Assembly: GCF_963676685.1 (NCBI RefSeq)
Contig: NC_092344.1
Coordinates: forward strand, 32,054,001 to 32,118,000
Direction of reading: 5' to 3'
Length of the DNA: 64,000 nt
Source of the DNA: Mytilus edulis
Taxonomy: Eukaryota
Shown: positions 1 to 64,000 of the stretch, in pieces
Numbering within the stretch: the stretch's first letter is position 1
Layout of the letters: each line of letters starts with the position of its first letter
The notes under the pieces: model-generated
The model's database searches: none
What the model saw: the letters and a program-made list of their open reading frames with translations, nothing else
Told to the model about the DNA's origin: nothing
Made by a program: the position numbers and the translations under genes

Positions 1-127
1 TTTGTTTGTTTACAAACAAAAAGGGAGGTTCATGGAAGAGCCTTCATATACGCTTTACACATTGGACATATAAATTACCTTACTTGTCCTAATCAGAATC
101 GAAATAATTGATACAAGCTATATTTTT

Positions 128-234
128 TTGTAGTTTTAACATGGGAAGGCATTATATTCGTGTTATTTTAGCCCTCACTATTGCTCGGGCAAAGATAATC
201 ACGAATATAATGCCTACCCATGTTAAATCTACAA
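128..234. repeat. Long imperfect hairpin
   Basis: ttaacatgggaaggcattatattcgtg ... cacgaatataatgcctacccatgttaa. Confidence 0.85.
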
Positions 235-683
235 TAAAGTAACGCTCGCACCAATTATTTTTTAATTACTCTCGCACTGGTTGACTTATTATCATAAGCT
301 ATCGTGATCATGCTATCATTTATACATCAAGACTATTTTTTATAGCTACATTCTTTTGGGTTTAAAAAAGTAATAATGAAATTCATCATTTGTTTCCATC
401 GAACCATTGATTTGGTGTTAACTATACGGTACTTACATCTCCCTTGTTCTTTATGGCTTGTTTACAAAACTTTCCAAAAAAGGATCTTTATATGTTGTCA
501 TATATTATTGCAAAGCAGAATTTTAAATATAATTGTTTTTTATCGATAAATTGTATAGATAAAAATAATCTTAATCATTTTCTTCCATGTTTGATGTTGG
601 GGTACACATCACTAATGTTTGTCAAAATGGCATAAATATTTACAAGCTGAATTTATGCAAAATCCTAAGAGCATGCTTGTGTA

Positions 684-743
684 CTTATGTAGACGAAACG
701 CGCGTCTGGCGTACTAAATTATAATCCTGGTACCTTTGATAAC
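684..743 (+). repeat. 5'-truncated hammerhead-repeat fragment
   Basis: cttatgtagacGAAAcgcgcGTCtggcgta...aatcctggtacctttgata, homologous to 3180-3240. Confidence 0.6.
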
Positions 744-1851
744 TACTTCCATAGAATAGGGAGCATCGAGAAATTGTCCAAAATGTCAAAAAATTGCGAT
801 TTTTTAAAATTCTACCTTTTGACTTTTGACCACAGTTATAAAAAAAAATCTACACCCCTTTGGCATTCTACAACATGCCTTAATCAAGGGTATTATATCT
901 ATCTTCAAAATAAGACCAAAATTAGACGTGAAGTATTTCGGTCGATTAAATTTTTGATTTATCTTACTTGTGAGCTATTGATATATATTTCAAAACAAAA
1001 CTTTGTATACACGGAACAACTTATTTACGCCATAACCATCTTACGGTTAGGTCTATATTAGATTTCAAGGTCATTTATTATAAAAGTTGAATTTTTTTTA
1101 GTAAGGTGATATTTACAATTTGTATGTATGACTTCATATGTATAGTGAAACATAAGTGGTGCTATTGTTTATAAATCGTGCATAAAACTAGTTATCTCTA
1201 GAATCAAACTTTTCTGAAATTTATAATGAAATAAAAATAAAGTGCAGTTTGAACATAATAAAAACATTTCTATTTTCACTGCACAAAAAAAAAAACCAAG
1301 GAATGTAGGGTATGTTATCTCTTTAAATCAGGTATTTATTCTAAAATCATTATGATCATTCTACTTTTGGTAACAAACAGCTTAATCTGCATAACTAGAT
1401 TACTACTCGTGTGTCATGGTAACGTAATGTAGGACTACCTCAAAAATATAAAATGGTCAAGTGACAGTAAACAAGCTGTCGCAGATTTTCTGCAATGTAC
1501 AATTTTGTCTCATTTAACTAGGTTCATCAACTTTGTTATCGGTAAATCGACCATTCTATAATATAGTAAAAAGCGTTCAAAATCGACACCTTTATGATGC
1601 GATGACGTTACCCTTATTTCGACATGTTGTGGTATTATAAATGTATAAAGCGACACATTAAAGAACAATTGACCCTTTTTAAAACGCTTTTCTTTATTTA
1701 ATCGGTAATATTTCAGAAAATATCGACTTTCAGTTAAAGATCAACGAACCAAAGTATGTAAAACATTTACCAAAATCTGCGACAGAGCCCTTTTTCTGTA
1801 ACTTGACCTTGAACACGTGTATGGTATAGATAATATGCAGAAAATACCTAC

Positions 1852-1970
1852 GATCTTTTGTAATATTGAGAATTGGCATAATATCAACCTCTTGCAATGA
1901 CCCATCAATTAAAATATGAGTGTTGTGAGCCCATGTCGTGTTTTGCCATCTTTTAACCGTGAACTTGGAC
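1852..1970 (-). CDS. OAS: OAS coding exon 3: (K)SKFTVKRWQNTTWAHNTHILIDGSLQEVDIMPILNITKD
   Basis: Lies inside track ORF 1730..2017. Acceptor cttctag|G completes the AA-G codon from exon 2. EVDIMP supplies the third catalytic Asp (cf. EFDVLP of OAS). Donor gtaggt at 1851, with an alternative gtattt 4 nt further. Confidence 0.85.
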
Positions 1971-2668
1971 CTAGAAGAAGAACGGGAAAACATAGAAAAT
2001 TTACGAAGATCAACCATTTATTGTATAGTATAAAAATATTTGTAACTAAGAATATGTTGAAATTTTCTGTTTGTGATCTGATGGTGTTTTCTTTGGAAGT
2101 TTATTTGAATAAATACATAAATTTGGAGTATGACACAATATGAAGATAATTTGCAATAGTATTAAAATTAATTTTAAAAAATTGTCTTAAGGTCAACAAC
2201 TAATATTGAAACTAAACAAACAGATATCAATCATATGTTTTGTAAAACCTAATTTATTAGGAACTATGACTCTTAAAATACGACATTAGTTACGGAATAA
2301 ACAATTTCAAACATTCATAAAGTAGTACCATACATCACCTCTAGGTTTTGGTGGGGTTGGTGTTGCTAAGTCTGTAGTTTCTGTGTTGTGTATTGTTGAC
2401 GTTTTCAGCATTAGGGTGTTAATTGTATTCATATATAAATAAATTTTGTGTATTTACTGTCTTCTGATTGGTTAAAATTATTAGTTCTATTTTCAATGTT
2501 GTCAATTTTGATGGCGACACGCCCACTCTGACGTTGTGTATTCATACGCCAACATGTGTGTACGTTGTTATTGTCAAGATAAATAATATAAAAAGTTCTT
2601 TGAGCCTTATTTTTGATAGAAATTTATTTATAATGAATGGCAATAATTTATTTTGATTTTATTGAACC

Positions 2669-2751
2669 ATAAAACTAATTTTTGACTCTTCACATTTTAC
2701 ATAATCCGCTTCGCGGATTATTCAATGTAAAGAGTCAAAAATTAGTTTTAT
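2669..2751. repeat. Long imperfect hairpin
   Basis: ataaaactaatttttgactctt...ataatccgc tt(c) gcggattat...aagagtcaaaaattagttttat. Confidence 0.85.
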
Positions 2752-2790
2752 TATTACTTTAATTAAACAGTATAGCTTAATTATGCTCAC

Positions 2791-2930
2791 TTAAGAAGAC
2801 TCTGAATTGCATCTTTCATTCCGGCCATTTTCTGCTTAAGAGCTTCTACAGTGGTGATGTCGGATATTGGAAATATAAGATCCACATCTGAAAGCCCACG
2901 AACTGCAGTTCCTTTCCCGATGGATCCTCC
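2791..2930 (-). CDS. OAS: OAS coding exon 2: GGSIGKGTAVRGLSDVDLIFPISDITTVEALKQKMAGMKDAIQSLL
   Basis: Carries the OAS nucleotidyltransferase signature GGSxGKGTxxRGxSDxD. Acceptor tttaag|GGA, donor AA|gtgagc; 140 nt, phase 0 to 2. Not in the ORF track. Confidence 0.93.
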
Positions 2931-3019
2931 CTTAAAGATTAAAATGAACATTGTGCAAAAAACTGGAAATTACAAAAACGCAAGCTTGATTGATCTACAG
3001 ACATAAAACTGTTTACAAA

Positions 3020-3248
3020 ACTTTTCAACCTTTTGAAATACTCAGGCTTTTCTATCTCAGAATATATTACCTTAGCTTTATTGGCAAAACTTTTCCGAAT
3101 TTTTGTTCCTCAGTGCTCTTCAACTTCATACTTTATTTGGCCTTTTCAACTTTGTTGGATTCGATCGTCACTGATGAGTCTTTTGTAGACGAATCGCGCA
3201 TTTGGAGTAGGTGCACAATTTAATCCTGGTATCTATGATGAGCTTATT
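3020..3248 (+). mobile_element. Dispersed repeat carrying a degenerate type I hammerhead ribozyme motif (3166-3208)
   Basis: cgtca-CTGATGA-gtc ttttgta gac-GAAt-cgcgc-att-tggagt; core partly mutated. A related half copy at 684-743 has an intact GAAA-cgcgc-GTC-tggcg. Confidence 0.65.
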
Positions 3249-4148
3249 TTGTTATAGAACTGTAACACATACTTTATTTAAAAATAAATCTGTTATAAAA
3301 TGCGTTCTTTTCCCAACGAGTACAGCTTGTTAGATCCACATACTGCTTGTTAAAAGCACCGATTTTAGGACTGATCTTGCCGGATACTATTTATTTGAGA
3401 AATGTGAACTAACTTTTTAGTTTTTTCTATAATTCACAAATTGTATTGCAGATGTGATATTCTATGATGAGCTTATTTAGTAATAGAACTGTAACATATA
3501 CTTTATTTGAAAATAAATCTGTTATAAAATACGTTCTTTTCCCAACGAGTACAGCTTGTTAGATCGACATATTGCTTGTTAAAAGCACCGATTTTAGGAC
3601 TGATCTTGCCGGATACTATTTATTTGAGAAATGTGAACTAACTTTTTAGTTTTTTCTATAATTCACAAATTGTATTGCAGATGTGATATTCTATGATGAG
3701 CTTATTTAGTAATAGAACTGTAACATATACTTTATTTAAAAATAAATCTGTTATGAAATGCGTTCTTTTCCCAACGAGTACAGCTTGTTAGATCCACATA
3801 TTGCTTGTTAAAAGCACCGATTTTAGGACTGATCTTGCCGGATACTATTTATTTGAGAAATGAGAACTAACTTTTTAGTTTTTTCTATAATTCACAAATT
3901 GCATTGCAGATGTGATATTCTATGATGAGCTTATTTAGTAATAGAACTGTAACATATACTTTATTTAAAAATAAATCTGTTATGAAATGCGTTCTTTTCC
4001 CAACGAGTACAGCTTGTTAGATCCACATATTGCTTGTTAAAAGCACCGATTGTAGGACTGATCTTGCCGGATACTATTTATTTGAGAAATGAGAACTAAC
4101 TTTTTAGTTTTTTCTATAATTCACAAATTGTATTGCAGATGTGATATT
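3232..4148 (+). repeat. Tandem repeat, 229-bp unit x4, in an OAS intron
   Basis: tctatgatgagcttattt recurs at 3232, 3461, 3690 and 3919. Confidence 0.95.
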
Positions 4149-4149
4149 T

Positions 4150-4383
4150 TAAGCAACACGACGGGTGCCACATATGGAGCAGGGTCTGCTTACCCTTCCG
4201 GAGCACCTGAGATCACCCCTAGTTTTTGGTGGGGTTCGTGTTGTTTATTCTTTAGTTTTTTATGTTGTGTCATGTTTACTATTGTTTTTCTGTTTGTTTT
4301 TTTTCATTTTTAGCCATGGCGTTGTCAGTTTGTTTAGATTTATGAGTTTGACTGTCCCTTTGGTATCTTTCGTCCCTCTTTAG
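4150..4383 (+). repeat. Short interspersed repeat (aacacgacgggtgcc...ccttccggagcacctgag family)
   Basis: Degenerate relatives at about 2330-2440, 14185-14280 and 22715-22810; explains the spurious ORFs 4089 and 4165. Confidence 0.65.
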
Positions 4384-4574
4384 GATAAGTTTTATTTATC
4401 TTCCTTGATTGAAAGTATTGCAATGATTAATTATCATGTAACGACGCATAACATTTCTTGATGAGTTGTTTCAAAAAACAACTGGGACATTAGTATAATT
4501 TAATTAATGAAAACATTCGGTTTACATTTTTTTCTACGAAGATTTCAACAGAAAACTAAATTATTAGACTATAC

Positions 4575-4739
4575 CTTGATGGTACGCATCACTTTATAAT
4601 CAAATTCACTAGACTTCAAGACCTTTGCTACTTCATCAATAGTCTTTCCACATTGTGTAAGATATTCGGCATCCGGATTCACAACGCGATCGATAAAACA
4701 AGAGAGGGATTCATCTGGTTCGATTCCTTTGAAATCCAT
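4575..4739 (-). CDS. OAS: OAS (2'-5' oligoadenylate synthetase-like) coding exon 1: MDFKGIEPDESLSCFIDRVVNPDAEYLTQCGKTIDEVAKVLKSSEFDYKVMRTIK
   Basis: Manual reverse-strand translation. Acceptor tttgcag precedes 4743, ATG is at 4739 and donor AAG|gtatag is at 4575 (phase 0). Matches the OAS N-terminal pattern (LxxFI...P...ID.V...L...V...K|GGS) and splices in frame to the next exon. Confidence 0.9.
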
Positions 4740-4830
4740 TGGTCTGCAAAAAAAGCAAAACTGATTAATATACTGATTTTATCAACATGTCAGCATTGCA
4801 ATTTAAGTATAAATTATGGTTTCAAATTAT

Positions 4831-5368
4831 ATGGGTTCGAATCCCGGCGAGGGAAGAACCAAAAATTTGCGAAAGCAAATGTACAGATCTAACATTGTTG
4901 GGTTGATTTTTAGACGAGTTGTATATACATTATGTACACAGCCATGTATCACCATCATTGATGGCGATCTGATGGATACATCTGTTGTATAGTTGTCACT
5001 GACTCAGACGTACTTATAAATATAATTATTTTCTGTGACTGTATATTACATTAATTTGTAGGATCCTTTACTACAGATAATTTAGCTGATCTGTAACAAT
5101 AACATCTTCATGCCTTATATATCATGTACTGTAGTACGCCGCTAGATTAAAACTGACGAAGAAAGGTAACACACGGCCAGCGAAAGCTCTTTTTTTGAGA
5201 GCCCAGGTGGTCGTGTGGTTTAGCGGGACGGCTGCCGTGCAGGCGATTTGGTGTCACGATATCACAGTAGCATGGGTTCGAATCCCGGCGAGGGAAGAAC
5301 CAAAAATTTGCAAAAGCAAATTTACAGATCTAACATTGTTGTGATGATGTTTAGACGAGTTGTATATA
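4831..5368 (+). mobile_element. tRNA-derived (Pol III) SINE-like element in a 441-bp permuted unit
   Basis: A box TGGTCGTGTGG at 5208 and B box GGTTCGAATCC at 5275. B box plus about 90 bp is duplicated at 4834; a T7 run at 5190-5196 precedes the head. Confidence 0.7.
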
Positions 5369-5851
5369 TTTTTACTTATACAGATAACATATACCACATA
5401 AAACTTATACTACTGTAAAAGCAGGCGTCTTTATCAAATCTCATTGATTTTGAAACAAGAGTCAAATTGAAATTTGAAATCTGTATTGCTTATTTAGATT
5501 TGTATTTTGCATATGTTTCCCTAAAATTTACATGTCTTGCAATGAAATTAACATTGAACAGCCGCTTATCAATAAATGTTAATAACTCAAAGAGATCCAA
5601 AAATGCGTAGCTTCATACTTAACCACATTTAAAAATAAACGATAAACTATTTTTTATCAAATGCTTCCATCAAAATACTTCGTGTATTGTTAAGAGGTCA
5701 ACAAAAAATTCTAGAAACTGTTGTATGTCTATTTTTTAACGTATGAGACGATATACTAACAACAGAACAAACAACCCACGCATTAAATTTTAGCAACCCG
5801 TACTCCTGAAAATTAGACAAATTAATTCCTTCAGTTCAAAGATTAATATAG

Positions 5852-6893
5852 ATAAGATTGAGAATGGAAATGAGGAATGTGTCAAAGAGACAACAACCCG
5901 ACCAAATAAAAAACAACAACAGAGGGTCACCAACAGGTCTTCAATGTAGCGAGAAACTCCCGCACCCGGAGGCGTCCCTCAGCTGGCCCCTAAACAAATA
6001 TATACTAGTCCAGTGAAAATGAACACCATACTAATTTCCAAATTGTACACAAGAAACTAAAATTAAAATAATACAAGACTAACAAAGGCTAGAGTCTCCT
6101 GACTTGGGACAGGCGCAAAAATGCGGCGGGGTTAAACATGTTTGTGAGATCTCAACCCTCCCCCTATACCTCTAACCAATGTAGAAAAGTAAACGCATAA
6201 CAATACGCACATTAGAATTCAGTTCAAGAGAAGTCCGAGTCTGATGTCAGAAGATGTAACCAAAGAAAATAAACAAAATGACAATAATACATAAATAACA
6301 ACAGACTACTAGCAGTTAACTGACATGCCAGCTCCAGACTTCAATTAAACTGACTGAAAGATTATGATTTCATCATATGAACATCAGGCACAATCCTTCC
6401 CGTTAGGGGTTTAGTATCATACCATCATAACATATATGAGAAGAACATAACCCGTGTCATGCCAACAACTGTTTTTAGAATAAATGTGTTTAGTTCCGAT
6501 GCAAAGACCTTATCAGTGACTCAATATTAACGCCAAAATATGCAATCTTTAATGACTTGACAACAGTATCGTAATTATATCCCTTCTTAATAAGTCTATT
6601 CAAAGGTTTTGTAAGTTTCTGAGGTGAATACTGACACCTTTGTGCTTTATAAAGAATATTTCCATAAAAAATTGGATGTGAAATACCTGAACGTATTAGA
6701 AGTCTGCATGTTGAGCTATATTTACGAATGATGTCTTTATACCGATGATAAAATTTAGTAAATGTTTTGACTAGTTTGTGATATCGAAAACCCTGGTGTA
6801 ATAATTTTTCAGTAATACATAAATTTCTCTCGTTAAAATCTAAAACATTGTTACATACACGAGCGAATCGTACAAGTTGAGATATATATATAT
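5852..6893 (-). mobile_element. Penelope-like retroelement 3' fragment (RT C-terminus + about 640 bp tail)
   Basis: YISQLVRFARVC...FNERNLCITEKLLHQGFRYHKLVKTFTKFYHRY is the PLE RT C-terminal region; stop at 6490, followed by a non-coding tail. Confidence 0.8.
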
Positions 6894-6909
6894 CCATAAA
6901 CACATTTAA

Positions 6910-7498
6910 GGTGGCTCGGTTGTCTTCCTCCATCTTGGATTTTGAAGAAGCATATAACTTTGGTCTAGATATTTAATGAAATGTGCCAATTTTGAGAGTT
7001 GTATGTAGTTTATGTAAAAGACTTTCGAAATAAATATATAGAATTGTGTGTTTTATCATAATTACAGCTGTAATTTCTCCAAAACACCTTGTGTGTGTTT
7101 GATTAGATTTTTTAACTTTGCCAAATAAAGGGAGATAACTTAGATAAAGTAATTTTTATAATAGAAAGTGTAAGGATTTACCTGTTTTGATATGTAGCAA
7201 AAAAATAAGTTCGGTGACCCCACTTTTTTCTTTTTCTTATCTGAAAGCATGTTATACGAGCAATTTTCTCACATTTTATCTTAAAGTTCTAACAGTACGC
7301 TTTCTTTTTATCACACAAAATTTGATTTTCCATGCATAATCTGTACAAAATCTGACTTTTTTGCACAACCTGTAGCGTTAAAAAAAAGTCCGGTGACCCA
7401 TACTTTTTAATATAATTTTGAAAACAAGCACGATAAAACATCATTTTGACAAGCTTTTAAAAAATTCTATCAATTCTAATTAAGACACCCTAGCCACC
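6910..7498. mobile_element. MITE with TTAA TSD (Kolobok/T2-like)
   Basis: TTAA|GGTGGCTCGGTTGTCT ... AGACACCCTAGCCACC|TTAA. Confidence 0.8.
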
Positions 7499-8379
7499 TT
7501 AAGATAGATAGATTTAATATTTAAGTCTTGGAATCTAGTTGAAGAAAATCAAGGAAATGTGAAAAAGTCAAAAACTCTACCATATTGTTGAAAAAAGGGA
7601 CGATTATGTGCTTTTACTCAAAATTCTTAGCTAGTAAGATAAAAGAAATTTGCCTTCACTATCTGTTTTATGACTGTATCATTTAAATGACACTTGCTTT
7701 TAATCCTTATCCTAGCTTACCTGTTCGGATGCAATGGAAAATGTCCACGTCACTTTTAAAAAAATCCAATTAATGTCACATCAATATTTCTGTGAATTTC
7801 AGAAAATCTACTTTCATTATCGTATTTATCAATAAAACCAAAAAAAGTTACTCCCCGTATCATTTCCCCAAAAAGTGAATATGATCGGAACATCTTATAA
7901 TTGAAAATACACTTTTGATAGTAATTCAATTAAAATAACTTGACACAAGATGAACATGCATATTTCATCAACCTTTGAAAAAAAAACATTTGCAAATGAT
8001 AAAGAGATTTTTAACGAATGATGCATCTGTCCTTGTTTGTTATGAACTACAAGAAGTCCTCAATTCGTGCCAAAATTTGACGTCAGATTTAAGTTTAAGA
8101 AACAGCTTCAATTTCGAAATTCTGCCGTTTAGAATATGATATCAGCATATGGCAGCAAAATATGATTAAAAAGATACGATATAAAACACAAATCAATATA
8201 ACACGTAATGGGCAATATACATTTTTCAACAATAGTCCGTTGTATATTTAATCATGTTTGAGCACATGAAATGATAAACCTTGTTTCAATACAGGATATC
8301 AGAACTTTGTCTTATATCTTAATCTATCTGAGCAATTGAAATGAATAACTCTTTGCTTAGTGATGTATATGATGTATAA

Positions 8380-8660
8380 AGTTAAATCACAAAAAATCTG
8401 AACTGCGAGGAAAATTCAAAACGGAAAGTCCCTAATCAAAGGCAAAATCAAAAGTTCAAACAAATCACATTAATTGTTAACAACTGTCATGTTCTTGACT
8501 TGGTAAAATGATGTTTTTTGTAGAAATTGGTGGAATAAACCTTGTTTCATAACTAAATTAACCACTCACTTGTATGACAGTCGCATCAAATTCGATTATT
8601 TTGACAATGATGTGTAATCGATACAAACAGACATAACAGGTAAAATTGTCAAACCTAGGT
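8380..8660. repeat. Dispersed repeat family (aactccgaggaaaattcaaaacggaaagtccc)
   Basis: Related copies at about 12930-13130, 46280-46380 and 48520. Confidence 0.7.
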
Positions 8661-10425
8661 GTATGTCAGATGTAACACTAGACTTCAATTGTACATTAAA
8701 ACATCGATATCGAGTTACAAATCAGATATTTGATAGAAAATTATAGAGTAATACTTTACATGATCAATCTTATTATCTAAGACTTAAAATTTAAACAATA
8801 ACTTGCCATTCAATTTCCAATCATAACGGGGGAGATGATATAGTATTTCAATAACAATTCATTAAATAAGCTTTGTCATGAATACATTTAGACTAACATC
8901 CTCGTAACTATTTATTTACTCTATGAAGCGCAGCAATTGTTTTTACTAAATTATAAGATTTATGAAAAAATAAAGTAAGTACAATACATGGACCAGAGAC
9001 TTTTTTTTCAATATTTGAAATGAAATGAAAAGCAAATTATTTAATGATAGCTAATTGCTGCTTACCTGGTAAAATTTAGGAAAATGTATGTCACCGTTTC
9101 ATTTACTTCTTGATATTTAAAGTCTAATTTCATTTTGTACCTACCACTACAGTATCAATTTGAGAAGTTCCTTGACATTCAATTAAAAATTCACTAGGTA
9201 TTTTTTTGGGCAACAAAATCATAAATCCAAACTATTATGATTAATTGCTCACTTCCTTTTTTAAAAATAATTGTTAAAGAGTAGCACGTGATACAAATTC
9301 ACTCGACCAGTATTTGATGTATTAGAAAATCACACAACAAAAGAACGGATTGAAGTGCTATAAATTGAAACTGCTTGAAAAACACAGATAGCTCTTGTGA
9401 GAACAAAAATATACAGATATAAGCCATACTGTATTCAAATGATTATATTTGGTGTGATGTATTAATATATAAATAGATAGATGATAGTATTAAATCGAGA
9501 CAATGTATACGTTTAACGGTCAATCAACGCAAAACGCTGCATGTGTTTCCGGATTACGGAATAGCCGTCTTTATAAATGTAAATGAACCAATTTTGTTCG
9601 ATATCAAAGTGTAACATTTTAGGTTTGGCGTACTCTGTTGATGCACCAGGTATAACTTCTTACAGAGATTATACGATTCTCGTATATATAATTTAACTTT
9701 GATTTATACTGTTATTCAACGCCCCGATTCTTTGTTAGTTTTTTTTTATTAGTTATTTTTTTTTTTGCTTTATCAGTTGTGTCATGTTTGATAACCATTT
9801 ATTTCTAGTTGACCATAATGTACCATCAATTCATTTTGATTTGACAATTTGTAGAGCAGGTACTGGTCTTTTAGTATTTTCATAATCCTATCAAAATCAC
9901 TACTTGTGAACTCATTACCGGAACTATTTTGAGACTTTGATAGAAAATATTCACAATTGATAGGAATGATGTTAGTGTCTAGTTGACCAAGCTTCACCAG
10001 CATGTTGTTAAATAATTTGTGCAAACTTATTATGGGACTTTGATCTAAGTTGTGTTTTTGACTATATGCACAATATAACTTCGGGAACACCACTCTTCTA
10101 CGATCATACGGCACACAGTGACATATAAGACAGGATATTTTGTCGTCAAATATGTCGTTTCAGCATTTGTTTTACCTATCTTACGAACACAATAATACTC
10201 TGTGAACACAATTCCTCTGATAATATTTCAGAAAGCCTTCATACTCATAATTATGATAGAATTGCTTGAAATAATGTGTAGTTGTCCTTTTGAACTGATT
10301 TTCTGCAAAAGTTATTTGGATTTCACTGTTTTTGTCACTATTGTTTTATTACATATTTTATAGTATACTGCATCGGATATTTCACTACGGTAGTATCAGT
10401 TTTATTATATTAAATGTTGATTTAA

Positions 10426-10634
10426 GGTGGTAGACCTTGGTTCAGGGAGATAACTCTTTAAATCAGTTATGTGTTTGTTAAAGTCAAGTTTCATCAATGT
10501 TTTTCAAGCATTTACCTGAAACAGATTGGGAATAATCTATGTAACCTAGAAGCTTAGAATATATTTATGAAAACGGTTGACACAAACGTACTGATGATTT
10601 TAAGAGTTATTTCCCTTTACCTAGGTCTACCTCC
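10426..10634. mobile_element. 209-bp MITE with TTAA TSD
   Basis: TTAA|GGTGGTAGACCTTGG..AGGGAGATAACTCTT ... AAGAGTTATTTCCCT..CCTAGGTCTACCTCC|TTAA; about 40-bp imperfect TIR. Confidence 0.82.
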
Positions 10635-11069
10635 TTAAATAATTGTTCAGCATTCTTTAATAAAGTTTATACAAAACAAACATACAAATGTATATATGTA
10701 TTTGATACTTTGTATTTGTCTGTTTTATCTGTTTGTATAACAGCAGAATAACTATTAAAAGAAACAAGAAATCACAGTGCTTTAAGCTAATTAGATGTGT
10801 GTGCTTTGCACCATAACATTCTTATTCAAAACTTTTATCGTTACTGATGTGGCCACTCTGATCGACCAAGGCTACTGAAACGGTAGCTGTCGCTATGAAG
10901 TATTGTCACGTATTGTATCTGATGGCAACGTCAGTTATTCAATCTTATAAATCATGGTTATCTGGTGACACTCTTGATAAAGAATATATGGGAAAATATT
11001 AGACAAAGCATTCAACAAACACGCATTGTCATACAGTTGAAGTGCATTCCGTAAAAGTCAATAAAATAA

Positions 11070-11372
11070 CAACAACAATGTGTCCTAAGTACACGGATGC
11101 CCCATCCGCACTTTCATTTTCTATGTTCAGTAGACCGTGAAAATGGGATAAATCTCTAATTTGGCATTAAAATTGAAAAGATTATATCATAGGGAACATG
11201 TTTACTAAGTTTCAAGTTGATTGGACTTCAACTTCATCAAAAACTAACTCGACCAAACACTTTAACCTGAAGCGGGACAGACGGACGGACGAACGAACGA
11301 ACGAACAGACGGACGAACGGACGGACGCACAGACCAGAGAGAATAATGCGCATAAATTGGGCATAATAAAAT
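11070..11372 (+). mobile_element. Non-autonomous Helentron-like (HINE/DINE-1/pearl-type) element
   Basis: Internal (GACG/GAAC)n microsatellite at 11277-11330 and a terminal short hairpin atgcgcataaattgggcat. A partial inverted copy lies at about 63490-63580. Confidence 0.65.
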
Positions 11373-12013
11373 AACTGAAGAATCGCAGATTGTTTACCTG
11401 CAGACATGAGCGCTCAATTGCAACTGTCGTCGTCAGCAAATTTGATCAATTACGTATGTGCCTTCAAGACAGCAAAGAAAATAATGGAACTGAAACAAAC
11501 AGATTTGTAACACTTAAGGTACAGTACCAAAAATAAAAAACGTGTGTATGCATAAATGTTACAAGAAAAGAACAAACAAACCTGTCTATGTGATAAGTGA
11601 ATAAGTTGAAGAAAATAACAGATTAAAGTGACAGGTGAGGAACATTAACTACAGAGGAGACTTTAACAAACGCGACAAGACTGAATGATTATGGAAAAAA
11701 GCTATACTGAATCAGGGTTTTGGCTAAGGAACGCAATACAAGGGCGATTTTTAATGAAATAACATAATAAAGACCATTTACCATCGGAAAATATCCAGGA
11801 ATGTAGGCGTCAAGAATGTTAAAAGAAAATATTTTCAAAGATAGGAAAAATTGCATTTCTTTCAATACAGACACCATGATGATACGTTGTCGTCTGGTAT
11901 ACCAGTTGTCGCATGATCTTCAGATTTGGTAAACAGCTTAGAATATCGTCCTATATCTATAGGATACTTCGATAGATCTAGCTGTTTCATCACGGACGAT
12001 AAAGCTCATCTGC

Positions 12014-12747
12014 ATACAATTACGATACTGTTGTCAAGTCATTAAAGATTGCATATTTTGGCGTTAATATTGAGTCACTGATAAGGTCTTTGCATCGGAA
12101 CTAAACACATTTATTCTAAAATACAGTTGTTGGCATGACACGGGTTATGTTCTTCTCATATATGTTATGATGGTATGATACTAAACCCCTAACGGGAAGG
12201 ATTGTGCCTGATGTTCATATGATGAAATCATAATCTTTCAGTCAGTTTAATTGAAGTCTGGAGCTGGCATGTCAGTTAACAGCTAGTAGTCTGTTGTTAT
12301 TTATGTATTATTGTCATTTTGTTTATTTTCTTTGGTTACATCTTCTGACATCAGACTCGGATTTCTCTTGAACTGAATTTTAATGTGCGTATTGTTATGC
12401 GTTTACTTTACTACATTGGTTAGAGGTATAGGGGGAGGGTTGAGATCTCACAAACATGTTTAACCCCGCCGCATTTTTGCGCCTGTCCCAAGTCAGGAGC
12501 CTCTGGCCTTTGTTAGTCTTGTATTATTTTAATTTTAGTTTCTTGTGTACAATTTGGAAATTAGTATGGCGTTCATTATCACTGGACTAGTATATATTTG
12601 TTTAGGGGCCAGCTGAAGAACGCCTCCGGGTGCGGGAATTTCTCGCTACATTGAAGACCTGTTGGTGACCCTCTGCTGTTGTTGTTTTTTATTTGGTCGG
12701 GTTGTTGTCTCTTTGACACATTCCCCATTTCCATTCTCAATTTTATA
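12014..12747 (+). mobile_element. Second, more 5'-truncated copy of the same Penelope-like element
   Basis: Near-identical reverse complement of 5852-6580. Confidence 0.85.
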
Positions 12748-14594
12748 CGAACAATTCAGCACTAACACATTTAGAACTTTCATTTCTTTGAACAGCACTG
12801 CACTATTTTTTAAATATAACTTCAAAAAATATTAAACTATGTTTACCAATACTCATTTTTCCAGTAATTGAACTTAAAACCATACTCCTTCTGGAGTTAC
12901 GATGAGCTTTGAGTTTTTAATCAAATGATGATCTCCGAGGAAAATTCAAAACGGAAAGTCACTTATCAAATGGAAAAACTAAAAGATAAAACACATCAAA
13001 CAAATGCATAAATACTGTCATATTTCTGACTTGTATTATAGAAAAAAGTAAAATCACAAAAATACTGAACTTAGAGGAAGATCAATTGGGAAAGTCCATA
13101 ATCACATGGCAAAATCAAATAACAAAAAATGAACCTTTGCGGATTGAATAAAATAGCATTTCACAGCAATGACATTGTTTTATTATCAACATTTATTTCT
13201 TTCGTTAAGAGTTCAAACATATATCAGATATGACTAGCATTTTCACCTCCAACACTAGTCAATCAACAACACAAAAATACAAATGGATTCTTGAATGCGA
13301 CAACCAATGCTTAATTGTATATTATCTGTATATTTTTCGTCATGCAGAACGGAGAATGCAATGCATTGTTTTAACTAGTGTCCTTGGCATAGACGCAATC
13401 ATCGTCATCATCATTCGAGATTATGTAATCATCATTCAAGATTATGTACTCGTCATGATATCTTTATTAATGAATTTATTCCATTATTACAGAAGTCTTA
13501 AGTATACACCATAACCACACGAAACTATTTAAGAAACCGTTTTTGTAAAAACAAATATTTTCAGAGACCTCATGTTACTGATACGTACTCTTACCTTTAC
13601 AAACTACAAATAGGATCTCGTGTATTGCTTATTACATACGTTCGGGACCATTTACACATGTTACACGAGTAAATGAATTTGAGTCTTAAACGGTTATATT
13701 GATCTTCACATCATCTTGTAAGCATAAACAATAGATTAATTAGTCATATTTTATCAGTCTTTGGTCAATTTTAAAACTTACATTGTATTTACTGCGGTAA
13801 ATTCAATACTGTTCAGACAACTCGATTGTGGTCAAATCAGGAATGAAATATTTTGGACAAATGTGACAATAACAATTTGACTTTTTAGTGTATAATAGAA
13901 TATATATCTCCCAAGCGATAAATTTGTTTAGATCTAGTGTTTCCTCTGTAGATGACAGCTGCTAACAAGATATCTATTACATCAAGAGTTTCAAAATTTT
14001 GAACTCAAATTATCCCTTTGAACTTTTAACGTACACCATAATGTTTACGTTGACCGTTATGGACTACACATGTCACACATTACCTCGGAAATATTCCATT
14101 TTTCCCAATCATGTCATATTTTGTACGAGTGGGAATTATAAACGGAATATATACTACTCATCATCAAATTTTTAAATAGTTTAAGTAACACGACGGTTAA
14201 CACAAGTCTAGCATGAACTGCGTATCTTCACAAAGCTCCTGAATCGCCCCTGGTTTTCATTTAAATGGTTTGTTGTTGCATTTGTAATGTAGGTGTACTC
14301 ACGGTGCATACAATCCATGAAGACTTTGATTAAGACAAGAGTCAATCCGTAGTTGCATGGAATGTGATCGCGTTGTTTGACCTATAAATATATCTATTCA
14401 CGAACAAAACGACAGTTGTCTCAAGATTTGAACATGCATGAAAAATTTGCCAAATGCCGCTAAAACACTAATCTGTAAAAACGAAAAGGCTATTGAACTC
14501 ACTGTACTGAAATCGGAGCTATGTAAATGTGATTTAAATAAAATCTGTGCAATATCCACATATAGTTAATAAATAAAACATATTATCAAATTTA

Positions 14595-14900
14595 TTCGGT
14601 AATAACTGTCCTTTATTGGATTTAGATATTTCGGTTTTAAACGGGAAACTCCACACTAAAATTTACGACAAAAGAGACGATTTTTCGTTCCCTATTGTTA
14701 ATTTTCCATTTTTAGATGGTGATGTTCCTTTGACACCATCTTACGGTGTTTATATTTCACAACTTGTTTGCTATGCCCGTGTCTGTTGTGACGTTTTTGA
14801 TTTAAACGAACGCAACCTATGTATTACTGGTAAATTGTTAAACCAGTGATATCGTTACCATAAATTACTTAAAACCTTTACTTAATTTTTCCATAGATAA
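14595..14900 (+). pseudogene. Penelope-like reverse transcriptase fragment with stop codons
   Basis: LDLDI...TKIYDKRDDFSFPIVNFPFLDGDVP..PSYGVYISQL..YARVC, then in-frame TGA/TAA. Confidence 0.85.
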
Positions 14901-15999
14901 CCAATTTTTTTTGCTAATTGAAAATTAAGCGGAATAAAAAAATTTAAGACAGCAGAGAAGATAATTCTGTTTTAATTGGTTTACTAACATAGATGTATTA
15001 CATCTATGTTATTACTAACCGACTTAAATAAAAGAGTGAGCTATTAATACTCTGAATGTATAATGTCTCTAGTCTGGTCAAAGGGTCAGAGTGTCCTACT
15101 TAATTAAACTATAAATTGTAGAAATTAGATAACATGTTTCCACGTGCAGAGAAATTTCACTTATGACCAATGCATGATTGGATTTCATCTTTCTTATTGG
15201 TCAATGATCTTGCGGGTCAGCACGAGTTCACGTGTAAGTGCATTATGGTCACTTCCTTTTATCATCAGCATTTGATGTGTTAAATTGTGATTCTTATCAA
15301 ACAATTTGTTCAAAATTATATGTGATTTTGTTTTTTGTTTTATTGATAATTTTGGACTGGAGTGATTTCATTTTAGCTATTTCAGGTATAATCGAACTAT
15401 ACTTTTATTTTTAAGCTATTCTATGTTTACATTTTGAACAAACGTACAGTTAATTTTTTTTAACCATTCTTCCATTCGGATATATAGAACTCACGATTTA
15501 GATTAATGTCAAACATGAGCAGTTGGTCAAATTCATTTCTTTGTCAAAGAGAAAGTGGGTCAAATTGATTTTTATGTGGGTGGCGACACTGTGCGTTTGC
15601 GATCAAAATGTAATTATTTATCATTTATCTGATGATTAACCTGATGCTGTAATTTTACAAGTTACTGAATCCTTCACAGCATCATTATGTTTGCAGAACG
15701 TATATCCGCCTTATGTATTTGATACATGATTCGTTTGCATTTATTAAACTACAATTAAAAATTGGATTATTGCATAACGATAATAATACCATACATGATA
15801 GAATGCAAAGTTATACACTTATAATTTATACGATGTTGATAATGATTCCATACATTTTAAGTACTCTTATATGAAAGAGCAAGACAGTTTAAGTTTTAAT
15901 GCTAAGCTATTGTCATTGTGTTACAAACCCATTTGCCTTACTTGTTTGGGTAAGGTTGACGATATTTCAATTGGTGCAGTGAACTTGACTGCGTGTACG

Positions 16000-16435
16000 G
16001 ATGACCTCTGTGTATGTGCTGTTTCAATTACGTTTTATGCAGAGTTCATTGTTCTATGCTATGTCACGAGGTTGTGGTAGCTTGGTCTATGACCTCTGTG
16101 TATTTACTTTTGCAAATATTGTAGTATGTAGTGGGTATTGTTTTATGCTTCGTCATGAAACTCATGCTGCTTTGGTTTTGCAGAGGTCGTAGTAGATTGG
16201 TCTATGATCTCTGCATTGTTTTATGCTTCGTCATGAAACTCATGCTACTCTTTCAGAGGTCGTAGTAGCTTGTTCTATGACCTCTGTGTATTTGCTTTTG
16301 TAAAGTTAATCTGTAGTGGGTTTTGTTTTATGCTTCGTCATGAAACGCATGTTATATTTTTGCAGAGGTCGTAGTAGCTTGGTCTATGATCTCTGTATTG
16401 TTTTATGCTTCGTCATGAAACTAATGCTAAACTAC
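16000..16435 (+). repeat. Imperfect tandem repeat with alternating long and short units
   Basis: ttttatgcttcgtcatgaaac occurs 4 times; gaggtcgtagtag.ttggtctatga.ctctg recurs. Confidence 0.85.
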
Positions 16436-17495
16436 TTTTAATTATTATTTCGTCATGGTGATTGGTTTGGAATAAATTAATTTTGTAATCAATTCTTTAG
16501 CTAAATACAAAATTGCCAGTATTTTGAGACATGTAGCCAGATTTACATGTTTTTCAGTTTGTAATACATGTTTTTAATGTATTATTTTATTCATCTTTAC
16601 TAGTATAATTCATGTACATGATATAGTTTGGGATGCGAGTAACGTTATTGATAATTTTTATGCCGATACTTATGCACTGTAAGGTCGTTGCTTTTTTCTA
16701 TACACTCGATTTATTAATAAAAATAACATTGGACAAGACATATATATATACTGATGATATTTTAAAGTTCATACTCTTCATTTAATACATGATAAAAACA
16801 TCTTTTCTGTTTAATGGTTGATTATTAAAGAAGCGCAACTATGATAATTTAATTATCGCATATTATTCCTTAACATGTGTTATGTTTGTGGTCCTTATGT
16901 AAGATCAAGTTTGTTTTTTAATAGGAATTTAATTTTCTCCATTATTTATATTCTTATTTTGTTTATTTCATGCTTTAACTATGGACAAAGAGCGCTCAGT
17001 ATGGCAAATATTGATGGGTTGCTGTTTCACTGACATTAATGACACATACCTAATTTCGAGATTAGAATTTTGATCCACAAGTGCGAGTCGTATCAACATG
17101 ACTAACCGAAGCCTAATCTGACTGTTTTACAAATTTACAAAATACGACTTCGATCAGCATTTTGATACACAACTGGACCCAAGTTACAATGAAAGATCAA
17201 AGCACCTATTGTTATTCCATCATCTCTTTAAAGTTGACTATGTCGTTAATTGTCAAGGACTCTCGTAACTAAAATACAGCACTTAGTTTTAGAGGAAGGA
17301 AAATAAATCAAATAAAGACTTCTGCCGCAGTTCTTGGATGGAATGGTCCTAATAATATCCGTGATTCAAGGATTGAAGGCATATGCGTTTATGGATTTTT
17401 ACAGCTTAAAAGAACAAATTTAATATCAGAACTTTATACTTCAGCTGTTGCGGGTCAGTATTACCCGACAAAACATTTATGATCTTTATTGCATA

Positions 17496-19187
17496 CACTA
17501 CAAACCATTAAAAGTCTGAAATGACCTATATCTGTACTCGACTGTACTGATTTTTACTCGACCAGTCTGCATTCTTTTGAGATTTACTTGATAATACTCG
17601 ACTGTAGTCTGAACCATACTTAACAGTTTGAATGTGTACTTGACCAGTACTTAACCATTTTATACCAGTCTGAACCGTACTCGACCTAGTCTGAACCGTA
17701 CTCGACCTATTCTGAACCGTACTCGACCTAGTCTGAACCATACTCGACCTAGTCTGAACCATACTCGACCAAGTCTTAACCAACCTAGACCTATTCTCTA
17801 TACTATTCTCTATATTCTCTATCTATCAACTGAATTTTATCAATTTAGGAATTATTTTAATAAAAAAGAAATTTGAACAAAAACTTGAAATTTAAAATGT
17901 ATTCAATACAGTATTGAAATTAAAATTTCACAATAATCAATCATAATATAACTTCAACTAAATATTAATCAACACTTACATAATAATATATATCAACTTT
18001 TAGAATATAAATAAAACAAGCTGATCAAATAATCTAAAAAAATGAATTGTGATTAATATTTTCAATATTATTCAAAATTTTATGAATATTTCGGAAGTAT
18101 TTTATGGTAACTGGACTATTTTCACTATTAACTTAAGCCTAGTATAGATTTATGGTGTCAGTTGAGTTCAGGTAATAATGCAGTGAATGTTTTTTTTTAT
18201 TAAGATAATTATTATAAAATAGTATATAAAACAACTTAATAAATTATAAAAAGATGAGAGCTTAATTGTTTTGTTTTATTAAACCAAGAATTTAATATAA
18301 TCATGATAATAGAATTTCCATAGCATTCTTGATAACCTTTTTAAAAAAGGAAATGTATTCCAAAGTAACAGTAAAAAATATTTTCAATTAATTTAAGTAT
18401 TTTTTGTCAAATTAACATGGCATACATAAAGCACTTTAATATGTTCTAATTACCTCAGTACAGGTGTGTTTTAAGGTAAAAAGAAAGCCCTACTTTCTTA
18501 GATTCGTGTATTACTTATCTAGTACATACATGTATATTCGAAAGGCCTTGTTATTTAATTTAAACAGGATGTTGCAATTTTGAATCAATGTTATTTAGAA
18601 TTTAATACCTCTGACCAGGTGTGATCTTATGTATGAGTTTGCCCCCAAGCAGAGGTTATACTTTATATTTCACCACTAATTAGAAAAACAATTCTATTTA
18701 TTTATTTAATTTTATCCCTTTTTGATATAAGTTATATATAATATATTTGTTTCTATCCTAAATATAATCAGAGATATATTTCTTTTATAAGGTTAACATT
18801 CTTTATAAATTTTGTTGGCTGTTGTTATATATGTCAGTTAAAAAGAAATTTATTTTAACAGTTAAAAAAGTAGAGGTTTTTTGGTATAGTATGGTTCAGA
18901 CTGGTCGAGTATTGTTCAGACCTTTGGTTAAGTATGGTTTAGGCTGGAAAAATAGGTCGAGTACATGTCGAGAATGGGTTAAGACTGTTTCAGACTAGTC
19001 GAGTAATAGTTCGGACTATTTTCAACGGCAAAGATAAGGGTCAAGTACGATTCAGTACAGTCAAGTATGGTTCAGACTGGGGTCGAGTAATGTCAAGTAA
19101 AAGTCAGACCAATTCAGACTGGTCGAGTAAAAATCAGTACAGTCGAGTACAGATATAGGCCATTTCAAAATTTAATGGTTTGTAGTG
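17496..19187. mobile_element. Non-autonomous CACTA (EnSpm) element, 1692 bp
   Basis: ATA|CACTACAAACCATTAAA ... TTTAATGGTTTGTAGTG|ATA: 3-bp TSD, about 75-bp TIR, and subterminal 21-bp repeats (agtctgaaccgtactcgacct) inverted at the two ends. Confidence 0.9.
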
Positions 19188-19190
19188 ATA

Positions 19191-19590
19191 CAATAACAAC
19201 TGTCTTGTTTTGGGTCAGCATTGCCTGCCAAAACATTTTATGATTTTTTATTTCTAATAATTACAACTGTCTTGTTTTTGGGCCAGCATTGCCTGCCAAA
19301 ACATTTTATGATTTTTATTTCTTATAATTACAACTGTCTTGTTTTGGGTCAGCATTGCCTGCCAAAACATTTTATGATTTTTATTTCTTATAATTACAAC
19401 TGTCTTGTTTTGGGTCAGCATTGCCTGCCAAAACGTTTTATGATCTTTATTTCAAATAATTACACCTGTCCTGTTATGGGTCAGCATTGCCTGCAAAACG
19501 GTTATTATCTTTATTTCACACATTTTCGCTGTATCTTGTTTTGGGTCAGTATTGCCTGCTAAAACGTTTAGGATCTTTATTTAATACGAT
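19191..19590 (+). repeat. Minisatellite, 66-67 bp unit, about 6 copies (first unit begins at ~17445, split by the CACTA element)
   Basis: aactgtcttgttttgggtcagcattgcctgccaaaac recurs at 19198, 19265, 19332, 19398 and beyond; produces the 22-aa repeat ORF 19221. Confidence 0.9.
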
Positions 19591-22500
19591 TGTGTCTTTA
19601 TTGCCGTCATCCTGTCGGTGCTGTCTTTACACATTGTTCAGACTGTCAATGCGATCATTCGATAGGCTACCTTTAAATTGTGTTTTAATTTTATGGCCTG
19701 TTTGTATTCATGCATTGTTCGTAAATCATGATATGGTTTTTAATGTTGCCTATCTAATTCATATTAATTATTCAAATTATATATATAAAAAGACTTGATG
19801 GTTTATTCCATTGTTGTACTAAATGCTATGGTCTTTAGAGGTAAATCCATCACAAACCAAAGTTTTATATTTAACTTGACTGGTTATTATTTACTAAATT
19901 GTTTTTTTCCTTTCTTTTCTTTTGGCATGTTTGGTTTAATGTTTAACGTATGTGTCAAAAGCTATAAATATTTTCTCGGTTAAACTTACATCTTTTAACT
20001 TTCATCGCAATTAAGGTACAGTTTAATTATATGAAACAATATTATATTTTTCATTTTACAACTTTATTTACTACCATACAATATAAACCTTTTAAATGTA
20101 TAACGAAAATTATTTCTATAGTCTCTATCAATTCGGATCACAACAAATACAACTGAGAGTTTCGTTGGTATATATGTTACATTTTGTTTATCGTTCATTT
20201 TTTATATGCATACGGCCGTTTATTTTCTCGTTTAAATTGTTTTACATGGTCATCTTGGGGCCTTTTAAAGCTGACTGTGCGATATGGGCTTTGTTCATTG
20301 TTGAAGGCCGTGCGGAGACCTATAGTTGTTAATTTCTGTGTCATTTGGGTTTCCTGTGGTGAACTGTCTCATTGGCAATCATACCACATCTTCTTTTTTA
20401 TATTTATACAATTTCGATTGAAAAATGTCAAGTGTAGTATGAGAATCATTTGCTCATGATTCCATACAGAAATAGTCAGATACAAAGCTTCGTTTTAGAA
20501 AGGATCCAGGGCTTCGTAAAATGTACTTTAGTTTTGTTTGAATTTTTTAGATTAAATTTTAGGATACAGTTTCGATTAATTAATGTACTAGTTGTTTGTA
20601 CTAAATTATATAGAGGATTTTATTCTTAAATGTCTGGATGTACGAAGAAATATGAATTCTGGAACATACTTAACGACGATTCTATTGTAATTTTATTGCT
20701 GTGATCCTGACCGGAATAAAATTTACACCTTTAATCACTTTTTACCAGTAAGAGAAAATTGAAAAGTAATATCTTGGTATATGTTATTATAAAGTTTTAA
20801 TATTTCTGCTAAATGTGGAAACGTTTTACATAATAAAATGATATTTGTTTGGTGAACATGTATGTGACTGTCATGCTTGTAAATTTTTTCAAGACATCAA
20901 AAATTATTTCAGGATAAAAAAAACTTTATTCAAATAGTTTGGGGTGGGGTCAAAATTGCTGCAACTTTTGTTCAATGGACATCAATTTTATATTTGACTT
21001 TTACAAAACATTTCTCCCCTGTAACTCTTTGTCAAAATTTTACCAAACTTGGCTACAATCATAATTGGGGCATCTTGTTTAAAAAATGTGTCCGATGACC
21101 CCATCTGACAGCCAAGATGGTCGACATGGCTAAACATAGAACATTGGAGTAAAATGCAGTTTTTGGCTTATACATATAAAAGGAAAGCTTTTATGGTTTA
21201 ATAGAATATATATCTGCCAAGCGATATATTTGTTTAGGTCTAATATTTCCTCGGTAGATGGCTGCTGCTTACAAGATATATATTACATTAAGAGTTTCTA
21301 ATAGTTGAGCTGAAATTATCCCTTTGAAGTTTTTACGGACACCATAATATTTATAGAACATATTAGTCACAGATTACCTCGGATATGTTCCATTTTTCAC
21401 AATCATGTCATATTTTTTTAACGATTGGGTGTATTAAACAGAATACTACTCATCACCAATTTTTTTATAAACTTCACTTAAATATTAAGAGCAAATCCGC
21501 CAGAAAACCATGCAATATTCAGAAAATCGACCAAATCGACAATCACAACTTGACAAATTTTTATACATCATCTTAATCCTTGACAAAAAATAAAAGACTT
21601 ATTTTTTCCCAGAATCCTATCTATTTTTAGTAACAGCCTCATTTGCATAATTCTCTAAATTAATAATGAAACCAAGGAAAAATCCAACGTTTTTATACCT
21701 TTTAAGAATTACCTAGCAGCATATTAAATGGAGTAGTTGAGTTTTTAGAGTAATGTAAGCTAGAACCCATCCATTTTACTATGTTATGGTCAATACAAAT
21801 GAAAATTTAAACAATTTGGCACATTGCCAGTAGCACGGACACAAAAACGGGATTTTTCATACATGAATTTACATGGTTTTTATTTCCTTCTAACTTGCAA
21901 GATCCATTCCAGATATGTTTGCAACCTAAAACGGTTTTAATTTTAGGGTATTTTTTTTATATTAAAACAAAAAATTAAGCTTGGCAAATGACTATTACAT
22001 ATTAATTCATGCCTTGGAAGAGTGGTGATTTTAGTCCAGAATTGACACATTTTGATTTTTATATTAATTAAATTCTAAACACAATTAGTAATAAAATGGC
22101 TCATAAAATCATTTAAAATGTAAAATAAATTTGTATAAAGAATGAAATAAGACTTTTTTGTACTGCAAGTGCAAAAATCAATAAATTGTCTGAAACCAGG
22201 GAGTACATCTTTTATGCTCTTCCATTGACTTATCTCCCTTGGGCAACATGTCAGCTCCCAGTGATGGTTTGGCAGACAAATGTTTACAATGAAGTTTGTG
22301 ACTTGAATTATCTAGGAGGAGCATGTTGGCTATTCCATCATTATACAACTACATATAACAAAGTATTTAAGATATCTGAATGCACTAAAGACTAAATAGC
22401 ATAACAACTGCCAAGAAATTTGACAATAATAAAAATAATTTACCAGACAATAATTTAGTGAATAAACATGATAAATATTGATTGGAAAAAACAAGCCAAT

Positions 22501-23317
22501 GAACTGCAAAAGGTGTTCTTAGATTTCAACTAGCAAAACAAAAATATTCTAAATCATTCTTAGTAAAATAAAGTGAGCGAATGGAACCATCTTGAAGACA
22601 TTGCTTATGCTTGCACTAAAATGGAGATTGAGAGTGTCAAAACTGTCTGGCTTTACAAGATCTTACAACAGTCTGGTACACCAAAAATAAATCAAAGACA
22701 CTCTCTCTACCGTTGTAACACAACGGTTAACACACGTTGAGTGGAAACTGCGTATGCTCAAAAAGCACTTGAATTGCCCCTGGTTTTCTTTTAAATGGTT
22801 TGTTGTTTCATTTGTATTTTATTTTCTTAATCTTCAGTTATATCTATTTGTAACAGTTATGCCCTTGAGAACTTTGTATTTCATTTCAAACTTTTATATT
22901 CGTTCAAGTATTAGGGTTTTAAAATATACGTGTGATAATGGTGCATACAATCCATAAAGTCTATGAGTAAGACAAAAGACAGTTATCAACCCATTAGTGT
23001 ATGGGATGTTTTTGCCTTGTTTGACATATCAATATATTTCATCACGAACAGGACGACAGTTGTCACCAGATTTGAACATGCATGAACAATTTGCAAAATG
23101 TCGCTTACAAACACTAATCTTTGAAAAAGATCATTGAACTGTATAAAATTCCTCACTGTATTGAAATCGGAGCTATGTAAATGTATTTTAATAAAACCCG
23201 TACAATTTCCACATATATTTCATAAATCTGAAGTGATTTAGATCGCTAGTAGTGGTAATTGCATTATGTAATTTATTCATTGTCTTTTGATGTCTTATTT
23301 TGATTATTAAACATCAA

Positions 23318-23453
23318 GAAAATTCCCACTGTATTTTTAGATTCTGCGTCAAAGGAACTTTTCAAATCGATGTGTGATTAATGTAATAATAAAACGAAAG
23401 TAGACTATATACTTATTATTGAAAGACACGTACCTATATTCAAACAGGTAAGT
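23318..23453 (+). promoter_or_regulatory. Candidate promoter and non-coding first exon of the HEPN gene, with kappaB-like and IRF-like motifs
   Basis: GAAAATTCCC (23318), GGAACTTTTC (~23354) and AAAACGAAAGT (23391), followed by a consensus donor CAG|GTAAGT at 23447. These are short motifs in AT-rich DNA. Confidence 0.35.
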
Positions 23454-24633
23454 TGCCATTTTCATGTATCATGCTTAAAAACAAAAAGAATTTAAAGTGT
23501 TTTCGCTGCAAGTTATTAAATGATCATGTTTATTTAAAATAATGAATCAAATAAAGCTTCAATTTTGCAGCGCATTTGCAATTAACTGAATCCTGGAAAT
23601 AGTTGATATTAATGTCAGTCTGCCAGATGTCGATATGATGTATTTACGACAGAAATCTCTTTAAAAGACGACAAGATACGAGTTTTTTCTCTTCATATTT
23701 CTAACCTTATGATCAGAAGGTAAGGGATGATAATTCGAGATGATACATCTTAAAAATTCTTTTGTCGGCATACCTTATCGTGGTTGGTACATACAAATGT
23801 GTTTGACTATTAAATGGTTATGGCATATATACATCAATGTCCCCATATATGTCTCCTGTGTTTACCAACATGGACAAAAATGTATCAATGGTTAGTGCCA
23901 AGACTAGTCCAGTGACTACTTTGCCAATAAGTAAAAGGAGTAGGGGCATTAAGTCCTTGTTTTGACTGAGAAAAATAAAACATTTGATAACTATTTCAAA
24001 TTGACACATCATGTTTAGAAATGCATAGGGTCAAGAAATATAAATGAAAAACATAAAGATTTTAATCTGATGACGTCACATGTATTGTTTTCACAAAAAC
24101 GATGAAAAATACATAATTTATGCATTTTTATATCTTTACTTCCGTTGTGGAAACAACATGCACAGGCAAGAAACAAAATGATTTAACAGAAGCTTTATTA
24201 TAACATCATTTAGACGTGCATTTGATAAACCTAGAACGATTGTAGAGAATTTAACAACTCACAACCAATACTAGCAATATATGTATTTATAATCAACGAT
24301 TTTATACAAATATCACTTCCTGTTTTGTTATATATATGTCATTGGTCCTACATCGTACTTCATATTAGATGATGTTGAGTCGAAGAAAATTTTACCAGGG
24401 TAGCTTAGACACAGCGGAGTGCAAGTTCCAATAGTGTTGTAATTGTCCGGATACATTTCTCAATAGTCGTAAGCTGCTTTACTGTCCATCAAACAAAGTA
24501 AAATTGTTGAAACTTTATACAGTTTTGTCCTGTCATTGTTTTTTGGTGCTTTTATTTATTTGTGTAATGTAAAACTGAAGTCAATGTTTTACTTACAGTG
24601 GAGGTCAAGTAAAAGCCGACAAGGAACAGAAGG

Positions 24634-25174
24634 ATGGATAGTGCTAAGAAAATACATGCCACATTAGGGGTTTTTGTTCTGAGACTGTTTCCAACGATGA
24701 TACAAATGATTTTAAAAGATAATATTACACCAGGAAAACTTCACAGAATGTTTATAAACAAAACATTGAATACAGTGCTAACGGATGCCGATATTGATTT
24801 AATGAAAATGCTTCCAAATATGGATAATTTCACGATAGATATTTGCTATAAAATACTTCGGTTTGAAAATTTAATTGACGAACCTAAGTGTAAATGGGGC
24901 AATAGTCCGCATGACACAGACGTTGAAATTTCTGATGATATTCAAAGGATACTTAATTTTTCGAATGAAATTGTAAGTAAATCTTCAGAGGAAATTACAA
25001 AGATTTTTCCTACTACATTTGAGGAAAATGTAAAAAGGATAATAGAAAGAGTGGATGGATACCTAAAAGGTGATAATTGTCAACAATTATATAAGAATCT
25101 ACATATTCAGCACATAGATACATCTGAGCTCCTTGACATCCTAGAGCATTTATTACAGAAACATCCAATAACAG
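24634..25174 (+). CDS. HEPN-domain gene, coding exon 1: degenerate DZIP3-type HEPN domain 1
   Basis: Acceptor ttacag precedes 24599, ATG at 24634, donor G|gtaggg at 25174 (phase 1). Motifs FTIDICYKILR, PKCKWG..P, ISDDIQRI are typical of DZIP3/hRUL138-like HEPN; RxxxxH is replaced by SNEIVS. Confidence 0.85.
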
Positions 25175-26027
25175 GTAGGGTTAGAAGACAAATTAATGTG
25201 TCTACTGTTTTTCTGTTTGTTAGTTTATTTGTGCTTCGTAACGATTAACTGAGATAAGCAGCTTAATTTTATAATGTGCTCTTATGTTCTGATGTACCAT
25301 CATTGTCCCAGGGTAAGGGGCGGTGGACCACTCACAATCATTTTTAACTCTGCCACATTCTGTAAAACACCTGTCCCAAGTAAAGAACCTAAAATTCAAT
25401 AGATGTCTTGAGTTCATGTTTGATTTTCCGAAAATGTTTTTGTAAAAATTATAGGCCGTTACTTTTCTCGTTTGAATTGGTTATATTTTTCTCGTCGGAT
25501 CCGTCTATAGTTGAATATACGGTATAAATTTTCCCGACTGTTTCCCGACTGATGATAGCTTTAAGGTGACGTATAATTGTTTTTCTTGGTCATTTTAATC
25601 TGATTAGTTGTGATCACTGACAAAATGTTTCATTCTCTAACTCAGTATTGTCGTGTCATGTTGTTAGCTATGAAAAAAACTTTAGATAAAGTATATAAAA
25701 AAAATGTTATTAAAATATCAAAACTCTAAGGACAATGCCTACTAGCAGAAAAAACAGTCTTCGGAAACAGAGCATACGTATGCCTATATGTAATAAGTAC
25801 CAATCACATGGTTAACTGTGTGTCACTAAAAGAGACAAGTTATAATTTGCCAGAAAGAGAGAGAAGGTACTTTAGATCGATTTCAAAGGAGCCAATAGAA
25901 AAGAATAAGCATTCAGCAAGTTAAATATATATACATGCAATTGAACATTTTTTGCATATTGTATATCATTGAAGCTTTTTATTCTAACTTGTCTAAATAT
26001 ATGTTGTTTTCTTTTGCTTTTCACTAG

Positions 26028-26606
26028 TGATTCCATCCATTTTGAAAACTGATGGTAAAACCATGATGAGGGAATTGTACTCAAGAATTGCAATTGTGAT
26101 CACTGACATTTTTCCAGATATTCTTAGAGAACTAATTTTGTCAAGAATTACTCCCCAAAACTTGTATAAGAGTTTCGACAACGCCTTTCTCAGTTCATGT
26201 TATTTAAAACAACAAACTGATTTGAAGACATCTAATTTGACGAATTCTTTTTCTTGCTTGGATATACCTCTTATTTATAAGCTTTTAAGATATTTTTCAT
26301 TAATAGCGTCTCCTTCAAAAGGATGGGGAAAGGATCCTCATCCAACTGATCTGCTTATTGCGGATGATGTGGAACGTATCCGAATGTTTCGAAATGAAAT
26401 AGCGCATAGATGTGATGCAAACATTAACAAGAATGATTTTGATGCCTATTTTGTAACATTTAGTGAAATAGGTGAAAGAATTGATAATCATTTGACCGGA
26501 CAAAATAGTTATAAACAAAACGTGATTTACTGCAAGACCTGTGTGATGGATACACAAATGCAAACAAAGTACGAAAATGCTGCAAAAGAATTGGAGAATC
26601 TTAAAC
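26028..26606 (+). CDS. HEPN-domain gene, coding exon 2: DZIP3-type HEPN domain 2 with intact RNEIAH
   Basis: Acceptor cactag, donor C|gtaaga, phase 1-1. Motifs LDIPLIYKLLR, PSKGWGKDP, ADDVERIRMFRNEIAH (RxxxxH at 26390-26407). Confidence 0.9.
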
Positions 26607-27059
26607 GTAAGATATGAGAGAAAGTATTGGAATACAAATCTTAATAAATTTTATCTGATTTCAAAAAATGATAAAATTTACAGAGTGATAAGAAAAGGGT
26701 AATATTATTTTCTTCAGGAAGATGACATGTTTTAGATAAAATGAGAACTTAATCATATTGAAGAACTGAAAAAAAGAAAAACGATACGAACAAAAATACA
26801 TCAGATGGATTTATATACTATCATGTCTGCCAAAAAAAATATAACATGCAGTTTGTATAAGATTTGTTTTTTGTTTTTGTTAAAAAGAATATTTGAATAT
26901 CAAACTTTTACTAGTTACTAGAACGAAGATTCCGATTTGATTTGAAAATGCGAATATTTATAAGGGCTTACACAATTGAATTGTCAAATACAACTATTAC
27001 CTTTTTATATTTTATAATACAACATTAACTTGACCTTAAAATATCTTTCGATCTTTTAG

Positions 27060-27158
27060 TGCATTATGAACGTAAGCCAGTTAAATTCTACTGGGGTGAC
27101 TCTTTTGAACAAAGTCTTATGGATCTTCGAATGATGATACAGAACAAAGAATTAGAAG
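27060..27158 (+). CDS. HEPN-domain gene, exon 3: LHYERKPVKFYWGDSFEQSLMDLRMMIQNKELE
   Basis: Acceptor ttttag, donor GAAG|gtaaga; 99 nt, phase 1-1, open frame continuing exon 2. Confidence 0.82.
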
Positions 27159-30137
27159 GTAAGATTATATATATCCTATCCTTTAAATTCGCCATTTCTT
27201 GATGAGAACGGATTACATACATTTTTTTTCAGATATAATGAACCCCAGAAATGACAATATATAGAAAAAAAAATTACGACTTTCATCACAACAAAGGCAA
27301 ATTCTTAAATGTTCTCCATCATAAATATACGAGATCACCATGTAATTACTTCTCCAAATTACACTCTGTTCGTCATAACACACTGGTTTTTGTAAGTAAA
27401 CCAAACTATTAAAAAGGTAATTTCAATAGCGTTGATATGTTTTCGTTATAAAACATTGTTACATACAAAGGTCATAAAAACAAGGACTGTATTTAGTTTT
27501 TATTCAATCTTTTGAAATATTTGAACTGATTGATATTTTATACTTAGAAATCATGTTTATTCATTAACAGAAATTTTAATAATTTTTGGATCAGAGCGTT
27601 TTTGTTTGTCTCTTTGTTAGTTTTGTTGGTGTTGTGCACACTTTCAGTTTTACGAATCAAATCCTTTCAAACTGATATTTACAGCTTTTCTAGTGTATGC
27701 TGTCCCATTGTCCCAGATTAGGAGGAGGGTTGAGTGTGTAAAATTATGTTTAACTCCGCAGCATGCGATATGTGGCTGTCTAAAGCAATAAAAAATCTTA
27801 AATTTACAGTAGTTGATGGATAATGCCTGCCATACTGTATTTGTTTTTTAATCGTTTTACACACAATCATTATTTTTGCTTTCCTTTTTGCATAATTGAT
27901 TTTTCGTCATGCCTGTATTAATGATGCTCATTCTTGAAGACAATACGGTGACCGATATTTTTTTATAGCCACGTCCATTTTGTGTCAGATAGAGAGTTCT
28001 TTTATTTGAAATATTCAAAATAAACAGATTGAAACGAATAGATAAACAAACCATGAGGAACATTTAAAAATATCGATATCGAATCCATATTGTCGATATT
28101 GTGACATATTCAATGGTTGCAAAACGGCAAAATTATATTGTCTACATGCACAACTGCAGCATCTTAACATTAGAAACATAAAGTTTCGATATCGACTTCA
28201 TGTCTTTGACCACTGCAGAATAAGAAAATAGAACGATTTCATTAACAGAACAAATCAGATGATGAAAAAAATAAATGCCGATACTAAATTAATATCTTTA
28301 ATATCGGCAATTGAAACGGATGAACCAGGATAACCTGAAATGTCTATATAGACAGTCGTTGATATTTGGAACACAAATTGTTAATATCGAGAATTTGAGC
28401 ATATGCATCAACTTAAAAAAAAACAGTTGAGAAAGAAATTTAATGCGATATCGAATCGTTGTTGTCCATATGAAGTATGGAAAAGAATAATTTAGAGTAA
28501 ACTAAATTTGAAAAGCAAATCTCGAGGCATAACATAATCCTTTTTGTCTCTTTCCGGTTATCATTATTGCTTGCAATTTTTTTCCTATTCCAATCTGCAA
28601 AAAATGTGCATCACCTACCGTCATGTCCTACGCTATCTATTGGATCAAATTTATAACATAGAACCTATTGGTCACAATATATCACTAAGTTTTTCAACAC
28701 ACAATATTAAAATCAATGTTATATCAAACATATATGTGTTTTAGCGGCAACCGTAGTTTAATAATGTTCAGATCTCAGTAATCCCTTTAAAATATGTATC
28801 CTGCAATTTGGTGTCTTTAATATACACCAACAGCCCAACATTTATCGCTAGTCTGTATATGTATACTATTCAGTTATCGTTTGAAAGCTCCGCCCAATGC
28901 CGGACTACGTTTGTATATTACTGTTGACGAGTGTTGTACGAAGCTAAGACCCCAGAATGTGTATTGCAGACGCATTCCAATGACATATTGCTTGACCTTG
29001 TGCGAAATAAAGATTAATTTACCTTCTGCTTGCTTTCAAACATTTCGCTAGAGCAATATGAAATAAACCCATTTTCGTTATCAGAAAAAAACACGAACAG
29101 CTGGATTATCTCCATATCTTCAAGTTCAAATCTTGAATGTGTACATGTGTTCAAAACAAAATCAACCATGCAACAATGTCAATTTCAGCATGTTAAGAAA
29201 ATTTAACGTTTAGTTTAAATTTCTTGAGCGTAGGACAAATCATACACTTTTGTTAAATAGGACAAAGTTTTGATATTTGTTTTTGCTCTTGAAATTAATT
29301 GTTATGTTATAATAAATATTTATTTACTATGAATTGCGTAGTATTGTTGAACATGCGAGATTCATTTCGCTGTACCCATCAATTATTTTGCGAATTTGTT
29401 TTTAATATAACTTTGCCTAAAAGGTAAAATAGACAGAAATTGATATATTGTAAGTTGAAAATAAATGCAATAAATGTGAGCTTTTCTGTCTGGTAATTGC
29501 AGGATAAAGACAATACATGTAGAGTGTCTTTGAATATCAGCTGTATTTGTACTTATAACACCTATTTCCTAGCCTTGTGCAAATAAAGGTGATAATTAAA
29601 TTCCCTTAACAGTTTTGTAAATATAAATTAAAGCACACATAAACTTAGGGAATACCATTGACATACAGAATATAAAAGAGCGATAGCATGTGCGTCGACA
29701 GTGTAAGCGTTGCTCGTTTTTTATACGTCACCAACCGTTCGAATCTACGAAATCAATGAATTATACAGATATCACGAATATTCTGGTATCTAATGGTCTA
29801 ATACAAGGAAAACATTCAATTGAGAATCAGGCATATTGAATCGGTAAACCAGTTTGTTATTATGATTGTCAAATATAAAGTATATGGATTTCAATCGTTC
29901 TTTGTTTTAACTTTTTATATGAATATAAAAAAGAAATAAGGAAATTTGTTTTTAATGTCTGGCAGATTTATTCGATACTTTGTGACCTTAAACTATTATT
30001 GTATCAAGTATATAATAATTTTACGATTAATTCAAGATAAATGATTATCAAAAAGTAGGTTTCCTGTTAAAAAAAGCATTACTTCGTTTATCATGAAACA
30101 ATTTGCAAAAATGTATATTTCAATTGATGAACATTAA

Positions 30138-31949
30138 AGGCCAGGGCTGACCTAGATAGAAATCCGGTTGGAGAGCAATTAAGCCAATAAGGAAATGGGA
30201 GGGGCCTAACTATCTTATCAATTATTTATAGAAGTCAGCATGGTTAAAGAAAACAAACACATGTGGAATTTACCTTTGTGTAGAAATTTATAATCCAGAC
30301 TAAAACGAATAACTAACAAATAACAAGATTAAGATGATCAAAAATATTTGCATGATAATAGTTAACCCTTGTAAATTCAATGCATTAGTGTAATTATTCT
30401 GTTTTTAATAGAAACTAGAAATGTAGCGGTTCCAAATGTTTATCCTGTAATTATATGTTAGTTTTTTGTAAATTTTCTTTCCTTTCTGTGAAGATGGTGC
30501 ATTGGGATTCCTTGATTTCCATACTGATGTAAAGCCTCTGTCCACATTCTCATTCCAATGGCATACTGCCAAATTTGATCTCAATTTATATTGATCATCA
30601 CCAAAGCAAATTCTTTTGTCTTGAAATATGTTCACAACATTATTGAAACTTTCAACATAAAATGTGTCTTTAGCAAGAATGTAATCTTGAGGATATTTAT
30701 AAATAGTTGAACTTTTTATAGCAATCTCTAACATTTTTCTGGCTTTTAAATTTGTAAGTACAGTCCTAGATGGTTCATAGTTTGAATCAAATCTGCACCT
30801 TGATGAATGATGACAATTTTCATGGTTATCACAATAATGGTTAACAATGTTATCCAAACTTTCCTTCAGTTTTAGAGAATTTTGCTCACAGTTACGGACA
30901 GCCCAGTTAATGTGTGTTGCTATGGGTTCAACTTTATCTCCTAGCTGTACACTCCAACTTATACCCTCTGAACGTTTGGTACCTTTGGAAATCTTGGTGA
31001 CAGCTTTTTTTACAGCCTTGACAGCATGCCATAAGTCATTCTGATTGACAGTAAATTGAGTGTCCCTCACAAATTTATTTACAGCCAAATTTCTATCATG
31101 TGCATGAATTTTTATGGACACATTTTTATTCTCCAAATTTTCATAAATAATTTGTGTTCCAAGTCTTTCATGTCGTTGGGCAACTTTATCCTGTGACTTT
31201 GTAATATGTTCACAGTCCATCACTTTGTGAGTTTTTTCTCCTAATGCTACAACTGTAGTATCTTTCGCATTTTTCCTCCAATCGTGCCTAGCATCTGTCA
31301 TGATGTTGATGCCATCTAGGTCGTCATATGAAGAAATTTCATCATTTATGGCATTGTCAACTGATTGAACACTTTCATTTTCAGCATGTTCTTTATATGT
31401 TCTAAAGAATTTTGATCTTCTCTCTTTAGTGATGCAGCCAATTCCTGCCCCATTAACAAATCTAGTGTAATGTACTGGCAAAAGTCCACTGCTATAAAAT
31501 GCATGACAAATCCTGTGATTGACCAAGAACTCATCATTCGGAAGGTATGATGATGACGACCATAAATAGGAATGTGATTTCTCCTTGGTACACATCCGTC
31601 TTACACATGCTACATGTCCTTTCATAGTTCTTTTCCATACTTTTAGCTTTCCATTACAAATACTGGTATGTGCCTCATAGAGTTCTCCATATGTATCCAA
31701 AGATTTTTCTGCAGTAACAAACAGTCCTTGGTCTACATCCTGGCTTCTTGTTTGGGAATAGGTGGATGGAAAAGGATGAAGTTCTTTCAAATTGTCACTT
31801 CCAAGTTGTTGTTTAATCCAAAAGTCTAAAAGTTCCTCTATAATTAAACTATTGTTAACTGGCTTATTCAAAGTTGAAGTCAAAAAAACCCTTTACTTTT
31901 TGAAGTTTTTCCAAAATTCTACTTTTGACAGTTTCGTCACCAGGAATTT
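30138..31949 (-). pseudogene. Truncated Kolobok copy 1 (left end + 5'-truncated, frameshifted transposase 30405..31883)
   Basis: TTAA|AGGCCAGGG at 30138. Breaks off at caggaattt; A7 instead of A6 at ~31882 shifts the frame. The track 'M' is a TTG codon; DARHGW changed to DARHDW. Confidence 0.9.
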
Positions 31950-33162
31950 AAGAAGCTTAAGCTTGAAGCTAAGACCCCAGAATGTGTATTGCAGACGCAT
32001 TCCAATGACATATTGCTTGACCTTGTGCGAAATAAAGATTAATTTACCTTCTGCTTGTTTTCAAACATTTCGCTAGAGCAATATGAAATAAACCCATTTT
32101 CTGCTATCAGAAAAAACACGAACAGCTGGATTATCTCCATATCTTCAAGTTCAAATCTTGAATGTGTACATGTGTTCAAAACAAAATCAACCATGCAACA
32201 ATGTCAATTTCAGCATGTTAAGAAAATTTAACGTTTAGTTTAAATTTCTTGAGCGTAGGACAAATCATACACTTTTGTTAAATAGGACAAAGTTTTGATA
32301 TTTGTTTTTGCTCTTGAAATTAATTGTTATGTTATAATAAATATTTATTTACTATGAATTGCGTAGTATTGTTGAACATGCGAGATTCATTTCGCTGTAC
32401 CCATCAATTATTTTGCGAATTTGTTTTTAATATAACTTTGCCTAAAAGGTAAAATAGACAGAAATTGATATATTGTAAGTTGAAAATAAATGCAATAAAT
32501 GTGAGCTTTTCTGTCTGGCAATTGCAAGATAAAGACAATACATGTAGAGTGTCTTTGAATATCAGCTGTATTTGTACTTATAACACCTATTTCCTAGCCT
32601 TGTGCAAATAAAGGTGATAATTAAATTCCCTTAACAGTTTTGTAAATATAAATTAAAGCACACATAAACTTAGGGAATACCATTGACATACAGAATATAA
32701 AAGAGCGATAGCATGTGCGTCGACAGTGTAAGCGTTGCTCGTTTTTTATACGTCACCAACCGTTCGAATCTACGAAATCAATGAATTATACAGATATCAC
32801 GAATATTCTGGTATCTAATGGTCTAATACAAGGAAAACATTCAATTGAGAATCAGGCATATTGAATCGGTAAACCAGTTTGTTATTATGATTGTCAAATA
32901 TAAAGTATATGGATTTCAATCGTTCTTTGTTTTAACTTTTTATATGAATATAAAAAAGAAATAAGGAAATTTGTTTTTAATGTCTGGCAGATTTATTCGA
33001 TACTTTGTGACCTTAAACTATTATTGTATCAAGTATATAATAATTTTACGATTAATTCAAGATAAATGATTATCAAAAAGTAGGTTTCCTGTTAAAAAAA
33101 GCATTACTTCGTTTATCATGAAACAATTTGCAAAAATGTATATTTCAATTGATGAACATTAA

Positions 33163-34974
33163 AGGCCAGGGCTGACCTAGATAGAAATCCGGTTGGAGAG
33201 CAATTAAGCCAATAAGGAAATGGGAGGGGCCTAACTATCTTATCAATTATTTATAGAAGTCAGCATGGTTAAAGAAAACAAACACATGTGGAATTTACCT
33301 TTGTGTAGAAATTTATAATCCAGACTAAAACGAATAACTAACAAATAACAAGATTAAGATGATCAAAAATATTTGCATGATAATAGTTAACCCTTGTAAA
33401 TTCAATGCATTAGTGTAATTATTCTGTTTTTAATAGAAACTAGAAATGTAGCGGTTCCAAATGTTTATCCTGTAATTATATGTTAGTTTTTTGTAAATTT
33501 TCTTTCCTTTCTGTGAAGATGGTGCATTGGGATTCCTTGATTTCCATACTGATGTAAAGCCTCTGTCCACATTCTCATTCCAATGGCATACTGCCAAATT
33601 TGATCTCAATTTATATTGATCATCACCAAAGCAAATTCTTTTGTCTTGAAATATGTTCACAACATTATTGAAACTTTCAACATAAAATGTGTCTTTAGCA
33701 AGAATGTAATCTTGAGGATATTTATAAATAGTTGAACTTTTTATAGCAATCTCTAACATTTTTCTGGCTTTTAAATTTGTAAGTACAGTCCTAGATGGTT
33801 CATAGTTTGAATCAAATCTGCACCTTGATGAATGATGACAATTTTCATGGTTATCACAATAATGGTTAACAATGTTATCCAAACTTTCCTTCAGTTTTAG
33901 AGAATTTTGCTCACAGTTACGGACAGCCCAGTTAATGTGTGTTGCTATGGGTTCAACTTTATCTCCTAGCTGTACACTCCAACTTATACCCTCTGAACGT
34001 TTGGTACCTTTGGAAATCTTGGTGACAGCTTTTTTTACAGCCTTGACAGCATGCCATAAGTCATTCTGATTGACAGTAAATTGAGTGTCCCTCACAAATT
34101 TATTTACAGCCAAATTTCTATCATGTGCATGAATTTTTATGGACACATTTTTATTCTCCAAATTTTCATAAATAATTTGTGTTCCAAGTCTTTCATGTCG
34201 TTGGGCAACTTTATCCTGTGACTTTGTAATATGTTCACAGTCCATCACTTTGTGAGTTTTTTCTCCTAATGCTACAACTGTAGTATCTTTCGCATTTTTC
34301 CTCCAATCGTGCCTAGCATCTGTCATGATGTTGATGCCATCTAGGTCGTCATATGAAGAAATTTCATCATTTATGGCATTGTCAACTGATTGAACACTTT
34401 CATTTTCAGCATGTTCTTTATATGTTCTAAAGAATTTTGATCTTCTCTCTTTAGTGATGCAGCCAATTCCTGCCCCATTAACAAATCTAGTGTAATGTAC
34501 TGGCAAAAGTCCACTGCTATAAAATGCATGACAAATCCTGTGATTGACCAAGAACTCATCATTCGGAAGGTATGATGATGACGACCATAAATAGGAATGT
34601 GATTTCTCCTTGGTACACATCCGTCTTACACATGCTACATGTCCTTTCATAGTTCTTTTCCATACTTTTAGCTTTCCATTACAAATACTGGTATGTGCCT
34701 CATAGAGTTCTCCATATGTATCCAAAGATTTTTCTGCAGTAACAAACAGTCCTTGGTCTACATCCTGGCTTCTTGTTTGGGAATAGGTGGATGGAAAAGG
34801 ATGAAGTTCTTTCAAATTGTCACTTCCAAGTTGTTGTTTAATCCAAAAGTCTAAAAGTTCCTCTATAATTAAACTATTGTTAACTGGCTTATTCAAAGTT
34901 GAAGTCAAAAAAACCCTTTACTTTTTGAAGTTTTTCCAAAATTCTACTTTTGACAGTTTCGTCACCAGGAATTT
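33163..34974 (-). pseudogene. Truncated Kolobok copy 2
   Basis: Same structure as copy 1 at +3025. Confidence 0.9.
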
Positions 34975-36187
34975 AAGAAGCTTAAGCTTGAAGCTAAGAC
35001 CCCAGAATGTGTATTGCAGACGCATTCCAATGACATATTGCTTGACCTTGTGCGAAATAAAGATTAATTTACCTTCTGCTTGTTTTCAAACATTTCGCTA
35101 GAGCAATATGAAATAAACCCATTTTCTGCTATCAGAAAAAACACGAACAGCTGGATTATCTCCATATCTTCAAGTTCAAATCTTGAATGTGTACATGTGT
35201 TCAAAACAAAATCAACCATGCAACAATGTCAATTTCAGCATGTTAAGAAAATTTAACGTTTAGTTTAAATTTCTTGAGCGTAGGACAAATCATACACTTT
35301 TGTTAAATAGGACAAAGTTTTGATATTTGTTTTTGCTCTTGAAATTAATTGTTATGTTATAATAAATATTTATTTACTATGAATTGCGTAGTATTGTTGA
35401 ACATGCGAGATTCATTTCGCTGTACCCATCAATTATTTTGCGAATTTGTTTTTAATATAACTTTGCCTAAAAGGTAAAATAGACAGAAATTGATATATTG
35501 TAAGTTGAAAATAAATGCAATAAATGTGAGCTTTTCTGTCTGGCAATTGCAAGATAAAGACAATACATGTAGAGTGTCTTTGAATATCAGCTGTATTTGT
35601 ACTTATAACACCTATTTCCTAGCCTTGTGCAAATAAAGGTGATAATTAAATTCCCTTAACAGTTTTGTAAATATAAATTAAAGCACACATAAACTTAGGG
35701 AATACCATTGACATACAGAATATAAAAGAGCGATAGCATGTGCGTCGACAGTGTAAGCGTTGCTCGTTTTTTATACGTCACCAACCGTTCGAATCTACGA
35801 AATCAATGAATTATACAGATATCACGAATATTCTGGTATCTAATGGTCTAATACAAGGAAAACATTCAATTGAGAATCAGGCATATTGAATCGGTAAACC
35901 AGTTTGTTATTATGATTGTCAAATATAAAGTATATGGATTTCAATCGTTCTTTGTTTTAACTTTTTATATGAATATAAAAAAGAAATAAGGAAATTTGTT
36001 TTAAATGTCTGGCAGATTTATTCGATACTTTGTGACCTTAAACTATTATTGTATCAAGTATATAATAATTTTACGATTAATTCAAGATAAATGATTATCA
36101 AAAAGTAGGTTTCCTGTTAAAAAAAGCATTACTTCGTTTATCATGAAACAATTTGCAAAAATGTATATTTCAATTGATGAACATTAA

Positions 36188-37999
36188 AGGCCAGGGCTGA
36201 CCTAGATAGAAATCCGGTTGGAGAGCAATTAAGCCAATAAGGAAATGGGAGGGGCCTAACTATCTTATCAATTATTTATAGAAGTCAGCATGGTTAAAGA
36301 AAACAAACACATGTGGAATTTACCTTTGTGTAGAAATTTATAATCCAGACTAAAACGAATAACTAACAAATAACAAGATTAAGATGATCAAAAATATTTG
36401 CATGATAATAGTTAACCCTTGTAAATTCAATGCATTAGTGTAATTATTCTGTTTTTAATAGAAACTAGAAATGTAGCGGTTCCAAATGTTTATCCTGTAA
36501 TTATATGTTAGTTTTTTGTAAATTTTCTTTCCTTTCTGTGAAGATGGTGCATTGGGATTCCTTGATTTCCATACTGATGTAAAGCCTCTGTCCACATTCT
36601 CATTCCAATGGCATACTGCCAAATTTGATCTCAATTTATATTGATCATCACCAAAGCAAATTCTTTTGTCTTGAAATATGTTCACAACATTATTGAAACT
36701 TTCAACATAAAATGTGTCTTTAGCAAGAATGTAATCTTGAGGATATTTATAAATAGTTGAACTTTTTATAGCAATCTCTAACATTTTTCTGGCTTTTAAA
36801 TTTGTAAGTACAGTCCTAGATGGTTCATAGTTTGAATCAAATCTGCACCTTGATGAATGATGACAATTTTCATGGTTATCACAATAATGGTTAACAATGT
36901 TATCCAAACTTTCCTTCAGTTTTAGAGAATTTTGCTCACAGTTACGGACAGCCCAGTTAATGTGTGTTGCTATGGGTTCAACTTTATCTCCTAGCTGTAC
37001 ACTCCAACTTATACCCTCTGAACGTTTGGTACCTTTGGAAATCTTGGTGACAGCTTTTTTTACAGCCTTGACAGCATGCCATAAGTCATTCTGATTGACA
37101 GTAAATTGAGTGTCCCTCACAAATTTATTTACAGCCAAATTTCTATCATGTGCATGAATTTTTATGGACACATTTTTATTCTCCAAATTTTCATAAATAA
37201 TTTGTGTTCCAAGTCTTTCATGTCGTTGGGCAACTTTATCCTGTGACTTTGTAATATGTTCACAGTCCATCACTTTGTGAGTTTTTTCTCCTAATGCTAC
37301 AACTGTAGTATCTTTCGCATTTTTCCTCCAATCGTGCCTAGCATCTGTCATGATGTTGATGCCATCTAGGTCGTCATATGAAGAAATTTCATCATTTATG
37401 GCATTGTCAACTGATTGAACACTTTCATTTTCAGCATGTTCTTTATATGTTCTAAAGAATTTTGATCTTCTCTCCTTAGTGATGCAGCCAATTCCTGCCC
37501 CATTAACAAATCTAGTGTAATGTACTGGCAAAAGTCCACTGCTATAAAATGCATGACAAATCCTGTGATTGACCAAGAACTCATCATTCGGAAGGTATGA
37601 TGATGACGACCATAAATAGGAATGTGATTTCTCCTTGGTACACATCCGTCTTACACATGCTACATGTCCTTTCATAGTTCTTTTCCATACTTTTAGCTTT
37701 CCATTACAAATACTGGTATGTGCCTCATAGAGTTCTCCATATGTATCCAAAGATTTTTCTGCAGTAACAAACAGTCCTTGGTCTACATCCTGGCTTCTTG
37801 TTTGGGAATAGGTGGATGGAAAAGGATGAAGTTCTTTCAAATTGTCACTTCCAAGTTGTTGTTTAATCCAAAAGTCTAAAAGTTCCTCTATAATTAAACT
37901 ATTGTTAACTGGCTTATTCAAAGTTGAAGTCAAAAAAACCCTTTACTTTTTGAAGTTTTTCCAAAATTCTACTTTTGACAGTTTCGTCACCAGGAATTT
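36188..37999 (-). pseudogene. Truncated Kolobok copy 3
   Basis: Same structure at +6050; one private substitution (tctccttag at ~37475). Confidence 0.9.
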
Positions 38000-39479
38000 A
38001 AGAAGCTTAAGCTTGAAGCTAAGACCCCAGAATGTGTATTGCAGACGCATTCCAATGACATATTGCTTGACCTTGTGCGAAATAAAGATTAATTTACCTT
38101 CTGCTTGTTTTCAAACATTTCGCTAGAGCAATATGAAATAAACCCATTTTCTGCTATCAGAAAAAACACGAACAGCTGGATTATCTCCATATCTTCAAGT
38201 TCAAATCTTGAATGTGTACATGTGTTCAAAACAAAATCAACCATGCAACAATGTCAATTTCAGCATGTTAAGAAAATTTAACGTTTAGTTTAAATTTCTT
38301 GAGCGTAGGACAAATCATACACTTTTGTTAAATAGGACAAAGTTTTGATATTTGTTTTTGCTCTTGAAATTAATTGTTATGTTATAATAAATATTTATTT
38401 ACTATGAATTGCGTAGTATTGTTGAACATGCGAGATTCATTTCGCTGTACCCATCAATTATTTTGCGAATTTGTTTTTAATATAACTTTGCCTAAAAGGT
38501 AAAATAGACAGAAATTGATATATTGTAAGTTGAAAATAAATGCAATAAATGTGAGCTTTTCTGTCTGGCAATTGCAAGATAAAGACAATACATGTAGAGT
38601 GTCTTTGAATATCAGCTGTATTTGTACTTATAACACCTATTTCCTAGCCTTGTGCAAATAAAGGTGATAATTAAATTCCCTTAACAGTTTTGTAAATATA
38701 AATTAAAGCACACATAAACTTAGGGAATACCATTGACATACAGAATATAAAAGAGCGATAGCATGTGCGTCGACAGTGTAAGCGTTGCTCGTTTTTTATA
38801 CGTCACCAACCGTTCGAATCTACGAAATCAATGAATTATACAGATATCACGAATATTCTGGTATCTAATGGTCTAATACAAGGAAAACATTCAATTGAGA
38901 ATCAGGCATATTGAATCGGTAAACCAGTTTGTTATTATGATTGTCAAATATAAAGTATATGGATTTCAATCGTTCTTTGTTTTAACTTTTTATATGAATA
39001 TAAAAAAGAAATAAGGAAATTTGTTTTAAATGTCTGGCAGATTTATTCGATACTTTGTGACCTTAAACTATTATTGTATCAAGTATATAATAATTTTACG
39101 ATTAATTCAAGATAAATGATTATCAAAAAGTAGGTTTCCTGTTAAAAAAAGCATTACTTCGTTTATCATGAAACAATTTGCAAAAATGTATATTTCAATT
39201 GATGAACATTAAAGGCCAGGGCTGACCTAGATAGAAATCCGGTTGGAGAGCAATTAAGCCAATAAGGAAATGGGAGGGGCCTAACTATCTTATCAATTAT
39301 TTATAGAAGTCAGCATGGTTAAAGAAAACAAACACATGTGGAATTTACCTTTGTGTAGAAATTTATAATCCAGACTAAAACGAATAACTAACAAATAACA
39401 AGATTAAGATGATCAAAAATATTTGCATGATAATAGTTAACCCTTGTAAATTCAATGCATTAGTGTAATTATTCTGTTT

Positions 39480-41078
39480 TTAATAGAAACTAGAAATGTA
39501 GCGGTTCCAAATGTTTATCCTGTAATTATATGTTAGTTTTTTGTAAATTTTCTTTCCTTTCTGTGAAGATGGTGCATTGGGATTCCTTGATTTCCATACT
39601 GATGTAAAGCCTCTGTCCACATTCTCATTCCAATGGCATACTGCCAAATTTGATCTCAATTTATATTGATCATCACCAAAGCAAATTCTTTTGTCTTGAA
39701 ATATGTTCACAACATTATTGAAACTTTCAACATAAAATGTGTCTTTAGCAAGAATGTAATCTTGAGGATATTTATAAATAGTTGAACTTTTTATAGCAAT
39801 CTCTAACATTTTTCTGGCTTTTAAATTTGTAAGTACAGTCCTAGATGGTTCATAGTTTGAATCAAATCTGCACCTTGATGAATGATGACAATTTTCATGG
39901 TTATCACAATAATGGTTAACAATGTTATCCAAACTTTCCTTCAGTTTTAGAGAATTTTGCTCACAGTTACGGACAGCCCAGTTAATGTGTGTTGCTATGG
40001 GTTCAACTTTATCTCCTAGCTGTACACTCCAACTTATACCCTCTGAACGTTTGGTACCTTTGGAAATCTTGGTGACAGCTTTTTTTACAGCCTTGACAGC
40101 ATGCCATAAGTCATTCTGATTGACAGTAAATTGAGTGTCCCTCACAAATTTATTTACAGCCAAATTTCTATCATGTGCATGAATTTTTATGGACACATTT
40201 TTATTCTCCAAATTTTCATAAATAATTTGTGTTCCAAGTCTTTCATGTCGTTGGGCAACTTTATCCTGTGACTTTGTAATATGTTCACAGTCCATCACTT
40301 TGTGAGTTTTTTCTCCTAATGCTACAACTGTAGTATCTTTCGCATTTTTCCTCCAACCGTGCCTAGCATCTGTAATGATGTTGATGCCATCTAGGTCGTC
40401 ATATGAAGAAATTTCATCATTTATGGCATTGTCAACTGATTGAACACTTTCATTTTCAGCATGTTCTTTATATGTTCTAAAGAATTTTGATCTTCTCTCT
40501 TTAGTGATGCAGCCAATTCCTGCCCCATTAACAAATCTAGTGTAATGTACTGGCAAAAGTCTACTGCTATAAAATGCATGACAAATCCTGTGATTGACCA
40601 AGAACTCATCATTCGGAAGGTATGATGATGACGACCATAAATAGGAATGTGATTTCTCCTTGGTACACATCCGTCTTACACATGCTACATGTCCTTTCAT
40701 AGTTCTTTTCCATACTTTTAGCTTTCCATTACAAATACTGGTATGTGCCTCATAGAGTTCTCCATATGTATCCAAAGATTTTTCTGCAGTAACAAACAGT
40801 CCTTGGTCTACATCCTGGCTTCTTGTTTGGGAATAGGTGGATGGAAAAGGATGAAGTTCTTTCAAATTGTCACTTCCAAGTTGTTGTTTAATCCAAAAGT
40901 CTAAAAGTTCCTCTATAATTAAACTATTGTTAACTGGCTTATTCAAAGTTGAAGTCAAAAAACCCTTTACTTTTTGAAGTTTTTCCAAAATTCTACTTTT
41001 GACAGTTTCGTCACCAGGAATTTCTATTCTAAAATTGGGTGGACGTTTTCGTGAAGAATCTTGTTTTTCAGTAGCCAT
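39480..41078 (-). CDS. Kolobok-type DDE transposase, 532 aa, intact ORF
   Basis: ATG start. Catalytic-type motifs TDARH, HDRN, NDLWH (DxxH), VESFNN, DKR..F and LAVCHWNENVDR parallel the Kolobok pattern DGR..., TDRH, DxWH, LExFHS, PKR, LAxLxxNEN. Confidence 0.88.
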   Translation of the reverse strand: MATEKQDSSRKRPPNFRIEIPGDETVKSRILEKLQKVKGFLTSTLNKPVNNSLIIEELLDFWIKQQLGSDNLKELHPFPSTYSQTRSQDVDQGLFVTAEKSLDTYGELYEAHTSICNGKLKVWKRTMKGHVACVRRMCTKEKSHSYLWSSSSYLPNDEFLVNHRICHAFYSSRLLPVHYTRFVNGAGIGCITKERRSKFFRTYKEHAENESVQSVDNAINDEISSYDDLDGINIITDARHGWRKNAKDTTVVALGEKTHKVMDCEHITKSQDKVAQRHERLGTQIIYENLENKNVSIKIHAHDRNLAVNKFVRDTQFTVNQNDLWHAVKAVKKAVTKISKGTKRSEGISWSVQLGDKVEPIATHINWAVRNCEQNSLKLKESLDNIVNHYCDNHENCHHSSRCRFDSNYEPSRTVLTNLKARKMLEIAIKSSTIYKYPQDYILAKDTFYVESFNNVVNIFQDKRICFGDDQYKLRSNLAVCHWNENVDRGFTSVWKSRNPNAPSSQKGKKIYKKLTYNYRINIWNRYISSFY

Positions 41079-41552
41079 GACTGACCATGAAAGAAACTGA
41101 AGGAATGAGCAGAAATTGGATATGAAATAATCAGGAGGTTATGTTTCATGATATTCAGTTTCAATTTAGAAAAATGTGTCTCAAGGGTTCATGATAATTA
41201 ATTTTTATATAAATAAAAGTGATCTATGCAAATTTCTTTGATCGTTACATGGCTTTTTCAATGATTTTTTTTTTTTTTTTTTTTTTTAATTTCTGTGATT
41301 TGTTTTAAAAAAAAATAGTATTTCATTTCTTGCTAAATGAATAACTACATGTAATCCCCTAATTGCCTCTGGAATTGACATGCAATCCCCTAATTGCCTC
41401 TGGACTTGTTTACAACTATTGAACAAATTTATGAGGTCACCTGCAGAGTCAGCAACTTTCTGTACACATAACCTGGTGATAAAATCCAGACCAGATTATC
41501 TTTGAAGTCAGTATAAATATTTTGTTTGTGTGCCTTCTAAATAATCCTAAAA

Positions 41553-42134
41553 ATGAGTGATAAGAAAGTTACTATGGAATTAAGTGATCTTCAATTAGAA
41601 ACTATAAAACATTTGTTTGGGCATAATGATTGGGAAATTAAAATTCTTGATGACTCTGCTGTTGCTATTGAAAATGGCGGGAATGCACAAAATCTACAGA
41701 TGACCACAGAACAGAGTACTCAAACAGACAATAATGATGAGGATGAAGATGATGAAGACAATGACCAGCCTGAATTTGTTATACAGCAAGACCCGTCTAA
41801 AGAAGAATGCAGATATTGCTCTTGTAGGCCATGCATTACTGATGATCAAAACAGACAAATGTGGTGGCATGGTCAGTCAGAAGTAGCCCATCAAAGAAAC
41901 TCAAGTTTGAGAAAGGAACACTACAAAAGATTTTGGACTATGCTTCTCCATCGTGGAGCCTGGAATGATGATAGATATATGCTTATGAAAGCAGATGCCA
42001 TGACCAGGGACCACAGAAGCCAAAGATTTGACTGGCACAAGAGAGACATTATGCAAAAATGTGTTGTGACACTTGTGCGTTGTTGGTTTCCTAATCCTGG
42101 TGGGTTTCCATATATGGGACACATGTGGGAATAG
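41553..42134 (+). CDS. KolX-like accessory protein with P2X7 C-terminal (ballast)-like Cys-rich domain, 193 aa
   Basis: CxxCxCxPCIT ... RKEHYKRFW ... RDIMQKCVVTLVRCWFPNPGGFPYMGH resembles the ballast/nanor motif CIT...R..AYR....PSC....IR..FP...G.Y.GF. Has an acidic linker and lies between the element TIRs. Confidence 0.8.
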   Translation: MSDKKVTMELSDLQLETIKHLFGHNDWEIKILDDSAVAIENGGNAQNLQMTTEQSTQTDNNDEDEDDEDNDQPEFVIQQDPSKEECRYCSCRPCITDDQNRQMWWHGQSEVAHQRNSSLRKEHYKRFWTMLLHRGAWNDDRYMLMKADAMTRDHRSQRFDWHKRDIMQKCVVTLVRCWFPNPGGFPYMGHMWE

Positions 42135-43597
42135 TTTTTTTGTATTCTCCTGTAGGATTTTTCAATTATTATATCGAAATCCTTTGTTCTGTATATAACA
42201 CAGTTTTGGAGGGAAAATGATTGTGACTGGATAAAATTCAATATTATGACTGTAATTACATTTTTGGGCAAATTAGCTGCATATTTATTTGGTTCTTTGA
42301 ATTATGAAAGAAATATAAAATGGATATGAGGATTAAATAGGAATGGAATGAATTTATCACAACAGGTAAGGTGTTTGTTGATATTTTGCATGGAAGCATG
42401 GCTGCATGCATGGCAACATCTACTTCCTATGTAAACAAAAACAATGTATATATCCGCCCAGCTATCAAAGTATATTTCAAATGAAAAGTACCTCTGCTTC
42501 ATGATTTGTTTTAGGAATATAAAAAAATAGCATTAGTTAATAAATTTTATTTTTCTTGCAACAGATAATATAGTTCAGTTCTAGGTTTGGACAATTTTTT
42601 TTCTAAAAATCACTCTTTGAACAAGCTAGGTTATTCTAAAAAAATATGTCCCTGATATGAATGTGGCAAAGAAATTTGAATTTACCACTATTTCGTTCAT
42701 TGGCTGCTATTTATACTCTTTCCCTGGCCTTTAAATTAAAGGTAAATTTTCAACAACTCCTCCTTACTAGATTTCCTAACGTTACTAATTATCTATACAG
42801 TCATTGATTTCAAACACTTAGGAAAGTCCGCTCTCCATGAGGTCAAATTTAGAAGCGTACATTTGACGTACAAAATTAACAACGTGTACTATTCATTCCT
42901 TATTACTGCGTTGATACCATATCTGATGAACTGCTTTAATACTGACATGATTTTAAAAATACATCTAAAATTGCCTGTTTAAAAAAATATATAAATTACT
43001 ATAAACCAAAGTTTCTAAATCCCTCAATTATAGTTGGCTTTATCTGAATTTAACTATTGCTTTTAAGTTCCTTTTGGTCATATAATATTTTACGATTCTA
43101 TTTTTGTATACAGCACTGGCTTTTTAATGTTTGACGGTTTGACCGTTCCTGATGTTGGTTTAACCAAAAAAGCGCTTCCTTCTTTAGCACGGTAATTTTT
43201 AATTAGAAAGTGCTGTTTTCATTTAGGACAAGTCAATTTTATATTTGTTTATATCCTGACAATTTATATATCTCTTCGTCCGTTTAATCAAACAACGTTA
43301 AATAGTCATACATTCATTTTTCCATAATCAGCAAAATCATTATTAACATAATATATTATAACATATAATGGACAAATATCGTGCTGAGCTGCTTTCAGAT
43401 ATTGAATATTGTATGTACTTTTAAACACATTTTTGAATGTTAATCAATGTTCAGACACACCCTTTAAATGAGGGAGGAAAAGATGTAAGTTGTCCCATTC
43501 CCTCTGCATGTCAAACGTATTAATTTATTTACTGAAGTGGTTGAATAACTTGCAAAGCTTTTTATAACCAAACGAATGAAATTTTTCTTTTTTTAAG

Positions 43598-43894
43598 GTG
43601 ATGAAAAATTTCGTGTACAAATTATCATGCAAATCGAGAGTGACGCGAATAACAGAACAGTTAACATCTTGAACTCCCTAAGGGATGAAATTAATCGGGG
43701 ATTAAAAGGAATAGACTTTGTGTTTGCCTTTACTGGAAGTGTAGTCCTTTGTGTTGATATACTGGTTGAGGAAATGGAAACAGATGAAAATCTGCACCTT
43801 TTATTATTTTCGTTTATGGAAAAAATAATTCAAACTGAAGGTATTAGAGTTCCATCAACTGAATATGTGAATGTCGTCTTGACACATTCTGAAG
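43598..43894 (+). CDS. HEPN-domain gene, exon 4: GDEKFRVQIIMQIE...FAFTGSVVLCVDIL...VVLTHSE (alpha/beta domain with GSVVL motif)
   Basis: Polypyrimidine tract plus aag acceptor, donor GAAG|gtatac; 297 nt, phase 1-1; overlaps track ORF 43627..43908. Assignment to the same gene is inferred from strand and phase. Confidence 0.75.
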
Positions 43895-43956
43895 GTATAC
43901 AGGTTTAATTATTATAATATAATTTTTTCTATATTACTATATATTATGTATAATAG

Positions 43957-44155
43957 TTATAGGAAGATGTAGTGTGAGTGCCAATGAGACAACTCTCCAT
44001 CCAAATAACAATTCAGAAAAAGTAAACAATTATAGGTCAATGTACGGCCTTCAACACGGAGCCTTGGCCTACACCGAATAACAAGCTATAAAGGGCCCCA
44101 AAAATTACTAGTGTAAAACCAATCAAACGGGAAAACCAACAGTATAATCTATATA
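43957..44155 (-). repeat. Dispersed repeat family ending ttgtctcattggca.tca.accacatcttc
   Basis: Related copies at about 20170-20405, 53230-53320, 52090-52150 and 48265-48380. Confidence 0.7.
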
Positions 44156-45304
44156 TATGTTACTCAAAGTAATCATTACGCAGTTTAATTAAAAACGTAT
44201 GTGGTGATAACCTGAAAACAGTTGTCTATCAGACTCTGTTGTGACTCCATGGATCACCTTCATTAATTCTTAAAATCCGGACATTTTCCAAGATGATATT
44301 TTGACTTTAGAAATGTTAGCGTAATATAATTCCCCTTGCATTAAGTTTGATAAAAATTATAAGCAACGACCATATTTTACATGGACTTCAGTTAATCTTA
44401 GAAACCTGCGAGCAAAGGACGGAAAATGGGCAAAAGTACAGAAAATTATGAAATTAAGTCTGATATTCAGATAAAATCAAAGCTATTTTTATATTCAGAA
44501 CGGTGCATTTATATGAGTTTTCAAGATAAGCTGCATAAATTGAAGTTTCAGCAAACATAACTTCAAAACTTCAAAATCAAATTGTAGTTACATTCTCATT
44601 CCAGAGAATTGATAGCTTATTCAAAATTCGCAAGTCGCTGACGATCCATTGGTCTATTTTAAAAAATGGACGTCCTTTTCAGTTCAAAGAAAAACTATAA
44701 CTCAGAACTCAAAAACATTGCGATGCAAGAATTTTATACATGCATTTTTTTCATGATATAGCAATACACATCACAAATTTATGAAGGTGTCTTTTGTTTA
44801 AGAATATTATAATGGTATTTATCGTAATAACCTGAAAAATAAACGGGATTCATGTGGAGTCTGATCAAAAGGAAACACAACCTACACTGACCAAGAAGAA
44901 AATATGAGAATAATTTGATTGACCAGGCACATAAGTTCCAGAGGTAGTTTGCTCAAAATATGTCGCCATGACCAATCAGTCCGTCCAGACGTATTATTTG
45001 GGCAAATATTTATGAGCTGCTATCGCATTGAGCTAATCCACATATCTCCTGATTTAGACCTAGGTATTGACTGTTAAGTCTCCATCAATTTAATGGACTG
45101 CTAACACTGTTAAAATAAGGGTTATAGATTAACTGTCTTCACGTTAAGACCACAATATTTTTTCGGGATTATATTTAATGAGCAATATCTTATCTTCAGT
45201 TTGATTGATATTAATGTATTTTCTTAAAAGTGTGTTTCATAACCATTATTTTTCAAACAATATTCCTACAATTGTCTAGTCTGAGATTTTCTACCATCAA
45301 AGTA

Positions 45305-45590
45305 ATATACTGTTATACTGGAATGTTATAGTATTGTTATACTGGAATGTTATAGTATTGTTATACTGGAATGTTATAGTATTGTTATACTGGAATGTTA
45401 TAGTATTGTCATACTGGAATGTTAATGTTTTGTCATACTGAAATGTTAATGTTTTGTTATACTGAAATGTTAATGTTTTGTTATACTGAAATGTTAATGT
45501 TTTGTTATACTGAAATGTTAATGTTTTGTTATACTGAAATGTTAATGTTTTGTTATACTGAAATGTTAATGTTTTGTTATACTGAAATGA
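45305..45590 (+). repeat. 24-bp minisatellite, about 12 copies in two variant blocks
   Basis: gttatactggaatgttatagtatt repeats, then gttatactgaaatgttaatgtttt repeats. Confidence 0.95.
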
Positions 45591-45881
45591 TAATGGTATA
45601 CTGTAATATTTATGTATTGTTATACTTCTACATGTTATACCCAGCTTTAATACATTCACCAGGTCTATACAAGTTTAGTTTAACTCCTATATCATACCGT
45701 TAAGGCAGCCACTATCAATCAAATGTTTGAACTAGTTTTACGACAATGACAAAAGTTATATATTTCAGGCTGATAACTGGATAATGTTTTGTTTACATAT
45801 TCCACGATAATTAAAGAGGATATTTAAAGGTTGCCTTCCAGAAATCCTGGATTATAATACAAACATTATACTCTATTTCAG

Positions 45882-46085
45882 AAAACACATTATTCGAGAT
45901 GGCGAAAAAGAAAACAAATACTTCGTCTGTAGTTTATCTGAATTTCGATATTGATGCTTGCCATTTTGAAACTGATAAAAAAATGGAAGAAGCACTGAGT
46001 GACATTGTTGAAAACGTTTATATAAAATCAAACGGTAGTGAAATAAAAGGCGATATCAAAGCAACAGTTTTGCCGTTGGAATTCG
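45882..46085 (+). CDS. HEPN-domain gene, exon 5: ENTLFEMAKKKTNTSSVVYLNFDIDACHFETD...KATVLPLEF
   Basis: Acceptor tttcag, donor G|gtaact; 204 nt, phase 1-1; overlaps track ORF 45899..46093. Confidence 0.72.
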
Positions 46086-46702
46086 GTAACTAGTAAAATA
46101 AAAACAATCTTCGCTCATTTATTATATAAAATATAAACAGTGTTACTGCTGAAATTAACAAAATCCGAAATAAAAACAATACACACAAAACGCCAACAGA
46201 TTCCCATGATTATGTGATAAGTAAAGCTTGAAGTGCATGTTTATAAACATTTAATTAACAAAACTAAATGATATGGGAAAAAGTAGAATCACAAAAGTAC
46301 TGAACTCCGAGGAAAATTCAAAACGGAAGGTCCCTAAACAAACGGCAAAATCGAAAGCTCAAACACATCAAACGAACTACTATATGAATACAGCTACAGT
46401 CAAAGAAGTTTCTTTCATAGTTCAAGTTTATTGCAGTTATTCTGTTTGCACTTTGCACTCTGTACTTAGCAGTTATTCTGTGAATTATTTTCAGCCGATG
46501 ACTGGTTTTGTTCCATTATTAAAGAAAAGTCGTATTGCTACCTACATATATGTCGTAGATTTACATCATACGATTTATTTCAAAGAATAATATGCTATGA
46601 TAGCATAGTCAAACATTTATTTGGTTCCTATATCTGTCAATGGCAATAACAATAAGGAAAGCATATCCGTTCAGATTCAATATATGTAATTTCTACTTGC
46701 AG

Positions 46703-46758
46703 ATTCCAATACTGACATTATTATATCCGAACATAAAGAAGTCGGTAAATCGATTCAG
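46703..46758 (+). CDS. Probable small exon 6 (DSNTDIIISEHKEVGKSIQ)
   Basis: Acceptor ttgcag and open phase-1 frame. Two possible donors: G|gtaaat at 46744 or CAG|gtaaat at 46758. Confidence 0.55.
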
Positions 46759-48684
46759 GTAAATATTATATAGATTATACTTATTAGCAGAATGTAATGT
46801 CATATTCCTAATTGATTGAAAATCTCAGTGCATGATTTAAAGATAAGTTCAATCCCGCATTACATGTCCTTTTTCCAAGAAGGGATGAATCATGAATATT
46901 CCTATTTATGGAATAACTAATTACCTTTTCGAATTGAAGTATATACAACACATGGAAGTTTTTAACGACCTTGACTGGCTATACAGCCCTTGCACGGTTA
47001 AAGTTTATAACTTGTCGTCTTATAGTCCGACTATCTGGAAAGATATCGCAGACTTACATCTATGTATTGTACGGTTACATATCTCTTGACCGTTTTGCTT
47101 TCACCTTGCATAGAAGTATATTTGTTCAGCTATTAAAATCAATTTTGCTTATGAGTGCCTGTTTCGAAAAGAAAATTAGCATGATATCGTAGACATATAA
47201 AGAATGATGAAACTAACACTGTGTAAATTTGTTTCTGGATTTTCTTTCATCAGTATCGTTCACGGATGAAGAGCGTTACTGGTGACCTAAGATAATAACA
47301 GATGTTGGATAAACATAATACAAACATTTATAAAGTCAACGTAAAAATAATGCAACCAAGATGGTCACAGCACAAATATCCAATTAATTAATCTCCGACA
47401 AACCATTTATAGCATACAACTTGTCATGATACCGCGTGAAAAGATGACAAAGAATTTCAATGATAATTCACCTTCATAATTCACTTATGATCAAGCCATA
47501 GGAATGACATGAACATTTTGACATTAATGGCCAAGGGTGAATTGCTAGTGTGATGTGCAATTCATATTTTCACTTTCCATGCTAAGCAGTTTTAAATAAC
47601 TCAAATTCAATTCGTCTTTAAGTTTATGGCCTTGGCGCATGCCAAAATCTCGAATAACGTTTGGCACAAGTAAAGCCTGTCGTTGTTATACCACACATTT
47701 CTTCACCTCTTATTAAATTATTATTAAATTTGATACGATGACTTTGAAGACCGTCGATAGTTTCCCTTAGGACCATGATTAAAGGTTCGCATGCAAAATT
47801 TCAATAACTTTGGTTATAAGATTGCAAAGATAATGTGTCCTTGGATTCTAGTTTCAATTTATATCCTAATGAGTTAAATGTCACTGATATTACTTTTCGT
47901 CCAAGATTCTGCCAATAGAAAAGGGGAGAAAGATACCAGAGGGACATTTAAAGTCATAGATATGTTACTAGAATATATATTTAAACCCGGAGAAATGTAT
48001 GGTCGATAGACTTATTTTTCCATAAAGCATCACTGACGTTAATTGTCGAGATGCGCATCTAGTGCAGTACCTTTTGTACCTTTGTAATTAATTATAGTGT
48101 TTACATTGTGCCAAACTTCAATATCCTCCAATTTGTTTTGTGGGTTATCCTGGACGTATGGAATAAACGTACGACAAATTGTAAACATTATCTCATCCTC
48201 TTTGTAAATCTCTCCGAGATCAATTCTTAAAAATTCTTATTTTTCCGGGTCTTTTTTATATATAAATGAGAAAAATTGCTATGTGAACTAATGTCAAAGT
48301 ACGGCCATTACCACAGAGTTTTGACTCACACCTAACAGCAAGTTATAAAGAGCCCCACAATGACTAGTGTAAAACAATTAGTTTATGCATGTCATAATTA
48401 ATGTAAGTTAAAATAATGATTAATCATTATAATGAAGTATTTACGAACAGTTTGCATACTAAATGACTTGAGTTATTTCCTACTGAACAACAATAGCCAG
48501 GTGCCACTTTATAGTCAAAAGTAAAATAACAAAAATACCGAACTCCAATATTCAGTTTGAATTGCATAAATACATTTTGAAAAAAATCTTCAGCTGTCTA
48601 TAAGACATAAACTCCATACATACGTATATATGTCATGATAGAGCGATAATTTGGCTTCGAATTTCAAAGTTATGCATTTTACAG

Positions 48685-48736
48685 GATTTGGTATCTCACA
48701 GACATGACACATGCAGTTTGAAGCATTTCATTGAAG
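48685..48736 (+). CDS. Possible small exon (DLVSHRHDTCSLKHFIE)
   Basis: Acceptor ttttacag; phase 0 to 1 would bridge the 46758 donor and the 54567 exon. Donor gtgttt is weak. Confidence 0.3.
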
Positions 48737-49566
48737 GTGTTTATCATTACTTTACATCAATTGTATCCAACCAACTGTTGCAAGCTTTTTAGCACGTAAA
48801 ACAGTTTGTCTTCTAAATAGTTTCTTTCGTGGTTATAATTCATTTGCCAAACGCAGTTTGAGAGTGGAACTAGCCTTTACTCCATTTGTTATTTTGGTCT
48901 GTCACGGTTACGTTTTGCATTTAGGTCTAAATAGAAATAAGCTGCCAGTCAAAGAGGAATGCTTTACTATAAGTGTGCACATCTTGGATAGTATGACAAT
49001 GAAAAAATGGGTCACTCGACCTACATTTTACACATATTTAATTCTGGTTATGTTTTGCATTACAATACAGAATCTAAGAAACTACAAGTCATAGAGGAAT
49101 GATATATTTTCAGGGAACACATCTTTCATAATAACAAATTTAAGATGTTTAAGGACCTTGAAAAAAAGTTGGTATTTTCGACCAATCGTTTACGCACGGA
49201 TGATTCCGATTAAATTTTGTGTTAGAGTCAAGATGAAAGCAACTACAAGTAAAAGAGGAAGAATAAACGTTACTCCGCACTTCTGTGATATTAATGAAGG
49301 TCCGCACAAAAAATTGGTTATCTGAACACAAAGGCGCTAGGTTTGTTTTAACTATATACATGTATACGCTGCAATAAAAGAAACTTTCAAATCGTTATTA
49401 TATATTTTAATATAGATTTCCAATAAAAATGACATACGTACCTAACTCGACGTATGCACGTAACAAGACCGGTTATTGCTAACCTATTGATTTTGTTAAA
49501 TGCGTCACTCAAGTTTTAACTAAGTATTCCTAAACTATTAAACCCAGTCATGATAAATTTTATTAA

Positions 49567-50429
49567 NNNNNNNNNNNNNNNNNNNNNNNNNNNNNNNNNN
49601 NNNNNNNNNNNNNNNNNNNNNNNNNNNNNNNNNNNNNNNNNNNNNNNNNNNNNNNNNNNNNNNNNNNNNNNNNNNNNNNNNNNNNNNNNNNNNNNNNNNN
49701 NNNNNNNNNNNNNNNNNNNNNNNNNNNNNNNNNNNNNNNNNNNNNNNNNNNNNNNNNNNNNNNNNNNNNNNNNNNNNNNNNNNNNNNNNNNNNNNNNNNN
49801 NNNNNNNNNNNNNNNNNNNNNNNNNNNNNNNNNNNNNNNNNNNNNNNNNNNNNNNNNNNNNNNNNNNNNNNNNNNNNNNNNNNNNNNNNNNNNNNNNNNN
49901 NNNNNNNNNNNNNNNNNNNNNNNNNNNNNNNNNNNNNNNNNNNNNNNNNNNNNNNNNNNNNNNNNNNNNNNNNNNNNNNNNNNNNNNNNNNNNNNNNNNN
50001 NNNNNNNNNNNNNNNNNNNNNNNNNNNNNNNNNNNNNNNNNNNNNNNNNNNNNNNNNNNNNNNNNNNNNNNNNNNNNNNNNNNNNNNNNNNNNNNNNNNN
50101 NNNNNNNNNNNNNNNNNNNNNNNNNNNNNNNNNNNNNNNNNNNNNNNNNNNNNNNNNNNNNNNNNNNNNNNNNNNNNNNNNNNNNNNNNNNNNNNNNNNN
50201 NNNNNNNNNNNNNNNNNNNNNNNNNNNNNNNNNNNNNNNNNNNNNNNNNNNNNNNNNNNNNNNNNNNNNNNNNNNNNNNNNNNNNNNNNNNNNNNNNNNN
50301 NNNNNNNNNNNNNNNNNNNNNNNNNNNNNNNNNNNNNNNNNNNNNNNNNNNNNNNNNNNNNNNNNNNNNNNNNNNNNNNNNNNNNNNNNNNNNNNNNNNN
50401 NNNNNNNNNNNNNNNNNNNNNNNNNNNNN
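49567..50429. other. Assembly gap (863 N)
   Basis: Run of n. Confidence 1.
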
Positions 50430-53400
50430 TTATTTGTCCATTAGATTGCACGCCAGTATCCCATTTTCGTGTTAAGTGAGCTCTAAATCCAGGAAATAAT
50501 CCAATTCAGTATATTGTCTTAAACTTTTAAATCTCATGCGAGATGTCAAATGTTCAAACTTTGTTGTTTTTAAAACGTATTTATCAAAGTCAAACGACAA
50601 TCATTATATATTGTTTGGGCTATACAATTTGTGATTAAGGCTGGATCCAAGATGTTTGAAAGAAGCCGTAGTTCCCGATAATTGAATTCATACTGCCCAG
50701 CTTAGCGATGCCAAAAAAAAATTGGACGATTTTATACTAAAAATATCTATAGATAACGTGGAAAGCGTGAGATTTTCAAAATTATTTGGCTATCGAAAGG
50801 GGGAAGTACCCCTTACTCCTTTAACCCCGAATGCATTTTTAGGTATACATGGACAAAAACCTCGTCCTATGCATTATTATAGTTAAAGACGAAAAAGTAC
50901 TATTTGCTAAATGTATAAATGATATAAATTTCTGCCCACGTCAAATTATCTTGAATTAAATTATACAAAAATTACTAAAAACAAAATTTGTCGGTACACC
51001 TTTTTCATTCGGGTGTGTTGGAATCTACTTTTAAACGTTAAAACTTATATAAAAAAAATAACCCTCTCGCTTCGGATTTCTTAACTTTAACATTTTCATG
51101 CTTAATTTTTACTTTTTCAAAATGCATATTTTGAGAAGATCTGAAATATGGGTCAAGTGAAATGACAAAAAATGATGGGTGCATTTGATTACAAGTTGCT
51201 ATCTTACTTATTCCATTATAATATTTGTTTCAATAAAATTATTCAAATTTAATAACAAAATATTTAAAGATTTAAAAAACTAGTTAGGGTTAATTTTTAC
51301 ATTTAGTCTATATCAGCAAAAAATGCCTGTTCAAAGAGCAAAAAATGCATGCAGTGTATGTTATTTTTTCTAACACAACTGTTGTATATCCCATATTAGG
51401 ATCCTCGACAAAAGTTGTAAAATTTCATATCTAAATATATTTCTTTATATCGAAATTTTAATCAAATTTTATGGTAGTTCTTCAAAGACGCAGGGATTCT
51501 TTCTCCTGTAAAAGTTTAATCCACGGGGTATAAATCTGACATTTGTCGGAACTTAATGGATTTTAATATACTGCATAGTCCGAATTATAAAAAATTCATT
51601 CATGAAATAGTTATATTGGACTAAAAACTGCTGTTTCATGCCTTTTTAAAACAATTTTGCAAATCTGATATTTTTAAGTCAAAATTTTTCGAATGACATC
51701 GCTGACCATCATACCTGAATTAATTTGCTTTTAAAATACAACACATATTTTACTTCTAGCAGATGTTTGGTGCGTCTTGAAAAATAGTTATCTAAAGTGC
51801 AGTCCCGAGTATTCTGAAAATGAGTATTTGCGGTTAAATATTCAGAAATGCACAATTATATTTGTTTTTAAATACTTAGGAGTATGAAGTATAAACATAT
51901 TTAGCTATGTGTATGGTTATACTGATCATCAAATTAAGATTAAAATACATTAAAAATATCCCTGGCGTTAATAAGTTCTGGGTAATTGGTCCTACTTCAA
52001 AATTTCCTAATTTCAATTCAGAGTTTTGTGTTTTGTATAAAGAGCTGTCTATTGTTGCCGACTGCATGACTCCAGTAATGTACGGTTATCTTTGTCGTTT
52101 GGTAGCTGTTTCATTGACGCATATCCACATCTCCTTTTTCATCTTGATATACACGGAATTAGACATAACATGTTGATTGAGTGTATCAACGTGTTTCATC
52201 TACGCAAAATATTACTGTCCATAGAATCTGCTGTCGATTTTTGTCTTGTCATTTATCCATATTCGTTTCATTTATTTTGTTTTAGTTCATTCTTTGCGAC
52301 GGAATGCTTTATCCTTTGTTGTTCGTTTACATAAGTCATGTATATGCATAAAATAGTTATAAATCAATTAGTATATTTGGATAGCATTTACACGAGAAAA
52401 AAAAAGATAACAAAAAATCAAATCATTTATGACATTGAAAAGTGGATACTTCGAGTAATTGTTTAGGTCTACAGCCATGACAAGACATTGGGTGTCGATT
52501 ATATAAAGAGGGTTAATATGTTAGACCTTAATTTGAGGAACTGACTTCAATTATAGGTTCCCGGTGGACGTTGATCTGCTTCTTACATATATATTATGAA
52601 ATATGGCACTCGTTTTTGATGTAACAAAGCGTTTGGTTGTTCAATAAGAATTGAAATCTAGGCATATAGTAAAAAAATACTATTCAATGTTTTGGTATTA
52701 TTATTCATTATTTTTTACTTACATTATGCCAGGCGCATTTCTTAAGACGAATAGAAATATAATTAATGCATCTAACTCTTAACTTTGTCATTTCCTCGAA
52801 ATAAATTACCCCTTAATGTATAAATTAATGTGTGTTCTATTGGCAGACAAAAGCAGGCATTATTTTTTGCTGATACAGTTTTCAATCGACTTTCCAAAAT
52901 TAGACGACTTCAATAACTGTTTTGTTTGCGACTTGATTCGGCAATTCCGATAAAAGTTACTAAATTTACCGAATTTAAATTGTCATTTTTTTTTACCTCG
53001 GAAAGCTGAGGTTATAAGTTTTTCTAATCATAAGGACTACACATTTTGCTGTTAAGACAATTGAAGTTTTATTTGTTTGATATATATAAAGAGCGAGCTA
53101 TCGACTATGATAAGAACTTTATATGTCTTTTATAAATATATACAACATTAATAATATTGACTCTCTAAAACCACTTCCTTTGTAACTCTTTTTTTTATAT
53201 AAATACTAGTATTCAAGTACAAAATGGGCAAACTTTAACCTATAATGGTTTACTTTTTAAATTGTTATTTGTATGGAGAGTTGTCTCATTGGCACTCACA
53301 CCACATCTTCCTATATCTAAACATATGTTTCCTCCTATTTAAAAAAAAATATCATCAAATCATATACATGTATCATGCTAGCACATATGCATATTTTTTG

Positions 53401-54566
53401 TTTTATTTCAGCAAAATATAAATACCAGAGGTGATCCTGAAAATTCCGAAGTGCATGTAAAATACGAAAAGGAAGAACAGGTACTGCTATTTTATACAGC
53501 TCATCTCTCTTATTCATTTGAATTACTTATTTCTTAATAAAACCCTTAGAAGTTCTGTTGCTACTGCTCCTGATCTATGCGTCATTTTTTCCGTTTGGTA
53601 TCCTATAATTTGGATTGTAAAACGTAAGTGTATATGAACGAAAAAGTAGAGAATAGAACTTGACTTACGAACTATAAATGCAATGTGTCATGAAAGGCAA
53701 ACATGTACATGTAAAATAATGTTTCCACAGAGTGTCAAATGGTTGAAGGCAAATTAGTATCCCAAATAAATGTCGTTTTTTTATGTTTGTCTTTCCGACA
53801 TTTTTTCTCTTGATTATTTTCTCTTTTTGTATGTTCTCTCTTTGTAGAAAAGTATAGTGTCTATTTCTTTTTTTCGTTGTGAAAGAGATGGTATTCTTCT
53901 TTTTGCATTCAATAAATATAGAATTGTAGGCAGTTATTGTACAACGACGGCTAAAACGACTGGTGCATTTTGGCATGGTGTTACGACGACTAGTCAACCC
54001 TTGACAATAAAAATTCTAGGAATTGACTTTGGAAGTCACAGGCAGAATTTGAATATATAATTAATAATATTCTTGATGTTATAAATGATTCCAAATGTCA
54101 TCTTTTCTCCGCAGAAATGTGACAAGAATATCAAGTACGTTTGCTGATACGATTTACGGTCGTTACGGACTTTTTGAAAACGATTTTGGGGATTTATAGA
54201 CAGTACTGAATGACAAATAGGAAGATTTTAGGAAAATAAACGACTTGTATTAAACGGCACCAGATGATTCCATGCCTTGACATCTCATATTGGATAGTCT
54301 CGAACTTGTCTGGGCCTATAGAGAGTAGGCGTTTATGGTCGTTTATAAAGAAGTTCTATAATACAAAAACTCATCACTTTCCCGTTCATTTTGATGTTTT
54401 TAATGTTTTCGGTTCTTGTCCCCTTAATGACGATTTCATATTTCTGATAGGGTTACATTTCGAGAAACGTCTTTGACGTTATTTACTTTGCATGAATTGA
54501 AATTGATAACAGAATGCACGTATGATACATGTTTTAACTACTGACAAGTTATTACATTTTTTTCAG

Positions 54567-54596
54567 GAACACATACGAGCAGCACAAGTTGCACAG
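54567..54596 (+). CDS. Possible 30-nt micro-exon
   Basis: Strong acceptor ttttttcag and donor CAG|gtatgt; length is a multiple of 3 and the frame is open in phase 0 and phase 1. Confidence 0.45.
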
Positions 54597-54891
54597 GTAT
54601 GTCTTTCTTATACAGCTTATATTTACAGTCTACTTATAGTTATAACCGACTTATTAACCTTTCGATCCTTTTTTTAACATAATAATGTATTACATGAGTA
54701 GATATAAAAAGCTGACGTAATCGCATGAACTTTAAACGGAGCAGGAGTAGGTTTTTCGACATAATAAATATATCCTGCTAAAGTACTTGTACTTGTTGTA
54801 ATCGTAGCTTTTACCGTATAGGCAATCAGTCGACCGTCATTAATCAGTCAACAATCAGTTAACGGCCAGTCATCGATCAGTCAGGATTTAT

Positions 54892-55612
54892 ATAATAGTT
54901 TTTGAAAAACTGGTCATTATCGTGATATATGGACTGCCCACAGGACAGTGGTATTGACTAAGATAGTGATAATGACTGAGCCAAAGGCGGGGTCATTATC
55001 GCTGTCGCAGTCAATACTTCTGTCCTACGGGCAGTCCATGTATCACGATAATGACCAGTTTTTCAAGAACTATTATGTTTATTTCATTGAGAAACCATGT
55101 TTTGGAAAATTCGAATAAATTCTAAATGCCTAAAGCAAACTCGAGTAGTTTTACGATTTATATGGCACAGAGTGGAGACCAGTCGTAGTAATACTGCCAT
55201 TCATTTTAGTGCATTTTTTCAGTATATAATACTTAATCAAGTTCTCTTTAATTTTATAGTTAACGAAAACATATAATAAACAATTCAACAACTTAAATAT
55301 AATATTAAAATCAGGAAAATGTCTTATTAAAGATACATCTATCTAAACAGAGTAACCACGCCCCAGCAGTCATTAACAAAGAAACTACGCCCCAACGGTC
55401 ATTATCAGACGGAAACCACACCCCAACGGTCATTATCAGACGGAAACCACGCCACACCGGTCATTATCACGTAAAAGTTTGTTAACGACCGGTTTTCTGG
55501 TCCGTTTTGTTCTGTTAATGACCGATGGAATTTATTGCTGAAGAATAATGAATATAATGTGACCCCTTTTTATCCAATAAGAGCATCTTATTCTCAACCG
55601 ATATGAAATAAT
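54892..55612. mobile_element. Non-autonomous element with a long terminal hairpin (Crypton-like)
   Basis: 185-bp imperfect palindrome at 54892-55076, about 31-bp tandem repeats at 55355-55470 and ATAAT direct repeats at both ends. Absent from the paralogous segment at ~57000. Confidence 0.6.
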
Positions 55613-56104
55613 TTAAGTTATTTCTATTGCCGGATGACGGACCTGAATGTTTGACTTATCGGATGTATTATGTCATAAAAATAGTTGCTCTTGTATATTT
55701 CGGATTAAATCGATACGAAATGAACTTGTGTCTCAGATCGTTGATGTTATAATCTGCTGAATTTTTAATAGAACTTCTATTACTCTTAACACGCTAAAGT
55801 CTTCAATAGTATCGAATTTAATGTTTTCTGTTCAAATGAAACATCATAGATACTATATATTATATGCTTGAAATGAATTAAATAGTCTTTTTGGAAATCT
55901 GGGAAACGAACTTCATATGTAAATTTTATATTTTCAACGGGCTGAAATGATATGTCGAAATATAAAATCAATTGAAAAGAAATAAACATAATTTTATCAC
56001 ATTTGTTGTGAATTTGTTTGTTTTATATTTATGTTTTGTTTAATAACAATATGGGTTATAGTTTGCTCGTATGATACATTTTTTAACTTCTGATAAGTTA
56101 ATAA

Positions 56105-56683
56105 AGGAGTAGGTTCAGTAAGACCCCGTTTTGGCCCCAAAATATAGCAGTTTTAGAAAATTGTGAAAATGTAATCTTTAAGCTATATTTTGGAAAGTAA
56201 AATGCTTCTGCTACATAAATATGAGCTGTTTTTTGACAATACAATGCACAAATATCGCGTTCTTGAGTCATTAAGTCATGCTAAATTACCGAAATCTTCA
56301 AAATTTTAGCAGTTTGGTTAATTTTTAGACGGTTTCCGTCTAAAATGAAAGTGGCCGCATTCGTGTTCATTCATAATATTGAAATGTAAGTTGTATTTGA
56401 TGATAATACAAAACATATATAAAGGTTGAGGATGAACACGGATGCGGCCACTTTCTTTTTGACAAAAACGATCTGAAAAGTGACGTATTTTGCATATTTG
56501 ATAGATTTTTCATATTTAAGCTTAAATCAGAGCGTTTTTAATGACTAAATCAGTTAAAATCTTTCACATAAACTAATCGAATCAATTGAACTAGACACTT
56601 AAGTGTTTAAAAATTGTCCAAAAACTGTCGTTAGATGAATTTGAAATTTGAGGCCAAAATCGGCCCTTACCGGACCTACTCCT
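56105..56683. mobile_element. MITE with AGGAGTAGG TIRs
   Basis: AGGAGTAGGTTCAGTAAG..TTTTGGCC ... GGCCAAAA..CTTACCGGACCTACTCCT. Absent from the paralogous site at ~54552; flanks ATAA/TTTA are an imperfect TTAA. Confidence 0.8.
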
Positions 56684-58934
56684 TTTATTCCTGAACACGT
56701 TAGAGCACAAGTTGCACAAGTATGTCTTTCTCATACAACTTACATTTATAGTCTACTTATAGTTATATCCGATTTATTATTCTCACGATATGTTTTAACA
56801 TAACAATGTATATCAGCCAGTATATATAAAAGGTTGATATAATCGTATTAACTCCAAAATGAGCAGGATTAGATTAGTCGACAGGATAAATATATCCTGC
56901 TACAGTACTTGTAACCGTAGCTTTTACTGTATTAGCGATTAGTCCGTCTTTACAAATCATTCCACAATCAGTTTACAGTCAGTAATCGATCAGTCAGGAG
57001 TTAAAATCCTTTCTTTTGACGGACGAATGATCTGTATGTTCGACTGATCAAACGTATTACGTCACAAATGAAAGTTCAAGTATAGTTCGGATTTAAATTG
57101 ATGATAAATGAACGCATATCTCTGATGGTGATTAGCTGGCGAGCTTTAACATAATAGAACTGATTTAATGTCTTTCAGTATCTCTCCCCTTTCCCTTCAC
57201 ACCTCTCACCTAACTACTATTATATATAGGTCAGACATTCATTTATTAAAATAAATGTTTTTACGAGTTTGAGGAAGGAGGATATGTTGTGTTTTCGAAT
57301 AAGAACGGAAACATATTTATATTTTAGAGAACTAAATAATTAGAACATTTGAAAATGAATTTACGAAAATAAATCAGAGTAACACATATCGATTTATGAT
57401 GTAAAAATCCCCTTACTTTATTGAAACTGATTGGTCGGTAAGGAAAATGAATAGTTTTAACATTCGGTCTGGTGTGTTGTAAATAATTTAACATTTAATG
57501 TAGAATGTGACGCTAACTTATATAACAAGCTGAAATTTCTTTATTATATTGAAATTGATAGACTGTTTAATAAACCCTTAAAAAATGATTTGCTTCCAAG
57601 GACTTGTGTTTTTTTTTTGTTTTTTTTTTCATGTACCGGTACTACTCGTTCTGTTTCCTTAGTCGAATTAATATGCTTGAAGTGTACTTTTTTTTATTCT
57701 TTTGTTTAATCAATGCAGAACTCATGTATGTACCTTTTGTCTTTTCAATACACATATATATAGTGCTCATTATGTACCTATGTTCAATCAACGTACTTGA
57801 ACTAGTGCGCATTATGATCGGTTTGTCCATTCAATGTATAAATAGTTCACATAATGTTCCCTTTGGTCAATCAATGTACATGTAGTGATCATTATGTTCT
57901 AAACGTAGTGTTGGTTCTGTACATTTGTCAAATTATTGCACATGTTCCAGTGCTCACTCTGTCAACTTTGTCCAAATATAATGGCGTGATTATTCAGTCC
58001 CTTTGCCCAACCAATTTACACGTTGTTTGATGCACGATGATCTTTACTATCAAGAAGACCAATTAATATTTAATTGTAGTGGCTAACAGTGCAGACTGGA
58101 AAACTCTTCCTTATTTGGAATTTTCACATCTTTTTTTAAATTATTTTAATAGCAACTTAAATTGTATTAATTTTAAAAAAAAATGGGTTGAGAATAACTC
58201 CATAAGAAATAAAATGAGTAAATTAGTAAAAATGTTGAATAATTAACTCAGTATTACTCTTGTAACAGAAAGCCAATTTGCTGTTGCATTTAAAATTGAA
58301 TATTACAAATCTGGCAATCAACTTGCAGTTATAATGCCTAAAAGTTTGACCCTTTATTATATGAAAATGAAGTTAAGAATGAATTATGGGAGGTAACTCT
58401 CATTATGGGCATCATTATTTCAAAAATTGCCAGATTTTAAAAATCAACATACCTGTGAACTTTACTTGTTACTCTACATTGAGCAACTTTGAAAAGAAGC
58501 TCAGTTTTCAAACAAAACTGGTATAAAATATAAATCATGTTGAACAATTTATTTTGTCCAGCATTTCTATTGAAAATAAGTAGTTAGTCTATATCATTGT
58601 ATATGACTACGAAGGTAACTCGTTATTTCATACAAAGACTGAATATATTTTGAAGCTTTTTTTAGACAAATTTGGTTCTTAATTTAACAATATATTTACT
58701 ACATGTACAATGTTTTATTTGCAAGCACATATTGATTGAGTAATAATCTATCTTTACTATTGTCTGCCATATTGTTACAGTTATTTTTGAAACAATCTTA
58801 ATTATTTTAAGATAAACAACTGCTTTGTGAGAAATTGCACAGTAATATTCGATTTTGGAATTACTTTTAGATAATGGTCAAAATTTTAAGCGGGGAACAA
58901 TTTCAATATTGGTCAATAAAGCCGTCAACAAATA

Positions 58935-59000
58935 TTATAAAAATGAATGATAAAACCAATATTGTATTAGCAATATTGGTTTTATCATTCATTTTTATAA
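58935..59000. repeat. Perfect inverted repeat, 30-bp arms, 6-nt loop
   Basis: ttataaaaatgaatgataaaaccaatattg TATTAG caatattggttttatcattcatttttataa. Confidence 0.95.
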
Positions 59001-59264
59001 CATTTTTTTAACAAATCAAATAAGAAATGTTAGAATGTTATATATGCACCTTTTAAAAATAGGAAAGTAATTTTTGATGAAAAATAATATCTCACAAATC
59101 ATATTAAAAATATACTAAGAATAATTAGCAAAGTATACTAATTTATTAACATTTTACCTAATTGGAAATTACATTAACTTTGTAACAGCTGAATTATATT
59201 GAAAAAAGATCTAACTTTTTATCCCCATATCATTGAAAAATATTGTATTTTACATATCTATATT

Positions 59265-60200
59265 ATCTACAAATCCATGTCTTTTTCTTTGAATCAGTTT
59301 TTGTGAACTTGACACAAGGAAAATGATACCACATTTCACATTGATCACATCTAACACTTCTTTCATTGTATTTAGAGACATTTTCAGTATCTTTTATTAC
59401 ATTTTTACAAATAGGACAGAATTAAGTTTGTGTGTTTCATACAAATGTTTCAGCCTCCATTGATTCTGGTGACTGTTCTACAGAGTTTAATATAGGAATC
59501 AGTAGTTCTGGTAAAATACAATTTATAAAGAAATACTTCAAATTAGGAAATAACACATTATAAAAGCTTTCCACATCTAACACAATTCTTTGTTGTAAGT
59601 AGCCATTTACAGTAAAAGACAAACAAATTACACCATTTTCTGCCATTTATGGCTAACTTGCGTATAAAAAGAATGATTATGTTTAACAGAAAATGTATTA
59701 TTTTTATAAACACTATATCCTGGAAGATGACAGGAACAAAAACCAGTACAGTCTGAACATAAAGGTACACCAGGGCATTTTGATTCGATTTCTAACAATC
59801 CATCACCACAACAAGAACAAGATACTAAGAGGTCTGGTGTGGCAGATAAAAAACATTTATTTTGGTCTACAAACATTCAACATTTTCTGAAAGTCACATT
59901 TCTACGGGGTTTTTTTATAAATTGAAATATAGTTATCAACAGAAATAGGTTCTGTTTCACGACAATGTTTTAAAGATTTAATATTTGGGTGAACACTTGT
60001 GTATCCAATCACAATTTTAATTAAAGAATTGCAATCAACTGAAGATTTAGATTTAATAGAGTTAACTTTAGTAAAAATTTGATAAAATTTGGATGCTGTT
60101 AGTACAGCGTCCCTTTCTGAGTGAAAACTAATTACAATTATCATGTTGACCTACAGTAGATTTTTCAATAATAAAAAACACCTTATCATCTGTTAGTTTA
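59265..60200 (-). pseudogene. Decayed YqaJ/lambda-exonuclease + PHD finger ORF (accessory gene of an ISL2EU/Harbinger-like transposon)
   Basis: Across frameshifts and stops: STVGQ..., LTASKF, E.EP, FLSATPDLLVSCSCCGDGLLEI..CP, FYTQV, then CPICK...CDQCEMWYHFPCV...WIC (PHD). Confidence 0.8.
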
Positions 60201-60654
60201 GGTAAAAAAAATTAAAAAATCATAACATGATGTCTTTGATTGAAATTAGAAGTTATAAAATGCAATGTATAATTAGAAATAGGTAAATTATATGTTTCTG
60301 TTCTGGTGGGATCTTCTGTTTCGGGTCCAGTGGGATATTCTGTTTCTTTATGATCTTCTGTAATTTCTTCTGTATGATGTTCATCATGTTCATTAACATC
60401 ATCTTTTGGGTAATCCTGCATTAGAAAATATAAAGAGTTTCATTTATTACTTACTAACATGCTATTTGTATTTTTTATTTAAAAAAACCCTGCTACAAAA
60501 ATATCATAAATATATTAGAGCACAAAAATTTCAATAAAAATAAATTCTTTGGGTTCTTCGATTTGTTCATTCGTGTCATTCTAATAGTGTATAAGATTTT
60601 TAATTTTTAGACCTGCGTTTCAAATTGGTTTACAATGTGGTCCAAAGGGTCCAA

Positions 60655-61750
60655 TTTTTATACGACCGCAAAAAAATTGGGATTTTGGGGGTTATGGTCC
60701 CAACAGTTTGGGAATTAAGGGCCTAAAAGGGGTCAAAGTAAGAATTTTCTAGTTTCCAGAAAACAACTTGTGTGTAAGTGTATGGATCTTTCTGAAATTG
60801 TACCACAAGGTTCCATAGCAAAAAATTAAGGTTAGGGTTGATTTTTTGGGTTATGGCCAACTGTTTATGAATTAGAGGATTTTGGGCCCCGTTTTTAAAT
60901 TTGTCCATATTGAGGTTCAAAGGTCCAAAATTAAACTTTATTTGATTTCAACAAAAAATGAATTTATGGGGTTCTTTGATATGCTGAATCTAACTATGTA
61001 TTTAAATTTTTGATTTTTTGCCCCTTTATCAAATTGGTCAACATTGAGGTCAAAAGAGTCCAAATTTAAACTTTTTTTGATTTCATCCAAAATTGAATTG
61101 GGGTTCTTTAATATGCCGAATCTAAATGTGTATTAACATGATTAAGATTTTTAATTTTGGGTCCCGTTTCCAAACTGGTTTACATTCAGGTCAAAGGGTT
61201 CAAAATTTAGCTTAGTTTCATTTTAACAAACATTGAATTATTTAGGTTCTTTGACATGCTGAATTCAAACATGTATTGAAATTGTTGATCATGGGCCCAA
61301 TTTTCAAGTTTGTCCAAATTTTGGGTCCAAAAATTTCACTTTGTTTGATTTCAACAAAAAATTGAATATATGGGGTTCTTTGATATGCTAAATCTAACCA
61401 TGTATTTTTTTTTTGGGCCCCTTTATCAAATTAGTCCACATTGAGGTCAAAGGGTCCAAAATTAAAGTTTGTTTGATTTCATCAAAAATTGAATTCTTGG
61501 GATTCTTTGATATGCTGAATCTTTTCATAGATTTAGATTTTGGATATTGAACCATAATAGCTAAATTTAGAATTTTCAAGTTCAATTTGACTATATCCAT
61601 TCTGTGTCAGAAACCTATGCTGTGTCAAATATTTGATCACAATCCAAATTCAGAGCTGTATCAAGCTGGAATGCTGTGTTCATACTTGCCCCAACTGTTC
61701 TGAGTTTGAACTCTGCGGTCGTATCAAGCTACACCGTGCGGATCATTTTT
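60655..61750. mobile_element. Helentron-like element carrying a ~130-140 bp satellite array
   Basis: Inverted ATACGACCGCA (60660) / TGCGGTCGTAT (61714). Internal units tttgatttca..aaaattgaat..ggttctttgatatgctgaatct at about 60941, 61076, 61216, 61344 and 61472. Confidence 0.65.
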
Positions 61751-62204
61751 CTTTTTTAATTTCACAAAAAAGTGATATCTACGGTATCTTTGCTATGATA
61801 TATCTAACCATGTATTTAGATTTTTTTATATTGGACCATGTTCTATCCAATTTGACCATTCATTCAATGTCAAATATTCAATCACCATCCAATTTCAGTC
61901 TGAATCAAATTTTTTATGTTTAGTCAATTTTGTGTCAATACTTGCCCTATCTGTTAAGGGTTTGACCTCTGAATTCGTATCAAGTTGCAGAGAATTTATA
62001 TATTATTTAGATATAACCTTATACCAAGTTACGGATTAAGGGGGGTGGCGCAAACCGTGTCTCTATCCCCCCTCCCATTTTGATGAAATATCCTATTCTA
62101 ATGTACCACAATTTTGAGGTTAATACATATGCAAAACCAACGTATTCGTAACAAATATGTGATAATATTGTTTATCATATACTTAGACTAAAGAACATAT
62201 GATT

Positions 62205-62906
62205 TTTATTATATCATAATAGCATTAAATTAACGTAACTTCCATATTTTTCGAATTGGTGCTTAGCGGGCTGATATGAAAAGTTTATCACATACTTCGT
62301 TTGTTATCACATGCCTTTCCGTAACGTTATCGCATGGCATTCCGGTGATACTCGGCAAATTCCGGAAAATATACCTCAATGCTACGAAAAACATTACAAA
62401 ATAGTGTACAAAACAATTATTTGGATACTGGAAAGTATATTGTGTAAAATAATAATAAAAAATTAAAAAAATTAAAAAATATTAAATAAATGCAGTTTTA
62501 TAAGTTTCAAACGTAATTTAGAAAGTTATTTTAAAAAAGGTGACTTTTCCAAACAGTGTTCATTACGCATATTTTTGTCGATTCGTTTGATATTTTTCTT
62601 CTTTGTTGAGGCATATTATAGAAAGATTTCATATCGAATGTACTAAATTTGGGGTCTGACGTCCGTGAACTTTTCACTCTTTGAACTTCTATTTGGGAAC
62701 CACGAAAAAGAATAAATATATATGAATCTGTTATTTTTTCTCCATTGTTGAAGCATATGATAAAAAGATCATAACATGTCATTTTTCATATCGCATGTAT
62801 TATCAGCCCTCGGTCTATAAATGCCCTCGAGCCAGGCGGCTCTTGGGCTGATATTGAACCTAGGGCTGATAATACATGCGATATGAAAAAATGTCATGTA
62901 ATAATC
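62205..62906. mobile_element. Probable second hairpin-ended (Crypton-like) element
   Basis: 140-bp imperfect palindrome at 62767-62906 with a gagccaggcggctc apex; left boundary approximate. Confidence 0.45.
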
Positions 62907-64000
62907 TGATATTATTGTTTAACCATAAATTCTGTAAAACATTAAATAAAAGCATTTTGTTGAATCTCGTTGGTTATGACAAAGGTTTTTAAGAGTTACA
63001 AATGTATGCAGTTAAATTCTTTTTATTTAATTCGTTTCTTGTGTATGCCTGGTTGATACTAAATGATTTGCCAGACAAAATGTTTTAAATTTAACACAAT
63101 ACAATAATATATTTAACTGGAACATGTTTTGTAATTTGTCTTTGTATGTATGTGGATTATTTAAGTAGTTTATCCCTTTGATGTGTTATTCAAGAGGATG
63201 TAAAACGAACCTGACTTTTATCTGTTTTATTTCTTTGGATGCATGCTGGCAAGCAGTTTGGGTTTCATATCTTTCATTTTTTTGGCAACTACCCAACTGC
63301 ATGCTGATGATGTGCATGCCCCCATACTATATCTGTTGGATGATTCCAATTTGAAAAGCAGGCTGGCAACATAATTGCATGTTTGTCCAAGTCTGAAATA
63401 TCAATAAGTTGATCTTTAAGGCTATTTACATACATGTATATGAGAATTCTGAAATTGTCATATTGGTTATTTTATTGATAAATTAGAGCTTTGACTCCAA
63501 TTTCACGGTCCACTGAACATAGAAAATGATAGTATGATTGGGGCATCACTGCATCAGTGTACTATTGATACTTTCTTATTTTATTTATATCATATTTTTT
63601 CTTTGTTTGTTGTGTTGTGTTCACTAGTTCGACTTTTTCTACATTTGTCATTTGTGAGTTTTTATAGTTCGACTTGTTGTATTGATTAGAATCATTTTTG
63701 AAGGCCATATAGCTTGTCCTATATATGTGTATCTCTACATCCTGTCATCTCCCGTGTACACCGCATCTTCTTATTTCTTATTTTAATACAAATGTGTGTG
63801 TATATCTTAGACTTGTTTATATATATATATATACAAGTCTTAATTGAATACTACGTTCAAACCTATGATCGCTTTAGAGAAAAACTGCAATTTTTATACG
63901 TTTGCATGTAAAACAAATTTCGTTGCAGAAGGGTCTAAATACAGCACAAACAACATTTTCAAAAAGACCAAAAAAGTGAAAATAGTATATAGTAATATGG

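What the first reader, a model, noticed from the sequence alone, without database searches (positions are those of the whole stretch)
1852..27158. OAS gene head-to-head with a tandem-HEPN gene: candidate linked sensor-effector antiviral pair
Seen: an OAS with the full catalytic Asp triad is transcribed leftwards and a HEPN-domain gene rightwards. The ATGs are about 20 kb apart, with no convincing intact gene between them. Known: vertebrate OAS signals to RNase L, whose KEN nuclease domain is HEPN-related; bacterial CD-NTase and type III CRISPR systems couple oligonucleotide synthases to nearby nucleases; the effector of invertebrate OAS is unresolved. Inference: this HEPN protein, with uncharacterised alpha/beta domains in later exons, may be a co-regulated or 2-5A-responsive RNase. 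Both families are expanded in bivalves, so chance adjacency is a real alternative.
Basis: partly seen in the sequence, partly recalled or inferred. Interest (0 to 1): 0.8.

Follow-up and report, generated by a model that had tools for sequence, protein, structure and literature searches.

The report
Mussel HEPN nuclease–OAS fusion gene
In a mussel genome, the gene for a predicted RNA-cutting enzyme sits inside a copy of the antiviral sensor gene OAS and is spliced to it in one messenger RNA, which would give a single protein that likely couples RNA sensing to RNA destruction in an animal that appears to lack the usual partner, RNase L.

Summary
The window lies in a four-gene OAS cluster of Mytilus (B+, A−, B′+, A′−, a tandem duplication). 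The head-to-head layout with OAS-A is a by-product of that duplication; the first exons are about 14 kb apart. The real link is downstream: the HEPN gene lies inside intron 1 of OAS-B′, behind B′'s own promoter copy, and 13 GT–AG exons translate exactly to a 930-aa RefSeq 'uncharacterized protein': dead HEPN, intact HEPN (RNEIAH), TRADD-N-like domain, OAS with intact Asp triad. The HEPN-exon-8 to OAS-B′ splice is in RNA contigs of two studies (2 of 4 runs laid). No other HEPN–OAS protein turned up among 205 proteins examined. The fusion looks young and variable: a 94% identical M. galloprovincialis protein lacks OAS and lies on another chromosome. Nuclease activity, OAS product and coupling are untested; no structure could be run. 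HEPN–TRADD-N proteins with swappable ends, including a cGAS-like one in oyster, are already described. Verdict: new variant of a known kind, a ready one-protein test of OAS–nuclease coupling in invertebrates, not evidence of an ancient pair.

The parts
1852..1970 (-). OAS-A coding exon 3 (third catalytic Asp, D138 of P0016)
2791..2930 (-). OAS-A coding exon 2 (GGSxGKGT loop, D77 and D79)
4574..4744 (-). OAS-A first main coding exon
   Evidence: piece of a 788-nt contig of RNA run X9 matches these limits with 0 differences
9053..9225 (-). Inferred first exon/promoter module of OAS-A; a second conserved block ends in a donor near 7720
   Evidence: conserved in A′ with splice donor; same module as the B-type first exons; not tested in RNA
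10838..23812 (+). Duplicated upstream region of OAS-B (74-94% identical, collinear, with insertions): the 5′ region of OAS-B′
23294..23448 (+). OAS-B-type promoter and non-coding first exon with donor at 23448 and an ISRE-like motif at about 23392 (motif name recalled); inferred promoter of the fusion gene
   Evidence: 82-83% to OAS-B's proximal copy; 3 copies genome-wide, all in this cluster; absent from C14/C13 HEPN paralogue stretches; splice to 24600 not tested in RNA
24600..25174 (+). Fusion coding exon 1 (ATG 24634): HEPN1, lacks RxxxxH
26028..26606 (+). Fusion coding exon 2: HEPN2 with R302-N-E-I-A-H307
27060..27158 (+). Fusion coding exon 3
28940..41023 (-). Four tandem 3,025-bp copies of a Mutator-like transposase segment inside intron 3 (passenger)
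43598..43894 (+). Fusion coding exon 4: TRADD-N-like alpha/beta domain (residues about 407-505)
   Evidence: Atlas 0.87, 175 shared features, lead level; no Pfam TRADD-N hit
45882..46085 (+). Fusion coding exon 5: second alpha/beta segment, unassigned
46703..46758 (+). Fusion coding exon 6 (linker)
53412..53480 (+). Fusion coding exon 7 (linker)
54567..54596 (+). Fusion coding exon 8 (30 nt, phase-0 donor), a HEPN-family exon; spliced to OAS-B′ in RNA
   Evidence: (loose ends of X1 and X9 equal this exon); homologue in the C14 paralogue
54597..64000 (+). Window part of the 11.6-kb intron 8, which leads to OAS-B′. The five OAS-B′ coding exons lie beyond the window's right end (numbering continued: 66170-66340, 67147-67411, 69588-69757, 71000-71184, 71601-71727; G000:C1:32120170-32125727); D697, D699, D759 intact
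   Evidence: RNA contigs

Best explanation
This is one chimeric gene: the HEPN exons lie inside the inferred first intron of the duplicated OAS-B′ gene and are spliced in frame to its coding exons, giving a predicted 930-residue protein (inactive HEPN, intact HEPN, likely TRADD-N-like adaptor, OAS) that likely acts as a self-contained, inducible antiviral RNase. Origin (inferred, about 0.85): after a tandem duplication made [B+ A−][B′+ A′−], a HEPN-TRADD-N cassette from a large, domain-shuffling family was inserted into B′ intron 1, took over the OAS promoter and first exon, and its phase-0 exon 8 splices onto B′'s phase-0 first coding exon. Function (inferred, about 0.35-0.4): the OAS promoter would switch the gene on during an antiviral response; the OAS domain would bind foreign RNA and gather copies of the protein, so that two HEPN2 domains pair into a composite RNase site, with dead HEPN1 and the TRADD-N-like domain as scaffold or brake. 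Coupling by proximity is preferred over a diffusible 2-5A signal because no known oligoadenylate-binding module is present. The head-to-head position to OAS-A is incidental.
For: Shown: 13 GT-AG exons translate letter for letter to RefSeq P0052. Contigs of run X1 (0 differences) and PacBio RNA run X9 (3 differences), two studies, carry the end of exon 7 plus exon 8 directly before the B′ acceptor; X1's 659 letters upstream equal exons 4-8 (656) plus the 3 letters shared by exon 3 and intron 3, and X9's 966 would reach into exon 2 (length arithmetic; only 30 letters were displayed). B's intron 1 is split in unit 2 between 23812 and 65754; HEPN-paralogue similarity starts at 24523. B′ has no other copy of the promoter module. 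Catalytic triad and RxxxxH intact; B′ versus B dN/dS 0.20 over 294 codons, HEPN exons versus two C14 paralogues 0.33 and 0.35. The same cassette carries other C-terminal domains in relatives: ankyrin, beta-propeller. Literature: such cassettes with swappable ends, proposed to sense invaders and unleash effectors (PMC8195603); oyster OAS is virus-induced (PMC4955271); oyster lacks RNase L (PMC6307210); one KEN locus in this genome.
Against: No activity, induction or structure was measured. The fusion seems young: the sister protein P0053 of M. galloprovincialis (94% identical) ends before exon 8 and lies on an 81.3-Mb sequence while that assembly's OAS genes lie on a 133.1-Mb one; in another M. 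edulis assembly three OAS proteins have consecutive accession numbers with no HEPN between. So the dN/dS of 0.20 may mostly predate the fusion and does not show selection on it. 1 of 205 proteins examined has both domains: no recurrence. Against pig OAS1 the acceptor-site residues T187 and T190 linked to 2′ specificity (PMC6307210) are K and A, and the basic residues R194 and R198 are V and S (their dsRNA role recalled), so product and dsRNA dependence are open. In X1 the downstream B′ contig has depth 104.8 against 53 for the junction contig, so a second, unseen input may exist. RNase activity of DZIP3-type HEPNs is predicted from the motif only in the passages read.
Confidence: 0.45

Rival explanations
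1. The fusion transcript is real but is a recent, near-neutral product of domain shuffling in a dispensable region; the HEPN and OAS parts work independently or one is a passenger, sharing only a promoter.
For: Single occurrence; sister HEPN gene unfused and elsewhere in M. galloprovincialis; cluster content differs between assemblies; 651 HEPN candidates in this genome; presence-absence variation is widespread in Mytilus (PMC7653742 abstract).
Against: Two versions that differ at 3 of 174 letters both carry the junction (the differences rest on one contig of depth 3.4); all 13 exons are open and both active sites intact; oyster independently has a HEPN...TRADD-N-cGAS protein (PMC8195603).
Confidence: 0.33
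2. The OAS domain makes an oligoadenylate that binds the dead HEPN1 or the alpha/beta domains and switches HEPN2 on: a one-protein analogue of OAS plus RNase L, or of Cas10 plus Csm6.
For: Triad intact; HEPN1 is kept without its catalytic motif in 14 of 14 aligned proteins, as a ligand or RNA-binding unit might be; no RNase L apparent.
Against: No ankyrin, pseudokinase, CARF or SAVED hit; the dead-plus-live HEPN pair is ancestral to a family whose other members have no OAS, so it did not evolve for this ligand unless the whole family reads it in trans.
Confidence: 0.12
3. One reading: OAS-A and the HEPN gene are a conserved, co-regulated head-to-head sensor-effector pair.
For: Orientation and spacing are as described; both first exons descend from one OAS promoter module (64% alike), so co-induction is plausible.
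Against: First exons about 14 kb apart; the interval is B′'s duplicated upstream DNA; A′ has no HEPN neighbour; 9 of 9 OAS hits on C6, C7 and C10 are over 1.5 Mb from any HEPN hit (nearest about 0.3 Mb's list; only 150 candidates were scored in each); not seen in other assemblies' accession order.
Confidence: 0.05
4. The fusion is an annotation or assembly artefact (read-through joined by the gene predictor).
For: 11.6-kb intron; a HEPN-only end is possible by reading through the exon-8 donor to a stop with a polyadenylation hexamer at 54763; a four-fold transposon array in intron 3 could be an assembly expansion.
Against: The exact junction is in contigs of two RNA studies and is the only 5′ neighbour listed for the B′ acceptor in both.
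Confidence: 0.04

Closest known systems
Invertebrate HEPN/TRADD-N polydomain immune proteins (PMC8195603), esp. Crassostrea gigas HEPN-Ig-DED-TRADD-N-cGAS (XP_011454060.1 as cited there)
   Same: N-terminal HEPN, TRADD-N(-like) adaptor and a variable C-terminal domain; a nucleotide-messenger synthase at the C-terminus; lineage-specific shuffling; TRADD-N-OAS fusions are mentioned.
   Different: Here tandem HEPN (dead plus live), no Ig or DED, OAS instead of cGAS; the insertion event, promoter capture and splice junction can be traced. HEPN and OAS in one protein is not stated in the passages and section read.
DZIP3/hRUL138-like HEPN family (PF18738), expanded in bivalves (PMC3710099, PMC9646362)
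   Same: Both domains pass the Pfam cut-off; Rx4H with N after R in HEPN2; copy-number-variable family.
   Different: OAS is not among the fusions listed in the passages read (TPR, RING, ankyrin, CARD, NACHT, Death, LRR).
Vertebrate OAS1 and RNase L
   Same: OAS fold with GGSxGKGT loop and Asp triad (E about 1e-15 to OAS1 structures); a HEPN-superfamily RNase as proposed output.
   Different: One polypeptide; DZIP3-type HEPN, not KEN; no ankyrin or pseudokinase 2-5A sensor; several OAS1 acceptor-site and basic residues not kept.
Type III CRISPR Cas10-Csm6/Csx1, CBASS, and MNT-HEPN toxin-antitoxin pairs (largely recalled)
   Same: Polymerase-beta-type nucleotidyltransferase or oligoadenylate synthase paired with a HEPN RNase.
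   Different: No CARF or SAVED sensor; animal gene made by exon shuffling; no Tyr two residues after the HEPN His, the site recalled as adenylylated in MNT-HEPN pairs.

Membership tests
OAS (2'-5'-oligoadenylate synthetase) domain | OAS1_C domain and NTase lobe | tested here: met
   PF10421 49.3 bits (cut-off 19.9), residues 777-926; OAS1/OAS2 best PDB matches
OAS (2'-5'-oligoadenylate synthetase) domain | GS loop and three catalytic Asp | tested here: met
   D697, D699, D759 in P0052; D77, D79, D138 in OAS-A
OAS (2'-5'-oligoadenylate synthetase) domain | Acceptor-site residues tied to 2′ specificity (pig T187, T190) | tested here: not met
   K and A at these columns
OAS (2'-5'-oligoadenylate synthetase) domain | dsRNA-dependent 2-5A synthesis | not testable with these tools
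   needs an enzyme assay
DZIP3-like HEPN (PF18738) | Profile match above cut-off | tested here: met
   28.2 and 51.8 bits, cut-off 27
DZIP3-like HEPN (PF18738) | Rx4-6H motif | tested here: met
   HEPN2 only (R302-H307); HEPN1 lacks it, 0 of 14
DZIP3-like HEPN (PF18738) | RNase activity, dimeric active site | not testable with these tools
TRADD-N domain | Profile or fold match for residues 405-510 | tested here: inconclusive
   Atlas top three named clusters carry PF20694/PF13820 in 18-58% of members, score 0.83-0.87, under the 0.9 bar; no Pfam hit in P0052 or among the first 25 of 62 families listed for 28 relatives; no model could be folded
RNase L | Ankyrin repeats, pseudokinase and KEN domain | tested here: not met
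   none in P0052; the only KEN matches in G000 are at one locus on C9, not identified further
Head-to-head (bidirectional-promoter) gene pair | Starts within about 1 kb (threshold recalled) and conserved linkage | tested here: not met
   first exons about 14 kb apart (inferred exons); linkage not seen for A′ or in other assemblies
Chimeric gene by intronic insertion | Host intron split around the insert; in-frame splice from insert to host exon | tested here: met
Chimeric gene by intronic insertion | Host promoter exon spliced to the insert in RNA | not tested
   no RNA result for this joint; donor 23448 and acceptor 24599 seen in sequence only

The most novel reading that the evidence does not exclude
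The fusion is a Rosetta-stone protein: mussels, which appear to lack RNase L, use DZIP3-type HEPN RNases as the output of OAS, and this gene has joined sensor and nuclease in one chain whose RNase is switched on by dsRNA-triggered OAS assembly or by its oligoadenylate product. That would name an effector class for invertebrate OAS and show an animal re-inventing the synthase-plus-HEPN logic of prokaryotic defence.
Probability: 0.2. Interest if true: 0.9.

Novelty: new variant of a known kind. Interest (0 to 1): 0.64.

Why it matters
No effector of invertebrate OAS enzymes turned up in the papers read. Here one expressed gene puts an OAS with intact catalytic residues and a HEPN with an intact RNase motif in the same chain, so coupling can be tested with a single construct and two point-mutant controls, and the unfused parents (OAS-B, the M. 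galloprovincialis HEPN protein) are natural controls. It also shows, base by base, how bivalve immune proteins gain new domain combinations: insertion into an intron, promoter capture and phase-matched splicing. Its weight is limited by being young and apparently variable among mussels.

Tried and rejected
First RNA lay over window 1-20000 was swamped by repeats and gave only the OAS-A exon limits. In the second lay 2 of 4 runs did not show the junction: X3 held one B-like contig that starts just after the 15-nt indel, X12 had no cover of the OAS exons; lack of cover is no evidence either way. Search for a junction-spanning protein under 511 aa found none among 5 hits of 32 candidates. Other HEPN-OAS proteins: none among 205 fetched, which include the best 150 of 945 representative hits, so weak-scoring fusions could be missed. 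Pfam did not name the alpha/beta region. The ISRE-like motif occurs 14 times in 264 kb against 3.65 in shuffles, several in repeats, so it is a lead only. The 125-aa frame at 9782-10159 matches low-copy DNA in OAS introns without a shared frame, so I do not count it as a gene. An apparent extra promoter copy was a coordinate-offset misreading, corrected. Contig C1113's OAS hit was left out of the nearest-HEPN count. An MNT-HEPN-type adenylylation brake was considered and set aside: no Tyr at the recalled position. Literature searches for a described HEPN-OAS fusion: and 12 of 13 supplementary files of PMC8195603 (0 hits; another label or the unsearched file could hide one). Earlier scan notes: none.


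Full report
Setting. The window is G000:C1:32054001-32118000. Its proteins match RefSeq Mytilus edulis records letter for letter on a sequence of the same length as C1. I fetched 60 kb left and 140 kb right of it and use window numbering throughout.

Observation. OAS-A is on the minus strand with its Asp triad, the HEPN gene on the plus strand, ATGs 19.9 kb apart, nothing intact between. Only the second HEPN keeps RxxxxH: 16 of 16 aligned proteins against 0 of 14 for the first. An RNA contig fixes the OAS-A exon at 4574-4744 and runs on 135 letters upstream, which points to a further exon.

The cluster. Four OAS genes lie here: B (+, about -18.6 kb), A (−, 4.7 kb), B′ (+, 66.2 kb), A′ (−, 84.4 kb). 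Collinear blocks with offsets near 80-85 kb show a duplicated [B+ A−] unit, and the tree puts B with B′ and A with A′. A and B′ therefore face away from each other by construction. Window 10838-23812 is the duplicated upstream region of B. At 23294-23448 it holds a copy of B's promoter and non-coding first exon, 82-83% identical, with the same donor; a genome search finds 3 copies, all in this cluster; a profile adds the first exons of A and A′ and finds none near the C14 and C13 HEPN paralogues. B's intron 1 breaks off at 23812 and resumes at 65754. Similarity to the C14 HEPN paralogues begins at 24523. So the HEPN exons are an insert in B′ intron 1, on the same strand. This is inference from homology; the donor locus and the mechanism of movement are unknown.

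The fusion. The cluster look-up returned XP_071181964.1/XP_071181971.1 (P0052, 930 aa, 'uncharacterized protein'). Thirteen exons with GT-AG ends, eight in the window and five of OAS-B′, translate to it exactly. Pfam gives two HEPN_DZIP3 stretches and OAS1_C. Laying four runs on B′'s first coding exons, 2 of 4 have a contig whose 5′ loose end is the last two letters of exon 7 plus exon 8: X1 (897 nt, 0 differences; RNA by guess, but spliced at GT..AG) and X9 (PacBio RNA, 1,151 nt, 3 differences), from different studies. The other two runs have no B′-type cover, which says nothing either way. X1's upstream length (659) equals exons 4-8 plus three shared letters; X9's (966) would reach residue about 304. 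Only 30 letters were displayed, so the reach is inferred from length. Exon 8 is a HEPN-family exon, so the junction is a true HEPN-to-OAS splice. The promoter-exon-to-HEPN splice was not tested. One loose thread: X1's downstream B′ contig is twice as deep as the junction contig (104.8 against 53).

Domains. Residues 405-510 look TRADD-N-like: Atlas score 0.87 with 175 shared features, below the 0.9 bar, and no Pfam hit. Relatives carry the same cassette with ankyrin or beta-propeller ends, and more distant HEPNs carry STAND, Roc or GTPase domains. The OAS part is 93.6% identical to OAS-B with a 5-residue deletion at its start; triad intact; against pig OAS1, K203 and K212 are kept but T187, T190, R194 and R198 are not. 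No structure or dimer model could be obtained.

Age and spread. B′ versus B: dS 0.14, dN/dS 0.20; HEPN exons versus C14 paralogues: dS 0.50, dN/dS 0.33-0.35. The HEPN part's sister is P0053 of M. galloprovincialis (94%), which stops after exon 7 and lies on another chromosome-scale sequence than that assembly's OAS genes. Consecutive accession numbers for OAS genes in another M. edulis assembly (CAG2255948-50), in M. galloprovincialis (VDI01832-34) and in M. californianus (XP_052085276 and 279-285) leave no room for an annotated HEPN gene between them; this is indirect and depends on annotation. One of 205 proteins examined has both domains. Nine of nine OAS hits on other chromosomes have no HEPN hit within 1.5 Mb's list; both HEPN lists are capped at 150 of 386 and 651 candidates. 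The fusion is thus probably young and variable, and the measured constraint may predate it.

Mechanism. Shown: anatomy, junction, intact motifs. Inferred: induction through the captured OAS promoter (oyster OAS is virus-induced, PMC4955271; ISRE-like motif weak); RNA binding by the OAS domain; pairing of two HEPN2 domains into an active site (HEPN RNases acting as dimers is recalled). I favour proximity coupling over a 2-5A messenger because no known sensor module is present and the dead-plus-live HEPN pair predates the fusion. The main rival is an uncoupled, near-neutral chimera.

Relation to what is known. PMC8195603 (passages and section 11 read; 12 of 13 supplementary files searched) describes invertebrate HEPN/TRADD-N proteins with variable ends, an oyster HEPN...TRADD-N-cGAS protein and TRADD-N-OAS fusions. 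PMC9646362 and PMC3710099 (passages) describe the bivalve DZIP3-HEPN expansion and predict RNase activity from the motif. PMC6307210 (passages, section 13) reports OAS without RNase L in oyster; G000 shows one KEN locus. PMC10732462, PMC4955271, PMC9334734: passages; PMC7653742: abstract. Searches found no paper on a HEPN-OAS fusion; most subscription papers and bioRxiv supplements were not searchable.

Verdict. Observation partly confirmed, interpretation partly supported with the wrong OAS. The real feature is an expressed HEPN-OAS fusion gene, a new variant of a known shuffling system. Interest 0.64; 0.9 if coupling is shown (probability about 0.2).

Noticed in passing
window 28940-41023 (−), intron 3 of the fusion gene: Four tandem 3,025-bp copies, 99.6-99.9% identical, of a Mutator-like transposase (PF20700); only the last has the full 552-aa frame. 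About ten long matches at 94-99% elsewhere in the genome suggest recent activity. The tandem array could be real or an assembly expansion.
   Followed up: partly
window 41541-42134 (+): 197-aa open frame beside the transposase, facing away from it; probably the element's second gene; no useful Pfam hit.
   Followed up: no
window about 56690-56722 (+): A second, decayed copy of exon 8 without a clear acceptor; the C14 paralogue also has repeated copies.
   Followed up: partly
window 54597-54770 (+): Reading through the exon-8 donor gives 26 more residues, a stop and a polyadenylation hexamer at 54763: a possible HEPN-only isoform.
   Followed up: no
window 14281-14849: B′'s copy of the distal OAS-B promoter breaks off at 14585, where a reverse-transcriptase-like fragment begins (named by eye, no Pfam hit); the distal first exon is lost in this copy. 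A similar fragment lies at 6490-6972 (−).
   Followed up: partly
protein P0210 (M. edulis, 29-kb contig): An otherwise unrelated protein shares the linker of exons 6-8 almost letter for letter, a further sign of exon shuffling.
   Followed up: no
G000:C1:31.92 Mb (L037, L038): A fifth, more distant OAS gene about 115 kb left of OAS-B.
   Followed up: no
window 49567-50429: The N stretch lies in intron 6; the model and X1's contig length need no exon from it.
   Followed up: partly
window 3232-4148: Four copies of a 229-bp tandem repeat in an OAS-A intron.
   Followed up: no
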